Position numbers and translations under genes: made by a program. Shown here piece by piece: positions 1 to 64,000 of a DNA stretch of 64,000 nucleotides (its first letter is position 1; every line of letters begins with the position of its first letter). The notes under the pieces were generated by a model. The model saw nothing but the letters and a program-made list of their open reading frames with translations. It was not told the DNA's origin and did no database searches. The stretch spans positions 44,700 through 108,699 of the IMG/VR virus record IMGVR_UViG_3300029922_000029, one strand, 5' to 3'. The DNA is from a virus.

Positions 1-1296
1 TGGGAGGTCGAGGATCACAAAGCGGCCTACGGGCAGGGCGATCGCTTCAATCGATCCCGGGACGTGCTGAGCGAAGCCACGATCGAGGCATGGGGCCAAG
101 GCGTCTTTGAATCGATCAGTCAAAGCAGTCTGCGAGAAATCAAAAAATACGTCGATGACTTCCTTGACTTCCTCCACTGCCCGACCTTCAAGAGTTTCGA
201 CTCGATGGACATGATCCGGATCATGTTCGCCTACCTCGACTATCACGACATGTACTTCTGCTTCTATGACATGCCGGTCCAGATGTGCATGGATCAGCAC
301 GAGTTCACCTACATCAATAAAGCGACTGGCGAGACCCTGAACCCAGAGCATACCGAAGTCTTTCGGGTCGCACGCGGCTGGGACTTTGCTCCGTTCCGAA
401 CCTTCAAGCAGCGTATCTCTCATCCTTCCGTTCAGGCATTCGGAAAGGGTGAACAAGTCATGCACTCGAAGGAACAAAGACCCATCACAAGAGAGGATAT
501 TCTTAGAGTTCTCTGCGAACCAGTTTATGGAAATTACGATGAAAACTCTTCTCAATCCAGGCAGTCCGGCCTCAAGGAGTATGTTGAAGATCAGGTCGAT
601 GCTTACTTGAGCGAGCAGACTTTCGATGTGCGCAACGACATGGAGAAGGTCCAGGACTTCAACGATGTTAGGCAGGCCATTATCGAAGCGACAGTCGCAG
701 CTGGGATCGCGGTCTGCGCGTGGATTAAGTCTCCGATGGCTGTCCCGTTTCTGTCCCAGTGGCATCCGGTCTACTATCATATCTTGGGTTGGGACAACGA
801 CACCAACAAAGCCTATATCGAACCCGGAACCGGAGGAGAGGCGGTCGTGACCGGCTGGGAAGTCATGACTCTCAAGTCAGTCACAAAGCTCGAGAATATG
901 CCGGCCGGCAGCTGCCGGAGCTGTCAGCTTACTCTTCACTGCACCCACATTCTGAATGCTAACGCATTGATCTACAAAGTTTGCAGTTGCGGGAAGCCAG
1001 TTCATCCTGATGACCTGGAGCTCGATCTCCACTCAATCCCTGGTCCTTATCGCGGGACCGCAAGGGATGAACGGTGCGTCCCTTATCGGAAGGCGCACCC
1101 GAGTCTGCCTTCGTTTGTCTGTTATCGCTGCGCTGAGAAGCACCTGCTGTTTGAGACCGCCATGCAGGCACCCCCTCAGTACAAATGCTCACGCACAGTC
1201 TGCCCGAATACGGGTTGCGCCCACCATTGGGGTGAGGCAACGCGCCGGCAAGTCCTGAATCAGAGGCGGAGGCAAATGTTGCCAGCCCCATCGTAA
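1..1296 (+). CDS. Hypothetical protein with Cys-rich (multiple Zn-finger-like) C-terminus; 5' truncated by window
   Basis: Frame of ORF 64..1296 is open back to base 1; C-terminal CxxC, CxC, CxxC, Cx4Cx4CxH clusters. Confidence 0.7.
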   Translation, partial: WEVEDHKAAYGQGDRFNRSRDVLSEATIEAWGQGVFESISQSSLREIKKYVDDFLDFLHCPTFKSFDSMDMIRIMFAYLDYHDMYFCFYDMPVQMCMDQHEFTYINKATGETLNPEHTEVFRVARGWDFAPFRTFKQRISHPSVQAFGKGEQVMHSKEQRPITREDILRVLCEPVYGNYDENSSQSRQSGLKEYVEDQVDAYLSEQTFDVRNDMEKVQDFNDVRQAIIEATVAAGIAVCAWIKSPMAVPFLSQWHPVYYHILGWDNDTNKAYIEPGTGGEAVVTGWEVMTLKSVTKLENMPAGSCRSCQLTLHCTHILNANALIYKVCSCGKPVHPDDLELDLHSIPGPYRGTARDERCVPYRKAHPSLPSFVCYRCAEKHLLFETAMQAPPQYKCSRTVCPNTGCAHHWGEATRRQVLNQRRRQMLPAPS

Positions 1297-1361
1297 GGTG
1301 TTAAAAAGAATGTCGAGGCGCCTGTACGAGGCCTCGGCAATTTCTTTACCTCTGAGGACGC

Positions 1362-1844
1362 ATGGACGAGGCAAAATTCAAGAAGCAACTTAGAGCCTCC
1401 TTTCTAGCGCAGACAGCGCTCGCCCAGGGCTACGAGTGGCCGGTCACCGATCCCTTCCGGACTGGCACCGCCGACTTCTTTCTTGCTGTCCGTGGCTGCG
1501 TGATGGCATGCGAGGCCAAGCATATGAAAGAGCTTCCGGTCCGAGAAAACTCGAGAGTCCTCGACCACCCCGTCTCGATGGAGCAGTACAGGTTTCTCAG
1601 ACGTTACCAGGAGAGCGGCTCGCCATCGTTTGTGCTCATCGGTGTTGGTAAGGATGCGGCTGCTTACACCAACCGGATTCAGCTCAATTACACGAAGAAG
1701 GAGCTCATGTTCTTGCCGAGGCTGCAAAGACTCGGGAAAGACCTCTGGGACATGGGACCTTTGATTACGATCATGGCGGATCACAATAAAACCTGGCAGC
1801 CCTATCTCAACCTCCCTGCGGACGCACATGCCAACACCCCCTGA
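1362..1844 (+). CDS. PD-(D/E)XK nuclease, Holliday-junction resolvase/VRR-NUC-like
   Basis: 'E..F', 'GTADFF', 'CEAK' and downstream 'Q..FL' pattern typical of the resolvase fold; GAGGA SD. Confidence 0.7.
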   Translation: MDEAKFKKQLRASFLAQTALAQGYEWPVTDPFRTGTADFFLAVRGCVMACEAKHMKELPVRENSRVLDHPVSMEQYRFLRRYQESGSPSFVLIGVGKDAAAYTNRIQLNYTKKELMFLPRLQRLGKDLWDMGPLITIMADHNKTWQPYLNLPADAHANTP

Positions 1845-2403
1845 AAAACCTCAGTCAAAACCCCAAGGCTTCTTCTTCGAGGAAGATCCGGACTCGACCG
1901 AGAGTGGCGTCGACTGGTCTGAGCAATCCGCATTTTTCAATAGCGTGATCCAGACCGAGGGTAAACATAAAGCTAAAGAAGGCAGCGAGATGCCGTCCAT
2001 GGTTCCGATGGGGATCCAGTCGGAAGCAAGCCTTAAGCGTCTCCAGAATGGTTGGATCGCAGTGGAGTTTGGGAAAGTCAGGAAAGACTACGCGATCCAC
2101 ACCATCCCCATCAACCCGCGAGTCGACTTCGGAAACAAGGACGTCTTCGCGCAGACTTGTCGGATCACGATCCTTCTCCTGAACGAGATCGTGCCCTTCG
2201 ATCTTCAAGTGAACGTATTCCCTCCGGATCCGAACTGGTCGGTGAAAGCGGTCAGCTATAAAATCATTGGTGGCGTGGATGCTTGGAACCTCGACCTGGA
2301 TAAACTCGAAGCAGAGGTCATGCCTAAAATCCTCGAGCAGCTCACCCAGTACTGCATGGCCAAAAATACTCAGCGCGGCCCTCAACCGGGTCCACGGCGA
2401 TGA
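1828..2403 (+). CDS. Hypothetical protein
   Basis: 191-aa ORF overlapping both neighbours (operon-like). Confidence 0.65.
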   Translation: MPTPPEKPQSKPQGFFFEEDPDSTESGVDWSEQSAFFNSVIQTEGKHKAKEGSEMPSMVPMGIQSEASLKRLQNGWIAVEFGKVRKDYAIHTIPINPRVDFGNKDVFAQTCRITILLLNEIVPFDLQVNVFPPDPNWSVKAVSYKIIGGVDAWNLDLDKLEAEVMPKILEQLTQYCMAKNTQRGPQPGPRR

Positions 2404-3200
2404 AACTCAGGTCACTGGGGTCCGGTTCCTCCACCTGTCGTCACCCGCTCGTGCCGTCCTGCTGGCTTCTTCAGTCGGCCGGCGCGACTGTGGTGATTGG
2501 AGCTCCTTGGCAGCTGGCAGCTAGGCTTGAAGCGATCGGAATCAGTCTTGACCAGATTGATATGATCCTTCCCCTCTCGCCCCGCGGCGACCAGATCGGT
2601 GGCCTGGAAGAGATTGCTCACTATTTCATGGGCAAGTCGAAGAAACCCTACCTTGTGGCACCCGAGAAGCTGCTTCAGAAAATCAAGGAGCGGATCGAGC
2701 CGGCCTTCCTATTTTACCTGAAGGAACTGTTTCAGGTGAAGGCAGTGTCTCGGATCCAGGTAAAAGAAGAGCATATCTCAGAGACCCTGAGCTTCGTGCC
2801 CAACTACTTGGACCTCAACATCCCTTCCTACGGCATCCGACTCGAGGACGCCAAGATCTTCATCACAGGCGAGACGGCCCTCAATGAAACCTGGCTGTTC
2901 AAGGAAATGGGCTGCAACGCGATCCTACACAGCTGTAATTTATCAGCAGGCATTACGGGTTATCCAGGCCCTCCAAGTCTTGCCGAGCTTCAGACCCTCC
3001 CCGTCTATCTGCAGAACAAACTCTGGCTCTACGGTTACGGCAATGCGTTCGCTGAGCACGAGTCCCAGATTATCCCTATGCTCTTTCTGCCTCAGGGCGC
3101 CGCAGTCTATGACAGCGCGAGGCGTGACAAGATTCTCAACAAAGAGCGTTATTTACGGGAAAACGCAAAGCGTCTTCTGGGTAACGAACGAGAACCCTGA
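2400..3200 (+). CDS. Metallo-beta-lactamase/RNase Z-fold protein, metal-binding motif degenerate
   Basis: MKLRSLGSGS start, 'IDMIL', 'IGGLEE', 'SYG', 'ITGET', 'LYGY' align by eye to the RNase Z-like scaffold, but HxHxDH reads LSPRGDQ. Confidence 0.7.
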   Translation: MKLRSLGSGSSTCRHPLVPSCWLLQSAGATVVIGAPWQLAARLEAIGISLDQIDMILPLSPRGDQIGGLEEIAHYFMGKSKKPYLVAPEKLLQKIKERIEPAFLFYLKELFQVKAVSRIQVKEEHISETLSFVPNYLDLNIPSYGIRLEDAKIFITGETALNETWLFKEMGCNAILHSCNLSAGITGYPGPPSLAELQTLPVYLQNKLWLYGYGNAFAEHESQIIPMLFLPQGAAVYDSARRDKILNKERYLRENAKRLLGNEREP

Positions 3201-3232
3201 GTCCCGACGCTAATGCCCAAGAGTCCCAAGAG

Positions 3233-3261
3233 TTGACAGGGAAGTAATTGCCGAGTAATCT
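3233..3261 (+). promoter_or_regulatory. Sigma70-type promoter, probably giving a leaderless mRNA
   Basis: TTGACA (3233-38), 17-bp spacer, TAATCT (3256-61); ATG 6 nt downstream with no SD. Confidence 0.65.
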
Positions 3262-3267
3262 CGGCAC

Positions 3268-3555
3268 ATGAAGAAGAACAAGGCGCAATGCCAACGAGTC
3301 CACGCAAAGAAACGGGCACTGGAAAGGTATGACCTAGACCTCAATCGAGACGCCCTCGAGGAGATCGTCAGCCGCATCCAAAACGGGGTCGGCATTAAGA
3401 TGGTGCTCAAACAAAGCCTCAGGATCTCCCACTACGAGATGACGGTTCAGGAGAAACTGGTGCGAGTCGTTTATGACCGGTCTCGCAAGACAGTCGTCAC
3501 CTTTCTGCCCCTGATTCCTGCCACCGATATTCAGCACGACCCCGTGGATTGGTGA
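3268..3555 (+). CDS. DUF4258/RelE-like (BECR-fold) small protein
   Basis: 'HAKKRALERY' helix plus C-terminal 'VVYD...VVTFL' strands. Confidence 0.55.
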   Translation: MKKNKAQCQRVHAKKRALERYDLDLNRDALEEIVSRIQNGVGIKMVLKQSLRISHYEMTVQEKLVRVVYDRSRKTVVTFLPLIPATDIQHDPVDW

Positions 3556-3602
3556 ATCAAAAAGTCGGGATTATCTGGCATAAGAAAGATAGGAGAAAAC
3601 TT

Positions 3603-4034
3603 ATGAAAACAGCTGAGAAGATTGTGAAGGGGAGCTATTGGGCTACCGACAGTGGAGATTGCGCTCGAATCGATGCGGATGATTATCCCACCGAAGACTC
3701 GATTGTGGGTCGTATTTATTCACGTCGACTGAATAAGTGGCGCATAAGTCCGTCCTCATGGCGGAGCGATGGGGAGTACTATAATGGCCCTGGGACCTTG
3801 ACTGATAATAAGTTGCTCAAGCCTTGGACCGGTCCTCTGCCTTGGGCAGAGAAAAAATCAGAACCAAAACCCCGCATGCTGGCCTACTTGGTCAACGTGA
3901 AGGTGAAGAACACGACTCGCCGTCGGTGGTCTCTGAGATTCTATAAAGAAACCGACATGGTCGGAATTGACAACGACTTCGTGAAACGCGCCCCCTGGCT
4001 CGATGAACCCTTTAACCCGACTGGACAACCATGA
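3603..4034 (+). CDS. Hypothetical protein
   Basis: ATG 3603 after AGGAG SD and GGCATAAG motif. Confidence 0.65.
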   Translation: MKTAEKIVKGSYWATDSGDCARIDADDYPTEDSIVGRIYSRRLNKWRISPSSWRSDGEYYNGPGTLTDNKLLKPWTGPLPWAEKKSEPKPRMLAYLVNVKVKNTTRRRWSLRFYKETDMVGIDNDFVKRAPWLDEPFNPTGQP

Positions 4035-4657
4035 AACTCATCACTCTGATTCCCTTTCTTTCACTCCTTCTGCTGTCTACTGGCTTCGCTCATCATGCCC
4101 CGGCCCCATTGCCGAGCTCAACGCCTGCTGTCGTTGCAGCCCTCCCAAGTCCCGCTCCGACCGCCACCACCCACGTGGACCCGCTCTCTCCAACGATCAC
4201 TCTCGATTGTGATTCGACTTGTCTACCCAACGAGGTGGCCCAGCTACCGGCGCTGCAAGCCAAGATGAATGAGGTTTTGAACTCGGATTGCCTATCTGCT
4301 TACTTCCTTACTCCTCATCGCCGGATCGATAATAGGGACGACCTCACGCCCGAGCAGGTATTGTTGAAGCTCAGGCAGCCCTCCCATCTCACGCTCAACT
4401 ATTTCTACAAGAGCGGGACCAAAGAAGAAGGCTACGAGTCGGCCGTCGACTTCTCCGTTATTCACATGAATCGAGCCTATACGGCTACGTGGACGTTATG
4501 CGAGGTGACATCGCTAGGTCTTCATGAGATGACCCATACCAAGCAATTCTGGCATCCGGGTGGATTCAATCAAGCGAAGAAAGATTACTTCACGGTTCCC
4601 TATCAAGCCAATAATGCAACCGAAGGAAGGGACAATATGTCTGCGTGCTGCCAGTGA
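4031..4657 (+). CDS. Secreted zincin-like metallopeptidase
   Basis: N-terminal signal peptide, Pro/Thr linker, 'LHEMTH..QFWH' (HExxH plus third His). Confidence 0.6.
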   Translation: MKLITLIPFLSLLLLSTGFAHHAPAPLPSSTPAVVAALPSPAPTATTHVDPLSPTITLDCDSTCLPNEVAQLPALQAKMNEVLNSDCLSAYFLTPHRRIDNRDDLTPEQVLLKLRQPSHLTLNYFYKSGTKEEGYESAVDFSVIHMNRAYTATWTLCEVTSLGLHEMTHTKQFWHPGGFNQAKKDYFTVPYQANNATEGRDNMSACCQ

Positions 4658-4980
4658 TCAACATCCCACAGCCCAGACAGGACAAGGTCCTCACCGACCT
4701 CGACGGGAATCGTTATATTTGGGAGGCCGATGCCAAAGAAACATTCGCCGATCTGACCCACCGCCTGAACAAAGCGGAAGAGGTCATTCAGTATTTCGTC
4801 GATCGGGCTACCGACTTCAACCATCCAGAAGGTTGGATCCAGAGCAAAAAGACTCTTGCTCGGATGCAGTTTGCCCTCACTGTTGTTCAGACCGGGAAGG
4901 AACCACCGCCGGAAGCCCCAACCCGCCCAGAACAGCCACACAACACTCCGTCATCTCACTACGAACGACGTCCACTCTAA
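4645..4980 (+). CDS. Hypothetical protein
   Basis: Fills gap in co-oriented array. Confidence 0.55.
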   Translation: MLPVINIPQPRQDKVLTDLDGNRYIWEADAKETFADLTHRLNKAEEVIQYFVDRATDFNHPEGWIQSKKTLARMQFALTVVQTGKEPPPEAPTRPEQPHNTPSSHYERRPL

Positions 4981-4994
4981 CGCAAGGAAGCCAA

Positions 4995-5288
4995 ATGATC
5001 ACCCTTCTCCTCGCTCTCGCTTCTGCCCCTCAGTTCGAACATCCTCACCCCGGTCACGAACCCGGTCCATCTATAGGCCATGGATCCTGCATCAAGGAAC
5101 ACCCTGCGGCTGATTCGGATCGCGGAGTCACGGATATGCCGTATCTGATTGACCACCAAGAAGTCGAAGCGGTGGCGAGTCCATTGCCTGGGCAGATCAA
5201 AAAGAAGCAGAAGTACGCCTCTCACTTTCATCACAGTTATCCTCACTGCCTCGACTCTTGTGGTAATTGGATTGCGGGGTGTAGATAA
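4995..5288 (+). CDS. Hypothetical His/Cys-rich protein with hydrophobic N-terminus
   Basis: ATG 4995 after AAGGAAG; MITLLLALASA. Confidence 0.55.
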   Translation: MITLLLALASAPQFEHPHPGHEPGPSIGHGSCIKEHPAADSDRGVTDMPYLIDHQEVEAVASPLPGQIKKKQKYASHFHHSYPHCLDSCGNWIAGCR

Positions 5289-5813
5289 ATGATTATTCCG
5301 CTCGATGTCCAAGAACAGAGACCTATGGTTGAGCTTCCCCTCCGAGGTGTAGATCTCAGAGCCTTTCTGCTTCGCGTAGAGTTCGCATTGATCGTCCAGG
5401 CACTCGAACGAACGAGCAACCACAAGACTCATGCCGCCGAGATTCTTCACATCAAACGTTCCACTTTGATAGAAAAGATGCGGCGTTTGGGATTACCTTT
5501 GTGCGTGAAGACTCGCCAGACTCCGGACACCGGAAGTCTCAAAGACAGGGCAAATGCGCATACAAAACGAGTTCAAGCTAAGAAAAAAAAGAGAGCGCGG
5601 CTAAAACCTAAATTAGAAATACAAAAAGAAGAAATCATCCATCGTGTCATGGGACTAATGGGATGGGACGCCGATAGGGCTGCTGTTTGGTACCGCACCT
5701 CTAACCCAAACTTTGGGGGCGCATCAGCTGATCATCTTGTTCAAATGAATCGCGGCCGCAAAGTCTTAGCCTTTATTGAATCAGCAGAGAAAGAAAGTAA
5801 GCCAGCCGCCTGA
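5289..5813 (+). CDS. Fis-type HTH fused to Xre/MbcA/ParS-like antitoxin C-terminal domain
   Basis: 'IVQALERTSNHKTHAAEILHIKRSTLIEKMRRLG' (Fis/NtrC HTH); 'AAVWYRTSNPNFGGASADHLV...GRKVL' (DUF2384-like). Confidence 0.75.
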   Translation: MIIPLDVQEQRPMVELPLRGVDLRAFLLRVEFALIVQALERTSNHKTHAAEILHIKRSTLIEKMRRLGLPLCVKTRQTPDTGSLKDRANAHTKRVQAKKKKRARLKPKLEIQKEEIIHRVMGLMGWDADRAAVWYRTSNPNFGGASADHLVQMNRGRKVLAFIESAEKESKPAA

Positions 5814-5872
5814 ATCCGCTATGAAGTAGAATCGTCATCCTTTCAAACTACAAACACCACCGGAACCCCACC

Positions 5873-6247
5873 ATGAAAAAACTGATTGTGCTGTTTTCGG
5901 CCATCTTGCTCAGCCTGCTCTATTACACCTTCACGTTGACGGAGTCCTTGTCAAACAGTGAATCTCAGGAGAACAGTAAACAAGCTACCATCGACGACCT
6001 CTCGAAATGGCTTGCCGAATCGCGACTTCAAACGATCCAAGCTGAAATCGAAATCAAAAAGAACAAGCTCATCACGGAAGCAGAATGCTCCATCAGGCTT
6101 CTTGAGGTTGCGAAGAAGGCCGAGCCACCTCAAAATGATGAATCCGTAACGGATCCGCAAGTTGTTTGGACTTCGGCTTATGGAACTCGGGAGACTTCGG
6201 GGACATCTGTCAGTGATCGATATGAAAAGGAGCAGGCAAATGAGTAA
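5873..6247 (+). CDS. Membrane-anchored coiled-coil protein
   Basis: N-terminal hydrophobic helix followed by heptad-like segment. Confidence 0.6.
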   Translation: MKKLIVLFSAILLSLLYYTFTLTESLSNSESQENSKQATIDDLSKWLAESRLQTIQAEIEIKKNKLITEAECSIRLLEVAKKAEPPQNDESVTDPQVVWTSAYGTRETSGTSVSDRYEKEQANE

Positions 6248-6605
6248 AATAGGTAAACCGATCCGATCGAGACTGAATCAGGTTGAGCGAGGAGTTTACG
6301 AAAAAAATCTTTCAATGGGAAGTATGAGAAGCGCTAAGGAAGATGCAGAAATCATTCTAGAGTTGGATGACGCCCTAATCATCATGACGAAGCGTTACGA
6401 AGACCAGCTTTCATGCTGGCAAGTCAGCGAGCACGAATTCATCACGAAACGTGAAGCAGGTTATCTGGCGAAAATAGCCGAACTTGAGAAAAGACCGGCC
6501 ACAGGGCCTCGTGAGTGGTCAATAACGGAACAGTACATCATCGACGGCCCAGATCTGATTGAAGGCGAAGTGGTTACGGTCGTAGAAGTCTTGGAAGGAA
6601 AATAG
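6240..6605 (+). CDS. Hypothetical protein
   Basis: ATG 6240 after AGGAG, overlaps upstream stop. Confidence 0.6.
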   Translation: MSKIGKPIRSRLNQVERGVYEKNLSMGSMRSAKEDAEIILELDDALIIMTKRYEDQLSCWQVSEHEFITKREAGYLAKIAELEKRPATGPREWSITEQYIIDGPDLIEGEVVTVVEVLEGK

Positions 6606-6606
6606 T

Positions 6607-7029
6607 ATGGATAGCAGTGGAAAAATTCATCATCTCACAGAAGAAGAATCAGCAGCAACCAAGCTTCGGTATGACGCCGAGACGGCGGCAGGAGAGAAGC
6701 ACGAGATGACTCCCATCACGGAGAAGCTGGCTCGATTCATGGCTTCACGGAGCAAACTCTTTCGGGAGACGTGGGGTAGGAAGTTCTCTCGTGGGCTCAC
6801 GCCAGTCGAGAAGAATGGGCTACAGACGATGTTGTTCGAGTTTCTCCACAAGGAGAAGGACGCGCAACTGAAGAAGTTGGGTGATATCCCCATGCAGCGT
6901 CATCAAGCAGCCCAGATTGTTATGGCCCCAGAAGGAGAGCGAAGTCATGAAAGAAGTATCGCAGCCGAACAAATCCTTGGAGAGCGAATCCGCGGGCAAC
7001 GAGTCGAAGACATGCCTGACGGAAGCTGA
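6607..7029 (+). CDS. Hypothetical protein
   Basis: Co-oriented ORF abutting upstream stop. Confidence 0.6.
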   Translation: MDSSGKIHHLTEEESAATKLRYDAETAAGEKHEMTPITEKLARFMASRSKLFRETWGRKFSRGLTPVEKNGLQTMLFEFLHKEKDAQLKKLGDIPMQRHQAAQIVMAPEGERSHERSIAAEQILGERIRGQRVEDMPDGS

Positions 7030-7327
7030 ACTCAAACTCATCGACAGGGCATGGAAGTCGGGTCAATTCCAGAATTATGTGCAAGGGCCTGCGAACGCCA
7101 CGATGCTTGTAGCAAAGATGGTAAAAGAAATTAGGCGTCTGCGGATAAAGTGCGGGGAAAGCCGGATGATTATGGGTTACTTGGTCCCTTGGGATACCTG
7201 TAGCATCTGCGGAAACAAGGCAGAATCGAAGGAGGACCTTTGTGGTCATCTTAGGGTCAACAGAGATCAGGTACACCCCGATCCACTTCGGCCACTGCAA
7301 AAGGTGCCGGAAGATCCGAACGTTTAA
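6947..7327 (+). CDS. Hypothetical protein with CxxC-x10-CxH Zn-knuckle resembling the one in the prohead protease
   Basis: 'MGYLVPWDTCSICGNKAESKEDLCGHL' vs protease 'MGAKLPYDVCNICLNKAKTRAEYCDHL'. Confidence 0.6.
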   Translation: MKEVSQPNKSLESESAGNESKTCLTEAELKLIDRAWKSGQFQNYVQGPANATMLVAKMVKEIRRLRIKCGESRMIMGYLVPWDTCSICGNKAESKEDLCGHLRVNRDQVHPDPLRPLQKVPEDPNV

Positions 7328-7417
7328 GTGTACTTTCTCACTGCCATTCGTTATGTATTGGTGCAGTCACTGCCGATTAGGTGGGTCGGCCACAACCTTG
7401 AGAGAATGGAGTAAGAA

Positions 7418-7618
7418 ATGCAGGTCACGCAAATGAATCTGATCTTCGATGTTTTCTTTCTGGCAAGTCCTCTCATCTTGTTGGGCATAGGCATCTTCCG
7501 CTACCTCGAGCACGGGTGGGGTGCCTGCTGGTTGGAATTTCTGTTTGCACTCTTTCTGTTGTGTTTTGTGGTAAATTCGGTGCGGGAAATGGGCTGGTTC
7601 CCGGCGAGTGGGTATTAA
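7418..7618 (+). CDS. Small two-TM membrane protein
   Basis: Two hydrophobic helices. Confidence 0.5.
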   Translation: MQVTQMNLIFDVFFLASPLILLGIGIFRYLEHGWGACWLEFLFALFLLCFVVNSVREMGWFPASGY

Positions 7619-7636
7619 GCTGATGACGGCGAAAGG

Positions 7637-7894
7637 TTGTTGATGGCAGCACATACCGTTCAGTTCATTGTCTACTTTGATGATTCCAAGAAGCGTCGCA
7701 ATCTTTGCTGGCCGGGAACAAAGGAGAAGCTCCCTATTCCATCCTGCGAGTTCTGTCACCGGGAACCACCCGAGGTAAAACGGTTCTTGATCTTAGAGGG
7801 GGTATCTCTGTGTGCGGAGTGTGTGGAGCTCGATCTGAAGAGGATGCGGGAGACCGAAGAGCGTTCTGAACGCCAGAGAGGGATAGAGAAATGA
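7637..7894 (+). CDS. ClpX C4-type zinc-finger protein
   Basis: 'CEFCHREPPEVKRFLILEGVSLCAECVEL' matches the ClpX N-domain pattern CxFC-x(18)-CxEC. Confidence 0.7.
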   Translation: MLMAAHTVQFIVYFDDSKKRRNLCWPGTKEKLPIPSCEFCHREPPEVKRFLILEGVSLCAECVELDLKRMRETEERSERQRGIEK

Positions 7895-8145
7895 GCCACT
7901 ACTGCGGCCACGGATTCATCAAGGCTTGCCAGAAATGCTTCGACGAGAAAATGGGCGTTGCCCAAGACAGGATCAAGACCCTCGAGAAAGCTCTCCACGA
8001 ACTCTGTGAGCTCAAGATCGTCAAGGATGTGCAGGGTGACGTGCCCTGGTATCGGGAGCGTAAGGGGCCGGCATGGGCGAGTGCTTTTGCTTGCTTTCCG
8101 GAGTACGCCAAGGAGGAGGCTCTGAATGGAGCAGAAACTTCGTAA
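7891..8145 (+). CDS. Hypothetical protein
   Basis: ATGA overlap; N-terminal CxHx5CxxC. Confidence 0.55.
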   Translation: MSHYCGHGFIKACQKCFDEKMGVAQDRIKTLEKALHELCELKIVKDVQGDVPWYRERKGPAWASAFACFPEYAKEEALNGAETS

Positions 8146-8301
8146 AAACGTAGGAGATGTATTGCACCTCGTGGTATCAGCACTGACCAAAGCTAAAATC
8201 ACACAAGATGACTACAACTTTGACAGGTACAGCACACTCCTTAAGGCCAGGCTTCTCACGCAAGCTGAAATTAATGATTGTATGGAGTACCTGGAGCCTT
8301 C

Positions 8302-8634
8302 ATGAAAACCGTCATCAAGAGCAAAAATCTCAGTTTCCAAGAAGCAGTGAGTGCCTGGAAAACCGACAAGCGCAGGTTCAGGCGAAAGGACGATGAGTAC
8401 TGGCATGAGATGCACGAAGGAAAGTTGACCCGTGGCGAAGGCGGCAACGGGATCCGAGGACTCACTGTAGATGATGCTCTGGCTCAAGATTGGGAGCTCG
8501 AGCAGATCTATAGGCAGTGCAGTGCCGAGGAAATCATTGAGGCCATGCTCATCTCTGTCCGTCAAACCGCTAACCATCGTCTGGGCCCTATGGAGCATCT
8601 GAACAATGCTCTGATTGAGCTCGGGCTCCTCTAG
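8302..8634 (+). CDS. DUF2829/Tad2-like protein
   Basis: 'LSFQEAVSAWK...FRR...DALAQDWE' signature. Confidence 0.5.
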   Translation: MKTVIKSKNLSFQEAVSAWKTDKRRFRRKDDEYWHEMHEGKLTRGEGGNGIRGLTVDDALAQDWELEQIYRQCSAEEIIEAMLISVRQTANHRLGPMEHLNNALIELGLL

Positions 8635-8787
8635 GAGTTATCGTATGTACAACGGTCCCCTGAAAAAGACGCCGCCTGGATTTGGTCTGAGTCTATTCGT
8701 CTTGATCCTGAGTGTAGGTTTTGTTACATCAGGCAGTATGCTTCTCTATATTTCATACAAACTAATTCGCGCCGCAGGAGGTCATCC

Positions 8788-9024
8788 ATGAAGAAGGTCC
8801 ACGTAAAACAAGTCCCTGAAGCCGAAGTCCCCGTTGAGATCCTGGCCTCCTCGATTGTCCAGGTCGCCGCCGGCATGAAGCGGATCAATGAATCCCGGCT
8901 GACTCGTAAGGCACTCGTTGTGCTCCTCGTTCATGATACGGGCTTGGGCCACGGAGCCGTATCCACTGTTCTCGATAGTCTCGACTCACTCGAGGCTACG
9001 TACCTCAAACCCCTGAAGAAGTAA
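8788..9024 (+). CDS. Hypothetical protein
   Basis: AGGAGG SD; 78 aa. Confidence 0.65.
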   Translation: MKKVHVKQVPEAEVPVEILASSIVQVAAGMKRINESRLTRKALVVLLVHDTGLGHGAVSTVLDSLDSLEATYLKPLKK

Positions 9025-9059
9025 CTGAAGATTTGTCCGGTGCTTTCCCGGGCAATCAT

Positions 9060-9295
9060 GGCGGTGGGTCGTAAGGGTCGAAGTGCGGTAAAGTCCAAAC
9101 TAGATTCCTGAACTCACCGCCTGAATTTTACAAAGATTGTCGCGGCGCTGGCTCTGTTTTACCGCGCGGTACCTAAACGGACCTAGGTACCCAGGGCGCG
9201 ACATGATGGCGGTGGGCGTAGAGGCCGGGTTTGATCCCCACCTCTCGTGGCAATATGGTCTGGCGCGGCCAGGCTGATGAAGCCGACCCACCGCC
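9060..9295 (+). ncRNA. Candidate structured non-coding RNA
   Basis: Intergenic; nested complementary segments 9060-71/9284-95 (12 bp perfect), 9113-21/9208-16, 9138-44/9197-203, 9168-75/9184-91. Strand inferred from flanking genes. Confidence 0.45.
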
Positions 9296-9326
9296 TTATT
9301 TTAAGTTTTTCTGGTATAGGTTCAGT

Positions 9327-9830
9327 ATGGCAACTGCAATCAAAATGACATCCGCCGATATCGAGCTCGCCCTCACACATGCCGGTGCGCCGCTTTGCAG
9401 GCGGCGTTGGGTCGTGGTGCCCAATGTGAGTTGGGGATGGGGCCTTCGATATGAGGCCGATCTGATTGCGCTCAGCAAGACCGGCAACGCTACTGAGGTA
9501 GAAATCAAAGTCAGCAAGTACGATCTCCGTGCCGATGCCGCTAAGGATAAGTGGAAAGATGGGATTTCAAAAAAGATCTCTAGGTTTTTCTATGCCGTAC
9601 CTTCTGAACTAGAGCAAGAAGCTCTAGCCGTCATTCCGCCCGACTGCGGGCTCTATGTCGTTACTGAATCTAAGTCAGGTCTCCGGACAGCTAAGATAGT
9701 TAGACCAGCAAAGGAGCGCGCTGGATCCCGAAAGCCAGATGCCGAAGAGATTCTGAAGCTGCACCATCTGGCCTGCATGCGGTATTGGGATCTCAGGAGT
9801 CGGCAGAACACAAATCGAGCTCAATCGTGA
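9327..9830 (+). CDS. MmcB-like PD-(D/E)XK nuclease
   Basis: 'EADLIAL...EVEIKVSKYDLRAD..K..W...FFYAVP...GL' signature. Confidence 0.75.
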   Translation: MATAIKMTSADIELALTHAGAPLCRRRWVVVPNVSWGWGLRYEADLIALSKTGNATEVEIKVSKYDLRADAAKDKWKDGISKKISRFFYAVPSELEQEALAVIPPDCGLYVVTESKSGLRTAKIVRPAKERAGSRKPDAEEILKLHHLACMRYWDLRSRQNTNRAQS

Positions 9831-9845
9831 AAGGTCTAGTTGGAC

Positions 9846-10091
9846 ATGAGTTATACAGAATTGAAAGTACGGTTTCCGGTGGGTCGAAAGGATTATTCTT
9901 GCGAGTGGTGCGCGCAAACCATTCCTAAAGCCGAAAAACATTTTCACCGCACCTATATTTGGGAGAATGAATTCAATGATGGTCGTATGCATTTGGAGTG
10001 CGAAAGGGCTATGCACGAGGTGCCACGTGAGCATCTAGACGAGGGTTGGACTCCAGGTGATTATGCGCGCGGATCAGTTGACAGTATTTGA
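9846..10091 (+). CDS. Small Zn-ribbon protein
   Basis: 'RKDYSCEWC..IPK.E.H...HLEC'. Confidence 0.6.
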   Translation: MSYTELKVRFPVGRKDYSCEWCAQTIPKAEKHFHRTYIWENEFNDGRMHLECERAMHEVPREHLDEGWTPGDYARGSVDSI

Positions 10092-10106
10092 AAAAGAAAG
10101 GACATC

Positions 10107-10514
10107 ATGCCCAAGAAAACCAAAGTAGTAGCGAAGAGCATCAAAGTCTATCCGGCGAACATAAGGAAAGCATTTCAGAAGGAGATGGATCAACAAGCGA
10201 GGTCAGTAGCGCTCCATCAATCCAAGTCCAGATCAAACCGACCAAAGCCCCATCGGTTTGTAGTGATGCTCAACCAAGAACTCCTGGATGCGCAGATTCA
10301 AGAGGTGCTCCGCTTGAAGGAGAAACACGCCCTTCGGGGGAAGAGCCCAGTGGTCAAGGAAGTTTTTGTTGATTCCGATGATCTGTTCTATGGGATTCTC
10401 GGTGCATTGAAAGATATGCCATTTGCGCTTCCGATCAAAGAGCGGGCTGCATTCATAAAACTGAGAGTTGCTAAGGTTTTGGAGGAATCGGGTATTCGGG
10501 TAGGCCTAACATGA
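10107..10514 (+). CDS. Hypothetical basic protein
   Basis: AAGGA SD; co-oriented. Confidence 0.6.
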   Translation: MPKKTKVVAKSIKVYPANIRKAFQKEMDQQARSVALHQSKSRSNRPKPHRFVVMLNQELLDAQIQEVLRLKEKHALRGKSPVVKEVFVDSDDLFYGILGALKDMPFALPIKERAAFIKLRVAKVLEESGIRVGLT

Positions 10515-10735
10515 AATCAAAGCTAACCGTTCGTAGAGAACTCAACCGCCTCGTGAGAAGTGAGAAGAACATCAAGGATCCAGTCGAAGCATCTAAAGCA
10601 TCTATGGTCTTAGCTCTTCGATGGGTGATGGATGATGGCACTCACGGCACTTTGCAGCCCAGCAGAATCATCGAGATGATGGAGCAGGTATCCAAGTTGC
10701 ACACCAACAGAAAAGGAATCACGAATGGGTTTTGA
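10511..10735 (+). CDS. Hypothetical protein
   Basis: Start overlaps upstream stop. Confidence 0.55.
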   Translation: MKSKLTVRRELNRLVRSEKNIKDPVEASKASMVLALRWVMDDGTHGTLQPSRIIEMMEQVSKLHTNRKGITNGF

Positions 10736-10743
10736 CGTGACAC

Positions 10744-11085
10744 ATGACTGACTGGGTGATAACACTCCCCAAGGCTATCGAATGGTCTGATTATGAGAAA
10801 GAGTTCGCAGCAGTCAAGGACTGGAGCCAGGTGATGAATTATCGCCTGGCTCGTTTCCCCAAGGGCTTACAGTCTAACGACCGGTGCTTTGTCTGCTACC
10901 GCGGTAAGATCAGAGGTTGGATGCGGATCGTGAGCTGGAAGCTTCATTGGTATGACATGGTTTGCTCCACCACCGGAGCGCCCTGGCCGAAGGGTTTTTA
11001 TCTTCACCGATCAGGCCCGTTCACTTATGTAGACGGACCCGAAATGCGGGGATTTCAGGGTATAAGGAGACTGAAGCATGAGTAA
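10744..11085 (+). CDS. Hypothetical protein, possibly PUA/ASCH-like
   Basis: Trp-rich; 'DRCFVCYRGKIRG' strand pattern and C-terminal 'RGFQG'. Fold call is weak. Confidence 0.5.
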   Translation: MTDWVITLPKAIEWSDYEKEFAAVKDWSQVMNYRLARFPKGLQSNDRCFVCYRGKIRGWMRIVSWKLHWYDMVCSTTGAPWPKGFYLHRSGPFTYVDGPEMRGFQGIRRLKHE

Positions 11086-11329
11086 GACCTACACAATCAA
11101 GCCTTTCACTCTTGAAGGTTTCCGCGCCGTAATGAAACAAGTGATGGAGGCCGGTCTGCAAGCAGAGCCGACCCTGTGCTTCAGATGTAACCGTCCCTTC
11201 GATGGAAGACTTCCCAGGAATCATGCCCTAGTGAAAGCTTTCTGTGCGCTCTGCCTAGCGGAGCCCGATATCGAGGATTTCCAACGAGCAGTCGCTTATT
11301 TAAACGGAGTTAAAAATGAAGATCGATGA
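11078..11329 (+). CDS. Small CxxC...CxxC protein
   Basis: CFRC / CALC; AAGGAG SD. Confidence 0.6.
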   Translation: MSKTYTIKPFTLEGFRAVMKQVMEAGLQAEPTLCFRCNRPFDGRLPRNHALVKAFCALCLAEPDIEDFQRAVAYLNGVKNEDR

Positions 11330-11663
11330 AGCAGCAAAGACAGGCTTACCTCTCAGAAGAAGCGGCTGGAGTGATTGGTTGACCGAACAAACCTGTGCAG
11401 GAACCATGGGAGGAGACAGTGTTCAGGCCCTCTGTTTTCCTGATCGAGTCAATCCTCATTTGGATTTTGAGGATCTTACGGCAGACGACTGGGAAGTCCA
11501 GCACAAGCCCATGAACCTGATTGAGGCTGTGCAGAGTGGTAAGCCCTTCAAAAGATCAGGCTGGGTAGAATTCATGGACTTCGCGAAGAAGTCTCCTGCT
11601 CAGGCTCAAGGCTTTTACCGCGAAGACCTTCTGGCGACTGACTACATTCTGGAGGACTCGTGA
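11316..11663 (+). CDS. Tandem two-domain DUF2829/Tad2-like protein
   Basis: Internal duplication: 'MKIDEAAKTGLPLRRSGW...EDLTADDWE' and 'MNLIEAVQSGKPFKRSGW...EDLLATDY'. Confidence 0.6.
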   Translation: MKIDEAAKTGLPLRRSGWSDWLTEQTCAGTMGGDSVQALCFPDRVNPHLDFEDLTADDWEVQHKPMNLIEAVQSGKPFKRSGWVEFMDFAKKSPAQAQGFYREDLLATDYILEDS

Positions 11664-12043
11664 TCCAAAGCGAAACCGCACCATTCATCAGAGGCTCAAC
11701 CGAAATCATCGTCACCGGCGGCCGCGACTATAAAGATGCTAAAAGAGTGCAAGAAGTCCTGACCCTCTTCTATCCAAAAACCATCATCCAAGGCGGAGCC
11801 AAGGGTGCCGATCATCTCGCCCGAATGTTTGCGTCCGAGTTCAATCTCAAGTGCGTCAGCTGGCCGGCCGACTGGGACCAGTGGGGCAAGGCAGCGGGCC
11901 CGAGGCGAAACAAGGAGATGATCTTGGCTCATCCGAACGCAATTGTTGTAGCTTTTCCTGGTGGGGCCGGAACGGAGAACTGTGTGGAGTTTGCGATCAG
12001 GCAGAAGAGATTGGTTCTCAGGGTGGAGCCGCAATGGACTTAA
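11660..12043 (+). CDS. DUF2493/YspA-like SLOG-family protein
   Basis: 'IVTGGRDY', 'IIQGGAKGAD', 'ADW...GKAAGPRRNKEM', 'AFPGGAGT'. Confidence 0.85.
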   Translation: MIQSETAPFIRGSTEIIVTGGRDYKDAKRVQEVLTLFYPKTIIQGGAKGADHLARMFASEFNLKCVSWPADWDQWGKAAGPRRNKEMILAHPNAIVVAFPGGAGTENCVEFAIRQKRLVLRVEPQWT

Positions 12044-12252
12044 AACCCCACCCTCTCGACAACACCCTGATTCAGTACATCAACGCCGCAGAGGATGCTG
12101 GGTATGAGTGGGAGATCAGCGGTGGTCGCATGAGCAAGGAATCGTCCGTGGTCTTGCATCACGCTATCGATAGGACGGTATATAGCACGGACTCACAACC
12201 CAACTACGCATTCCACAGCGCCCTCAAGAAAGCAGGAGTTATCCGTGAGTAG
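12034..12252 (+). CDS. Hypothetical protein
   Basis: ATG 12034 after GGAG. Confidence 0.55.
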   Translation: MDLKPHPLDNTLIQYINAAEDAGYEWEISGGRMSKESSVVLHHAIDRTVYSTDSQPNYAFHSALKKAGVIRE

Positions 12253-12343
12253 GGTGGGTTGGATCGAAGCAACCCTTTTGTTGTTGTTTTTGGGTGTCAT
12301 CGCTTATTTCACTATGCAATTGGTCATACAATAGGAGAGCCGA

Positions 12344-12721
12344 ATGAGTCAGGAAACCCTCGTAGAAAAGCACCTTCGCGGCGCCACAACCGAAGAAGAA
12401 GACGAAAGACTCGAGGCCGACCCGAAAGCCTGGAAAGACGAGCTGACCAAGATCATCATCGATTGTGACCGCGAGATGCAGACTGCTAAGGCTAGATCGA
12501 TCGAAGAAAAAACACCGGCCGCGAAGCTCGCCTACGAACAAGTGAAGATCATCTGTATCGCGAAGAAGCAGAAGGCTGTCGAGGTTTCGCGTGAGCTGAA
12601 GGAACAGCTACGGGGGCCGAGTCACACTGAGAGTACGAGCGTCCTGTCACAGAAATCTCAAATGGTTATAGAGTTGCAGGCGATCCGGGCTATCTTGGAA
12701 AGAATGGAGCAACGAGCATGA
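12344..12721 (+). CDS. Hypothetical coiled-coil protein
   Basis: AGGAG SD; helical charged sequence. Confidence 0.65.
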   Translation: MSQETLVEKHLRGATTEEEDERLEADPKAWKDELTKIIIDCDREMQTAKARSIEEKTPAAKLAYEQVKIICIAKKQKAVEVSRELKEQLRGPSHTESTSVLSQKSQMVIELQAIRAILERMEQRA

Positions 12722-14163
12722 GAAAATGGGGACAGAAAAAGTATCGACCAGGAGCGGTATGGCAGGCAAAAGACTACGATACTTCGCCGCAGCCCGTACA
12801 CTTTCAGATTATTGCACCTGGCGAATTTCCGAATGAACGGAAGTGCACCATCATCCACAAGTACTCGCATCACGAAAAGCATAACACGGAGGGTGTCTAC
12901 ACGCTCAGGCATCTGAAGAAGCACTTTGTTTGCATCAAAGAAGGAAAATGATATGAGAGACCTGAAGATCAACCCAAGCAATTTTGAAATCAGCCTCAGG
13001 GAAGAGAACCTCGAAAAGGCCGTCGACCGAACTGAAATCAGTGCTGCTACTGTCTGCATGATTTTTGGCGATCAAAGCGTAGAGCAATGTATAGACGCGA
13101 AAGAGGCCGCAGCCATCGGGAAGTGGTTCTCTGCTTTGGCGCTTCGCCTGAAGCAATTCGATAAACGGGCCAACAAAATCGCACCTCAGCGTGAATCTTC
13201 GGAGTGCTAACCATGAAAATTATAGTCGGTCACATCTGTTTGATGATTTTCCTCATGAACGTATAGTTGCTTCTCCACCCCAGAATGAAGGTAGATTTTG
13301 TTGCTGCGCTTATCTGGGGCGTCTGTCTGGGTATTTTTTCTGGAGCAGCTCATCTGCTGCTTTTTGGGTAAGCCGTGAAAAAACGAATCAAAGTCTTCGT
13401 GGGTAGAAGTAAGGACTCCAACTGGGAGCTCGCTGAAAAGATTGGGATCGATCTCAATACGGCAGCGGTTAGTGAATTCTCTCACCTCGCAACCGAAGTG
13501 GAGCTCATAGTCGATGTAGACACTGTATCAGGCAGACATGAGATCGTAGCCTGTGATGGTAAATTCCTCGGAGACGAATTGGTTAGTTCCGGAGAAGTCG
13601 AGGTATGCGAATGAAACTTTTATTTGCTGCCGTCTTTCTTCTGATGGTGGGGTGCGCTTTTACGGTCATTGGCTACAGACACGTTGTGTCAGGCTTTCCG
13701 AAAATACAGAAGCCCAAATGACCAACGAACAGCAAGTCCAGTACCTCGCGAAAGAGTACGGGTTCAATGAGGTGATGCAAGCGGTCTTGTTGAAGGCATT
13801 GGACCACGCCTTCAACCAGGGTATGATGCACGTCCGCGTGGACCGTCAATACGTGAGCGTGCACGGGACTGATGGATGCCTGAACTGTGAGACCGGCCGT
13901 ATCACGACCTATGCCCATTCGAGGTGGTGTGTGGAGTGTTTACATGAGAAGGAGACGAGAAGATGCAAAAAATAAACCAGCTCAAGATGGCTAAGGCATC
14001 CGCTTCGATCGGATACGCGATCGGAGTCATGGAGGGTTTAGCTGATCTCTGTAGGGGGTTGAATAAGAGACAGAAGGAATGCCTCGACGATGCTTGCGAA
14101 GGGCTACAATCCATTGATCTGTGCGAGATTATGGGAATCACGGGGGAGAGGCCCGATGCATAA
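12718..14163 (+). other. Run of ~7 short co-oriented hypothetical genes (incl. 12718-12951, ~12953-13210, 13375-13614, ~13718-13975, 13963-14163)
   Basis: Overlapping start/stop codons and SD motifs; no recognisable family. Confidence 0.55.
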
Positions 14164-14767
14164 GATCTGGCTGACCTCTGACCAGCACTTTGGACATCGG
14201 AACGTTATCACCTACTGTTCTCGGCCCTTCAAAGATGTGGATCACATGAAAGAAGAGCTCGTGAGTCGGTTCAACGCAAAGGTGAGCCATGATGACATGA
14301 CTTGGCACCTGGGCGACTTCTCCATGCATCCGCGCGAGCTAGATGTGCTGCGAAGACTGAATGGTTGGCATGCCCTAGTTGTTGGAAATCATGATGGCTG
14401 CCATCCGGTTCAGTGTAAGAGCGATGAAAAGCTGAAGCGACTGACGCAAGTCTACCTGGATGCTGGTTTCGCTGAGGTATCTACCGAAGATAAACTAGTG
14501 ATGACGGATCACCCGTTTGAAACCATTAAACTCCATCACATGCCGTACAGTGGTGACCACGGAGAGAAGGAGCGATTCACGCAGTACAGGCCCCAAGATG
14601 ACGGACTCTGGCTACTTCACGGGCACGTCCATACGGAATGGAAAGTTCGTGGTAAGCAGATTAATATCGGTGTTGACCAGTGGGGCTATGCGCCAGTAGC
14701 ACTCGACACGATCAAAGAGATCGTACGTAACAAGGAGAATAAAAATGACGGTCACGCTGACAAATGA
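14156..14767 (+). CDS. Calcineurin-like metallophosphoesterase
   Basis: DxH (SDQH), GD (LGDF), GNHD, HGHVH motifs. Confidence 0.9.
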   Translation: MHKIWLTSDQHFGHRNVITYCSRPFKDVDHMKEELVSRFNAKVSHDDMTWHLGDFSMHPRELDVLRRLNGWHALVVGNHDGCHPVQCKSDEKLKRLTQVYLDAGFAEVSTEDKLVMTDHPFETIKLHHMPYSGDHGEKERFTQYRPQDDGLWLLHGHVHTEWKVRGKQINIGVDQWGYAPVALDTIKEIVRNKENKNDGHADK

Positions 14768-15141
14768 AGGCATGTGGTTTGTTTCTTTTGTAGTTCTGGT
14801 AGGTGCGATAGCCGGGGGGCTCTGCTTCAACCACCTTGTGTCGCAAATCAAAAAATGAAGATCCGAGTCGAAGACGGATTCGGCCGGCCAGTGGGGATGC
14901 TAGAGATTCCGGAGAGCTTCACCGCCCAGGTGTCCGTCCGGATTGAGTGGCATACTAAGATCAAGCACGGCCTGAATGAGCACGGCTACGTGCACAGTAT
15001 CGTTCTACCTCTTGGAGAGGTCATACCCTATGGCTGGCACATCAGGACCGGTTGGAAAGAGCGGGAGCGGCTCAAACGTGCCGGGCTTCTGTTGCCTTAC
15101 GAGGAGATCATACGGTACCGGCTGAACGAGGAGAAAACAAA

Positions 15142-15513
15142 ATGGGTGAAGATTTAGTCAGGCCAAGCGGTGAAGATCGAGTCAGTGTAAGTAATGAAGA
15201 TCGAGTCAGGCCAAGCATGGGTGCTCTAGTTAGTGCAAGCAGTGAAGGTCCAGTCAGTCCAGCCAGTGGCGCTCCAGTCGACCCCAAAGAGAAGTACCTC
15301 CTGATTGTCCGCCGCTGGAAATACTACTGGATGAGTCAAGAAGACAGCTACCCGGAACGCGCTAGGAGGGTGGATGCCAACATGGTCCATGACCTGGCTC
15401 GAAGGCTGGCTGATGAAGAGTTCGGGCCTACCTCAATCACGAAAACAAAGGAGAATGAAAATGGTGAAGATCGATCTGGCAGACCTGAAGAAAATGTCCC
15501 AGGCACTCCTTAA
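15142..15513 (+). CDS. Hypothetical protein with N-terminal degenerate 8-aa repeats
   Basis: GAGGAG SD; GEDLVRPS/GEDRVSVS/NEDRVRPS/... Confidence 0.6.
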   Translation: MGEDLVRPSGEDRVSVSNEDRVRPSMGALVSASSEGPVSPASGAPVDPKEKYLLIVRRWKYYWMSQEDSYPERARRVDANMVHDLARRLADEEFGPTSITKTKENENGEDRSGRPEENVPGTP

Positions 15514-15700
15514 GGATCCGACCAATAACAAGGCCCACACTGAGTTCCGGATTCAGTTCAATCCGATTTTAGTGGCTCACTTGCTCGACGACCTCGAGTA
15601 TGCACTTAAGCTGTTGAAAGAGGGGAAGACCAAATTCGCGCCCCACACAACAAACAGTAATGTGGATGATTTCCTGAAGAAGTATGAGGTGAAAGGGTGA
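15461..15700 (+). CDS. Ead/Ea22-like small protein
   Basis: 'NPILVAHLLDDLE' motif. Confidence 0.45.
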   Translation: MVKIDLADLKKMSQALLKDPTNNKAHTEFRIQFNPILVAHLLDDLEYALKLLKEGKTKFAPHTTNSNVDDFLKKYEVKG

Positions 15701-15911
15701 AAAAATTCGAGAAAGGTACCCGCGTCCGGTTTCATGGGTTTGCCTGGAATTCAGCATCCATGACAGCTGCTCTTTGTAAGGATGTCTGCCGCCTAGTTGA
15801 GGAGGACTTCGATTGGCCTGTGCCTATCATGTGGAAAGTGAAAAATGAAATCTCTGGGCGAACCCATATCGTCCATCCTTTTCAATGTAGGAAGATGAAG
15901 AAGCAGGACAT

Positions 15912-16226
15912 ATGAGAGTTAAAAACTACAGTAAAGAAACAGTGACGACCGAAGACCTTAAACGCCATAACGAAAAGTATTCGGACTCAAGTGAAGAATC
16001 ACGTACTCCTGAAGCCATCCTCGCTGACTTTCAAGATGAAGACTCTGCAATCAGTATGATGGAACTTCACTATCTGGCATGCTGGCTCATGACTGAACGT
16101 GAGCAGTTTAAAAAAGCACTCGAGGAGATTGACAGTTTCGATGCCGATCCATTTCTTCATAACCATGCCAACCCGGCAATGTGTGCGATCTGTGTCGCTA
16201 AGCGAGCCCTCGGAAAAGAGGAGTGA
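15912..16226 (+). CDS. Hypothetical protein
   Basis: Co-oriented, ATGA overlap. Confidence 0.55.
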   Translation: MRVKNYSKETVTTEDLKRHNEKYSDSSEESRTPEAILADFQDEDSAISMMELHYLACWLMTEREQFKKALEEIDSFDADPFLHNHANPAMCAICVAKRALGKEE

Positions 16227-16227
16227 G

Positions 16228-16710
16228 ATGAGCGCAATTCTAAGCCCTGACCTTAAGTACCGCTATGTCCTGACTCGCCAAATCCCACAAGCGGTGAGGT
16301 GGGTGAAGCCCTGTCTGTTTGTAATGTTAAATCCATCGAAAGCAACAGCCGAGCTCGACGACCCCACAATCCGGAGATGCCTTGGCTTTGCGAAACGTGA
16401 AGTCTGTACCTCGCTGACAGTCGTCAATCTTTTCGCTCTCCGGTCCACCGACCCAAAAGCGCTTCTGAAAGCAGAAGATCCAGTGGGGATAGAGAACGAC
16501 CACCATATCCAAGAGCAGGTACTTAAGCACTCCACGGGCTGGATCATTGCGGCATGGGGCGCTCATCCGATGGCAATCAAACGAGCCCAGCATGTCATTC
16601 CGATGCTGGGTGATGTTCACTGTTTGGGTACCACCAAAAACGGAAGTCCGCGGCATCCGCTCTATGTGAGGTCGGATCAACCGTTCGTTAAATATAAAGG
16701 AGCCGTATGA
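16228..16710 (+). CDS. DUF1643 family protein
   Basis: 'YRYVLTR', 'FVMLNPSKA..DDPTIRRC', 'VNLFA.RSTDP', 'AAWG', 'PRHPLY'. Confidence 0.9.
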   Translation: MSAILSPDLKYRYVLTRQIPQAVRWVKPCLFVMLNPSKATAELDDPTIRRCLGFAKREVCTSLTVVNLFALRSTDPKALLKAEDPVGIENDHHIQEQVLKHSTGWIIAAWGAHPMAIKRAQHVIPMLGDVHCLGTTKNGSPRHPLYVRSDQPFVKYKGAV

Positions 16711-17136
16711 CCCCAGCAGAAACAAAAGCCTACAACAAAGGCTTAGAAGCCGCAGCCAAGCTGGCGGGTTACCAAGTCTTTGAGGTGCGGGATGAAAAGA
16801 ACCGACTGCACACATGGCAAGTCGGAGAGGCTATCGCGAAGCTGATCCGAGCCAAGAAAAAGAAAGTCAAATGACTCTCTACCAACTGTGGGAGCAAATT
16901 GGAACTATCGGGCTAAGGGACTCTGATCCCGGCTGCTTCAAGTTCTACCAGCTTCAGGAGCGTAGAGCCTACGCCGGCGACCACCAGCCTGTGCTAGATT
17001 TGATCAAGTACCTACTGAAGGAGCGTGACCATTACAGGGACTTATTCCTGGATAAAAAACTCAGCGAGCCGTTGCCACCGATAGTTTTGTGTAAGTGTTG
17101 CGCTCCAGCCGTGCAACTAGAAGGACCAAAAACAAA

Positions 17137-17502
17137 ATGACAAAAGACGAAAGAAAAGTCCTCCGTGATCTAGCTAATCAATCTACCTTGGTGAATGCCT
17201 GGTATCCCCATCACGGCGGAAAAGATAGTACGGCCGAAGCAACAGTCCGCGGTCCGTTCAATCGTTGGTTCAAGTGCACAAACATTGAGCTTAAGTACAG
17301 CCATCATGTCGCTGAAGACTACGACGACTGCCGGTTCGCCGCGGCCGCGATGAATAATCTGGTCCCATTACTGGATGAAGTGGACCGACTGGAGGCCGAG
17401 ACCAAGAAGCTGCGAGCCCTTGTCAACAAAAACGCTGAAGCCTGCGAAGGGCTGAGCCAGGAAATCGACAGACTTTGCCGCGCGCAGAACAATTCCAGAT
17501 AA
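17137..17502 (+). CDS. Ead/Ea22-like protein
   Basis: 'D.RFAAAAMNNLVPLLDEVDRLE' followed by coiled coil. Confidence 0.55.
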   Translation: MTKDERKVLRDLANQSTLVNAWYPHHGGKDSTAEATVRGPFNRWFKCTNIELKYSHHVAEDYDDCRFAAAAMNNLVPLLDEVDRLEAETKKLRALVNKNAEACEGLSQEIDRLCRAQNNSR

Positions 17503-17531
17503 CCCAGCAGTACAACCCCAGGAGAATCAAA

Positions 17532-17968
17532 ATGAGTGTCCAAGCCCATGTCCAAACTGTGATCAACAAGATTAACGAAAAGGCTGAGCGCAATACCGAG
17601 CAAACGGTAGAAAACCTCGTGAATAAAATCATCTCGACCAAAGCCGACATTGCGCAGAGCCAAAAGAACCTCGTGGAGTACACCAAGCAACTCAAAGAGC
17701 TTGAGATGCCTACGCCTGTCACGTTGGACCTCGAATAATGGAGGTCTCACTCGTACTCAAAAATTGGGGCATCAAGCAAGATGCTGAGACAAAGCTTCCC
17801 AAGCTGGTCGGCTCTTTCGGAGTCATGGCTGGCGAGAAAGAAATTAGTTCCCAGGAATTCAATGAGGGTTACACACATAAGAAAGTCACCTTCAGCCCAG
17901 GACTCACTACGAAGATCCAGACTCTTGAAGCAGAGATCCAGGCGGAATTGACCCAGCTGTTGTCGTGA
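17532..17968 (+). other. Two small hypothetical genes (17532-17738 coiled coil; 17738-17968)
   Basis: AGGAG SD; TAATG coupling. Confidence 0.6.
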
Positions 17969-17986
17969 GGTAGGATCATCCTCTGT

Positions 17987-18061
17987 TCCGGGGTGCACCA
18001 CAAGTAGGTGAGCACACTGTTAATGTGCCGTATGCTGGAGCGTTACCAGCCCCCGGAGCCA
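17987..18061 (+). tRNA. tRNA-Asn(GTT), non-canonical D and T loops
   Basis: Cloverleaf TCCGGGG/CCCCGGA, D-stem CACC/GGTG, anticodon stem GCACA-CTGTTAA-TGTGC, T-stem GCTGG/CCAGC, discriminator G, encoded CCA. Confidence 0.9.
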
Positions 18062-18067
18062 TAAATC

Positions 18068-18104
18068 AAACGCTGACTTCTCTTCGGAGGGTCAGCGTTT
18101 TTTT
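18068..18104. terminator. Bidirectional intrinsic terminator
   Basis: AAACGCTGACTTCTC-TTCG-GAGGGTCAGCGTTT plus T run between convergent blocks. Confidence 0.8.
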
Positions 18105-18430
18105 ACTTTACCCATCAGAAGCGGCCGCAAAACCGCCCTGAACATCTGAGCCGCGATGTGCTCGACGATGAGCTCCTCGAGGTCCTCGTGGAGCGATGTG
18201 TTCTCGACTCCGAGTTCGTCAAGCACGGCATGCCCGAACTCGTGCAGAAACGTTTCCCAGCGGTGAGCGCTGTCCTGAGTCTGGTCAATCTTGATGGTTC
18301 GGGTTTCTGGATTCGTCGTACCCACGACGCCATCCTTGAGGTCAGCCGTCAGCTTCACCTTCCAGTGGTGACCCAGGATCCGCACGTACCGCGGGATATC
18401 GGGAAGGTCAGCCACGGTAGAGCTCGCCAT
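18092..18430 (-). CDS. ImmA/IrrE-like HExxH metallopeptidase-domain protein
   Basis: 'G......IKID...ETFLHEFGHA...EE'. Confidence 0.7.
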   Translation of the reverse strand: MASSTVADLPDIPRYVRILGHHWKVKLTADLKDGVVGTTNPETRTIKIDQTQDSAHRWETFLHEFGHAVLDELGVENTSLHEDLEELIVEHIAAQMFRAVLRPLLMGKVKKR

Positions 18431-19190
18431 TCCAGAAGGCCTGGACGTCTCCCTTTTTAATGTCGGTCTCGTGGATCCGGATCGGCTCGTGGTGGAACCA
18501 ACCGCTCGACGGATCGTAGTGGATGATGGAGAAGCCAAGGCTCCAGTTCGGCGTCTGCTTCAGGTACCGGAACACGTCCATCCGCTTGTCACCCAACCAC
18601 CCCGGGCAGATCGCGACTTTAGGCTTCTGGTCGAGGCCTACCAAATAGGCTTCCTCAGCCCGGTGCACGTGCCCGTAGATATGCGATACCAGCGCGCGCT
18701 GAACACTGAGGCGAGGATTCGGGGCAAACGGCTCGTGACGGGCCCAGAGATGAGATCCCAGTACCTGGTGGCGCTGATCCGCGTGGTAGGGGATCCAGGT
18801 CCAATGCTTGCGCTCGTGCATCTTGAACAAGCCTGAGACGGAGTAAATACCGTAGAGCGGCATGGCATTTTGGATCAGGAACCGCTCGAGCCGGAACTCG
18901 TGATTTCCCTCGAGGTAGATCTTCTTGACGCCGTGAAACGCGGAGTCGAATTCATCCAGCCCCACATTGACGTCATCAATCTCTTCCTTGGCACTCGGGA
19001 TCACATCCGGGTGCCGTAGCCCATGCATCTGGAAACCGTAGAAGTCGGCGTAATCGCCGAGCACCACGAGTTCGTCCAGGCGGGGTAGCTTCTTTGCTAT
19101 TTTCATCGCGAGCGCGTAAGCCCGGCGATGATGGAAGGGGCGGTGTGTATCCGGAATCACGAGCGCGATCTTGGATTGTGCCATCTCCAC
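18408..19190 (-). CDS. Metallophosphoesterase (calcineurin-like)
   Basis: PDTH, LGDYAD, EGNHE, GHVH motifs. Confidence 0.85.
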   Translation of the reverse strand: MEMAQSKIALVIPDTHRPFHHRRAYALAMKIAKKLPRLDELVVLGDYADFYGFQMHGLRHPDVIPSAKEEIDDVNVGLDEFDSAFHGVKKIYLEGNHEFRLERFLIQNAMPLYGIYSVSGLFKMHERKHWTWIPYHADQRHQVLGSHLWARHEPFAPNPRLSVQRALVSHIYGHVHRAEEAYLVGLDQKPKVAICPGWLGDKRMDVFRYLKQTPNWSLGFSIIHYDPSSGWFHHEPIRIHETDIKKGDVQAFWNGELYRG

Positions 19191-19321
19191 AAGCCTGACA
19201 TGAGCGCGTCCTCAGTGCAAATTTTTACACTATACGTGTGTAGTCGGAGATTGGCTCTAGTGGCCCAAACTAATAAAATAATGCTATTGTGATAGTCTTG
19301 TCAGTATGGTAGCTTTCATTC

Positions 19322-20131
19322 ATAGCACAAGCAAAAGATCTAACAGATAAACAGTTTGATTTTCTAAAAGTACTAAGACGCTCTGATATTCCACGGACTT
19401 CACTGGGTACAATGTGGCTATGTGAATGTAAATGCGGAGAGAAGAAAGACGTGCCAGCCAGACGACTTGTGAATAAGCTCACCAAGAGCTGTGGCTGCCT
19501 GAGGCGGCGTGGTTTCCCAGAGAGGAAAATAGACCTTACTGGAGAAAAATTCGATCGGCTAAAAGTACTACGGGCTTTACCACGAGAACCAGGTGATCTG
19601 AGCTTTTCTCCTCGCACAGTTAAATGGCTATGCAAGTGCAAGTGCGGAAATGAGATCGTGGCGATAGCCAATAATCTACATGCAAAAAAGGTTAGGAGCT
19701 GTGGCTGTCTTCGTGATGAGGCGTGCACAAAGACAGCTAAAAGCAGAGCTTTCCCAGATCTGCAGTCCGCTAAGAACTATCTATTCCATATGTATACTCG
19801 GGGCGCAGAAAAGAGAGAACTCGAGTTCTCTCTTTCAAAAGAGGAGTTTCTGGTCCTTACTTCTCAAAATTGTCATTATTGCGGTATAGAGCCACTTCAG
19901 AAAGTAGCAGCGACCGCTAATAATCCAGATCTAGTGTATTTTTATAACGGCGTTGATCGAAAAGACAATGCTATTGGCTACACACTTCAAAACTGCACTC
20001 CCTGCTGTGGCAAATGTAATTTCTTAAAAAGAAGCACGAGCTACGAAGTCTTTGTAGCTCGAATAAGAAGAATAGCTGAGCATATGTCTCTAGTTAATAA
20101 AATAACTAATAATAATCAAATAGTTAAGTAG
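19322..20131 (+). CDS. Free-standing HNH homing endonuclease (probable ATA start at 19322; first ATG 19412)
   Basis: Two 'DLT...F..LKVL...WLCxCxCG...SCGC' repeats, then 'CHYCG...NGVDRKDN..GY...NCTPCC..CN'; AT-rich, antisense to neighbours. Confidence 0.85.
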   Translation: MAQAKDLTDKQFDFLKVLRRSDIPRTSLGTMWLCECKCGEKKDVPARRLVNKLTKSCGCLRRRGFPERKIDLTGEKFDRLKVLRALPREPGDLSFSPRTVKWLCKCKCGNEIVAIANNLHAKKVRSCGCLRDEACTKTAKSRAFPDLQSAKNYLFHMYTRGAEKRELEFSLSKEEFLVLTSQNCHYCGIEPLQKVAATANNPDLVYFYNGVDRKDNAIGYTLQNCTPCCGKCNFLKRSTSYEVFVARIRRIAEHMSLVNKITNNNQIVK

Positions 20132-20846
20132 CATTCAAAAGGGCAATTGGGACTATGCGATCATATTGACACGATGCGCCTTCCATCACCAAAACCGATC
20201 CGCTCGACAGCGAGAACTGATGCCCCTGCACCTGGACTTGCTCGAGGTAAAACGCGCCCACCGAGTTGAAGTTCGCATCCTTGAAGTAGAACGCGAGCCC
20301 GAAGCCCTGGTGGAACAGATCGGAGGCCAGGTTGACATAAAAGTGATCGGCACCCGGAGACTGCGCGACCTGGTGGAAATTGTCCGACCCCGTGTCAAGC
20401 AGACGTGCCAACGGATCCACCGATGTCGAACCGTCTTCCAGCGTAATCGTGGACCCGGATGGGTTCGTTCCGATGTTGACCCCGTTCGTGTCATTGTAGT
20501 AGTAGGCGTAGAAAGTCTTGAGGAGCGATGGCCCGTAGTAGAAGACGCGACCGAGCTGCACGCTCCCGATCACACGGCCTGGAATGAAGTAGCAGCGCGA
20601 ACTTCCGACTTCGAAGATCTTCTGAAGCTGCTTCGACTGGCTGATGCCGGCGTTTTCGATCAACCCAATCGGATAGACCGTGCCGACGGATGCCACCGGG
20701 ATCTGGTCGAACACCGACACACCCGAGAGTTCGGGGGGACCGGACGCGATCAGGGAGGTTTCAGCCGAGATGAATTGGCCGCCCGACAATTCCTGTTGGA
20801 CGTGGTAGTTTCTGAAGTCCCAGTTATTGAGTGCGGTTTGTGCCAT
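20124..20846 (-). CDS. Probable tail tube protein
   Basis: 240 aa downstream of sheath; 'IGLIEN...Q...IFEVGS...YFIPG' beta-rich tube-like pattern. Confidence 0.65.
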   Translation of the reverse strand: MAQTALNNWDFRNYHVQQELSGGQFISAETSLIASGPPELSGVSVFDQIPVASVGTVYPIGLIENAGISQSKQLQKIFEVGSSRCYFIPGRVIGSVQLGRVFYYGPSLLKTFYAYYYNDTNGVNIGTNPSGSTITLEDGSTSVDPLARLLDTGSDNFHQVAQSPGADHFYVNLASDLFHQGFGLAFYFKDANFNSVGAFYLEQVQVQGHQFSLSSGSVLVMEGASCQYDRIVPIALLNAT

Positions 20847-20876
20847 TTGCTCGTCTCTCCTCTAAATTAAAACAAT

Positions 20877-21263
20877 TTACCGTGCGATACTGTTTCCGCT
20901 AATGTCTGGGCCTGTTGAGCGAGTCATCGTGTCGGGCCCGACCGGGGTAGGCGCAGAACCCTTGGCTGGAGTCAGAGGGGCCTTGTTGGTCTGCTTGGTC
21001 TTTTGGTAGGCCTTGATCTTCTGGGTTGCGAGGGCTGTGCCGCCGCCCAACAGACCACCACCTACCGCGCCCTTCAGAGCTCCGCCCAGGCCACCGCGAT
21101 TGCCTTGCTCGTCTCTCCCCATAGCTCCTGTTGCGCCGCCGGCGACCGCGCCTGCGATCGCGCCACCCCGAACCAGTGGATTCTTGATCACTTTCTTGGC
21201 TGCGCCCAAGATTTGATTTGTATTAAAAGCGGAGGTTTTGAGAAGACCGATGGAGAATGTCAT
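20877..21263 (-). CDS. FSxGLxKxA-leader glycine-zipper protein
   Basis: MTFSIGLLKTS leader; GAIAGAVAGGATG and GAVGGGLLGGG zippers. Confidence 0.7.
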   Translation of the reverse strand: MTFSIGLLKTSAFNTNQILGAAKKVIKNPLVRGGAIAGAVAGGATGAMGRDEQGNRGGLGGALKGAVGGGLLGGGTALATQKIKAYQKTKQTNKAPLTPAKGSAPTPVGPDTMTRSTGPDISGNSIAR

Positions 21264-21266
21264 CGA

Positions 21267-23270
21267 TTACACGTTAATCGTGATGTCGAGGTTGTTCAAT
21301 GGGATCGGAATTCCCAAAGTGTAGTTCTCCAGCACTGCGTCGATGTTGACCGGATCCTGCGCGATCGAATTCACGACGCCCGAGGTAATGACTCCGCCGA
21401 TCTTCGGAAGGATTGTCTTTTCCTTCAGGTACGTCAAGAGGCCCTGGGCATTGCCTTTGAGTTCGTCGATCGTGCCGGCCACAATGTTGTAATCACCGAT
21501 GTACTGCTTGTGGTTGGTGCGGATAAACTTCGCGATAAAGTCGACGTTCTTGGTGACCGAGAACTCCTGGAACTTAATCGCAGACGTATCCGTTGTCAGC
21601 TGCTGGCGGATATAGAGAGGAGTTTGGTTGATGACGTCCTGAACAAAGATCATCATGCCGCCCGAAGCCATCACGTTCAGCTGATCATTGCTGAAGTAAT
21701 CATTCGAGTGCAAGACGCCCGAGTAGGTCGCCACGGCCAGATTGGTGAAGCCCTGCTGAGTAGGAAGACCCGTCGTCAGCGCGCAGACTGAGGCATTCAG
21801 GAAGTAACCCGGGAGTTGCCGGATCGTGGATCCCACAGGGATTGAGACCACGTCAGGCCAGGTCAGAACAAGCCGGCGATCGCCCAGCGCGGAAGCGTAG
21901 GAAGCCATGGTGGCTGCCTGCTGATCCTTGGTCAGGTTCTCGTCGATGAAGTAAGTGACGCCAGTCGCGGCAAAGGTGGGAGCCGTAGCCGCAACCAAGG
22001 TGAGGTGCGTCTGCGAGTCGACCGACGCGATCGCGTAGCGACCAATGACGTTACTTGGGCTGGGTCCAACCACATTCAGGAACTCACCTGGGACAACGCC
22101 ATCCGTGATGAAGGAAGCTTCTGAGTCGGTGAACCAAATATCGGCGCTCCCAGAAGGCCCGGAGAGGCCATCGGATCCGGTCGTCAATGTTTCCTCAGTG
22201 ATCGCTTGGGTCGTGACGAGCTCACGATTGATGATACCGACGCGCTCGAGTTTCTGTTCAGGCACGGAGTAATCGTCCACATGCGTCTTGAGAAGAGTGT
22301 GGATAGCAGTGTTCTCGGTCAGCACACCAATCGCGTACACGTCGACCAAGGCCAGGACCTCGAGCGCCAGGCCGTAAGCAATGCCTTCGTCGCCGGTATT
22401 AGGGCCGTCACCGTTATCGAGGTAAGCCTGTGGGAGAGCGAGGATCTGGTTCTGTGCGACCGAGTTGTTGATCGCGAGGAGCGCCGCGAAGGCCAGCGTG
22501 TTCTCGGGCACCAGTTGATCGGTCCCGAAGTCAGCCTGGAGGCTTGCGAGAGCCGTCGCGCCCGCGTAACCCCTCATCGAGGCCGAGTAATCGAACCGCA
22601 GCGCGCGGTAGCTCAGCAACACGTTCGCACTCAAGATCGGAACCGTTCCGAAGACAGCATGAACGTAGGTGAGGCCGACCGGGAGGCCCACGCCGGCGTA
22701 AGCCACCGTGACACCGCTCGTCGAAGTCGAGAGCAGGATATTGCCGATTGTTGCCTGCAGGTTCCGCTGCATCGTGTAGCTGAGTCCGGTCTCATTGAGA
22801 GCCGCGAACTCTTCATTCAGTTGCAGGCTGTTGTTATTCAGCTTTGCGCGCACGATATACGTACCGTCATTGCCCATGGTGCTGCCCGTAACAATCAAGG
22901 AATCGCCGGGAAGGATATTGGCAAAGGCATTCGTCGTGGCATCATCAAAGGTCGTAATCGTGGTGGCGTCCGTGGCGCCCGTCCCTGTAGCTGTCAGGAT
23001 CTGAACCACGACCTGAGCAAGGGTGATCGTCACCGGATAGCTGGTGAGATCAGTGGGATCCAAGGGCCGGCAATCGATCTTGGTCCCCGCCTGCTGACCA
23101 CTGAACGTAAAGACGGCCGCACTCCCTGTGTAAGACCCCTCGTTCTCGAGGCTGATCACCTGAAAGGCCGGTCCGACCTGCACATTGGGCAGGCTGAACA
23201 AAGCCAATGCAGGAAGAGCATTGACGAAATTTTGAGTGACGGTGACTCCGGGTTGTCTAACGACGGCCAT
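21267..23270 (-). CDS. Tail sheath protein
   Basis: N-terminal 'RQPGVTVTQ'; C-terminal 'IRQQLTT...EFSV...VDFI...PIPLNNLDIT' sheath-like; 667 aa. Confidence 0.85.
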   Translation of the reverse strand: MAVVRQPGVTVTQNFVNALPALALFSLPNVQVGPAFQVISLENEGSYTGSAAVFTFSGQQAGTKIDCRPLDPTDLTSYPVTITLAQVVVQILTATGTGATDATTITTFDDATTNAFANILPGDSLIVTGSTMGNDGTYIVRAKLNNNSLQLNEEFAALNETGLSYTMQRNLQATIGNILLSTSTSGVTVAYAGVGLPVGLTYVHAVFGTVPILSANVLLSYRALRFDYSASMRGYAGATALASLQADFGTDQLVPENTLAFAALLAINNSVAQNQILALPQAYLDNGDGPNTGDEGIAYGLALEVLALVDVYAIGVLTENTAIHTLLKTHVDDYSVPEQKLERVGIINRELVTTQAITEETLTTGSDGLSGPSGSADIWFTDSEASFITDGVVPGEFLNVVGPSPSNVIGRYAIASVDSQTHLTLVAATAPTFAATGVTYFIDENLTKDQQAATMASYASALGDRRLVLTWPDVVSIPVGSTIRQLPGYFLNASVCALTTGLPTQQGFTNLAVATYSGVLHSNDYFSNDQLNVMASGGMMIFVQDVINQTPLYIRQQLTTDTSAIKFQEFSVTKNVDFIAKFIRTNHKQYIGDYNIVAGTIDELKGNAQGLLTYLKEKTILPKIGGVITSGVVNSIAQDPVNIDAVLENYTLGIPIPLNNLDITINV

Positions 23271-23288
23271 ACGTTTCGATCTCCTTGA

Positions 23289-23966
23289 TCATCCCGACTG
23301 AATGAGCCCACCTGGGTTCACGGTTAATTGTAACAAAAATTTCCTTAACCGAATAGGGTCAACCCACTCGGTCTTCCAGTTCTCAGTCACCTGGACGTTA
23401 ATCAGCACGGGTGTGACTGAAAGTCCAGGCCTCGCGCCCTTCTGAATCAGAGCTCGTTGCCCAACTTGGTTCACATGAATCGTCAGGAATCCGAACCGCT
23501 TGAGTGCGGGACCGAACATCTCCACGGCTCCCGACACGATCGCGGCCAGACCGTCGGCCTCAAGCTCCTCACTCGAGTAGCAGGAAATGCCGACTGATCC
23601 GTTCAGGATCCTGGCCCGGTGGGTACTGAGTCTACCGATCTGGGCACTCCCAATCCCGCCATTGATGCCGGCGAACTGATACCGGATGGGTCCGCGCGCC
23701 ACCACCAACTTTGGCCTCGTGTCCACTGTCTCCAGGTTGTCGGTCGACTGGCCTTCGATGGCTATCTCCGAGCTAACTGGGTCCCCGATCACGTACTTAT
23801 ACTGAGGCAGTTGATTATCGAGCTGCTCGGTCTCAGAGAAGCTGGCGATACCCGGGAAAGTAGAAAACAAGGCCTGCAGAAAGCCAAGCATCGCGTTCTC
23901 GATGAACCGTAAGGAGTTCTGGTACTGTTGATTGGGATTGACCAGATCCTGCGGACCGTTAGCCAT
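23289..23966 (-). CDS. Probable tail terminator/completion protein
   Basis: Immediately upstream of sheath; 'RP.LVV.RG' and 'ISCYS....EAD.LA' pattern. Confidence 0.55.
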   Translation of the reverse strand: MANGPQDLVNPNQQYQNSLRFIENAMLGFLQALFSTFPGIASFSETEQLDNQLPQYKYVIGDPVSSEIAIEGQSTDNLETVDTRPKLVVARGPIRYQFAGINGGIGSAQIGRLSTHRARILNGSVGISCYSSEELEADGLAAIVSGAVEMFGPALKRFGFLTIHVNQVGQRALIQKGARPGLSVTPVLINVQVTENWKTEWVDPIRLRKFLLQLTVNPGGLIQSG

Positions 23967-24261
23967 TCATGGCCTCCTGGACTTCGTCCTGTGTGGGCTC
24001 ATAAAGTGACTGTCTCAACCACTCCGCGTAGTTTTCCCCGTCTTCGAAGGCAAGGTATCCAGCGGCGGCTTCAGGACTGATGACTTTAACCATGATACCA
24101 CCACCTTCATGGTATTCGCTATCATCGATTTTGATGGCGGTATCCGGGGTCCCGGTCAGGAAATTGCGCTTGAAGTCATCGATGACCTGGCCTTTCAAGA
24201 GTTCCCGCGGGATCGGGGCTTGCTCCTGGAAGAGGGGGTCGACTGACTGAAGGGTGATCAT
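23959..24261 (-). CDS. Hypothetical (neck region)
   Basis: ATG 24261 overlaps upstream TGA. Confidence 0.5.
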   Translation of the reverse strand: MITLQSVDPLFQEQAPIPRELLKGQVIDDFKRNFLTGTPDTAIKIDDSEYHEGGGIMVKVISPEAAAGYLAFEDGENYAEWLRQSLYEPTQDEVQEAMNG

Positions 24262-24587
24262 TTGGGTAACTCGGGCAACGGTAAACTCTTGCCCGCAAAT
24301 GAGTGCGTGCAATCAGCGCAGAAGTTGAGGATTCCGGAAGTCAGGACGTAATGGCAGACGGAAGGGATCGGATTGCCTTGTAGATCCCTGACCCACTCAC
24401 CAGTCCACTTGCCGCCAATCTTTTCTGTCTGGCTCCCTGAATGTTTGAAGCTCGGCTGGAACGTCGGCTTATTCACATCACCGTTGAAAGCCCAGCCATT
24501 TGGCAGCGGATGCATCTCTTCACAAGCCGGACACCAGTGCATGTAGCCGTCCGTAGTCTGCCGGAGGTACGGGCTTACTTGGCTCAT
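24258..24587 (-). CDS. DUF6527-like Zn-binding protein
   Basis: 'CPAC..H...W.FNGD..KPTFQPS...CH..L..G...FC.D'. Confidence 0.65.
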   Translation of the reverse strand: MSQVSPYLRQTTDGYMHWCPACEEMHPLPNGWAFNGDVNKPTFQPSFKHSGSQTEKIGGKWTGEWVRDLQGNPIPSVCHYVLTSGILNFCADCTHSFAGKSLPLPELPK

Positions 24588-24606
24588 TTGTGGTCGCTCC
24601 GAGGGT

Positions 24607-24831
24607 TCATCTGACTTTCATCCCGGGCCCCGGACTCACGGTATGCGAAATCGGCTTCATGGCCTTCCTGGCGTTCTGAGCGATCGGGTGACTCATCGTC
24701 GCGGTCTCGGGCTGTCCCGTGAGTGACTTCAGCCCCTGAACCGGATTACCCGGCTTGATGTCGGTCGTGATCCGCCTGGGTCTCGACATCGCGTTCATGC
24801 TGTTTTTTAGGCCCGTGGTGAAGGATCCCAT
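24607..24831 (-). CDS. Leader-bearing small basic protein
   Basis: MGSFTTGLKNS (weaker match to the leader). Confidence 0.6.
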   Translation of the reverse strand: MGSFTTGLKNSMNAMSRPRRITTDIKPGNPVQGLKSLTGQPETATMSHPIAQNARKAMKPISHTVSPGPGMKVR

Positions 24832-24832
24832 A

Positions 24833-25027
24833 TCAGCACAGCGCCGTCACTTCGGAAGGATGGTCTGGATTCTTATTGAACAGCCATTTCATACAGCTCT
24901 CCGTTCGGTTCGAGGAGTCTTTGCCGGTTGCAGGGGAATTGTTGCCCTCAGAAATCTTCGAAGGTGCCTTGATCGGGGTGTTGTCGTGGTGCTTGGCGAT
25001 CTTCTGGAGGCCGCGGGAAAATTTCAT
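24833..25027 (-). CDS. Leader-bearing small protein
   Basis: MKFSRGLQKIA. Confidence 0.65.
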   Translation of the reverse strand: MKFSRGLQKIAKHHDNTPIKAPSKISEGNNSPATGKDSSNRTESCMKWLFNKNPDHPSEVTALC

Positions 25028-25803
25028 TTGTTACCCAGAAATTTCTTACGAGAGTAGTTGGTCGAACTATTCATTGGTAATTTCCACTGCTGGTCCATAT
25101 AGCGTGTGTGACTTCTCATATGGGGTGATAAGTCCACAATTTTTCCACCAATAAAATTAGCATGCCGCATATCATGCAATCCAGGATACTTGGCCTTTAA
25201 CTTCTCAAGATGCTGTTCGGTTTCTGGCGATAGTTTGGGCTGTGTCTGGAACATTGCCCTTACGCGACTTCTGTGCTTATCTGCGCGCACATATTTTCTG
25301 TGACTAGCCTCATCGAAATCAATACGATCGCCTTCTGCTGGCCAGCGTTTATTCTCTAGGTCTTCAAATGCTTTGTGCTTTTGCTTGTAGAGAGTGTCGA
25401 TTCTACTGTGCATTTCTTTTGCGTGAGGTTTGCTGTATTCATAGTAACTCACCGGCTTTCCAGCAACTCTAGATAGAAGGTGTGCAAAATCACCTTTCCC
25501 TCCAGTTATCTTTTTAGTGTGCTTCCAGAGGTCTACTCTTTCTTTTTCCGCAGAAAGAGAGTCCATAAGGTGCTTGGGGTGAGTTGAGTCTAAGATCGGT
25601 ATTTTTCTAACCGCTAAACCGTGCTGTGGATGAAGAACCAAGTCAGCAATCTGCTCGCCTCCATGCCCCAGTCGTTTCACTTCTTTTGGATTAGAAACCA
25701 GTCCTTTTAGGCGGTCAATAGCTGAAGGGCTAAGATTGCCTTTAGCGATCTCTTTGATGAAGCGTGAGGTGGAGATTTTCTCAATGCCCCGTGAAAAGGT
25801 CAC
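25024..25803 (-). CDS. Leader-bearing protein-kinase-like protein (GTG start at 25803)
   Basis: (M)TFSRGIEKIS leader; 'LGHGGEQIA' Gly loop, 'AVRK', 'LHDMRHANF...IVD'. Confidence 0.6.
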   Translation of the reverse strand: MTFSRGIEKISTSRFIKEIAKGNLSPSAIDRLKGLVSNPKEVKRLGHGGEQIADLVLHPQHGLAVRKIPILDSTHPKHLMDSLSAEKERVDLWKHTKKITGGKGDFAHLLSRVAGKPVSYYEYSKPHAKEMHSRIDTLYKQKHKAFEDLENKRWPAEGDRIDFDEASHRKYVRADKHRSRVRAMFQTQPKLSPETEQHLEKLKAKYPGLHDMRHANFIGGKIVDLSPHMRSHTRYMDQQWKLPMNSSTNYSRKKFLGNK

Positions 25804-26012
25804 CGGCTCAGTGTCCCTGCATCTTGCGGAGCCGCGGCACCGAAGCCTAAGCCTGACTTCAGATTTGACCAAGCCGAGCTCATGCTCGTACCGCCCGATA
25901 GTGCTCCGGCCTGCATCTGCCTGGCCTTGCGAGGGTCGATCATAGGAGAGCTTGGCGCATCGGCGATCTTACAAATGAGGAGTGCATTTTTCTTCAAACC
26001 CTTACTGAACAT
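25800..26012 (-). CDS. Leader-bearing small protein
   Basis: MFSKGLKKNA. Confidence 0.65.
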   Translation of the reverse strand: MFSKGLKKNALLICKIADAPSSPMIDPRKARQMQAGALSGGTSMSSAWSNLKSGLGFGAAAPQDAGTLSR

Positions 26013-26950
26013 CAGAATTCTCTTTTCCGTTTGATGGCTTCAAGTTCCTTGAGTTTCACAGCAGCATACTTGGCATCGAAAGGCAGATGGTACTCAATAT
26101 CTCCGGGCTTCACTTCACTGACCCTACAGAATTGTAACATAGGAACTCTGCGCTTTTCAGTCGGCTGGATCTTCTCGAAACGCCAAAGCCTGCCACTCCT
26201 GATCTCCTTCACCAGATCGCCTTGTGTGACTTCTGGAAAATTGCTGAGCAGCACTTGGCTTTCGTTGGGCTGCATCTCACCCCAGGGCGTGATGTCGACG
26301 GTCTTGGGATTGGGGCTGTAATCCACATAGCTGTCGATCGCGCGGTAAAATCCACCCACCCAGTTGGTTCCGAAGCACGAATTGCACTTACTCAGGGTCC
26401 GCTTACTTTGGAGCTCGTCGAAGCACTTCGGGCACCGGATGCCGCCGCGGCGTCTCTGATAGATCAGCGATGGTACGCCGATCGTGTCCTCGAGGAGAAA
26501 GTTGTGCTCCTCCACGATGTAGAGCCCGATCAGATCGAGCTCGCCCTCAAATGTGAAAAGTTCGCTTTCGGTTGTCTCCTGCGTGCTGATTCGCTGAATC
26601 ACGAGCTTGTAGTAGACCGGCCGATTCAGCATCTGGAGGTTGACTGCCTGGTCGATGTACCACGGATAATCGAGCGCCGAGATGGGCTGCGAGATATACG
26701 CCGTTACGTTCTCGGCGTGCGTGCTGGCCGGGATAGGCTGAACCCGCGACTCCTTCTGCGTCATCATGTCGATGTGTTGGAAACCCGGGATGGCGTCTTG
26801 GGCCTCGGCTCTGAGGATGAAGACTTGGTGATCCTGCAGCACTGAGCCCGGGATATTACGCTCACAGAATTCCCACTCGATGCGGACGCGCGCTGGCGTG
26901 CGGGAGAGGGGTTGGGCGGTGTGGGATTTTAGGGTTAACTGGACTGACAC
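26012..26950 (-). CDS. Probable head-closure/neck protein with Zn ribbon
   Basis: Position between adaptor and tail genes; 'G.RCP.C...C.SCFGT.WVGGF', 'GDLV...RLW'. Confidence 0.55.
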   Translation of the reverse strand: MSVQLTLKSHTAQPLSRTPARVRIEWEFCERNIPGSVLQDHQVFILRAEAQDAIPGFQHIDMMTQKESRVQPIPASTHAENVTAYISQPISALDYPWYIDQAVNLQMLNRPVYYKLVIQRISTQETTESELFTFEGELDLIGLYIVEEHNFLLEDTIGVPSLIYQRRRGGIRCPKCFDELQSKRTLSKCNSCFGTNWVGGFYRAIDSYVDYSPNPKTVDITPWGEMQPNESQVLLSNFPEVTQGDLVKEIRSGRLWRFEKIQPTEKRRVPMLQFCRVSEVKPGDIEYHLPFDAKYAAVKLKELEAIKRKREF

Positions 26951-27688
26951 TTAAGTGAGACCTCGGTAATGGAAAATTTGAGAAATCTTTTTTAAATAGG
27001 CGTCTTCTGAAGCTTCCATTTTAGAGGATTGGCAGGTAAAGCAGGCTGGAACAGAATTATCTAAAGTATAGTATGACTCATTATTTAAGCGATCTACAGA
27101 GTTGCACGGCACTATTTCGCCAGTGCAGTTATTCTTTCTGTTAGAGATGTCACCACAGTAATGGCAAGGTTTTGAGGTGAGATGAGTATATTCCTCCTCT
27201 GATAAGCAGCTTTTAATATTACGTTTATTTGCACCATTCAGATGGTGTAAATATGAGGCGTGTTTTACTGCGCGGCCATTAGGTTTTTTTTGAGAGGTAC
27301 TAATCATTTCTCCAGTTTTGCATCCGCAACTTTTTACATCACCCTTAACTGCATTTCTGGATTTTTTCTCCACTTCATTCCCACATATACACTTAAAGAG
27401 CCATATGAATACCCCTGGCTCTTTACTATTGCGGACAAACTTTAAAGCTGTAAGGTACCCATAAGTTCTCCCAGTAATGTCAGCTGGCTTTCCGGTCTTA
27501 TGGCAAGTGCGACGCTGCCCCATTCTCAATTTAGACTCTATGACCTGTATTGCTCCGCCGCAGTCGCAGTCGCAGTTCCATAACCTTTCGTGCCCTGGGA
27601 CTACAGAGACCGCCGTAAGTTGATGAAACTTGTCGCCTGACTTAATCAATGCAGGCCCGTATTGTCGTGGCATCTGGATTACCCCCAT
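26951..27688 (-). CDS. HNH homing endonuclease
   Basis: WxCxCxCG repeats, SCGC, 'PCHYCG...DRLNN...Y..DNSVPAC..CQ'; AT-rich. Confidence 0.8.
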   Translation of the reverse strand: MGVIQMPRQYGPALIKSGDKFHQLTAVSVVPGHERLWNCDCDCGGAIQVIESKLRMGQRRTCHKTGKPADITGRTYGYLTALKFVRNSKEPGVFIWLFKCICGNEVEKKSRNAVKGDVKSCGCKTGEMISTSQKKPNGRAVKHASYLHHLNGANKRNIKSCLSEEEYTHLTSKPCHYCGDISNRKNNCTGEIVPCNSVDRLNNESYYTLDNSVPACFTCQSSKMEASEDAYLKKISQIFHYRGLT

Positions 27689-27708
27689 TACCTGATTGTT
27701 ATTGTCAA

Positions 27709-28191
27709 TCAGAAATCGAAGCCAATTAACGAATATTCTGAGGAAAAACCATCTCCAAAACCACCGGCTACGTTTTGAAAGATCTTGTAGTTGAGTTTTT
27801 TGCTTTCATATTCAGCTGCGAATAATGACACCCAGCGTTGATAATACGCTGTTTTATTACTTCTCAAAAAACTACTCCCTCCGGATGAGTATGTCAACTC
27901 ATTCCGAGACTGGTAAAGGCCTGCCATCTTCAAGCACTGGATCGCGCCACCATGCATGAGCAGGTAAAGAGAAGGGAAGTTGGTGATGTCGACCTTGGTG
28001 AGAAGTGGAGTGGTCGTGTTCCAGTCACTCAGAGTCATCAGGATAGAAAATTCCAGCCTGTCATCGTCTATCTCTTTACCGCGGATCAGCCGATTCAACT
28101 CCGGCGTATCCATGGTGAAATAGCGCAAGTACTTCTTAGCTTTCCGCATCCGTTCGGCCGCGGGCGTGCTGAGCTCTGTAGAGTCACTCAT
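27709..28191 (-). CDS. Probable head-tail adaptor (neck) protein
   Basis: Helical 160-aa protein downstream of capsid; 'D.PELN.L', 'RN.L.YS.GG'. Confidence 0.55.
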   Translation of the reverse strand: MSDSTELSTPAAERMRKAKKYLRYFTMDTPELNRLIRGKEIDDDRLEFSILMTLSDWNTTTPLLTKVDITNFPSLYLLMHGGAIQCLKMAGLYQSRNELTYSSGGSSFLRSNKTAYYQRWVSLFAAEYESKKLNYKIFQNVAGGFGDGFSSEYSLIGFDF

Positions 28192-28239
28192 CGTCTGATA
28201 ATAACACGCTCATCCATGAGCGCGCCACCATCCTTGGTA

Positions 28240-28929
28240 CTAACGCTTGGAGCTGATGACGGCACCTGGGCCGGTATGCCTTGGCGCCCGGATCGTGAAG
28301 GCAGCGCTGTTGTCGAGGCTATGCGGCACCTCGCCAGGAATCGGGCTGAGTTCGTTGTTCGTGTCGACACGGCTCGTGTCCACCTTCGCGGCGCTCTCAG
28401 AGACTCGCACGCGGTCATGAACGTGGTGGGGCGCGATCGCGGGCCGGCGCGCCGGCTGACCGGGACGCTCGGGCATATGGGCGCCTTCGGCTTCGCCTGG
28501 GCCTGGAGGACGGCCCGGGCGATCCATGCCGAGAGCGGCGCCTGGCACGCTCTGAAGTGGCGGGAGGGTGGCGTCGACGGCGAGGTTGAGATCGGGTTCG
28601 TCCTCTTCAAAGGGATCGTCGTTGGTGGCTCGGGTCTCTTTCTCTTTCAGGCCGGCGTCGGCTCCCCGCATCTCACGAAGTGGGCTTAGTTGGCCTGGGG
28701 TCAGCATCTGAGCTGCGGGCGCGCCGATGTCAACGCCGCTGTCAGCATTGATCACACGGCACAGCCCCTGGTCCCGCCACTCGAGAACGTGCTCAGGAAT
28801 CTCAGTACCCACTTCACCTTGCCAGTACCGATCGGCAGGGATCAGGGCATCTTTGAAGCGCTCTCCCATGCTGAGGAATTGACCGCCATGGGACTTGCTG
28901 CGACTGATATTGATCACTCGGATACGCAT
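28240..28929 (-). CDS. Hypothetical protein, low-complexity C-terminus
   Basis: AGGAGG SD before ATG 28929. Confidence 0.6.
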   Translation of the reverse strand: MRIRVINISRSKSHGGQFLSMGERFKDALIPADRYWQGEVGTEIPEHVLEWRDQGLCRVINADSGVDIGAPAAQMLTPGQLSPLREMRGADAGLKEKETRATNDDPFEEDEPDLNLAVDATLPPLQSVPGAALGMDRPGRPPGPGEAEGAHMPERPGQPARRPAIAPHHVHDRVRVSESAAKVDTSRVDTNNELSPIPGEVPHSLDNSAAFTIRAPRHTGPGAVISSKR

Positions 28930-29033
28930 AATTTGTGCCTCCTGGGCTAGGAACAACTTACCTAACTGCGATGGGGTTGGCAAGGGCAAGATGAATAAGA
29001 ATTCGGGTATAAGTTCAATAGGAGAAACTTTAT

Positions 29034-29327
29034 ATGCCCACCGCTAGAGTGCTTGAGTTTACAGATGCTGTTGCGATGAACAAATCAAACCCACAAACTT
29101 TTGAGGTCCCGACAGACCAGGAAATCGATCAGCTGAATGTTGGAGATAATATAAAAGTGAGCCTCGGAAAAGAACGTTTCTGGATTCTTATAACTAAAAA
29201 GAAACGCGATAAAAATTTTGTTGGTATCGTCGATAACGATGTCCTTCAGCCGGGATTGAAGTGTGGAGATGTTGTTACTGTGGAAAGACGCCACATCTAC
29301 AATTTCCAAATCAACAAAAAGAAATAA
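29034..29327 (+). CDS. DUF2314-like small protein (antisense island)
   Basis: 'GD.IKV...ERFW.......F.G.VDND'; own GGTATAAG motif and AGGAG SD. Confidence 0.65.
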   Translation: MPTARVLEFTDAVAMNKSNPQTFEVPTDQEIDQLNVGDNIKVSLGKERFWILITKKKRDKNFVGIVDNDVLQPGLKCGDVVTVERRHIYNFQINKKK

Positions 29328-29362
29328 AAAAACCCGCTTGGGAATCCCAAGCGGGTTTTAAA
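29326..29362. terminator. Bidirectional terminator downstream of major capsid gene
   Basis: AAAACCCGCTTGGG-AAT-CCCAAGCGGGTTTT perfect stem with flanking A/T runs. Confidence 0.85.
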
Positions 29363-29384
29363 TTTTAACTCAGGCGGACTAGTC

Positions 29385-30305
29385 TTAGAAGCTACCACCA
29401 CCCGGTATGGTCTGGGGAACCGCGAGCCGCAGCTTAGCCACGGAACGCAAATTGGCGATCCCCATACCAACGTATTCCCACGACTTCCAGAAGACCTTGT
29501 CGGCTTCTTTCTTGATCCAGAACTTGACGTCATTCAGGATGAAGAAGTTGCCCAAGAACTGTGGATCCGTGAAGGCGAAGATGTCACCGGGAGGCAAAAG
29601 ATCAGTCTTATTGGTGACTAACAAACGCCTCTTCATTATCTTGTCGGACGTCCACCCGTTGACGGTCATGTCAGACGCAAGGGGAGAGCCGACATCGGTT
29701 GCCTGCTGAGTCGTCCAGTCCGAGAAGTCCACGTTGGTCATGAGCAAGAGAGCCGACTGAAGAAGATCGCCGTCGATCATCTTGAACAGGCTGTTGAGCT
29801 GCGCGCGATTGACGATCGTGCCGGGAGAGTTGATGAACTTGCCCGAGTTGAACACGGCACCGTTGGCGGCAGCGAGACCAGTCGTGTCTTCGACACGCAT
29901 GATGTCTTTGATGCCGTTTTCTTCGATCACTTTCGTGATCTGGTACTCGTACGCCATCAACTCAGCTTCTTGCTTGCTGAAGAGATCGGTTTCGACCTTG
30001 AAGAACGGAACCGCGTAGCGAGTGCCTTGCAGGTAACGTTCGCGGCCGGCAGAACGGAAATTGACTGCCGCAGCCGTCGAGGGATGCTCGAAGTCCACGA
30101 TCTTCACCATCGTGTCGTGCTTGGTGGAGCGAGTCAGATCCGTCCGGACGACGGTTTCGGTGGGGAGCACTTTGCGGAAGAAAGAGTTCTCACGCAAGTA
30201 GCTCCGGATAAAGGCCTGGCCCACCATCGCGGTCTTCTGCTGACCATCTTGGGTGTCCATGCGCTCGACGAACAGGTTGTTAAAACTTACGGCTTCTTCG
30301 TTCAC
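29385..30305 (-). CDS. Major capsid protein (HK97 fold, probable)
   Basis: 306 aa; GAGGAGG SD; follows protease-scaffold-decoration genes; 'LRENSFFRKVLP' N-terminal and 'EYVGMGIAN' C-terminal patterns; strong terminator after. Confidence 0.75.
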   Translation of the reverse strand: MNEEAVSFNNLFVERMDTQDGQQKTAMVGQAFIRSYLRENSFFRKVLPTETVVRTDLTRSTKHDTMVKIVDFEHPSTAAAVNFRSAGRERYLQGTRYAVPFFKVETDLFSKQEAELMAYEYQITKVIEENGIKDIMRVEDTTGLAAANGAVFNSGKFINSPGTIVNRAQLNSLFKMIDGDLLQSALLLMTNVDFSDWTTQQATDVGSPLASDMTVNGWTSDKIMKRRLLVTNKTDLLPPGDIFAFTDPQFLGNFFILNDVKFWIKKEADKVFWKSWEYVGMGIANLRSVAKLRLAVPQTIPGGGSF

Positions 30306-30500
30306 GGTGTAGCCTCCTCATGTTTGGTGTAGAATTGGCTAGATTCGAGTGAGCTTCAGTTAAAATGGGCCGGGGAGAAAAACTCACTCAGATCCCCGGC
30401 CCGTACTTTCGGTTCTTCATCTTTAGAGATAAAGTCCGTACTTCATTTTCAGTCAGAGGTCTGGTCAGTCATCAACGAGGGCCGACCAGACCGAAATCAA

Positions 30501-30980
30501 TTACCGATTCAGAACTTCGACGGTATAGACGTTGCCGATACCGAGGATCACGTTCATGTCGTAAACGCGAGCCACGACGGCATCACTTCCGCCGGCGGCA
30601 GAGGGGATCTGCTCACCGCCACCGAGGTTCTTCACGCAGAGGTTCTGGCCGAGCGTGTAGGACGCCGCAACCAGCTTCGTGGTGTTGTACATGAACCCGC
30701 CGCCCTCGATCACGGAGATGTTGCCCGTGGCGAGAGAGTCGTATTCGTTGTTACCCACGACGACGGGGTAAACGTTGGCCGGCGCATTGCCGGTTGGGGG
30801 AGGAGCGAAGCCGGAAGCAGTCTTCCAGGCCCAGTCACCAGGAGCGAAATTCCCGGAGGCCAGAGGAGCGTCAACGTAATTGACGTGCTCGAGACCCTTG
30901 ATGATGTCGAAGTAGTATTCGCTTGCGGGATTCCGCAAGTCGACGGTGATCGGTGCAACAAGTTCTTGTGGGAGAGTCAT
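30501..30980 (-). CDS. Probable capsid decoration/cement protein
   Basis: 159-aa Gly-rich beta protein directly upstream of MCP. Confidence 0.55.
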   Translation of the reverse strand: MTLPQELVAPITVDLRNPASEYYFDIIKGLEHVNYVDAPLASGNFAPGDWAWKTASGFAPPPTGNAPANVYPVVVGNNEYDSLATGNISVIEGGGFMYNTTKLVAASYTLGQNLCVKNLGGGEQIPSAAGGSDAVVARVYDMNVILGIGNVYTVEVLNR

Positions 30981-31135
30981 TTTCTTTTTCCTTATTGAGA
31001 GAACCTAAAAAAAACAGGTTCTTGACTGTTTCCGGGCTTCGGAATTTTGTCCCTTACACCACTATTCTACAGTATTCGTGTACCGTGCGATAGCCTGTAA
31101 CGCGCCGAGCTCGTATTTTTTTAAGGTCTCACTGT

Positions 31136-31519
31136 TTAACGAGTGTCGACCTCACCATACAGTACCCAGCGCTCCATCTGGTTCAGCTTGCGGCCAGAAG
31201 AGTTGGAATCAGAATCATCCAGAGTGCCTGAATTGATGCCGACCGAACTTCCTCCGCCTCCCGCTGAATATCCGCGTTGGAGCGCTTTTTCTACTACCTG
31301 GAGGTCATCCTCTGTCATCAGAGACGCCACCTTGTTGAGAAACTCTTCATGGGTGCGAAAGGGCTCGGAAAAACCAAGCTCAATTTCGCGGAAAGCAACC
31401 TTCATCGCACGCTTCTCGAGGTCGTTATGAGCTGCGACCTTTTCGAGTTCCAGTCTGCGCGTATGCTCTTGTTTAAGAAGCTGGCCTGCTTTCTTGACCA
31501 GCTCGGGATCGTAACCCAT
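31136..31519 (-). CDS. Scaffold-like protein with KxA motifs
   Basis: Coiled coil; EKVAA, EKRAM, NKVAS; C-terminal hydrophobic helix. Confidence 0.55.
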   Translation of the reverse strand: MGYDPELVKKAGQLLKQEHTRRLELEKVAAHNDLEKRAMKVAFREIELGFSEPFRTHEEFLNKVASLMTEDDLQVVEKALQRGYSAGGGGSSVGINSGTLDDSDSNSSGRKLNQMERWVLYGEVDTR

Positions 31520-32020
31520 TTACTCTCCGATCGTACGAGATGCGGGTTGGCTGGGAGAAGCCATGCTGCGCTCGCCGCTCGGAATGGGTTTGCCATTCTT
31601 TCCGGCGTTGACGTCATCGCCCTTAGCAGAAGCCATGGCCGCACCGACTGCCACAAAATCAACGAGGCGTTTTTTTAAACGACCCGCAGCGACTTTCTCC
31701 AGGGCCTCATCGACATGGGCATTCATGTGGCCCTGTTCGTAAGCCGCTTCCTGGAACCTAAACATCCGATCGAGTTCATCGAGCTGCGTATCGGCATGGA
31801 TCTGATTCATCACGACCGCTATTTTCTCGAATTCGTCGAGGCCGGTAAGGGAATCGTTTCCGGCGCACTTCTCGATCTGGGAGACGACAGCGTTGACTTC
31901 GGAAGAAGAGGAAGGGGCCCCAGAGACAGCCGCAGGAACAACTGGAGAGGCGGTTTTAATCACTTTCTCCAAGTCATTTAGGCGGTCCGCGTCTGCGAGT
32001 AGGTCTTTGAGTGGTCTCAT
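31520..32020 (-). CDS. Head core protein with KxA motifs
   Basis: KTAS, EKCAG, EKIAV, EKVAA. Confidence 0.55.
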   Translation of the reverse strand: MRPLKDLLADADRLNDLEKVIKTASPVVPAAVSGAPSSSSEVNAVVSQIEKCAGNDSLTGLDEFEKIAVVMNQIHADTQLDELDRMFRFQEAAYEQGHMNAHVDEALEKVAAGRLKKRLVDFVAVGAAMASAKGDDVNAGKNGKPIPSGERSMASPSQPASRTIGE

Positions 32021-32059
32021 AGATTCCTCAAGAGTGGTGTGTTCTGAGGCCCCGATTCC

Positions 32060-32953
32060 TTAATCTTCCTTGTGACCCATCAAGCGGTGAGCGAGAGCAG
32101 CACCGCCGGCACCCGCTGCGGCGCCAGTGCCCGCACCGTAGTAGGCTTTATGCTTGCCGACATGGCCGCGAGCCTTGTCGTAAGCGCCACCCAAGTGCTT
32201 CTTGAGTTTAGCCATGTGGCCCATCGCTGCGCCGGCTTTAGTCCCGCGTGCCGCGATCTTCTCGATGCCGTCACCGATCAGGTTCTCGACGGATTCCTGC
32301 ATCCGGACTTCGTCCGCGAGCTCGGCAACCGTGCACTCAGAGGCTTTCTTGTCGTGGCCGCTCTTGTGACGGAGAGCCATGTGAGCTCCGAGAGCTCCGA
32401 CACCGGCACCTGCGATCAAGGCCGCTTTGCCCTTGTGCTTCTTGCCGTACTTCATAGCTTCATGGCCATGACCCTTGGCGGCTTCGTAAGCCTTACCGAG
32501 GCGAGCCTTGGTCTTGTCAAGGAAGCCCTTGGCCTTCTTGATTTTCTTGGCGTCGGCAGTCTTAACTGCGTCTTCAGCCAGCTTTTCGATCTGGTTGATG
32601 TAGCCTTCCAGCATCGCGGCACCGCAGACCTGAGCGATCTTCTGGAGTTCGACGGGGTCCGAGTTTTCGACGACACCCGAAGCCGCCTGAGCTTCGTCCA
32701 TGGCCTTCAGAATTTCTTCTTCGGCACCATCGAATTCAGCCGAAGCTTCTTTCGAAAGGGGTTCTTCGTCATCGGCTTCCGCGAATTCGCGGTCCGCACA
32801 ATAAGCGCCGTACGCGTAGATGCTTTCGACCAGATCGTTGCCAGCAAGGCTGGCTTCAGCCTGCTTGACGAGCTCGGGGTCGAACTCCTTCGCCAGAAGC
32901 GCCTGGAGTTGTTCTTCGTTCATACCCTGCAAAGCCTGTTCAATCTCGTTCAT
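32060..32953 (-). CDS. Head core polyprotein-like protein: acidic segments alternating with basic glycine-zipper segments
   Basis: KQAE, KEAS, KIAQ, KLAE, KTAD, KKAS, KIAA; two KH-rich GAG repeats. Confidence 0.6.
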   Translation of the reverse strand: MNEIEQALQGMNEEQLQALLAKEFDPELVKQAEASLAGNDLVESIYAYGAYCADREFAEADDEEPLSKEASAEFDGAEEEILKAMDEAQAASGVVENSDPVELQKIAQVCGAAMLEGYINQIEKLAEDAVKTADAKKIKKAKGFLDKTKARLGKAYEAAKGHGHEAMKYGKKHKGKAALIAGAGVGALGAHMALRHKSGHDKKASECTVAELADEVRMQESVENLIGDGIEKIAARGTKAGAAMGHMAKLKKHLGGAYDKARGHVGKHKAYYGAGTGAAAGAGGAALAHRLMGHKED

Positions 32954-33017
32954 TTTTGAGTCTCCTGAGGTTTTTGTTTCCGGTCGTTGTGATCCGAAAC
33001 GAATGGGTTAAGGCCGA

Positions 33018-33746
33018 TTAGGTCTGGTGATAAGCTCCGACATCGCCAGCCTGCGCCTTGATCTTGCGCTTCAGCATTGCCTGAGCGGTGACTTCGGGAA
33101 TGTCCATGCGCTTGGCCGTGCTGCCGTTGGTTTCGACCTTGCCGCCACCGGTCGCCTTGTGGTTGACCGTGATGGCTGGATCTTGGCCGTTACCGACGAT
33201 CGCGGCGAGTTGGCCGCTGTTGGAGAGACCGGCCATGGGCTTCGAACCTTCTTCAGCGCCGCCAGCGGAGTCGCCTGCGATCTTGTCGAGGTAGCAGGTC
33301 TGGCCTGCGTTGAAGTAGTGAGCCACGCACTCGCCGAAGAGCTGAGCGGGGGTGGCGTCTTCGTCGTTGCCTTCGACAACACCGCCGACCACTTCGGTCA
33401 GGCTCGCGACTTTGGTCTGCCCACCGACCGCAGCGGTCAGGGAACCCGCAGCAGCGGGATCAGCAGCCGCGGCGCCAGCCGTCTTATCGAGACCTTCGGT
33501 TCCAAAAACTTCCTCGTACATCGAAGTGAAATCACTCATTGCGGATCCTCTTTCTTGGGTGGCGGCCGATGCAGTTTTCGTCTGCTCGGTGGCCTGGGTT
33601 GCGGGGGTTTGGGCGAGTCCCAGGCTCTCGATCACCTGGTCGACTTCACTTTTGCCACCAGCCGCGGGAGCAGCTGATGCAGTCTTGGTTTGCGATTTGT
33701 CATCCATTCCGAAATCAGACAGCATTTGTTCGAGAGTACGTGACAT
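33018..33746 (-). CDS. Low-complexity head core/scaffold protein with KxA motifs
   Basis: TKTASA x2, DKTAG, TKVAS, DKIAG. Confidence 0.6.
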   Translation of the reverse strand: MSRTLEQMLSDFGMDDKSQTKTASAAPAAGGKSEVDQVIESLGLAQTPATQATEQTKTASAATQERGSAMSDFTSMYEEVFGTEGLDKTAGAAAADPAAAGSLTAAVGGQTKVASLTEVVGGVVEGNDEDATPAQLFGECVAHYFNAGQTCYLDKIAGDSAGGAEEGSKPMAGLSNSGQLAAIVGNGQDPAITVNHKATGGGKVETNGSTAKRMDIPEVTAQAMLKRKIKAQAGDVGAYHQT

Positions 33747-33759
33747 GTGGGGTCTCCTT

Positions 33760-35643
33760 CTAAAGAGCCAATTGAGTCATTGCCTGCAGGAGCAAGAGCT
33801 CCTGCGCAGGTAGCCGGTTCGTCATAGGAAGTTGATTTGGATTGAGTTCGCCCGTGCCCATGACGGAAGCAGCCTTCTCGAGAAGGCTCGAGACTTCAGC
33901 TACATCGCTGGGTGTTTGTGTGAGGAGGCTTCTGGCGAGCAGAGAGACAGGAAGCCGGTCACCGAGCGTCTCAGGGGTCTGCCCGGGTTCAGAAAGATAA
34001 ATCAGTCCAGACACCCCTTCGAGGGGATGATGGCCTAACTTAGGGAACCAGGAGAGAGCTTCCAAATCGACGACGGAACCGGTTTTGATAACCGCAACGG
34101 GACGTGCTTGTAAATCTACAAAACGTCTCCGCCAGTCTTGAGTATACAAGTCTTGGCTGCCCCCCGCAAGGTCGTATTGCCCGCTGACTAAAGGCTTCGC
34201 ATTGGAAGACGCCAGGGTCTTGGCCGCAGCGGCGATGGGGAGGCCGGCGAGAAGCAAGGGAATGGGGTGATTCAAGAAGAGATCCCGGAGTTTCTCGGGG
34301 ACAAACATGGCAGCCAGAGCTACGAGTAAGCCCTGCTTGATGCCTTGCTCAAAGGTACCGGGCTGCTTCTTGTGCCTAGACTCTTCAGCAGCCCTCTTCA
34401 CCATCTTGGGATCCAGCTGCCGAAGCCTGATCATCAGGACGGGAGGGCTAAAAGAACGCTCGGGGATGAAAGGTGCGAGTGCGTCACAGCACTCCGGGCT
34501 GACGCGGTGAAGACCTTCAGCCTTCTTGCCCGTGAAGATCTCGCCGATCGTGCGCGCCTCGTCGGGGGTCGGCGCGATCGCAAGAGTCACGAGGGATGAA
34601 AGGAGCTCGGGGAGGCTGGAGCTCTTCGCAACGGATTCGAAGGTCTGGCGCGGGATAGGCTTCGCCGAGCGGTCGAGGGCCAGCTTGATGGCCGCACTCA
34701 GAGCCGTGACCTTTTTCGCCGCCTGGGCCGGGACTTCGGACAGTCCGGGGCGGGGAACCACAGAAACACCCGGGATCTGCTTCTTGATGAAGGCTTTCTT
34801 GGCGACAGCGGCCTGTTTGATGCCGCGTTTCATACCGTAGGCTTGCTCGAGTTCTGATGCCACCTTATCCAAGTAGACTGGATCGCCGACCGCTCCAGGC
34901 GGCAGCTCAGCAAGGTGAGCCGAGCCCAAGCGGGAAGGCGCGGCAGCACTCGCAATCTTCTCCCACATGTAAGCCGTCTTGTCGGCTGGGATCAGGACGC
35001 GGGAGATATCGAAGAATTTCGGATGGGGGTTCCGCGCAAAGACCGCCTTGCCAGTATCTGGATCGATCTGCCGCAAAAGGTACCTGAGGTGATCGCAATA
35101 CTCAGCGCGTGTCTTGGCTTTATTCAGGCAGATATTGCAGACGTCATAAGGCAGTTTTGCGCCCATCGAGGTCGTGATGGGTTCACCACGGTCGACCATC
35201 GCGGCGCCCTCGGGGTCGCGAGCTGGATCGATCCCGATGACGAGCTCCACGCGCTTGGCGTTCTCATTCCAAACAGCGAGGATCACCTTCCCTTTGGCTA
35301 GGGCTGGGTTTTGATTGACGTGATGGGTAAAGTAATTCGCGTTAGTCTTGAAGGTGTCGACCCCGTAATCGGGCCCGCGGTGGGAGAGTGGCTCTTCACC
35401 GAACCAATCCGCATTGATATTGTCACCCCAATATTCACCCGCTCCGAGTGCCGTGATGAGCGCCTGAACCAATCCCTCCATGGGCTTGGCCTGCTCGATA
35501 TACTTCTGGACTTGTGGGTGGTAGGCAAACTTGCGGTTCGCGCTGGCGGCCTGCTTGAGAAGGTAGCGACGATCCTCTGTAAGCAGGAACACGTCCCGCT
35601 CTTTACGGCTCAGGTTTTGAGGGTAGAGGAGGAGCTTATCCAT
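33760..35643 (-). CDS. Prohead maturation protease (assemblin/HK97-type) with long C-terminal extension
   Basis: 'FTHH', 'TSMG', Zn-knuckle CxxC...CxH, 'FFDISRV..PAD'; upstream of scaffold and MCP. Confidence 0.75.
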   Translation of the reverse strand: MDKLLLYPQNLSRKERDVFLLTEDRRYLLKQAASANRKFAYHPQVQKYIEQAKPMEGLVQALITALGAGEYWGDNINADWFGEEPLSHRGPDYGVDTFKTNANYFTHHVNQNPALAKGKVILAVWNENAKRVELVIGIDPARDPEGAAMVDRGEPITTSMGAKLPYDVCNICLNKAKTRAEYCDHLRYLLRQIDPDTGKAVFARNPHPKFFDISRVLIPADKTAYMWEKIASAAAPSRLGSAHLAELPPGAVGDPVYLDKVASELEQAYGMKRGIKQAAVAKKAFIKKQIPGVSVVPRPGLSEVPAQAAKKVTALSAAIKLALDRSAKPIPRQTFESVAKSSSLPELLSSLVTLAIAPTPDEARTIGEIFTGKKAEGLHRVSPECCDALAPFIPERSFSPPVLMIRLRQLDPKMVKRAAEESRHKKQPGTFEQGIKQGLLVALAAMFVPEKLRDLFLNHPIPLLLAGLPIAAAAKTLASSNAKPLVSGQYDLAGGSQDLYTQDWRRRFVDLQARPVAVIKTGSVVDLEALSWFPKLGHHPLEGVSGLIYLSEPGQTPETLGDRLPVSLLARSLLTQTPSDVAEVSSLLEKAASVMGTGELNPNQLPMTNRLPAQELLLLQAMTQLAL

Positions 35644-35911
35644 CTAAATCACTTACGTGGATTTTAAAGATCGGAGGTTCTCCGGGTAAAGGATACTCAA
35701 AACCCTCGAAAAGATACGTCTCTTTAATGAGTTTACCCCTGATGCCTAGCCGGCGTTTGATATCGATAAAAAACCGCACATCTTTAATATGTGTTCGAAT
35801 ATTAAAAGATTCTACTAAACCAATTGCTTCTTCTTCGATTTCTATAAAGGGCCTGGAGTAAGGGGATTTAGAAAACCTGCGAACAATCAAGCAATCCGTA
35901 TTTTTCCACAT
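35636..35911 (-). CDS. Hypothetical protein (AT-rich)
   Basis: 91 aa, tightly packed between neighbours. Confidence 0.5.
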   Translation of the reverse strand: MWKNTDCLIVRRFSKSPYSRPFIEIEEEAIGLVESFNIRTHIKDVRFFIDIKRRLGIRGKLIKETYLFEGFEYPLPGEPPIFKIHVSDLDG

Positions 35912-35914
35912 AGA

Positions 35915-37189
35915 TTAAGTCTTCTTCTCGGGCTCGCCCTGACCGCCCTTGCCCTGACCGCCCTTGCCCTTACCGCCAATACCCATAGGGAAGTGCAGCG
36001 TTTCCATCACGCCCTTCATTCCGCCCATGAACCCTTTATTGCCGCTGACCGAGCGGTCGACGGCCGAGTTGGCTTCCGCCAGTCCCTTGATGGTGTCGGG
36101 CGCGATCCGGCCGAACGCCTGGACTTGCTGCTCGAGGAAAGAACGGAGAACCGGAGGGCGCGCGGCGAGGGCTGGTGCGACCATGCAGATCGTATCGAAG
36201 GCTTCACGCGCGGCCTGAGGATCTTGCTTCAGGGTATCGTTCGTCCGCATCAACTGGCTGAATTGATTCTGTGCCTCATTTTTGAGGTGTGCGTCTTGCG
36301 AGCGATCGTACACAAGCTTCACGAGGCCTAATCCGCCCCCGAGTGCGAGAGCGGGAGCGATGTATGCGAGATGGTCAGCCAAACCCTTTGCGCCCTTCCC
36401 AAGCATATCCTTCATGCCGGAACCGAAACCACCCTTCGCCGCGGCCGTTTTCATCATGTGAACGCGATCGCTCACCATGCGGCCCAGGCAGGCTTCCGAG
36501 ACGTAGAGCGGGAACTCAACCGAGCTCTGCTTAGTCTGGTTCTTCGCTTGTGCCTTGCCTCTGGCATGAGCATAGAGTTCCTCAGGGCTCATGTTTCTGT
36601 AAACACTGGGATCAGAGATCTCGGAAACCAGCGTGGATTTCAAAAGTTTTCCGGCATCGGCGACTTCCTGATCAATAGATTGAAACTTTTTCTCAGTGCG
36701 CCTGAATGTTTCCATCCCGAAGATATTCAGGGATTTCTCGAGAGCACCCAGAATCGCCGCGCGGGCTCCGGCGCTTGCAGTTTGAGGGCGACCCGCCGTT
36801 CCCATCCGAGAGGCTTCGATCACGGAGAGCTTGTGGACATCATCGAGGCTGAAGCCGGTATCAAGCCGTTCGGTCAAGAGCTTGTGCGCCATCTGGGGGT
36901 TCTTCGCAACAGTCGGAGCCACCACGGAGAGCTCGCCAAAGAGAGCGGCGAATTTCTGGGGATCCTGCTTGAATTGCGGGTTCTTTCCAAAAGTGGCATG
37001 AAGACTGTCGGCCAGATCTTTCTTATGGTTCTCGGTAGCGCTGCGTCCGCTCATATAACCGTAGAGGCCCGCGGCACCCGCGATCCCGGTGACCCCGAGA
37101 AGTGGAAAGAGCATAGCCTTCATCTTTTTGGCGGTGGCCGGGGTCAGCATCGACTCGGCTTTTGCGGCTTCTTTTACGACTGTGCTCAT
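35915..37189 (-). CDS. Virion internal protein with duplicated TM+helical module
   Basis: Two copies of hydrophobic helix + 'L/FKQDPQ...F......AP.(V/L)A..P'; KEAA, KQSS, KTAA. Confidence 0.6.
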   Translation of the reverse strand: MSTVVKEAAKAESMLTPATAKKMKAMLFPLLGVTGIAGAAGLYGYMSGRSATENHKKDLADSLHATFGKNPQFKQDPQKFAALFGELSVVAPTVAKNPQMAHKLLTERLDTGFSLDDVHKLSVIEASRMGTAGRPQTASAGARAAILGALEKSLNIFGMETFRRTEKKFQSIDQEVADAGKLLKSTLVSEISDPSVYRNMSPEELYAHARGKAQAKNQTKQSSVEFPLYVSEACLGRMVSDRVHMMKTAAAKGGFGSGMKDMLGKGAKGLADHLAYIAPALALGGGLGLVKLVYDRSQDAHLKNEAQNQFSQLMRTNDTLKQDPQAAREAFDTICMVAPALAARPPVLRSFLEQQVQAFGRIAPDTIKGLAEANSAVDRSVSGNKGFMGGMKGVMETLHFPMGIGGKGKGGQGKGGQGEPEKKT

Positions 37190-37371
37190 GTTGGCCCCCG
37201 AGGCGTTTGCATGCTGGTCACACGCTTCATGTTCTGGCTAAACTGGTTGCTGGCGTCGGCGGCCGTCAGAACTGCGTTCAGCTTCCCACCGGCCAGATTG
37301 GTGATGGCTTTGGCTGCAGAGCCGATGATTCCGGCTGTCTTCTTGAGACCGTCACTGAACTTAGAGCCCAC
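37186..37371 (-). CDS. Leader-bearing small protein
   Basis: MGSKFSDGLKKTA. Confidence 0.7.
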   Translation of the reverse strand: MGSKFSDGLKKTAGIIGSAAKAITNLAGGKLNAVLTAADASNQFSQNMKRVTSMQTPRGPT

Positions 37372-38245
37372 GGATCTTTTCCTTCAACTGAGGAAGAGTG
37401 GCATCCACAATCCCGCGGTGGGTGCGGAGATGCTCTTCCTCGTCCCATTTCCCGCCTAAGGTATTGATGGTGATGTAGAGTGCGTGGTTGCCATTCACGA
37501 TCTTGGCCGGGATGTCGTAGTTGATTAGGCTTTCTGGTGCCTGCTGCTCGGCGAATTTATAGAGGCCCTGGACCGTCAGGACATGGGCGATCTTTGCGAT
37601 GAGGAGCGCGGTCTTGTTCTTGCGCTTCGGATCGCTCACGGCCGAACGTACAAACTCAGCGATCTTCTTGAGGCCCTCGCCGCGGTCGGTGAAAGGCATC
37701 TCAATCAGCATCTGACGGGCTTCTTTGATGAACTTGATCTCGAGAGCTTCGATCTGAGAAGTGATCTCGATCTGCTTGTCGCTCAGGCGTTCGGAGGCCG
37801 CGGCTGTCTTTTCAAGACGGTTCGTGAGTTCGTGCTTAAGTAGTCGCTTGTCAGACGCCAGCTTCTGGTGGCCATTCGTGGGCAGAAAGGCGGTCCAGGT
37901 GTCGGAGGCCTGCTTCTTCATGGCCCTTGAGCCTTCGGGGGGCGCCATGTAGTCTTCTGAGGCCTGCTTGCAGAGGACAGGAGCCACGGCCTGGAGTTCA
38001 CCTACGACTTCGTCTGGGTTGACGGGGACGAAAGAGTAAGAGGCTTTCTTATCCAAATCGTAGAGCCCCTTCCAAACAATACCATTAGCCTCTCCAGTGA
38101 GGACAGGTATTTGCACCGGAGCAAGGCGCTCAGATGAGGCAACCTTCTTTAGCTCTGCCTTGAGGGTACTCTTCCCACCCGAGGTTAGAAAAGCCTCAGC
38201 AGCCCGTTTAGACAGAAGCTTCAGGGTCTCTCTCGTCTTATGCAT
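37361..38245 (-). CDS. Head-associated protein with many KxA motifs
   Basis: KVAS, KKAS, KQAS x2, KLAS, KTAA, KIAE, KIAH. Confidence 0.6.
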   Translation of the reverse strand: MHKTRETLKLLSKRAAEAFLTSGGKSTLKAELKKVASSERLAPVQIPVLTGEANGIVWKGLYDLDKKASYSFVPVNPDEVVGELQAVAPVLCKQASEDYMAPPEGSRAMKKQASDTWTAFLPTNGHQKLASDKRLLKHELTNRLEKTAAASERLSDKQIEITSQIEALEIKFIKEARQMLIEMPFTDRGEGLKKIAEFVRSAVSDPKRKNKTALLIAKIAHVLTVQGLYKFAEQQAPESLINYDIPAKIVNGNHALYITINTLGGKWDEEEHLRTHRGIVDATLPQLKEKIRGL

Positions 38246-38584
38246 CTAGGTTCCTTCATGGCGGTGACCGCCGCGTCCCGGAGTCGACTTAAGGTTAAGC
38301 TCCCCAGCCATTCTATAAACTTTGTTTGCTTGATATTTACGGATGATCTTGCCAGCTTCATGCCCAGCGACGCCGCCAGAGGCTGCGCCGAGACCTGCGC
38401 CGATCAGCCCCACTTTGGATTTGTTGCCGTGCTTTCCCCTGAGTAAACCAATAGCTGCGCCAGCCCCTGCGCCCCCTATAGCACCCTTATATTTATCGCC
38501 GGCACCCACATGCTCATAAAACTCGGTCGGAGTCATGGTAACGACTGTGACTGCGATCTTCTTTAGGCCCGTGGAAAACAGCAT
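38246..38584 (-). CDS. Leader-bearing glycine-zipper protein
   Basis: MLFSTGLKKIA; GAIGGAGAGAAIG / GAGLGAASGG. Confidence 0.7.
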   Translation of the reverse strand: MLFSTGLKKIAVTVVTMTPTEFYEHVGAGDKYKGAIGGAGAGAAIGLLRGKHGNKSKVGLIGAGLGAASGGVAGHEAGKIIRKYQANKVYRMAGELNLKSTPGRGGHRHEGT

Positions 38585-38653
38585 CGGTATTCAGTCCTCA
38601 AGTTCCTAGTTTATCCTCTTTAAGAACTTCCAGCAATCCCGTATGGTAGGGCC

Positions 38654-39094
38654 ATGATCGATCGTGCCCTGCCAAAACCAAAGCCTCCAGTCCAGCCATC
38701 CATTACCTTGTCCACTGACATGCTTCAGGATGCCCGGATGGAGCCCCTCCGGGTCATCGTAAAGCCCTACCGCGGGATCACAGAGACTCCGCCGGATCTG
38801 TCGACTCCTGGGGTCGACTCATGGGTCTTTATTCAACTTCAGCTGTGCTTCAAGAAACAGGGATATGTTGCTGAGGGGCTTCTCCCAAACGTCATCTGGG
38901 GCTTTGAGCAGATCGGATGTGATCCACGTGCTGTGGCAGCTGGGCTGACTGTACTGCGAAAAAAGGGATACATCTACTACTCAGATGAACTTGGAGGGAT
39001 AATCGAGGAACACAACTTTAACCCGATCATTCCCATCTGGATTAGGTATACACCTAAGTTCATTAGGCTTCTAATCCGGGAGGATCGCAAGTGA
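38654..39094 (+). CDS. Hypothetical protein
   Basis: First gene of + block; TATGGT 6 nt before ATG (possibly leaderless). Confidence 0.6.
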   Translation: MIDRALPKPKPPVQPSITLSTDMLQDARMEPLRVIVKPYRGITETPPDLSTPGVDSWVFIQLQLCFKKQGYVAEGLLPNVIWGFEQIGCDPRAVAAGLTVLRKKGYIYYSDELGGIIEEHNFNPIIPIWIRYTPKFIRLLIREDRK

Positions 39095-40077
39095 ATATCC
39101 TTCATCTATCAAACAACCCAATTTCGGGCGCACCCGTTAACATTGCTCACTGCCAACGCGTCTACGGCGGCCACACCGCGCTCGTGCTCCTAAACCGCGA
39201 CACGAGTGCCAACGGAATCAAATACGAGGGTGGAGAACTATGGGCTCAAAAGTCAGCAGAAGAACTGACGGCGTTATTCGAGTCGGCCGATGTGATCCAC
39301 ATGCACAACTTCGCCTACGAATTAAAAATCTTTCAGACTCACTCTCATCTCATTCAGAAGATGAAACAAAAAAAGTACGTCATCCAATACCACTCCGATC
39401 GCTACTCAGGCCTCGAGAGTTTCGAACCATCGCTCAAAGATCCCGACTTTGATGGCCGACGCCTGGTGCTGGCGCAGTACCACGCGCGCCAATACCCAGA
39501 AGCTAATTTCTTAGTCGGAAATCCACTTCCACTTTTTAAGCCAGAGTACCAGCTCCTCGATGTTCCCCTCCGCTGGGAGTCCCCACCCGTCGTGAACTTC
39601 GCACCCTCCAACATCCACATCACCCGCGGCTGGGATTATAAGGGCGCGGACAAGATCGTGCCCGTGCTCGAGGCGATGGGTCGGGCCGGCCAGATCACAC
39701 CCGAGATCCTGACCAACATGCCAAAAGAGGAATGCATTGCCCGCAAGCGATGGTCAGTGTTTGGAATCGAGGAGCTCGTGACGGGCTCCTACCACCTGAG
39801 CTTCCTCGAGTATCTGGCGCTGGGATGCGTAACCTTTGGGTACCTTGACGATAAAACACGCCAGGCTCTTTATGACCTGATTGGCATAGATGCTACTGAA
39901 GAATTACCTTATATCCCAGCACATGTAAGTACTCTTGCTGCAATCCTTCCGCTCTATGTGGGCGATGGGCCAGAAGACTGGCGCGAAACAGGATTGGCCG
40001 GCCGCAAGTGGATCGACGACCACTGGTCCCCCAAGTCCCACGTCGATCGCTTCGACAAAATCTACGCATCAGTCTAG
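39091..40077 (+). CDS. Glycosyltransferase (GT-B fold)
   Basis: 'MNILHLS', 'ADVIHMH', 'APS...KG...I', 'G.Y....LE.LALG'. Confidence 0.75.
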   Translation: MNILHLSNNPISGAPVNIAHCQRVYGGHTALVLLNRDTSANGIKYEGGELWAQKSAEELTALFESADVIHMHNFAYELKIFQTHSHLIQKMKQKKYVIQYHSDRYSGLESFEPSLKDPDFDGRRLVLAQYHARQYPEANFLVGNPLPLFKPEYQLLDVPLRWESPPVVNFAPSNIHITRGWDYKGADKIVPVLEAMGRAGQITPEILTNMPKEECIARKRWSVFGIEELVTGSYHLSFLEYLALGCVTFGYLDDKTRQALYDLIGIDATEELPYIPAHVSTLAAILPLYVGDGPEDWRETGLAGRKWIDDHWSPKSHVDRFDKIYASV

Positions 40078-40130
40078 ACAAGCAAATTCCTCGGAGATTC
40101 TGGCATAAGTTCTCTGAGGAGAATTTTTGT

Positions 40131-41843
40131 ATGCTCGAAGACGGTATTGTTCAATCCATTTCTGAAGCGGAGAACTTTGTAAAAGAGTTCAGGACTCGAA
40201 AATCTCAATCGTTGATTATCGCTCCCCTTCTTATTTTCCCTGAGGGTAGAATCCGCTTGGGCTTGGCTATGGAAGGTAGCGTTCTATCGAGGATCTTCCC
40301 AGTTGATCGCGAGATCTTTTCCCCTCTGGCCGAGATCTTCGAAGACAAGGAAATCCAAAAGGTCGGCGTGCACCTCGTAGATATCTACTGTGCTATTAGA
40401 CATTCGTTGGGCGTGGCGATGGCCGGCATGTTTGATCTAGAGATTGCTGACCGCCTTCTGTTGGCTGGCCTTGAGCTTGACCACTCGCATGAAGGGTTGC
40501 TGAAGCGGAGGCTCAACAAGGGCCTACCGGAAGACGCACAGGGTTGGTTTCATACGACCATCGAACTTCTCGATCAAGTCAGAACTGAGATTAAGTCCAA
40601 AGAACTCGAGAAGGTTTGGCAGATCGAGCGCAACGCCCAGCCCGCATTCTGTGAGATGCACTACCAAGGCATGAAGCTGAGCCGCCCCAAGTGGATCAAG
40701 CTCATGCAGAAAAACCAGGCAGAGATGCAGAAAGCTCAAGCCGAGCTGCTCGATTTCCTGGGTCCGATTTGCCAGCGGAGCGAAGAGGGCCGGCCGCTGA
40801 TCAATCTCGATTCTCCCCAGCAAGTCTTGGGAGCCTTACGGGAAATGCAGATGAGGACACCTGACGGCAAACTGATTGAGGCCACCGACAAGTCGACTCT
40901 TCTCACGATCTCCCATCTACCTCCGATTCAGTCGTTGCTCCGCTATCGTGCTGCCGAATTCGGGTTCACGCGATTCGGGCACAACTACTTAGATGCCTGC
41001 GACAAGGATGACCGCATTCACTTCAACGTGAATCAGAACGGAACGGCATCAGGTAGGCCCACGACATTCAATAAGCTCAACTGCCTCAACACGCCCAAGA
41101 AAGGGGGGTATCGTGAGGCGTTCGTGGCCGGTGAAGGGAAGAAACTCACGAAGGCCGACTACAACGCGATCGAGCTCAGGATTCTGGCGCAAGGTAGTCA
41201 GGATCCCGCCATGCTGGAGGTCTTCAACAGCGGTAAGGATTACCATCAAAGCTTCGCATCCGATATGTTCGGCCGACCTGTGGAACGGCACGATCCGCTC
41301 CGTGATGGGGTGAAGAAGGTCGCTTACGGTATCCCTTATGGGCAGAGCGTCAGAGGAGTTCATCTCGAGCTCTGCGAGCAAGGCTATGCAGGCACTCTAC
41401 AAGACACGCAGGAACTCTACACGAAGTACGCGGTGAAAGTTCCTCGGATGATTGCGTTTCTGAATGCCGTGGGCTCACTTGCTATCAGGGATCGTTATCT
41501 CCGAAACAACAACGGCAGGCTCCGATATTGGGCTGGGCCGGTAGAAGGTCAGAGACAGGAGTACTGGGAGAACGCGGTTCGTCGAAGTGCGGCCAGCTTC
41601 CCAGGGCAATCGACCAATGCTGATTTCATGAAGGTGGCGATCGCAAGGATCTGGCAGGAGATCCTGGATCGTAAATGGTTGGGCCGTGTCTGGATGAGTA
41701 ATATGAGGTTTGATGATCTGTTGCTGGAGGCGGATGACTGTTTGGCTGATGAAGCGTATTCATTGCAATGTAAACACATGACGGAAGCCGCTCAGGAGAT
41801 GCTGCCGTCGGTTCCTATCGTTTTGATTGGAGGGATTTTATGA
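40131..41843 (+). CDS. Family A DNA polymerase, divergent, with degenerate 3'-5' exonuclease
   Basis: 'GTASGR', motif A 'ADYNAIELRILA', motif B 'R..VKKVAYGIPYG', 'QSTNADFMK', motif C 'RFDDLLLE'; GAGGAG SD before ATG 40131. Confidence 0.85.
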   Translation: MLEDGIVQSISEAENFVKEFRTRKSQSLIIAPLLIFPEGRIRLGLAMEGSVLSRIFPVDREIFSPLAEIFEDKEIQKVGVHLVDIYCAIRHSLGVAMAGMFDLEIADRLLLAGLELDHSHEGLLKRRLNKGLPEDAQGWFHTTIELLDQVRTEIKSKELEKVWQIERNAQPAFCEMHYQGMKLSRPKWIKLMQKNQAEMQKAQAELLDFLGPICQRSEEGRPLINLDSPQQVLGALREMQMRTPDGKLIEATDKSTLLTISHLPPIQSLLRYRAAEFGFTRFGHNYLDACDKDDRIHFNVNQNGTASGRPTTFNKLNCLNTPKKGGYREAFVAGEGKKLTKADYNAIELRILAQGSQDPAMLEVFNSGKDYHQSFASDMFGRPVERHDPLRDGVKKVAYGIPYGQSVRGVHLELCEQGYAGTLQDTQELYTKYAVKVPRMIAFLNAVGSLAIRDRYLRNNNGRLRYWAGPVEGQRQEYWENAVRRSAASFPGQSTNADFMKVAIARIWQEILDRKWLGRVWMSNMRFDDLLLEADDCLADEAYSLQCKHMTEAAQEMLPSVPIVLIGGIL

Positions 41844-42762
41844 GGGTTGTTGGAGCACACTCTCAAGTTTATGAGTATGATGGTGCTTTTAAGTGCCTGG
41901 CATGCCAGCAAAGTTGGGGCGCTCTTCCAGGCAATCCAAAGATACCTGAAATCTGTAAACTTTCAGAGAGATCTAAGAGAATACTAGCTATTCAAGTGGA
42001 GATCAGCAACCTAGAGAGCGAACTTTCATATCTATACCAAATACAACAAAGGACCACGTAATGACCGACACCACACCCCGTTTTCTACCGCCTCAGGATG
42101 CCTCTGAGGTCGTCATCGCCACCCTGGACTCCGGCCAAAAGTTCATCGGCTGGGTCAGCGAGTCCAGAGAGGATATTGAGATCCAGGCACTCAACGATCC
42201 GCTCGAGATCGTCGTGCGGGCTTTTCCGAGGTCCCCCAATCCTCAAGAACCCAGAGCAGTGGGCCTTGAGGTCTTCTCACCTGACTTCGAGATTCCGGGA
42301 TCCGCCGCCCTCACCACCGTCGTCAAGTTTGAGTACTACCCACAAGGCACTAAGATCTTCGGACTCTACTTTCAGTGCCGGGATCAGATCGGGAGTGAGG
42401 CCATCAAGATCGCGGTGAAGAAGGCTTACAAGGAAGTCCCACGTCAATTGAATCAAGCACCAGCCGTAACCGCCAGCGGACAAGTTAGATAAGGAGAAAC
42501 TATGAGAATCGATAAGGATGTCACTTGTGCTAAGCCAGTCAACACGTCGCCAGAAGAGCTCCGCATGCTCGCAGATAAGCTCGAAGCCGCTCATAAGAAT
42601 TGTCTGCCCGGCCAGAAGATCAGCTTTCTAGCCGAAGGGGATCTCATGTTCGTCTACAGTCCTTTAGTCAAGTCCTCCGCTGCCACGGGACTTCTGAAGT
42701 CCTATAAGGCATTTGAAGGTTCAAGCGAAGAACGTCAAGAGGAGCCAGTTCTTCAGAACTAG
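41840..42762 (+). other. Three hypothetical genes (41840-42061, 42061-42492, 42502-42762)
   Basis: Coupled starts/stops and SDs. Confidence 0.6.
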
Positions 42763-42777
42763 CTCCATCGCGCAAGA

Positions 42778-42822
42778 GAAAACACCGGTCTGCCTGGGGA
42801 GGCGGGGCCGGTGTTTTTTAGC
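42778..42822 (+). terminator. Intrinsic terminator ending TTTTTTAGC
   Basis: AAAAACACCGG...CCGGTGTTTTTT hairpin. Confidence 0.75.
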
Positions 42823-42871
42823 TTAGATCTCCCAGTGTTTTTTAGCTCCGACCCATGGTACACTTGACCCC

Positions 42872-43090
42872 ATGAGCTTCTCCCTAGGACTCCATAAGGT
42901 CTCGGCAGCCAAGATGGGTCTCCGCGGCGTCATTGCCGCCACCGAAAAAGCACCGGCCAAGGCAATGTCGGGGATCGCGCAGAACAGCCTCAAGGCCATG
43001 CCCAAGCGCCCCAACATCATGGACATCAAAGACCTGCCTGCGGCCGCACCCAAGAAGAAGGGCTTTCTGGGTGGGATGTTTGGGTTCTAA
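42872..43090 (+). CDS. Leader-bearing small basic protein (orphan location)
   Basis: MSFSLGLHKVS; TACACT 7 nt upstream of ATG. Confidence 0.65.
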   Translation: MSFSLGLHKVSAAKMGLRGVIAATEKAPAKAMSGIAQNSLKAMPKRPNIMDIKDLPAAAPKKKGFLGGMFGF

Positions 43091-43502
43091 TCTTAGCCAT
43101 ACTGGGCACTAATCTCAGCTATACCGGGCTCTAACCCTGCCCTGATGGACGCGCTCGGGTTCCAGCAATGAGCTCGGCGGAATACCCGGGTTCTGATTAA
43201 AGCCAATTCAGGCACTTAAACACCCCCTTTTTACCCCTAAAACCAACCCCCTAAATACAGGCAAAAACAGCCCTTTTTCGGGTATAGGTAATATGGAGAC
43301 AAATTAGGTCTTCAATTTACCAGTCTAGAATTGCCTAGGAGCATGGTGCTCTAACGGCATGCCAGCCATCTGTATCAATCTCCAGTTGACCCGGATTGTC
43401 TGGTTTTAATTGTGTGCCGGCATGGTGTCGGGACACGGTGGGGTGTGGAGTTTTTAGTTGATATGGCCACGCCCCACCTGATTTCAGAAAGGAGTCTGTG
43501 TT

Positions 43503-43946
43503 ATGTCCAATTTTCAAAAACCAAAGAACTTGTTTGAATCAATGATTGTCGGAATTGATCGCTCGAATACTGCTAAGCATTTACTCTCAAATGTGAATCG
43601 TCTGGAGATTACAGAAGAGGCATTCCCTCACGTGAGAGATTTCCTGGCTCAAAAGTTCACGCCTGATCTGATGGATAAAAAAGAGGTCATCGAACTATGG
43701 AACCGAATCACGGGAGAAGGAAAAGTCTATCTCCATGATGAAGTCAATGAACGCAGGTTAAAAACAGCCCTGTCTCAAATATCTGTCTTACTGAATGAGG
43801 CGTGGGTCCTTGCTGCTGAACACGGAGCTATGGAAAGAAACATAGTGAGAAGCCGGGCGGAAGCCATCTTCAGGGGGATTCTCCCAGGTGATGAAGTGGC
43901 TCTATCTGTTCTGCTTGCCGAACTTAACTTAGGAGAAAAGGAATGA
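43503..43946 (+). CDS. Hypothetical protein
   Basis: AAGGAG SD. Confidence 0.65.
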   Translation: MSNFQKPKNLFESMIVGIDRSNTAKHLLSNVNRLEITEEAFPHVRDFLAQKFTPDLMDKKEVIELWNRITGEGKVYLHDEVNERRLKTALSQISVLLNEAWVLAAEHGAMERNIVRSRAEAIFRGILPGDEVALSVLLAELNLGEKE

Positions 43947-44155
43947 AGGCCTTCTTTGATGCGGCTCTGTCTTTGTTCGTGCTTGCTCTGCTCTGCTTTG
44001 GGTCCGGCTGTGCAACTCTGGCTGCTGGACCCCGCCTACAATCTCGAGTGGTGATTGGCTTCGCTGAAGTCATTGACCAGTCAACGTCCTGTGTCTTAGG
44101 AATCACGGAGCTGACTCACGGGAAGTATATCCGCGGGAACAGCTGTCACAAATGA
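43943..44155 (+). CDS. Small lipoprotein-like protein
   Basis: Hydrophobic signal ending 'GSGCA'. Confidence 0.5.
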   Translation: MKAFFDAALSLFVLALLCFGSGCATLAAGPRLQSRVVIGFAEVIDQSTSCVLGITELTHGKYIRGNSCHK

Positions 44156-44947
44156 AAGGAGTAGTTATGAAAGCAAGAAATGAAATGTCCGATAAAGAAT
44201 ATGTAGTCTGGGTCCTAAAAAAATTAGGAATTAATCAGCCTAGTGAAATCGCTATTATAGACAGCATACGCTGGATGGAGTCTGTCCGTAGTACAGGACT
44301 GGAAGAGAGTCGTGTCAGAATCGCATTTGTAGATTATGTAGATGCTTCATTAGAAGAAGTTATCAAGTTGCACAAGCTATAGTACTTGTACCCGTGGGAA
44401 CAGTTGTCACAAATAAACAAAGGAGTAGTTATGAAAAAAGAAACAGTAAAAGGCTGGGATAAAATAGAAGCACCAAAGCCGTCCACTAACTTCTGTATGC
44501 CAGACCCACGCGAAGAGATGGTGGAGAGAGTCGATTCTATTGAAAAGGAACTCAGCATCCTGCTGGGTGCTCTGCGCGCTGAAATAACCCGACCTGTCGA
44601 TCTCAACTCAAATGAGGAATACAAGGCGCATCTTTCGTCAGACCTTAGAATCCAATTGATTGTGTTAACCGATATTATCGACGAGGTCTTTCCTAGGAAG
44701 TCCTGACCTGTCCCAAACAATAAACAAAGGAGTTGTTATGAAAAAAGAAACCGCAATTGATCGCGCCAAGCAAAGGCTAGCTCCAGGAAATATGACCATG
44801 TTCACTTCGAACGGATCCATCTATGGAGACCAAGAAGCTGAAGCATTGATCGAAGCAGCGCTAGGTCTTGGGATTAAGGTCCAAATCTCTGGAACAGTCG
44901 AGCGTCCCGTACTTGAGTTTGTCTACCCTAAGAAGTCCTAACCCGTC
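44131..44947 (+). repeat. Repeat-bounded array of three small genes (44167-44382, 44431-44706, 44738-44941)
   Basis: Repeated 'TGTC(A/C)CAAA...AAAGGAGT(A/T)GTTATGAAA' heads and 'CCTA(G/A)GAAGTCCT(G/A)ACC' tails. Confidence 0.7.
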
Positions 44948-45019
44948 TCGCCCCCGAGAGTACTGAGAAATAATTCTCAGCCCCTCACCCCAAACCCCCC
45001 AATCAAGGAGGTAAGTACC

Positions 45020-45352
45020 ATGAGTGGAAACTCACGTGCTGTCCAGTCTTACGAAGAAAGAATCCGGTTCACCGTCGCGGTGTCACTCAGAGCCCTTCTG
45101 ATGTGGCGCTACGCCTATGACCCGGAATACACGGTCACCTACGATGCCTTGCGTGAAACGCTCGGGATCGATAGGCAGCGACTCGACGATGTCCTGAGTA
45201 TGGTCATGGAGATGGATGTGGGGATGAAGACATTCCTGCACGGTTCCATGGTCGTGAATGCGGAGACAGGTAAGCCCGGAAAGGGCCACTGGATCCGTCT
45301 TCAGGAGATCTCAGAACGAGTCGCTCAAGCTCTCGCGCAGGAGGCCTCATGA
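45020..45352 (+). CDS. Hypothetical protein, possible winged helix
   Basis: AAGGAGGT SD; 'TYDALRETLGIDRQRLDDVL'. Confidence 0.6.
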   Translation: MSGNSRAVQSYEERIRFTVAVSLRALLMWRYAYDPEYTVTYDALRETLGIDRQRLDDVLSMVMEMDVGMKTFLHGSMVVNAETGKPGKGHWIRLQEISERVAQALAQEAS

Positions 45353-45525
45353 TGGAGGTCATTGTAGTCGGCTTGATGGTTGTGTTGGCGCTCGCTATCA
45401 GAAGGTCTAGACGCAGTCGGGATCAGCTCGACGTGCACCAGGCTTTTGACCGGCACTCCAAGGGCTACTAGCCTCTGGGATGCCGTTTAATCAGCTCAAT
45501 CAAACAATAAACCAAGGAGTACGTT

Positions 45526-46356
45526 ATGAAGATGTTCAAAATGGTTTCTGTTCTTGCTCTGTCTGGGATTGCGTCTGCTTGCTCGAGTCCAGATACCGCC
45601 CAGACTACTTCTCTCATCACGCATGGCGCAGCTGCTTCAATTCCAACCTCGGGGTGCTCAGTCACTCAGTCGGGTGGAACTGCAGTGATTACTTGCGCTG
45701 ATGGGACGACGGCGTCGATTAACAACGGGAGCGCTGGAGCCGCTGGTTCCAGTGGTGCCGTTGGCAATCCAGGTGCAACTGGGCCCGCTGGTGCAGCTGG
45801 CGGAGTCGGAGCACAGGGCGCAGCTGGTGTTACAGGTCCCACGGGAGCTCAAGGCTTAGCGGGAAAGTTCCATGCGGTGTCGAATACAGGCGTAACGATC
45901 GGAGATGAGTTCATCCAGCAGTACAACGATGGCTCAAGCATGGGTGCGACACTTGTGCACTATGATCTCGGAGATGTCTACACCTACTACGATGGCGGCA
46001 GTCTGGGTGGAGTGGAGTACATGTACTTCGCTGGCACCGGCTGCACAGGCCAGGCTTATGTTGCAGTGACTCCGGGGGCGACTAATGGGATTCCTATTGC
46101 TATGGGTAATCTCTACTTCCGTCAGTACACCTCCAACAACATGAGTACTGTCCAGCTCTATAAAACCGTTGTGACGTCCTTTGTAGAACCCTTTGCCTAT
46201 CAAAGCAAATCGATCTACGGCCCCACTCTGGATTGTATCAATACGGGTACCCTCACGGATACTTTTCTGATGCAGGCGGCAGCGGAGTCTGGCTTCAACG
46301 GCAATGCTGCAGTGCTGTGGAGTGCATCGCTCCCCATCAGCCTGAGTATCCAGTAA
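45526..46356 (+). CDS. Lipoprotein with collagen-like Gly-X-Y segment
   Basis: Lipobox-like 'IASAC'; ~15 GXY triplets; beta-rich C-terminal domain. Confidence 0.75.
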   Translation: MKMFKMVSVLALSGIASACSSPDTAQTTSLITHGAAASIPTSGCSVTQSGGTAVITCADGTTASINNGSAGAAGSSGAVGNPGATGPAGAAGGVGAQGAAGVTGPTGAQGLAGKFHAVSNTGVTIGDEFIQQYNDGSSMGATLVHYDLGDVYTYYDGGSLGGVEYMYFAGTGCTGQAYVAVTPGATNGIPIAMGNLYFRQYTSNNMSTVQLYKTVVTSFVEPFAYQSKSIYGPTLDCINTGTLTDTFLMQAAAESGFNGNAAVLWSASLPISLSIQ

Positions 46357-46362
46357 TCAATC

Positions 46363-46404
46363 ATTCTCCCCGGGTGCCGCTGGTGCCCGGGGAGAATTTT
46401 TAGC
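46363..46404 (+). terminator. Intrinsic terminator ending TTTTTAGC
   Basis: ATTCTCCCCGGG...CCCGGGGAGAAT stem. Confidence 0.8.
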
Positions 46405-46445
46405 TCCCTCTTGACTTGGTCCTAGCTCAATGAGAATGTGCGCCA

Positions 46446-46991
46446 ATGCCTACCTCACATCCTTCCCTCATCTCTCCCGTCGCTCAGAAGATCCTGGCTC
46501 TCCAACCCAAGACAGTCCTTGATCTGGGGGTTGGTTTCGGGAAGTGGGGCGCGATGGCACGAGAGTACACGGACATTTGGAGCTGGCGGTTCTACCCGGC
46601 TGAATACCAAACGGTGATCCACGGCGTCGAGGCGCATGAGAAGTATGAAAGCGCCAACTGGGGCCACTACCAGAAGATATTCCTCGGGAAGATTCAAGAA
46701 GTACTCCCGACTCTCGGCGGATACGACCTCATCACGTTCCTAGAGGTTCTCGAACATTTCGAGAAGCGAGAGGGGATCGCGGTACTCGAGGAGTGCCTGC
46801 GACACACGGATCGACTCCTTGTGAGCTTCACCAACACCCACCAGCACGACGTCAGGGACAACAAGCTCGAGGATCACCTCTCGACCTGGGAGCTCCGAGA
46901 CTTCACGCGCCTGTCTGTTGAACATGTCGAAGTCCTTCACCAGACGCCTGAAGGCGGCCTTCTTTATCTGTCTCGTACGCTAGCAAAATAG
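46446..46991 (+). CDS. Class I SAM-dependent methyltransferase
   Basis: 'VLDLGVGFG', 'GVE', 'YDLI...VLEH'. Confidence 0.85.
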   Translation: MPTSHPSLISPVAQKILALQPKTVLDLGVGFGKWGAMAREYTDIWSWRFYPAEYQTVIHGVEAHEKYESANWGHYQKIFLGKIQEVLPTLGGYDLITFLEVLEHFEKREGIAVLEECLRHTDRLLVSFTNTHQHDVRDNKLEDHLSTWELRDFTRLSVEHVEVLHQTPEGGLLYLSRTLAK

Positions 46992-47181
46992 CCATCGAGC
47001 AGCCTGGCAAAATAATACACAATAGCGGTATAAGTTCCTTGGCAATGGAAGCAATTTCATTGTGAGTCATCGTAGTGGTAGATGATTCGGGTCAGACCCA
47101 TAGCCAAGAGGGCCGTGCATCTGAGGCCCAAGAATAATGCAGCCGGGAATCTACGATTGCTTAGGGCGTGAGAAACCTTAA

Positions 47182-47865
47182 ATGACAATCGCGATTTTCA
47201 AGGAGAATGTGTGTATGGGTTCTATGCGAGAACAGGGGTTCATGGGGGAAGCGTTGCATCAGATTCGGCACAGTGGTGAGCTGGATGTGATTCATCAGAA
47301 AAGCATTAAACAAGTGGAAGCAGCTTATGCACCCGGCATTAGCCAGGTGTCGACGCTGTTCCTGCTACCAGACAATACGATCGTGGATGATCTGGAAACT
47401 CTTTGCGAGGTCGAGTGCATCATCAGGACTCACCAAACCAAAGAGCCGGCATGGATCGACGCCCCTCACTGGAGGGGCTATGAGCTCGGCTCGATCAAGG
47501 CGCGCTGGAGGGATTACCATCTCCTGAATCGTTCCCGTTATCGTTCCTCGTTCAATACGGACGCGGGCGATGTCAGACCAGACGAGCTCGAGGCGATGGC
47601 GACACTGGTACAGAGTGACTCGGGGCTTTTGGCGCTGAAGAAGCTCCAACTCTGGATCCGACAGGGCGAGATGAACGCGCCCTCCTATCTGGGGCCATTG
47701 CCGAATACAGAGCCCGTGAAACGGTTCTTGAGGAGGCTCTACCCGCTGGACAAGTTCATGACGCCTGAGCGTATGACGGCTATCCAGCATCAAGAGGCGG
47801 CTCGTCTCAAGTGGTGTTCGCTCGGAGTGAATACTGCGTTCTGGTATCTGGGAAACCAGAGATGA
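47182..47865 (+). CDS. Hypothetical protein
   Basis: 227-aa ORF; start may lie a few codons downstream (AGGAG at ~47200). Confidence 0.6.
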   Translation: MTIAIFKENVCMGSMREQGFMGEALHQIRHSGELDVIHQKSIKQVEAAYAPGISQVSTLFLLPDNTIVDDLETLCEVECIIRTHQTKEPAWIDAPHWRGYELGSIKARWRDYHLLNRSRYRSSFNTDAGDVRPDELEAMATLVQSDSGLLALKKLQLWIRQGEMNAPSYLGPLPNTEPVKRFLRRLYPLDKFMTPERMTAIQHQEAARLKWCSLGVNTAFWYLGNQR

Positions 47866-48155
47866 GAGCAATGAGAATACCGGCAGTCGCTCATGGCTGT
47901 AAGGTACCCGCTGACCTCAAAGGAGCAATTGAAGACACGATCGTGCTGTGTCCGTACTGCGGGACAGAGCGAAGTGAAGTATTTGAAATGTGCTGCAATG
48001 AGGTTCACTTGGAGCGTCACAACATCCGATCCTATGTGTGCGGATGCGTGGAGTTCTACAGTCTCCTCACTGGAAAAACGTATCCTGAGGCTTGTGAAGA
48101 GACTCAGGTTCAGTTGCACTGAAGTAACAACTGAGTAGTAGTTGAAGTAACAACC

Positions 48156-48196
48156 AAGGCCCCGCTCTCCGTGGTGGAGGGTGGGGCCTTTTTTAT
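48156..48196 (+). terminator. Intrinsic terminator
   Basis: AAGGCCCCGCTCTCC...GGAGGGTGGGGCCTTTTTT. Confidence 0.7.
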
Positions 48197-48210
48197 TGGG
48201 AGGAAATATT

Positions 48211-48744
48211 ATGTTGACAAATGAATCTGATTTTAAAGAAGTTTTTACTAAGTATTTTGGCACGCATTTTTCTCTTTCCCAAACCAGAAAAGCTATATTT
48301 AAAGACTTGCGTCGCATCGAAGAGGAAAAGAAAGTTGGTATTTTTGGTGATACTACCGCAAGACTAGGAATGACCGTAGAAGCTTTCGCCAAAGATGAAA
48401 AATTACCTGTGCGTGCTCAGAATGCACTTTCGAATCTTGGGTGTGAATATGTCTGCCAGATTGTAGTTTTCACTAGAGATGAGGCGAAGAACTCCTGTCG
48501 AAATCTTGGTAACAAGTCTTTGGATGTTATTGAGGCTGGCCTTCGGAAAAATAACCTCTTCTTTGGCATGGATCTGTTTGCATACACACCTCCAGAGGGT
48601 GTGTGTATTGAGAAGATTAAAAATGGGGAGAACAGCTTCACTATAAAAGGCAGCCATGAGCGGTCGGTAGAACGGTATCGTAAAACGAGAGAGAATGCGA
48701 CCTTGAGGAGGATCCATGAAGCTCAGTCAAATCATACTGCCTGA
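48211..48744 (+). CDS. Protein containing RNA polymerase alpha-subunit C-terminal domain
   Basis: 'LPVRAQNALSNLGCEYVCQIV...RNLGNKSLDVIEAGL' matches the alpha-CTD pattern L.VR..NCL....I..I..L...NLG.KSL..I...L. Confidence 0.8.
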   Translation: MLTNESDFKEVFTKYFGTHFSLSQTRKAIFKDLRRIEEEKKVGIFGDTTARLGMTVEAFAKDEKLPVRAQNALSNLGCEYVCQIVVFTRDEAKNSCRNLGNKSLDVIEAGLRKNNLFFGMDLFAYTPPEGVCIEKIKNGENSFTIKGSHERSVERYRKTRENATLRRIHEAQSNHTA

Positions 48745-49735
48745 GATTATCCTGGGACGCCGCGGTCACCCGAAAGTGATCGAGTTCTACAGGCAACAGA
48801 TGAATGCTTGTAAACTTCAGGCCGATAAAGACGGGATCATGCGGTGGTGCGCCCCCGCAGGCATCACGATGTACGGTGATGACAATAATGACATCACCGC
48901 CAATCACATGATTGTGTGCCGATTTTTTCGGGACGGGAATGGGGAATCCTACTATATTCCTAAGGCTTTCGCACAGGCCCTATCTCGTGTCGATCGGGAA
49001 ATTCCAATCGATATCCTCTCTACCGGAAAACGTGAAGTCGTTCATCTGCAGTTCGCTTCTGGCGCGCTCAAAGATGATACTGGCCCCATCAGCGGCGCAA
49101 TTGTCGTCATTGATACGATTGACGGATTGGGCTACCGGAATAAAACGGGGTCAGACGACAATGATCTCGCTCTCTCGCTTTCTTACTATGGGATTGATGA
49201 AGATCATCCGGAGATGGGGCCAACGGTCGTGACCAAGCTCTCTTGTCCACTCTCTCGGAGCAAGGTGGCCGGGATCACAAATGCGATTGACGAGCTGAAT
49301 CTTGAGGGGCACCGGGATCCAGAGGAACGTCGTGCATCAAGGCTGCCCGTTTATAGAGCGATCATCAATGCTCTCATCTATCTGCGGAGCGCGGATCCAG
49401 AAATCATGAAACTTCGTCCACTCGCTGAGTTGACGAACAAGAAGCGTGTCGAAGAGAAGCACCGAGTCCCCGTTCACAACGAGCTCACGGTGCCTATCAG
49501 TGTCTTGAACTGGGGATACCACGAGGGCAACAGTTACTCTGTTGATTCATCGTTCGTGCAAACCCATATGCGGTGGCAACGGTGTGGTCCGGGGCTGTCG
49601 CAAGTGAAGCTGGTGTGGGTGCGTGAGCACGAGCGCCGTTACAAAAAGGGGGAAGAAAATGGACTTAGCAGAGACGTACAGAGCAGCAGTAGCGATGGAG
49701 CCGATTCAGTTGGACCAGTGGAAGCCGGGGGATGA
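48716..49735 (+). CDS. Conserved phage hypothetical protein
   Basis: C-terminal 'V..H.RWQ..G.....KL.WV..H' motif seen in phage proteins. Confidence 0.65.
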   Translation: MKLSQIILPEIILGRRGHPKVIEFYRQQMNACKLQADKDGIMRWCAPAGITMYGDDNNDITANHMIVCRFFRDGNGESYYIPKAFAQALSRVDREIPIDILSTGKREVVHLQFASGALKDDTGPISGAIVVIDTIDGLGYRNKTGSDDNDLALSLSYYGIDEDHPEMGPTVVTKLSCPLSRSKVAGITNAIDELNLEGHRDPEERRASRLPVYRAIINALIYLRSADPEIMKLRPLAELTNKKRVEEKHRVPVHNELTVPISVLNWGYHEGNSYSVDSSFVQTHMRWQRCGPGLSQVKLVWVREHERRYKKGEENGLSRDVQSSSSDGADSVGPVEAGG

Positions 49736-50309
49736 ATGCTTGGTTCCCACTCCCGGGGATCCGTCTACGGCGTTCGAAGGCCGGATCTATAAACTCTATC
49801 GGGATCAGGGCATAGCGGTAGTTCGATGTCCGGGATCCGTGGAGCTCAGGGTCAAAATTTCTGAACTGCTTCCGCGGAAGGCGGCTGGCTAATGGAAAAG
49901 AAACTCAGCTTTTCGATTCAATGCCGGTCATTCGACGTAGCCCTTCATGAAGCTACCCAAAAGGCAGCCGACTGGATGAGCGATCGGGATGAGGTCGAGC
50001 GGAAGCCTTTGGAGCTCCGGCATTCGGGGACACAAGTGAACATCGATACGTTCCGCAGAGGGAACGATGTGACGCTTCATCATTTTGAGATCTATGAGTA
50101 AAAAACTTCATGCGTTTGGCGTTAGAGCTGAGAGTATGGTGTTTGCTTTTGATATCGCCAGGCAACGCCTTCGTAAATGGGTGAACAAACAGCACACGGT
50201 GCCCGAGTTCCTGGTGCTCCGCTTAGTTGGAATGGAGCAGACGTTCGACTGTAAGCGAGTAGACTGGCTTACGCCGCTCTATCGGTTTGAGGTCCATGAA
50301 GAAGAATAA
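49659..50309 (+). other. Three short hypothetical genes (49659-49892 SH3/KOW-like, 49892-50101, ~50094-50309)
   Basis: Coupled ORFs ending at a convergent hairpin (~50313-50346). Confidence 0.55.
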
Positions 50310-50348
50310 TTGAAACCGCATGGCTCCGATGGGGCTGTGCGGTTTTCT

Positions 50349-52088
50349 TTAGCCAGGCTCCCCATAGTAGCGTCTGGCTGCCTCACGGCAGAACAGAATC
50401 GAGTGTGCTGCATCATCCGGCTCGCTGGGTTTATGATCGTACTTAAGGCCGGAACGCCCCGCTCCGCCGCCGTACTCGGCGTGGATCGCGAGCACATCCT
50501 TGAGGAAGGGTTGTGACTGCTCCCATCGCGGAAAGATGTAGCGGCCCATCTTCATGTCATCAAACATATCAGTCATGACTTCCGTCCGGTTCAGTTGAAC
50601 TTTGTGGCCGATCTCATCATATTTACTGCGTTCACGTTGACTACAGTGTTGGAACTTGATCAGACGATCCGCACCGAAGACTTCTTCGATTGTGTCGTTT
50701 ACACCAAACCCAAAGCCAAAGTCAGCACCGATCAGCTTTACACCGAAGGCAGTGCAGACGCTCAAAATATCTCTTACACAATTTCTAGGTAAAGCATTGT
50801 CTCCGGTGTATCTACGCTGAAAAAGAATCTGAAACTTCCCAGGAGTAATCATCGCACCAAGCGTGAGTATGGTGTAAGAAGCTATTTTCAGCTTCCCCGT
50901 CAACCCTCTCTCACTCCCGTCCTGTCCTGATCCCCAGTCAATCCCGCCTATAATAGTCAAGCTATTTGTGTGGGCCGTAGGGTGGGTAAAGTAACTCAGG
51001 TTGGGAGCACAAATCCTCTGTAATTCCCCTTGTGTAATTGGCATTGAAGCCGAATCGTGGGGAAGCGCGAGCACTTCGTTTTTGAAGCTAGCGGTAGAAT
51101 AAGTACGCTGTTTAAAGAGCAGATCACTCCACTTGGATGCGCTCTGCTGCCAGGGCACCATGAGAGCGCAGACACGGAAGCCCAGCACATCTTTCGTGTC
51201 ACTAAAACTAAACCATTTTCCGTTTGCAGGGTTGATAGGCTTCTGGCACTTATTGCAAATGACCCCCAGTGGTCCGATGCACCGCTCGTCCATATAGTTG
51301 TAGTGGGCTGGTGTGTGGCGATCGCATGGTACGAGCCACTCGTTCATTGATGAGTTATTAAATAGGTGCTGAAGATAATTTGAGCTTGATAGGGGGGTCC
51401 CGCTGAAGGTAGCCGTAGGAAACGGCTCATGAGACTGACACTCAAGGATGACGGGAATGTTTCCAGACAACATATTCTGGAGCTCATCAATTGCAATTTC
51501 TGATGCGGTGCATCCGCGGACTCGGTCTGCGTTTAGAAAGGCAGACCTCAACATAATCAGGGATCCGTTGGCTAATGATTTCTCCTGGGCCTGGTCAATC
51601 TCGGCTGTTGATAAAAAATATTTCGATATGATTGGAGAATCATGCATCCATGGCGACAGTTTAGCCGACCCGAACTGTCTGGTCTGTAAAGCTGAAGGAC
51701 TTACGTACAATGACTTGTTGTACGGTTTAATACACGAGTTAACTATAATCTGGTTTGCGAGCATTGTGCTTTTTTCAGTTTGGCGGCTGAAAAGGAGTAC
51801 TTTTCTTGGGTGCTGGATATTATAGATAGGAAGCAGGTAATTGCGCCCAGTGAAGGAAAATGGGGCTCCATCGAGCCACACCAGGTTTCGAATCCACGAG
51901 GCTGGTGTGGCTCTAATTAGTTTTTTCACGCTTCCATCGGACTGAAGAAGGCTTTGTATGGCCCATGCTTTTTTCTGCGGTGTCCGGGACCTTATTGCTG
52001 AGTTGGATGATGCCCTGCTATTTTCCTCTGGTGTGTAATTAGCCTCGGCGGATTCGGCTAGTTCTTCTTCATTAAGCTGTTCGGACAT
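50349..52088 (-). CDS. terL: Terminase large subunit
   Basis: Walker A 'SRQTEKST', Walker B 'IAIDELQ', 'SGTP' coupling motif, RNase H-like 'GIDWG', C-terminal 'PDDAAHS'. Confidence 0.9.
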   Translation of the reverse strand: MSEQLNEEELAESAEANYTPEENSRASSNSAIRSRTPQKKAWAIQSLLQSDGSVKKLIRATPASWIRNLVWLDGAPFSFTGRNYLLPIYNIQHPRKVLLFSRQTEKSTMLANQIIVNSCIKPYNKSLYVSPSALQTRQFGSAKLSPWMHDSPIISKYFLSTAEIDQAQEKSLANGSLIMLRSAFLNADRVRGCTASEIAIDELQNMLSGNIPVILECQSHEPFPTATFSGTPLSSSNYLQHLFNNSSMNEWLVPCDRHTPAHYNYMDERCIGPLGVICNKCQKPINPANGKWFSFSDTKDVLGFRVCALMVPWQQSASKWSDLLFKQRTYSTASFKNEVLALPHDSASMPITQGELQRICAPNLSYFTHPTAHTNSLTIIGGIDWGSGQDGSERGLTGKLKIASYTILTLGAMITPGKFQILFQRRYTGDNALPRNCVRDILSVCTAFGVKLIGADFGFGFGVNDTIEEVFGADRLIKFQHCSQRERSKYDEIGHKVQLNRTEVMTDMFDDMKMGRYIFPRWEQSQPFLKDVLAIHAEYGGGAGRSGLKYDHKPSEPDDAAHSILFCREAARRYYGEPG

Positions 52089-53286
52089 TCCTAGCCTCAC
52101 GGAGACTCAATCTAAAATCCAGTGCAGAACTTAACCAGAGCTTAAACTCTTCAACGGATCTATCGCTTTTTATGATGTTGCAGTATCTGCAGCAAGAGCA
52201 TACATTACCAACCACATATCCTAGATCACTGTTGATTCTGTCAATTCCACTATAAACGATCTCTCTTCTTTTATTTATATGCCTATTCCCATCGTTAGCT
52301 TTTGCGAATGGTGGATTTTTACAGTAGGTGCAATTTCCAGCCAATAAAGACTTGAAGTAATCAAAATCTAAATCAAAATTAATGTCCTTCTTCCTTTTCT
52401 TGGCCATGATTCTATAAGTGCTAAAAATATGTCTTTCTATGACTGGTACAGAGATATACTCACTTTTTGGGATAACGCCAGACTCTCTTATGTCTAGGGA
52501 CGCCTCCATCCACCTTAAGTAGTCCGCTACAGGATGCTCTCTTTTCGCCCTATTACAGGCTTTACAGCAAGTGACCACATTGCCAGTCGTATAGCTTCCG
52601 TTACTTTCCACCCTGTCTAATCCGTTGTAACTAACCTTATGTGTATATAGCTCTCTCTTAACTAATACTGTCGCCGCGGGGGGGCAGTTGCAGTAATTGC
52701 AATTCATCCCTATCAACTCAAGGAATTTCTCGTATCCAATCTCAAAAAGGAGTCCTCGTTCTTTCGCGTGCCAGATATAGGAGCCATAAAGACCCTTCTC
52801 AATAGTTTGTGGACTGCGAATTTTTTTAGCTCTTTCTACATTTGCACAACCACAACTAGTGGTATGCCCATCTCTGATGCTTGCAAGTCGCGTCTCAATC
52901 TCGCCTGAGCATCCTGCAACTTTGCCATCACAATCACACTTAGCTAGAATAACTGCTCTACCTCGATATGAGCCTGTAATTCTTACTACGGTAAGGCGAT
53001 TGAACTTTTGCCCAGATGGGTCTGATCCATTCCATCTGTTTGTTTTACTTGGACCACGGTAGTCTTTTGCGTAACAGTCTCTACACATCTCCTTGCAAGA
53101 GACATCCTTCAGGCATCCTAATGTCTTGCATGGACGAATTACTTTTTTAAGCTTTTTAGAAACACCTGGATCTCCATACTTTTGAAATGCACGCATATGA
53201 CTGCGACACATTTTATGTGTCCTATTTTCCCACGGTTTTCCACAGGAATTATAGATGCAAGACGTACCTAAGAAGATGGTTGGCAT
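52072..53286 (-). CDS. HNH endonuclease with two tandem HNH domains
   Basis: 'CNYC...NGLDRVES...Y...NVVTCC..CN' and 'CTYC...GIDRINS..GY...NVCSCC..CN'; N-terminal Cys/His fingers; AT-rich. Confidence 0.85.
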   Translation of the reverse strand: MPTIFLGTSCIYNSCGKPWENRTHKMCRSHMRAFQKYGDPGVSKKLKKVIRPCKTLGCLKDVSCKEMCRDCYAKDYRGPSKTNRWNGSDPSGQKFNRLTVVRITGSYRGRAVILAKCDCDGKVAGCSGEIETRLASIRDGHTTSCGCANVERAKKIRSPQTIEKGLYGSYIWHAKERGLLFEIGYEKFLELIGMNCNYCNCPPAATVLVKRELYTHKVSYNGLDRVESNGSYTTGNVVTCCKACNRAKREHPVADYLRWMEASLDIRESGVIPKSEYISVPVIERHIFSTYRIMAKKRKKDINFDLDFDYFKSLLAGNCTYCKNPPFAKANDGNRHINKRREIVYSGIDRINSDLGYVVGNVCSCCRYCNIIKSDRSVEEFKLWLSSALDFRLSLREARNVRTA

Positions 53287-53315
53287 ATCTAAAGCCTACC
53301 TCCGCCTTCGCAGGA

Positions 53316-53933
53316 CTACAAGTGATCTCGGGCGTTTCGGTCTACCATCGAGAAGTGCTTATTCCAAGCCTCATTCGTAGTCTTCGCCGGCGTCACAAAA
53401 CCATCAAGGTCTAGGATCGCCTGCTTGATCTGCCGGCATGAGATGTCTGGATCCATCCCTCCCGTGCCAGTACAAAGCCCAGGAAACGCGATCGATCTTT
53501 CCCGCGGCTCACTCACGACGTACCGATCACAGTGCCGGGCTGCCAGGATCGCGGCGCGCGCAGCTAAGTAAGCATTCACTGTCGACGCGACTTGCATCGG
53601 GACCCGCATGGTCGGAGCAACAATCAAGAGAGGAATGACAAAGTCCTCGGTCGGCTGGATAAAGGCGCAGCCCACCGGAAGTTCTCCATTCCAATTGGAC
53701 TGGATGGCGTGCTGTACCATCCTCTGGATACCGGGGAATCTTTCTATGTAAGCAGCATCGACCCCGCCATCCATAAATCCGAAGCTATTGGCCGGCGACA
53801 CGACCGCATCCACCGACTTGAGTTTTGTGATGTCGCCCTCCACGATCGCGACGTTCGACATCGGAGCCAGGTGCTTGCGGTAGGCGGCGAGGAGTTTTTT
53901 GTCTCCGGGGAGAGCGACGAAGATGAGGTTCAT
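53316..53933 (-). CDS. Macrodomain protein (ADP-ribose hydrolase-like)
   Basis: 'GDI', 'DAVVSPANSFGFMDGGVD', 'APTM', 'AFPGLCTGTG'. Confidence 0.9.
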   Translation of the reverse strand: MNLIFVALPGDKKLLAAYRKHLAPMSNVAIVEGDITKLKSVDAVVSPANSFGFMDGGVDAAYIERFPGIQRMVQHAIQSNWNGELPVGCAFIQPTEDFVIPLLIVAPTMRVPMQVASTVNAYLAARAAILAARHCDRYVVSEPRERSIAFPGLCTGTGGMDPDISCRQIKQAILDLDGFVTPAKTTNEAWNKHFSMVDRNARDHL

Positions 53934-55195
53934 TTTTTATTCCCAAAAACATTTTTCCAGTTCTTCTGAATCCGTTCGCGCCCAATAGAGTCTTTACACT
54001 CCTGAATGGACCTATTGAATCCCTCTCTCGAGTACGGTTTGTATCCGGGTATACTTTTTGAGGCCAACCAATAAAGCACTCGGAAGCAAGCGCTACGGTG
54101 AGTGCACCAGTCGTCGGCAATATTCATGAAGAAGCTTGCCAGGCTGAGTCGGAAAATCATTTTTTCGCCTCAGGCGTCTTCATGTACATCCAGGTGGGAT
54201 CGATCAGCTCAAGGCTTTGAGTGCCATGATCCTCTGGGTTGCTCCAGTCAATCTTGAGTGCCGTCTGAATGGAGCAGAACCCATAGAGAGCGAGCTCCTC
54301 GGCGATCAGATCAATTTTGTCGTCGAGTTTAATTCTCCACTGTGTCTTGAGTTTCTGGAATTCGCTGTCAAAACTCGGGCTCGACAATTTGAGTTGGAGT
54401 CGGGTGGTTTGTTGTTCTTTTGTGATGACTGGGTTCATTTTAGCTCCTTCATGATTTGTTCAACCACCAAAGCCTCTCTCCAGCCACACAAAAGCGAACC
54501 TATCGTGGACACCTGGTAGATAGCGTTTAGCTTCTCCCAATGCTTCACATGATTCCAGAGAAAGATCGAACAATTGTGGGGTGTCCAGCCGGCATGCAAG
54601 AGTTCGTCTGCCCATGCAACATCCAAGGTCTTAGCTTTTTGGTACTGTACCCAGAGTGGATGGGCGTGGATCACCTGGAGCAGCCGGAGAGGCTCTTCTG
54701 GTTTTTCAGTTGCGGTCTCCTGATACATGGAGAGCTCCTCTTTCCCCAGCCGTTCCGGATAATGAGTAAGCGCGTAGTTTTTGTATTCCTGCTCCATAGC
54801 CCTTCAATCAACTCCTGAGATGAAGGCTGCTTTAAGGGGCCATCAGGCACCGGCCCCATCCAACGGGGAGGCATCTCATGCATCATCCAGCTGCGGACCT
54901 CTGTATCCGCGGACTCCTCCAGATATTTTTTTAAGTAAAGGTCTTCGGCCTGCTCATTGATCCAGATTTTGCCGACTTCTGGGTGCTCTGGTTTCGGCTG
55001 CACCACCACGATCTTTTTCAGCACCTGGTCGAGCGCTGTGGGCGAAAAGAACATCTTGTCGATGAAGCCGGCAGGCATACCATCAATCGCGAACCGAACG
55101 CCTTGGGCTACGATCAGAGCGCCGTCCGCGGTGGTCTTTTCAATCGAAATGATTGTGAAGGGTTGGGATGAGTTGAGGAGATCGGAAGGGCTCAT
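53930..55195 (-). other. Four hypothetical genes (53930-54160, 54157-54438, 54435-54797, 54671-55195)
   Basis: Coupled ORFs; upstream TTGCCT-N17-TAGGAG promoter-like sequence on the - strand. Confidence 0.6.
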
Positions 55196-55251
55196 AGCCC
55201 ACTCCTAGCACCCCAGAAAAGACTAGGCAACAAATTCTCACCCATTATTCA

Positions 55252-55295
55252 TTATGCATACAATTCAGTCATCCCTCACTGAATTGTATGCATAA
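55252..55295. repeat. Perfect 18-bp inverted repeat
   Basis: TTATGCATACAATTCAGT-N8-ACTGAATTGTATGCATAA. Confidence 0.9.
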
Positions 55296-55479
55296 GCGTG
55301 ACGGTATGCGTCGCACACTGGCGGAAACCGAACAGCCTTTTTTCAGAAAAACTGTGCGTCATTTTCTGTAACCCTGAGTGGTACTCCACTTACTCAGAGT
55401 TACAGACTCACCGCACTATATTAGGACTATGCTACAACCGTTTGAGTCGGTTGCCTGCCGCATATTGCAAACCATGATC

Positions 55480-56010
55480 CCTGATCCCACACCCAACAAC
55501 CCACCTGGAACGCCTAGATCTGTAGGGGACCCCGACAATCCTCATGACTTACTGTGTTACCACCCAACCGTGCACCCAAATCAATTGGGTGCAGCTGGCC
55601 TTAATGATTACATAGACTTAACCCCTTCTGCACCCAACCACCCAACTTCTACTACTAGAGAGCAAGTTTATAGGGAATATTTTATTTCGAGGTACCAGAC
55701 CGGAGTTGTAGTCTATTCTCAATAAAGCCAGTAACCATTTGATTACACTAGGCTATAGTAGATAATGATGCATAAATACAAGACTAGTTAAGTAGGTAGT
55801 ATTGAGTGTTAAAAAACCCTGTTGAACGTACAATACTAGGACTGGGGAGTTGGGTGCGTTTATTCCCCTATAAACCTAGTCTCTAGATAGATTCTTTGGC
55901 TTTTTGGGTGCGCCGCAAAGCGTTACCTAATAATATCAATAAGAAGGATCTGTGTTTTGCCCCCACCTTTTTTGGGTGCAGCTATGGATGGGTAAACCAG
56001 TCAAGATTAG
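55480..56010. other. Putative replication origin: inverted iterons flanking an AT-rich core
   Basis: (G)CACCCAA copies left, TTGGGTGC copies right; imperfect ~26-bp inverted repeat 55655-79/55861-88. Confidence 0.55.
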
Positions 56011-56155
56011 AAACAGACCAATTGTCAAGTGACTCGTGGCGTTGTTAGGTGGGAATAGTTGAGTATGACGCGAAGTTGACTAAGGATTGTTAAGAAGATC
56101 GGGTATGAGAGCTCGTATAATCGAGGAGAGGACAAAGCCCAATTCAACTAAAAGA

Positions 56156-57307
56156 CTAGAGCCCCACGTTCCCGCGCCCCGGATCCTGGCCAAGCGCGCC
56201 CGGCTTCTCGAAGCTGAGTGGGTCACTCTCTAGATCTGGCTGGGTGGTGGGTGGCACTGGGGCCTCAGGCGCGTTTACAGGCGCCACAGGGAGTTCAAGC
56301 TGGGGATCGGGCGCCACGGGGGGCGCAGCCGGCTCCGGAGTGAAGGTAACGGCCTGGGGAGGCAACCTGAGCTTGCCCTGGGCGTCCTGGGGTGATGTCG
56401 GCATGGCGGAGCGGATGATCTCCTCACTGGCCGCCTCGATCTGAGAAGGGACGTACTCGAACTCGGTCTGGATGAACTTGAGGAGGTCGCCCTGGCTCTT
56501 GCCACTGAACTTCTGGAACCGGTCGCCAGCGTCCATGCCGACCTTAGCCCACTTGCGGGCTTCGGCCTCACCGCCAGCTACGTTCAGCCGGGCGTGGTGG
56601 CGTAATTTCATTTCGGCGAGGGCCAACACACTCTTTAAGTAGTCGGTATATTGCCGACGCGTCGGCAAGTTGCAGAGCTGCAGTACGGCATCCACACCTT
56701 GGGTGAGTGCGGCATGATAACGCGCGTAGCTATAGGGATCTTCCTGGAGACTCGCGAGGTACTGTCGCCAGTCCGAGATCTGCATGGCCTTCCAGTCGAA
56801 GAAGTACCTCTCATAGAGCTCGATCGCCGGCGTCGACGGTACGCGCTGGCTCCCGTTCTCCGTCATGATCTCGGTCAGCTCGACGTGGGTGAGGCCGGCA
56901 AGTCTGAGACAGTCGACGGTGACGCGGAGGACGGGGTCCTGGAGGAGGGTTCCAACTTCGGTCCACAACTCTTTCAGTGTATCGGACGACTTCAACATCC
57001 GTTGAAGGTAGATCTCGGAGAAGCCAAGGCGGTCCCAATAGGCGCTGTCCTCGGGGCTGTAAATTTTCTTCTGGAGGCGCCTCAAGAGCGAACTGGGCGG
57101 CTTAATCTGCTCTTGAGAGCCGGCCGCCTCGATCGCTTGCCGCGAAGGCTCAGGAATCTGGAGCTTGCCGTAAAATGCCTTGATAGCGGGTTCGGGATTC
57201 CCTTCGAGACTGATCCAGCGGAGGTGACGGCCGTATGGAAGAACGGGACTGCGGGGATCAGCGTCCGGAACTTCGAGAGCGGGAAATAGAAGACTGTCAA
57301 GTGACAT
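56156..57307 (-). CDS. Hypothetical protein, Pro-rich C-terminus
   Basis: 383-aa ORF with coding-like composition. Confidence 0.65.
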   Translation of the reverse strand: MSLDSLLFPALEVPDADPRSPVLPYGRHLRWISLEGNPEPAIKAFYGKLQIPEPSRQAIEAAGSQEQIKPPSSLLRRLQKKIYSPEDSAYWDRLGFSEIYLQRMLKSSDTLKELWTEVGTLLQDPVLRVTVDCLRLAGLTHVELTEIMTENGSQRVPSTPAIELYERYFFDWKAMQISDWRQYLASLQEDPYSYARYHAALTQGVDAVLQLCNLPTRRQYTDYLKSVLALAEMKLRHHARLNVAGGEAEARKWAKVGMDAGDRFQKFSGKSQGDLLKFIQTEFEYVPSQIEAASEEIIRSAMPTSPQDAQGKLRLPPQAVTFTPEPAAPPVAPDPQLELPVAPVNAPEAPVPPTTQPDLESDPLSFEKPGALGQDPGRGNVGL

Positions 57308-57411
57308 CTTCTAAAGAATCTCATCTGTGCGGCGCGTTAGCAAGCTTGAATCAGGCGACTATAGGGGGTTCCATAAAAGTATGGAGGCTGCTCACTTTAT
57401 TTTTACGTCTC

Positions 57412-58133
57412 ACCCGCGTTCGTTTTTTAGCTTACAGTTTTAGGCGCATAGGATAAGTCAGTAGGTATGGGTGAATGTTTTGAGTGCGGAGAGCCGGCCG
57501 AGCACAGACATCATGTGGTTCCAAAGTCGTTAGGTGGAACTAAGATGGTCCCTCTTTGCCTGAACTGTCACGGCAAAGTGCACAATGGTATTAATTTATT
57601 TACGCTTAGAAAAAAGGGCTTAGCTAAAAAAATAGCCGAAGGATGGAAGCCAGGACCAGAGCATACTTTTCGTATGGGTGACGAAAAAGAAACCGTATTG
57701 AGAGAACTTTATTTTAAGGGTGTGACACTAAGGGAGATTGCAGAGAACTTTGGCGTCTCCGAAGGTACGATTGAGCGTTTCACAAGAGAAAATAGAAGCG
57801 TCTATAAACCCAGAAGAAAAGATATACGCGAAATTGAAAGACTAGCTATTCCGTTGCTAACTGGAGGACAGCCAAAAGAAAGAGTTGCAGCGGAAATAGG
57901 TGTAAGTGTGACAACCATACTGAGGATAGCAAGAAGGAATGATATTGCTGGAAGGAGGCACAGAAAATTCAGTGCCGAAGATATGGCCACACTCGATAAA
58001 TTTTTAAGCGACGGAAAGCCTTTAGCCCATATTGCAAAATTAATGGATCGAGCTGAGACAGTCATTCATCGCCACAAGTGGAAGAGCCCATCTTATTTGG
58101 TAAATAAGGAATGACCCGCGTTCGTTTTTTAGC
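57412..58133. mobile_element. HNH cassette bounded by 20-bp perfect direct repeats
   Basis: ACCCGCGTTCGTTTTTTAGC at 57412-31 and 58114-33. Confidence 0.7.
57467..58114 (+). CDS. HNH endonuclease with three C-terminal HTH motifs
   Basis: 'CFECG....HRHHVVPKSLGG....PLCLNCHGKVH'; 'LREIAENFGVS', 'VAAEIGVS', 'LAHIAKLM'. Confidence 0.85.
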   Translation: MGECFECGEPAEHRHHVVPKSLGGTKMVPLCLNCHGKVHNGINLFTLRKKGLAKKIAEGWKPGPEHTFRMGDEKETVLRELYFKGVTLREIAENFGVSEGTIERFTRENRSVYKPRRKDIREIERLAIPLLTGGQPKERVAAEIGVSVTTILRIARRNDIAGRRHRKFSAEDMATLDKFLSDGKPLAHIAKLMDRAETVIHRHKWKSPSYLVNKE

Positions 58134-58136
58134 CCC

Positions 58137-58427
58137 TCACTTCTTCTTCCGATCGTAAGCATGATGCTCGTACATATGAGCGTAAAGCTTCTCGTTGTGG
58201 ATCCCGCTGGTGTGCTCGACCTCAGCAACGCTGTTGATGAAGGGTTCGGCGAGATCGCCGTATTCGGCTTGCGTGATCTGGCCGGCCAAGCTTTTCTTCC
58301 GGGCCTCTTCTGCTTTTTTGAAGGCAGGCAGTATCTTCTTTACGTGCTCGTCTGTGATCTTGGGCTCGGGCTTTTTCTTACCGAAGCCGAAGAAGGCAGT
58401 TTTGATGAGGCCGTGAGAGAGACTCAT
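58137..58427 (-). CDS. Leader-bearing small protein
   Basis: MSLSHGLIKTA. Confidence 0.7.
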   Translation of the reverse strand: MSLSHGLIKTAFFGFGKKKPEPKITDEHVKKILPAFKKAEEARKKSLAGQITQAEYGDLAEPFINSVAEVEHTSGIHNEKLYAHMYEHHAYDRKKK

Positions 58428-58615
58428 TCGGGTTTTTTCTTCCGGTTCGCGCCGTAAGCCGTACCTAAAGACCCCGCGGCCGCGGCGCCCATCAAGTAGT
58501 CTTTTCTGTGTTTGCTAAGATGTTTGCCGACAGCTTTACCGGCAGTTCTCGACTTGATGAAGGCCCTGTCGAGGCGAGTGTTGGCGGTTTTTTGGAGGGC
58601 GGTGGAGAAAGTCAT
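58424..58615 (-). CDS. Leader-bearing basic peptide with Gly/Ala helix
   Basis: MTFSTALQKTA. Confidence 0.7.
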   Translation of the reverse strand: MTFSTALQKTANTRLDRAFIKSRTAGKAVGKHLSKHRKDYLMGAAAAGSLGTAYGANRKKKPE

Positions 58616-58956
58616 TTTTTCTCTTCGTGTTTGTATTTGTGGCCCAAACGCTTGGCAATATGATAACCAGCATGACCACCGGCAACTACGCCAACTGGCA
58701 CAGTAGAAAGTAAAGCGATAGCGGCTGCTTTTCTTTTGGCTCCGTGAAGACGTGTCATACGTTCTTTGAGCAGCGTAATTGCTCCGGCTCCAGCTGCACC
58801 ACCAATATTCGCACCCAGGTGCGCAGCCCCACCCCGAAGCGCCCCAATTCCACGGTTAACAATGTGTCCGTGCTCATCTTTTTCACCGCCGGCAGCAGCT
58901 CCTATGAGGGCGCCGGTGACGAATGCCCGCTTCTGAAGTCCATCTGAAAAACTCAT
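58612..58956 (-). CDS. Leader-bearing glycine-zipper protein
   Basis: MSFSDGLQKRA; GALIGAAAG, GGAAGAG. Confidence 0.7.
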   Translation of the reverse strand: MSFSDGLQKRAFVTGALIGAAAGGEKDEHGHIVNRGIGALRGGAAHLGANIGGAAGAGAITLLKERMTRLHGAKRKAAAIALLSTVPVGVVAGGHAGYHIAKRLGHKYKHEEKK

Positions 58957-61088
58957 GCCACCCTCTGTTTCGGCTTAGAAATCGAAGCCTGCACCTTGCC
59001 GAGCGCTTCCGCGACTTCGGTGAGTTTACCCATTGCGCTGACGGCCGCTGACTCAGGAACTTCCTTGAGACCCAGCCGTGAAGCCAAGACGAGCTCAGCC
59101 AGATAATCGGCGACGCGCTCAAACACGGGCTGGAACGCCACGAACTTCGCGATATTCTCGGGGTTCAAGAAGTTGAGAGCAAGCAAGGCATCGACGGTGG
59201 CGCCCTGGACCTTGTCGGGCCCACCGAGCTCAGCGGCTTCTTTGATCAAGTTCTTGCGAACCATCGCTGCCAGCTTCTTGAGTTTGCCGAAGCGCGGATC
59301 CGAGCCGATCACTTCTTGGTGTGCGATTTTGGCGATGAGGGTCGCGGTGCCGTGAATCTTGACCCGCCCCTTCTTCTTGGCCTCCTCTTTGATCGAAGCG
59401 ATCTTTTCAACAGGCACGCCTAGGTTAGCCATGACGGCGTTGAGTGTGCGCTCGTCATACGATTTCTTCTCCAGGCCGTTACCGCCGAGCTCGAATGCCA
59501 TCCCACTCCAAAGCAAGGAAACGGGATCATTGTCCATGTGATGGCTGGCTTCTTTGTTGAGCCACTCTTTGGGAGTTTCGGTGACTTCTGAAAAGTCCTC
59601 AAGCGGCAGCCAGATCATCTTGTCTGGGATAATGTAGACGTCGGGCTGCGTCTCGACAAAGGCGTGGACGTCGAGCTTGATACTGTAGCCCTCTTGCTTC
59701 TGCGTGGGAGTGAGCGCGCCCTGGCCGAGCGTGGGCTTGGGTTCCTTCTTGATCAGGTCTCCGTACTGGCGGTGGATCCGGATCTTGCGGCCCGAGAGGA
59801 GCTCTTTCACGACGAGTTCACGGCCGCCGTTGTCGTAGGAGCCGTGCTTGACGTTCATGAGAATGGTGACAGGCACGGTCGCTACCACGTTGCCGGAATC
59901 CGCGAATACGAAGGTCCCGGTTTGGCCGACGCGGATGTCGGAAGGCTTGAGGAGCTGCTTGAGCTTCCCGCCGTTCTCGACGAGCATGCCCGCGATCGAC
60001 TTCTGGCAGCTCGAGTGATTCATGCCGCGGAAGATTTTGAGACCAGTCTTCTTACCGTCAAAGGTGACGACATTCGGAATCACGGCGCCCTCAATCATGA
60101 GATTGCCGCGGCCTTTCACGATGTACTGACCAAATTTAGAGGCCTCGACAGGCTTTTCCTGCATGTCGTCATAGAGCCAGACACCGCGGTCCGAGGGCTT
60201 TTTGATGACGATGATTTTCTCACCCTGCATGTCGACATCGTGGAGCACGTCCTGCGGCTTGGGAGAGATGCCAGACAAGAACTTGAGGCAGTCCTCGCGA
60301 TTGCATTTGATGACGTCTGACGTGTCCCACAGGCCGTCGGCCATCGAGAGGATCGAGTACTTGTCGGGGCCTTCCTTCTTGAGACTGGCGAGCGATCGCG
60401 GGATCAGGGATTCAGCGGACGCCACGAAATCCTGGCCGTTCGGATAGGTCTTTTTCGCCAGCTTCTGGATGATTTCCTTCTGGCCACGTTTCTCAAAAGA
60501 AAGGAGTAGTGCTGGCTGGTCGATGAAGGTTTTCTTGAAGTCGGCCGCTTCTTCGGAGCGGAAAGTGTCAGACAGATTATCGAGCAAGGGATAGCCTGCC
60601 GAGGCGTAGCTGTAGCGACCCTGGAGCGGCGGGTAAGTGGTCGTCCACATCGAGGGATCGTTGAAGTACTGGCCTGCCGTATCGGTCGGCCGCGCATCGA
60701 CGCCGTCGTCCATATTGCGCGAGAAGAATTCTTCGCGGAACGTGTCTTTGTGGAGCGGGTGAACGGCCTGGGTCTTCGACTCCATCCAGATGTCGAGCGG
60801 ACAGAGGCTCGAGTCCTTGATGATGAAGGGCACAAAAATCGTCTTGTTGGCGTCCATCGAGACCACGTGGATCGCACCGATCGCGGTACCGGTCTGTTCG
60901 TCGCGCTTTCGAAACTCGACCGTCAGTGGCAGAGTAGCAACATCTGGGAACTGTTCACGAAGCCGGGTCGTGACGGACTCCGCCCACTTCTGAGGATCCT
61001 CAGGGAGCTTGAACGTCTGGACTTGGGGAAGGGACGGTTCTACCGCGAAGAGGTTTTCTACCCCAGCCGCATGCTTCAGAATTGCCAT
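58953..61088 (-). CDS. Large head-associated protein with KxA motifs
   Basis: 711 aa; KHAA, KEAS, KIAS, KIAH, KLAA, KEAA; GGAGG SD. Confidence 0.6.
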   Translation of the reverse strand: MAILKHAAGVENLFAVEPSLPQVQTFKLPEDPQKWAESVTTRLREQFPDVATLPLTVEFRKRDEQTGTAIGAIHVVSMDANKTIFVPFIIKDSSLCPLDIWMESKTQAVHPLHKDTFREEFFSRNMDDGVDARPTDTAGQYFNDPSMWTTTYPPLQGRYSYASAGYPLLDNLSDTFRSEEAADFKKTFIDQPALLLSFEKRGQKEIIQKLAKKTYPNGQDFVASAESLIPRSLASLKKEGPDKYSILSMADGLWDTSDVIKCNREDCLKFLSGISPKPQDVLHDVDMQGEKIIVIKKPSDRGVWLYDDMQEKPVEASKFGQYIVKGRGNLMIEGAVIPNVVTFDGKKTGLKIFRGMNHSSCQKSIAGMLVENGGKLKQLLKPSDIRVGQTGTFVFADSGNVVATVPVTILMNVKHGSYDNGGRELVVKELLSGRKIRIHRQYGDLIKKEPKPTLGQGALTPTQKQEGYSIKLDVHAFVETQPDVYIIPDKMIWLPLEDFSEVTETPKEWLNKEASHHMDNDPVSLLWSGMAFELGGNGLEKKSYDERTLNAVMANLGVPVEKIASIKEEAKKKGRVKIHGTATLIAKIAHQEVIGSDPRFGKLKKLAAMVRKNLIKEAAELGGPDKVQGATVDALLALNFLNPENIAKFVAFQPVFERVADYLAELVLASRLGLKEVPESAAVSAMGKLTEVAEALGKVQASISKPKQRVA

Positions 61089-61149
61089 TGTATCAAGGCC
61101 TCCAGATACTCCCCAGTTTACACCAAGCAGATCAGGACCGCCATACTGC

Positions 61150-61698
61150 TTATAAGACCGGAACCGTGGCTATAAGCGGTTGGGGGGTCGGCGGAACCGA
61201 ATTGAGTCCCGTCAACATCACCTGAAGGCTAGCGAAGGCTGCCTGGAAAGCTTTCGGCATCTCGAGCTCCTGTGGCCCAATGACCGTGGGCGCTTTGAGT
61301 ACCGCGAGGGCCGACTGGAGTTGGGCTGTAGCCGCAGCAACCGATGTCGGCGCGAAGACCGCAACGGGTGGGGCCGAGAAGGTGGTGGGAGGGGTGGGTA
61401 CGCCGAGATACCCTCCGGTGACAAGCCAAACGCTTGCGGTGCAGGCAGCTTGAAACGCCAAGCTGTACTGTATCGCCATCGCGATCGGTGACGGTGAGAT
61501 CGGGACGCCTTCCATACCCGATGCAAATACTCCAGTAGCGAAGGTAAAGAGAGCTGTTCCCGAAAAGGGCAGTCCGATCTGGATGCCGGCGAGGAGAGCA
61601 GTGACAGCAAGCGCGCGCTGTTGGCAAGCTGCTCCGTCGGTCGGAACCGGGGGCAGTGCGTAAAATTGCGCTTGCCAAGTCGAGACTGGAGCAATCAT
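61150..61698 (-). CDS. Ala/Pro-rich baseplate-region protein
   Basis: Coupled downstream of spike gene. Confidence 0.55.
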   Translation of the reverse strand: MIAPVSTWQAQFYALPPVPTDGAACQQRALAVTALLAGIQIGLPFSGTALFTFATGVFASGMEGVPISPSPIAMAIQYSLAFQAACTASVWLVTGGYLGVPTPPTTFSAPPVAVFAPTSVAAATAQLQSALAVLKAPTVIGPQELEMPKAFQAAFASLQVMLTGLNSVPPTPQPLIATVPVL

Positions 61699-62000
61699 TC
61701 GGTGTGAGAACTCGTCGTGATATCGACCGACACAGTTGTGGGGGTGCTTGCGGCCGGATCACCGAATTTGGGGAGCCCGATATTGAAGTTGGGCGCAGCG
61801 GGTAGCTTGGGAAATGTGATTTTAGGCAACGGCGGTACGATCAAGGGAATCGGAGGAGTTGGCAGAGAGAAAGAGGGGAGAGAGGGAATACTGGGGAAAT
61901 TAAGGGTGAGAGGGATTCGCTCTGTCTTGGTGAGCGTCGTCTTGAGATTCCCATTCACAAAGTATTTTGCTGTGGCAGTTACAACTAAAACTGAGGCCAT
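61695..62000 (-). CDS. Pro-rich baseplate-region protein
   Basis: TAATG-coupled to spike; P-x-hydrophobic repeats. Confidence 0.55.
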   Translation of the reverse strand: MASVLVVTATAKYFVNGNLKTTLTKTERIPLTLNFPSIPSLPSFSLPTPPIPLIVPPLPKITFPKLPAAPNFNIGLPKFGDPAASTPTTVSVDITTSSHTE

Positions 62001-63367
62001 TACAAGTTTCCTTTCAGTTTGATGGAACTGGCTTTAGCAGAAGTGGTGGGGATCAGCTCCATCAGGGCCATCGTGGTAGGAGGTGTGGGTGGTGCAGAGG
62101 GCCCGCTTGAAGTGAGATGCGTGTGTTGGTCGAAGATATCTTTCAGTTTGCTGTACAGAACAGCAAAATCACCCGTGAGCGCAGCGCCGCTCCCAATGTA
62201 GGTTGTGTCGCCCGCGATCGAGACTGCCGGCGCGCTCATATTGATCGCCGTGGGGCTTGCCACATTAAAAGACTTGTCGGCCGCAACGCCGAAGCTTGAG
62301 GTTCCGTCTGGACTTCCGAAATTAGTTGCTCCCCCAATAACTGCGGAATGGCCATCCGAAGTTGTAAGGTGCAAACCCTGTGAATCGAGCGTGATCGAGT
62401 TGTTATTGGCATCGACCATGGAGACAGCGCCCGCCGTATCAATCATGAAGCGAGCACCACTTGCATGCATGAGAGCTAAAGAACTATCATCGGCCGTATC
62501 ATTGAAAACCAGCGCATGCCCAAGCGGGGTGAGGATTGAGCACTGCCTGTTTTCAAAGTCCATCTGGGCAACGTAGCCGCCTGGGCCGGAGGGTCCAGCG
62601 GCTAAGATCGTCTTGAGCGCCGTGATCATTTGAAAGAGGCCATCCTCCCGGATCTGGATGAGGACATTCTCCGTGTCGAGCGTCTTAGTGGAGGCCGTGA
62701 TGGGCCCGACTGCGAGCTCAAACGGCAACTGATTGTCCTGGCTCGAGCCCATCTGGAGTCTGGCACCCTTAGTGGGGTTGAGATTATCCCACGCCAAGAG
62801 ATCAAAAAGAGTTGAGTTCAGGGGTTGCGTGTTATCGTTACGCTGGGTATCCCAGTGGAGATAGCCACCGTTTGTGTCGAGTTCCCAGTCTTGACAAAGC
62901 GTGTAGATGATTTCCTTGGTCGGGATGTAGTAGGTCCGGCAGCCCTGCGTTGAGATAATTTCGAGCGCACCGCCAGAACGGAGGGTGATCCGGTTGCCCG
63001 CGATAGTCGAGGTGGTCTTGTCGCCTAGCTGAAGATTCTGGGTGTACTCATCGGTGCCCGGATTGGCGGAGCCATTCGCATTCTGAAGCGGCACATATCC
63101 CACGATGAAGGCTTCGTTATTGACAAACAGAATCACGCAGTAACAATTGGCCCGCGGGATGAAGACGTCTTCATCTCCCTCTGCGTGCCAGGCGTTATGA
63201 AGAAGCCTGACATCGGAGAGATCTAGGTCATCTGTGACACCGGGGAGCCCCACCGTCTTGGCTCGGCAAGTCCTGGCGTTTAGATCGACTGAGATGATTT
63301 TCCCTATGCAGGTCATCCCACTGAGCTTTCTGTCGACTGTGCCTTCCCAGGGGGACTTTTCTCTCAT
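62000..63367 (-). CDS. Baseplate central spike (gpV/gp138/gp5-like)
   Basis: N-terminal OB-like domain, beta-helix-like repeats, C-terminal 'FDQHTH' HxH apex motif. Start reassigned to ATG 63367. Confidence 0.7.
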   Translation of the reverse strand: MREKSPWEGTVDRKLSGMTCIGKIISVDLNARTCRAKTVGLPGVTDDLDLSDVRLLHNAWHAEGDEDVFIPRANCYCVILFVNNEAFIVGYVPLQNANGSANPGTDEYTQNLQLGDKTTSTIAGNRITLRSGGALEIISTQGCRTYYIPTKEIIYTLCQDWELDTNGGYLHWDTQRNDNTQPLNSTLFDLLAWDNLNPTKGARLQMGSSQDNQLPFELAVGPITASTKTLDTENVLIQIREDGLFQMITALKTILAAGPSGPGGYVAQMDFENRQCSILTPLGHALVFNDTADDSSLALMHASGARFMIDTAGAVSMVDANNNSITLDSQGLHLTTSDGHSAVIGGATNFGSPDGTSSFGVAADKSFNVASPTAINMSAPAVSIAGDTTYIGSGAALTGDFAVLYSKLKDIFDQHTHLTSSGPSAPPTPPTTMALMELIPTTSAKASSIKLKGNL

Positions 63368-63461
63368 GATGGATGACCCGACATTGGCATGGTTTGAGAG
63401 TAGCATGGGGGCAGGGAAAAATGTAGGGTTGTCGGGTATAAGGCTTATAGAGGAGAAATTT

Positions 63462-64000
63462 ATGAAGACACTTGTGGTAAAGACGCAGACAGAATTTGAT
63501 GCAATTGGTGAATGCAAAGAACACACAATCATCGAAATTAAATCAGATCCCGGTTTGTGGATTATCGTAAGAAAAGTTCCTGCTAACAGCCATGTCGTGG
63601 CCTGGGGATCCAGCCATGTCGTGGCCTGGGGATCCAGCCATGTCGAGGCCTGGGGATCCAGCCATGTCGAGGCCTGGGGATCCAGCCATGTCGTGGCCCG
63701 GGAATCCAGCCATGTCGAGGCCCGGGAATCCAGCCATGTCGTGGCCCGGGAATCCAGCCATGTCGAGGCCTGGGGATCCAGCCATGTCGAGGCCTGGGGA
63801 TCCAGCCATGTCGTGGCCTGGGGATCCAGCCATGTCGAGGCCTGGGGATCCAGCCATGTCGAGGCCCGGGGATCCAGCCATGTCGAGGCCCGGGAATCCA
63901 GCCATGTCGAGGCCTGGGGATCCAGCCATGTCGAGGCCGGGGGATCCAGCCATGTCGTGGCCCGGGAATCCAGCCATGTCGTGGCCCGGGAATCCAGCCA
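63462..64000 (+). CDS. Octapeptide-repeat (SSHV[EV]A[WR][GE]) beta-solenoid protein, 3' truncated; absent from ORF track
   Basis: GGTATAAG motif, GAGGAG SD, ATG 63462; MKTLVVKTQTEFD...NSHVVAWGSSHVVAWGSSHVEAWG...; open to window end. Confidence 0.85.
   Translation, partial: MKTLVVKTQTEFDAIGECKEHTIIEIKSDPGLWIIVRKVPANSHVVAWGSSHVVAWGSSHVEAWGSSHVEAWGSSHVVARESSHVEARESSHVVARESSHVEAWGSSHVEAWGSSHVVAWGSSHVEAWGSSHVEARGSSHVEARESSHVEAWGSSHVEAGGSSHVVARESSHVVARESS
63587..64000 (+). repeat. 24-bp tandem repeat, ~17 copies visible
   Basis: CAGCCATGTCG(A/T)GGCC(T/C/G)GGG(G/A)ATC head-to-tail. Confidence 0.95.

Follow-up and report, generated by a model that had tools for sequence, protein, structure and literature searches.

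Why should a phage place one and the same short leader at the N-terminus of a series of small proteins that otherwise have little in common? The locus described here raises this question. The window, i.e. the whole stretch of DNA that was analysed, is 64,000 nucleotides long and forms part of a 108.7-kb viral contig. A first-pass annotation had listed eleven leader-bearing proteins in it and had read the leader as a capsid-targeting tag, analogous to the capsid targeting sequence (CTS) of phage T4. All eleven N-termini are encoded where it had placed them:

20877..21263, minus strand: 128 aa, leader MTFSIGLLKTS, Gly/Ala-rich body
24607..24831, minus strand: 74 aa, degenerate leader MGSFTTGL-KNS, one residue short
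24833..25027, minus strand: 64 aa, leader MKFSRGLQKIA
25024..25803, minus strand: 259 aa, GTG start, leader (M)TFSRGIEKIS, candidate kinase-like motifs in the body
25800..26012, minus strand: 70 aa, leader MFSKGLKKNA
37186..37371, minus strand: 61 aa, GTG start, leader (M)GSKFSDGLKKTA
38246..38584, minus strand: 112 aa, leader MLFSTGLKKIA, Gly-zipper-like body
42872..43090, plus strand: 72 aa, leader MSFSLGLHKVS, stand-alone gene on the opposite strand, downstream of the DNA polymerase gene
58137..58427, minus strand: 96 aa, leader MSLSHGLIKTA, basic body
58424..58615, minus strand: 63 aa, leader MTFSTALQKTA
58612..58956, minus strand: 114 aa, leader MSFSDGLQKRA, Gly/Ala-rich body

The leader and the genes that carry it

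Ten of the eleven leaders fit the strict pattern [FL][ST].[GA][LI].K.[AS]. The claim of a shared leader holds for these ten but not strictly for the one at 24831 (MGSFTTGLKNS), from which one residue is deleted between L and K. Short partial tblastn matches (E-values of 2e-4 to 2e-7) connect the body of this gene with a family that is tagged in relatives, suggesting that it belongs to that family. In six-frame translation the strict pattern occurs 10 times in the window and 11 times across the whole contig, the extra copy (MMNFSSGLKKSA) being located beyond the window at contig position 14271 on the plus strand. Against these 11 matches, 0.52 are expected from base composition, and 200 shuffles, a control that the first-pass annotation had named, yielded 0.42 on average and never more than 3. 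Each of the 11 copies exhibits an in-frame start codon directly upstream (GTG rather than ATG in the tagged genes 25803 and 37371); a start codon is present within 4 codons upstream at only 17% of six-frame positions, which gives P ~3e-9 for 11 out of 11. The leader is conserved at the protein level, since the codons of its conserved residues differ between copies (Ser: TCC, AGT, TCA; Gly: GGC, GGT, GGA; Leu: TTA, CTT, CTC, TTG, CTA).

Leaders from across the lineage yield the consensus F-[S/W]-x-G-[L/F]-x-K-x-A. Of the positions specific to the leader, the F three residues before G is the most conserved, being found in 117 of 140 unique leaders. In the same 140 leaders no residue dominates at positions 10-15, confirming that the likeness stops after K-x-[AS]. 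The leader of 38246..38584 retains only F3, G6, K9 and A11 as invariant residues in 9 orthologues, and the homologue of the 20877..21263 protein in relatives begins with MSFKGGFNKQA.

The bodies downstream of the leader had been described as completely different. At a cut-off of E<1e-4 they do cluster separately, but three Gly-rich bodies share a low-complexity likeness. Support for the "glycine zipper" label is weak: the Pfam Gly-zipper matches of the 38584 protein all fall below the model cut-offs. The body of the 25024-25803 protein exhibits no Pfam match at E<=0.01 and neither a sequence nor a profile match in the PDB, and its AF2 model is unusable (pLDDT 43.7). Its kinase likeness is at the motif level only, with a weak Atlas lead to PF18762 (rank 25).

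The coupled runs reported earlier are evident from the 4-nt overlaps at 58953/58956, 58612/58615, 58424/58427, 25800/25803 and 25024/25027. The statement that ten of the eleven genes lie in virion operons holds for seven of them, which are in the head/tail module; the other three follow the core gene 58953-61088, for which a virion role is suggested. Tagged genes come after this core gene in two relatives as well, and the place of 37186..37371 between two head genes is kept across the lineage. Two tagged genes, 42872 (plus strand) and contig 14271 (plus strand), stand outside the virion modules, and we count them against a role in head loading.

The prohead protease and the K-x-A sites

The ORF at 33760..35643 had been named as the protease acting on the leader. 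The following genes bear on this proposal:

29385..30305, minus strand: major capsid protein, 306 aa, PHROG 2522, HK97-type profile match
31136..33746, minus strand: four acidic scaffold-like head proteins of 127, 166, 297 and 242 aa, 2-6 conserved K-x-A sites each
33760..35643, minus strand: prohead protease, 627 aa, gp21/assemblin-fold core at about residues 40-222, long C-terminal extension
35915..37189, minus strand: head-module protein, 424 aa, beginning MSTVVKEA, an early hydrophobic-x-K-x-A site
37361..38245, minus strand: head-module protein, 294 aa, 10 hydrophobic-x-K-x-A sites, 5 of them conserved
58953..61088, minus strand: conserved core gene, 711 aa, beginning MAILKHA ahead of the native N-terminus of relatives; its product is possibly portal-like

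The AF2 model of the protease core (pLDDT ~90-97) bears out the assignment. Its best PDB match is T4 gp21 (5jbl_A; Z 10.4, rmsd 3.1, 138 residues), followed by the assemblins of VZV (Z 7.9) and HCMV (Z 6.1); the protein also exhibits a weak match to PHROG 18299. Among 39 sequences S159 and H108 are invariant and H107 is nearly so, with a His-to-Ser spacing of ~50 residues, and this invariance points to H107/H108 and S159 as the probable catalytic residues. Two K-x-A sites of the protease, L28-x-K30-x-A32 and K229-x-A231, are likewise invariant or nearly so, and are located in the disordered flanks on either side of the core (segments with pLDDT <50).

Similar sites recur in other head proteins. 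The conserved N-terminal segment of the capsid protein ends with G-x-x-K-T-A (residues 20-26), the K-x-A column being 97% conserved in 36 sequences, and several head proteins carry short N-terminal K-x-A sites that lack the leader F. In the head module hydrophobic-x-K-x-A reaches 1.56 per 100 aa, versus 0.15 elsewhere (P 2e-23), and the reversed motif exhibits no enrichment there. The tagged bodies in the window contain the motif at background density, and thus would be trimmed rather than degraded. The 711-aa core protein begins with MAILKHA/AGVENLF and its homologues with M-[S/A]-GLENLF; a cut after the Ala (slash) would recreate the native N-terminus of the homologues.

Cultured distant relatives exhibit the same arrangement. 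In Salmonella phage Arash and Vibrio phage D69, K-x-A sites are found at the equivalent positions of the protease and the capsid protein (GL[VT]KEA/GAAM), and their scaffold-like proteins contain the site 6-11 times. In the published Arash virion proteome, some of the site-carrying head proteins have a sequence coverage of 100%, in a preparation that contains many non-virion proteins as well; we count this coverage against cleavage. Taken together, the protease linkers, the capsid segment, the scaffold-like proteins and the cultured relatives lend good comparative support to the proposal of a K-x-A protease site at the end of the tag.

The leader across the lineage and its interpretation

The lineage bearing the leader consists of uncultured phages with genomes of ~150-180 kb. 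A relaxed pattern applied to 44 related loci and this contig gave 286 matches, of which 171 lie no more than 6 codons from a start; for the reversed pattern the figures were 96 and 15. The scan of related phages suggested in the first-pass annotation placed 152 of 156 N-terminal matches in related loci on the strand of the capsid gene. Five complete genomes contain 11-21 copies each (0 for the reversed control). At the clustering threshold of E<1e-4, the bodies of 168 tagged proteins form 87 clusters. The leader also exhibits "dialects": F-S-x-G-L in this genome, F-x-x-G-F in close relatives, and F-W-x-G-F-E-K-R-A in a distant branch. Within one genome unrelated tagged proteins share a common dialect, which points to a single shared receptor per phage. 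The tagged proteins of relatives include SNF2 helicases and a NUDIX hydrolase, and the idea that the leader carries cargo gains from their presence.

We propose that the leader is a short N-terminal propeptide, of which the last six residues, G-[L/F]-x-K-x-A, would constitute the full recognition site of the phage's prohead serine protease, the additional conserved aromatic F three residues before G marking the leader form. Proteins bearing it would be produced together with the head proteins and then enter the assembling prohead. On activation the protease would remove the leader, probably after the Ala, and the intact body would stay inside the capsid until, during infection, it exits together with the DNA. 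This protease would also excise itself from its precursor, free the capsid protein of its 26 N-terminal residues, and cut the scaffold-like proteins to pieces at their many K-x-A sites. To this whole reading, a T4-CTS-like N-terminal propeptide for head loading that is clipped by the phage's own gp21/assemblin-fold protease, we assign a probability of roughly 0.58. Its parts differ in strength. Cleavage of the leader by the prohead protease is probable; that the leader itself loads the protein is an evenly balanced proposition. We infer that the tagged proteins are packaged and ejected, and we place the scissile bond after Ala by analogy with herpesviruses and from the points at which the conserved bodies start. 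Since most internal K-x-A sites lack the leader F, the "address" part may be read by a receptor other than the protease.

A simpler account would take the leader as a processing site only, with no address function: their bodies or bulk capture would bring the proteins into the prohead, and removal of the leader would mature or activate them. This fits the identity of the leader's last six residues with the internal cleavage-type sites, the F-less N-terminal sites on several head proteins, and a homologue of the candidate kinase-like 25024-25803 protein, in which the leader takes the minimal form Y-L-E-K-L-A without F-x-x-G. It leaves unaccounted for, however, the leader-specific F, and the fixed position of the motif (residues 2-6) on 87 unrelated bodies together with the genome-wide dialects suggests selection beyond the scissile bond. 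Moreover, the equivalent peptide of T4 is the address (PMC3012670). We regard processing alone as unlikely.

Quite improbable, in our view, is an uncleaved peptide binding the shell or the scaffold in the manner of encapsulin cargo, in which case the motif repeated in the scaffold would be a shell-binding motif and not a cut site. The HK97-type profile match of the shell protein, the many repeats of the motif in scaffold-like proteins, and a loose resemblance of the leader to G-S-L-K-type encapsulin peptides all agree with it. Yet the motif is found in both linkers of the protease core and at the close of the capsid N-terminal segment, a placement typical of processing sites, and only removal would make sense of the additional MAILKHA on the 711-aa protein. 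Least probable of all is a role that has nothing to do with the capsid, the leader serving as a membrane or export signal for Gly-zipper peptides, as a host-protease site comparable to the Staphylococcus Prp/L27-like leaders of phage 80alpha, or as a translation element at the mRNA level. In its favour, several bodies are rich in Gly/Ala and seemingly membrane-active, and two tagged genes stand beyond the virion modules, but the synonymous codon variation places the signal off the RNA level, the leader is short and polar, unlike a signal peptide, soluble enzymes carry it too, and the motif is common to the phage's own protease flanks, capsid and scaffold-like proteins and is enriched only in the head module.

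A stronger form of the propeptide reading is that the 9-residue F-x-x-G-[L/F]-x-K-x-A is by itself an address for capsid loading, and a portable one. A gp21-fold protease of herpesvirus-like specificity (Ala at P1), or its scaffold-linked precursor, would read it, and the phages would use it to load and inject a fast-changing set of ~12-25 proteins per genome (SNF2, NUDIX, kinase-like, and membrane-active Gly-zipper proteins). We advance this form tentatively, at slightly under even odds. The "programmable delivery tag" of the first-pass annotation is an extrapolation from T4.

Comparison with known systems

Encapsulin cargo-loading peptides resemble the leader in being short terminal peptides on unrelated cargo within an HK97-fold shell. 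In contrast to the leader as we interpret it, they are usually C-terminal, bind the inner face of the shell directly and are not removed. The proteases of the giant phages phiKZ and SPN3US (gp175 and gp245) provide a case in which a single enzyme recognises a short motif, (S/A/G)-x-E, and processes a large number of head, scaffold and ejected proteins there; the propeptides are long and variable, whereas the tag described here is a fixed 9-residue N-terminal one. Arash encodes phage RNA-polymerase beta subunits, as do phiKZ and SPN3US.

The herpesvirus maturational protease, assemblin, cleaves (V/L)-x-A/S sites between the A and the S. It shares its fold with the phage enzyme, for which we likewise predict a cut between Ala and a small residue (S, A or G), and release from a longer scaffold-linked precursor through cuts at its own sites. 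Unlike that of assemblin, the recognition site of the phage enzyme would extend upstream from the Ala to an invariant Lys at the second position and a Gly-hydrophobic pair beyond it. If the proposed cleavage is correct, Gly-hydrophobic-x-Lys-x-Ala, cut after Ala, would be a new specificity of the gp21/assemblin fold, resembling the herpesvirus preference for Ala.

The closest parallel is the CTS of the T4 internal proteins IPI-III and Alt, which is removed by the prohead protease gp21 (PMC3012670). In both systems a peptide of about 10 residues is found at the extreme N-terminus of otherwise unrelated proteins and ends in a prohead protease motif (a probable one in the leader), the proteases are of the same fold (Z 10.4 to gp21), and the cargo is diverse, clustered and variable among relatives. 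The analogy drawn in the first-pass annotation fits in these respects, and the tag is distinct in sequence, as it had claimed: F-x-x-G-[LF]-x-K-x-A exhibits no likeness to the MKTYQEFIAE of T4, which has an L/I-x-E end. Judged by sequence, the leader would work like a CTS while lying outside the T4 CTS family. There are further differences. T4 has Glu at P1, whereas the leader probably presents Ala at P1 and Lys at P3; the protease is made as a precursor of 627 aa that extends far beyond its core on the C-terminal side; the capsid protein is small (306 aa) and has a 26-residue N-terminal segment; and 11-21 tagged genes per genome, in a system known from sequence, compare with a handful in T4.

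The principle itself is not new, T4 being the precedent. If our reading is correct, the T4 strategy of an address tag plus a protease clip would also operate, with a wholly different sequence, in large uncultured phages that form a widespread lineage of their own. The tag would provide a simple sequence rule for listing proteins that are probably injected, likely anti-defence and takeover factors. Should the address prove portable, it would be a second engineerable protein-packaging tag, independent of that of T4.

The leader and the proteins that bear it

The stretch forms the right-hand 64 kb of an IMG/VR phage contig of 108.7 kb (estimated completeness 70%). The first-pass annotation reported eleven unrelated proteins with a common N-terminal leader, FSxGLxKxA, and all eleven N-termini were found in place, two of the genes (25803 and 37371, named like the other tagged genes by their start coordinate) using GTG starts. 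The likeness among these proteins ends, as it had claimed, after K-x-[AS]. A strict pattern, [FL][ST].[GA][LI].K.[AS], scanned in six-frame translation, matches 10 times in the window and 11 times in the whole contig, against 0.5 matches expected from composition and at most three in 200 shuffles. An in-frame start codon stands immediately 5' of the match in 11 of 11 cases (P ~3e-9 by chance). Match counts and start-codon statistics together rule out a chance origin of the leader. In the copy at 24831, MGSFTTGLKNS, a residue has been lost between L and K, which makes it a decayed leader; judging by short partial matches, its body may belong to a family tagged in relatives. The synonymous codons used for the conserved leader residues differ from copy to copy. 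Selection therefore acts on the leader peptide and not on the RNA, and an RNA-level signal is ruled out.

The other genes referred to here are the following (window coordinates):
25024-25803 (-), tagged gene whose body has kinase-like motifs
26951-27688 (-), HNH endonuclease ORF within the virion module
29385-30305 (-), capsid protein, matching PHROG 2522
31136-33746 (-), four acidic, scaffold-like head proteins
33760-35643 (-), protease
52072-53286 (-), HNH endonuclease ORF immediately 5' of the large terminase gene (50349-52100), with which it overlaps
58953-61088 (-), conserved 711-aa core gene

Both HNH ORFs are probably homing endonucleases. A promoter-like motif, GCAA-N16-GGYATARG, was not found upstream of the tagged genes. 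The two stand-alone tagged genes, 42872 and contig 14271 (a copy outside the window), are preceded at 42840-42872 (+) and contig 14240-14271 (+) by a TGn-extended -10-like box (TGGTACACT and TGGTAAAAT) lying 4-7 nt from the ATG, and a terminator-like hairpin precedes 42872. Judging from these elements, the two genes may give leaderless transcripts from their own promoters.

Apart from one 259-aa protein, the tagged bodies of the window belong to small proteins that are either Gly/Ala-rich or basic. The small ones have no Pfam or PHROG family match above cut-off. The annotation's "glycine zipper" label is weakly supported, 38584 matching Gly-zipper Pfam models below their cut-offs. The kinase-like domain that it had read among the bodies stands, in the 259-aa protein, at the level of motifs (LGHGGE, VRK, HDMRHAN and IVD); a kinase fold was not confirmed, searches of Pfam, PHROG and PDB giving no match. 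A word-based homologue search returned two relatives only, and the AF2 model of this body has a pLDDT of 43.7. The conserved body of this family starts directly after K-x-A (GFLKEA/APRWIK and YLEKLA/SPRWIK; GIEKIS/TSRFIK in the window copy). In related phages the leader is carried by SNF2-family helicases of 474-862 residues (Pfam E-values down to 2e-21), a NUDIX hydrolase (Pfam E-value 5e-18), a possible ligase-OB protein, whose weak match falls short of the Pfam cut-off, and many unknown proteins.

These relatives were gathered with the capsid protein of the window as query, as 44 IMG/VR loci (41-76% identity), many of them from contigs of 150-182 kb. The search for the leader in related phages, which the annotation had proposed, showed that their orthologues of the tagged genes begin with a variant of it, M(x0-3)-F-x-x-G-[F/L]-x-K-x-A. 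Over about 720 kb a relaxed pattern gives 286 matches, 171 of them within six codons of a start, against 96 and 15, respectively, for the reversed-pattern control; 152 of the 156 N-terminal matches in the related loci lie on the strand of the capsid gene. The unique leaders (n = 140) have the consensus F-[W/S]-x-G-F-E-K-[R/T/Q]-A. Once the leader is removed, 168 tagged proteins of 39-862 residues fall into 87 clusters. In each of five complete genomes the coding pattern occurs 11-21 times, on one strand, and the reversed control not at all; these copies are often tightly clustered and distant from the capsid gene. The leader also has dialects: F-S-x-G-L in 10 of the 11 strict copies of the present contig, F-x-x-G-F in its closest relatives and F-W-x-G-F-E-K-R-A in a more distant branch. 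Since the dialect is genome-specific, unrelated proteins of one genome co-vary, as would be expected if all of them served one receptor.

The protease and the K-x-A motif of the head proteins

The protease ORF encodes 627 aa. Its match to a PHROG head protease is weak, Pfam and PDB sequence searches gave no match, and its more than 180 homologues are all unnamed. Several of these homologues (P0037, P0098, P0109, P0114, P0116, P0118; L030:3536-6613) are 1025-1081 aa long, and most of them contain intein/homing-endonuclease domains (PF14528, PF13403), which makes the protease gene an intein host in this lineage. An AF2 model built from 39 sequences is folded over residues 40-222 (pLDDT ~90-97). 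Among 48,161 PDB representatives the closest to this model is the T4 prohead protease gp21 (5jbl_A; Z 10.4, rmsd 3.1 A over 138 residues); next come the assemblins of varicella-zoster virus (Z 7.9) and cytomegalovirus (Z 6.1), after which Z falls to 4.6. The clear gp21 match came from an exhaustive aligner, Foldseek giving weak rows only. In the homologue alignment S159 and H108 do not vary, and H107 hardly does. Shortly after this catalytic-type serine, at residues 169-183, comes a CxxC...C cluster that is also invariant and may be a metal-binding insertion.

Two K-x-A motifs, L28-x-K30-x-A32 (YLxKxA[SG]) and K229-x-A231 (MWxKVASA), are invariant or nearly so in the protease. One lies in each of the two segments flanking its core that are disordered in the model (residues 1-34 and 224-237), as would be expected if they served for self-release. 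In the capsid protein, K-x-A at residues 24-26 is 97% conserved in the lineage alignments; it follows a conserved Gly (D-G-[L/I/Q]-x-K-T-A) and closes a conserved N-terminal segment of 26 residues. The four scaffold-like proteins and two flanking head proteins have 2-6 conserved K-x-A sites apiece. The head module of the present contig, 2,238 residues in all, contains 35 copies of hydrophobic-x-K-x-A, a density of 1.56 per 100 aa; the figure for all remaining predicted proteins is 0.15 per 100 aa (Poisson P 2e-23). No such enrichment is seen with the reversed motif. The tagged bodies of the window show background density, with one site in about 800 residues, so that tagged proteins would lose their leader only; the scaffold-like proteins would be cut into pieces.

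The 711-aa core protein begins MAILKHA/AGVENLF, and its homologues begin M-[S/A]-G-L-E-N-L-F; by this comparison a cut after the Ala of MAILKHA would restore the native N-terminus. MAILKHA has the form of a mini-leader of seven residues with the cut motif at its end. A small tagged gene lies 3' of the homologue of this gene in two of the five complete relatives, and a K-to-R variant in a third. The core gene may encode a portal-like protein; PHROG, phage-collection, Atlas and PDB-profile searches gave no match, and its protein matches the Salmonella phage Arash structural protein gp218 only weakly.

The head region has no megablast match in the phage collection. Arash and Vibrio phage D69 are cultured distant relatives, with capsid proteins 27% identical to that of the present contig. 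The protease homologue of Arash, gp222 (38% identity), has GGLTKQA at residue 30 and VLEKVA at 218, that of D69 has GLEKSA at 27 and VLQKVA at 214, and both capsid proteins carry DQGL[V/T]KEA/GAAM at residue 27. These positions match those of the sites in the present contig. The scaffold-like proteins of Arash (L053, at 144-151 kb) and D69 (L054, at 150-159 kb) have 6-11 hydrophobic-x-K-x-A sites each. The small proteins of both phages have no N-terminal leader, the exception being one D69 head protein starting MHMTPEGLKKMA. The cut motif is thus older and wider than the leader, which looks like this motif transferred to the start of accessory proteins and extended by F-x-x. Arash also encodes multisubunit RNA-polymerase beta-type subunits (L053:1-3951 and 8722-10542).

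Proposed function and comparison with T4

Assemblins are known for A/S cleavage specificity. This specificity, the conserved body starts and the MAILKHA case lead us to place the cut after Ala: the protease would cleave at G-hydrophobic-x-K-x-A, the tagged proteins being already within the prohead at that time and later leaving together with the DNA. The main rival to a loading function is that the leader is a processing site only, loading being decided elsewhere, as the minimal YLEKLA form of one homologue of the kinase-like family and the short sites without F in head proteins would allow; an additional function is favoured by the dialects, by the constant position of the leader and by its strong, specific F. 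That F could be read by the latent protease groove, by the long C-terminal extension of the protease or by the scaffold-like proteins. A complex prediction of protease residues 36-228 with residues 1-40 of the 38584 family scored 0.03, a result given no weight on either side of the question of binding. A peptide that binds the shell and stays uncleaved, as in encapsulins, would agree with the motif repeats in the scaffold-like proteins, but does not fit all sites, being at odds with those in the linkers flanking the protease core and with the MAILKHA extension. The codons vary, the leader is polar, the cargo includes soluble enzymes and the sites are enriched specifically in the head module, all of which makes an export, host-protease or RNA-level signal unlikely.

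The cut-site reading is directly testable in Arash or D69. Processing is not analysed in the Arash proteome paper (PMC10585845), nor do its supplements list peptides or cleavages. The leader and cut-motif strings did not turn up in the literature searched.

The capsid targeting sequence of T4, whose role has been reviewed (PMC3012670), resembles the proposed system in its way of working and in a protease of the same fold. Enzymes encoded among virion genes, with a tag that would be clipped off, are also reminiscent of the internal proteins and Alt of T4. However, the leader and motif described here are unrelated to MKTYQEFIAE and L/I-x-E of T4, so that by sequence this leader system falls outside the T4 family of capsid targeting sequences.
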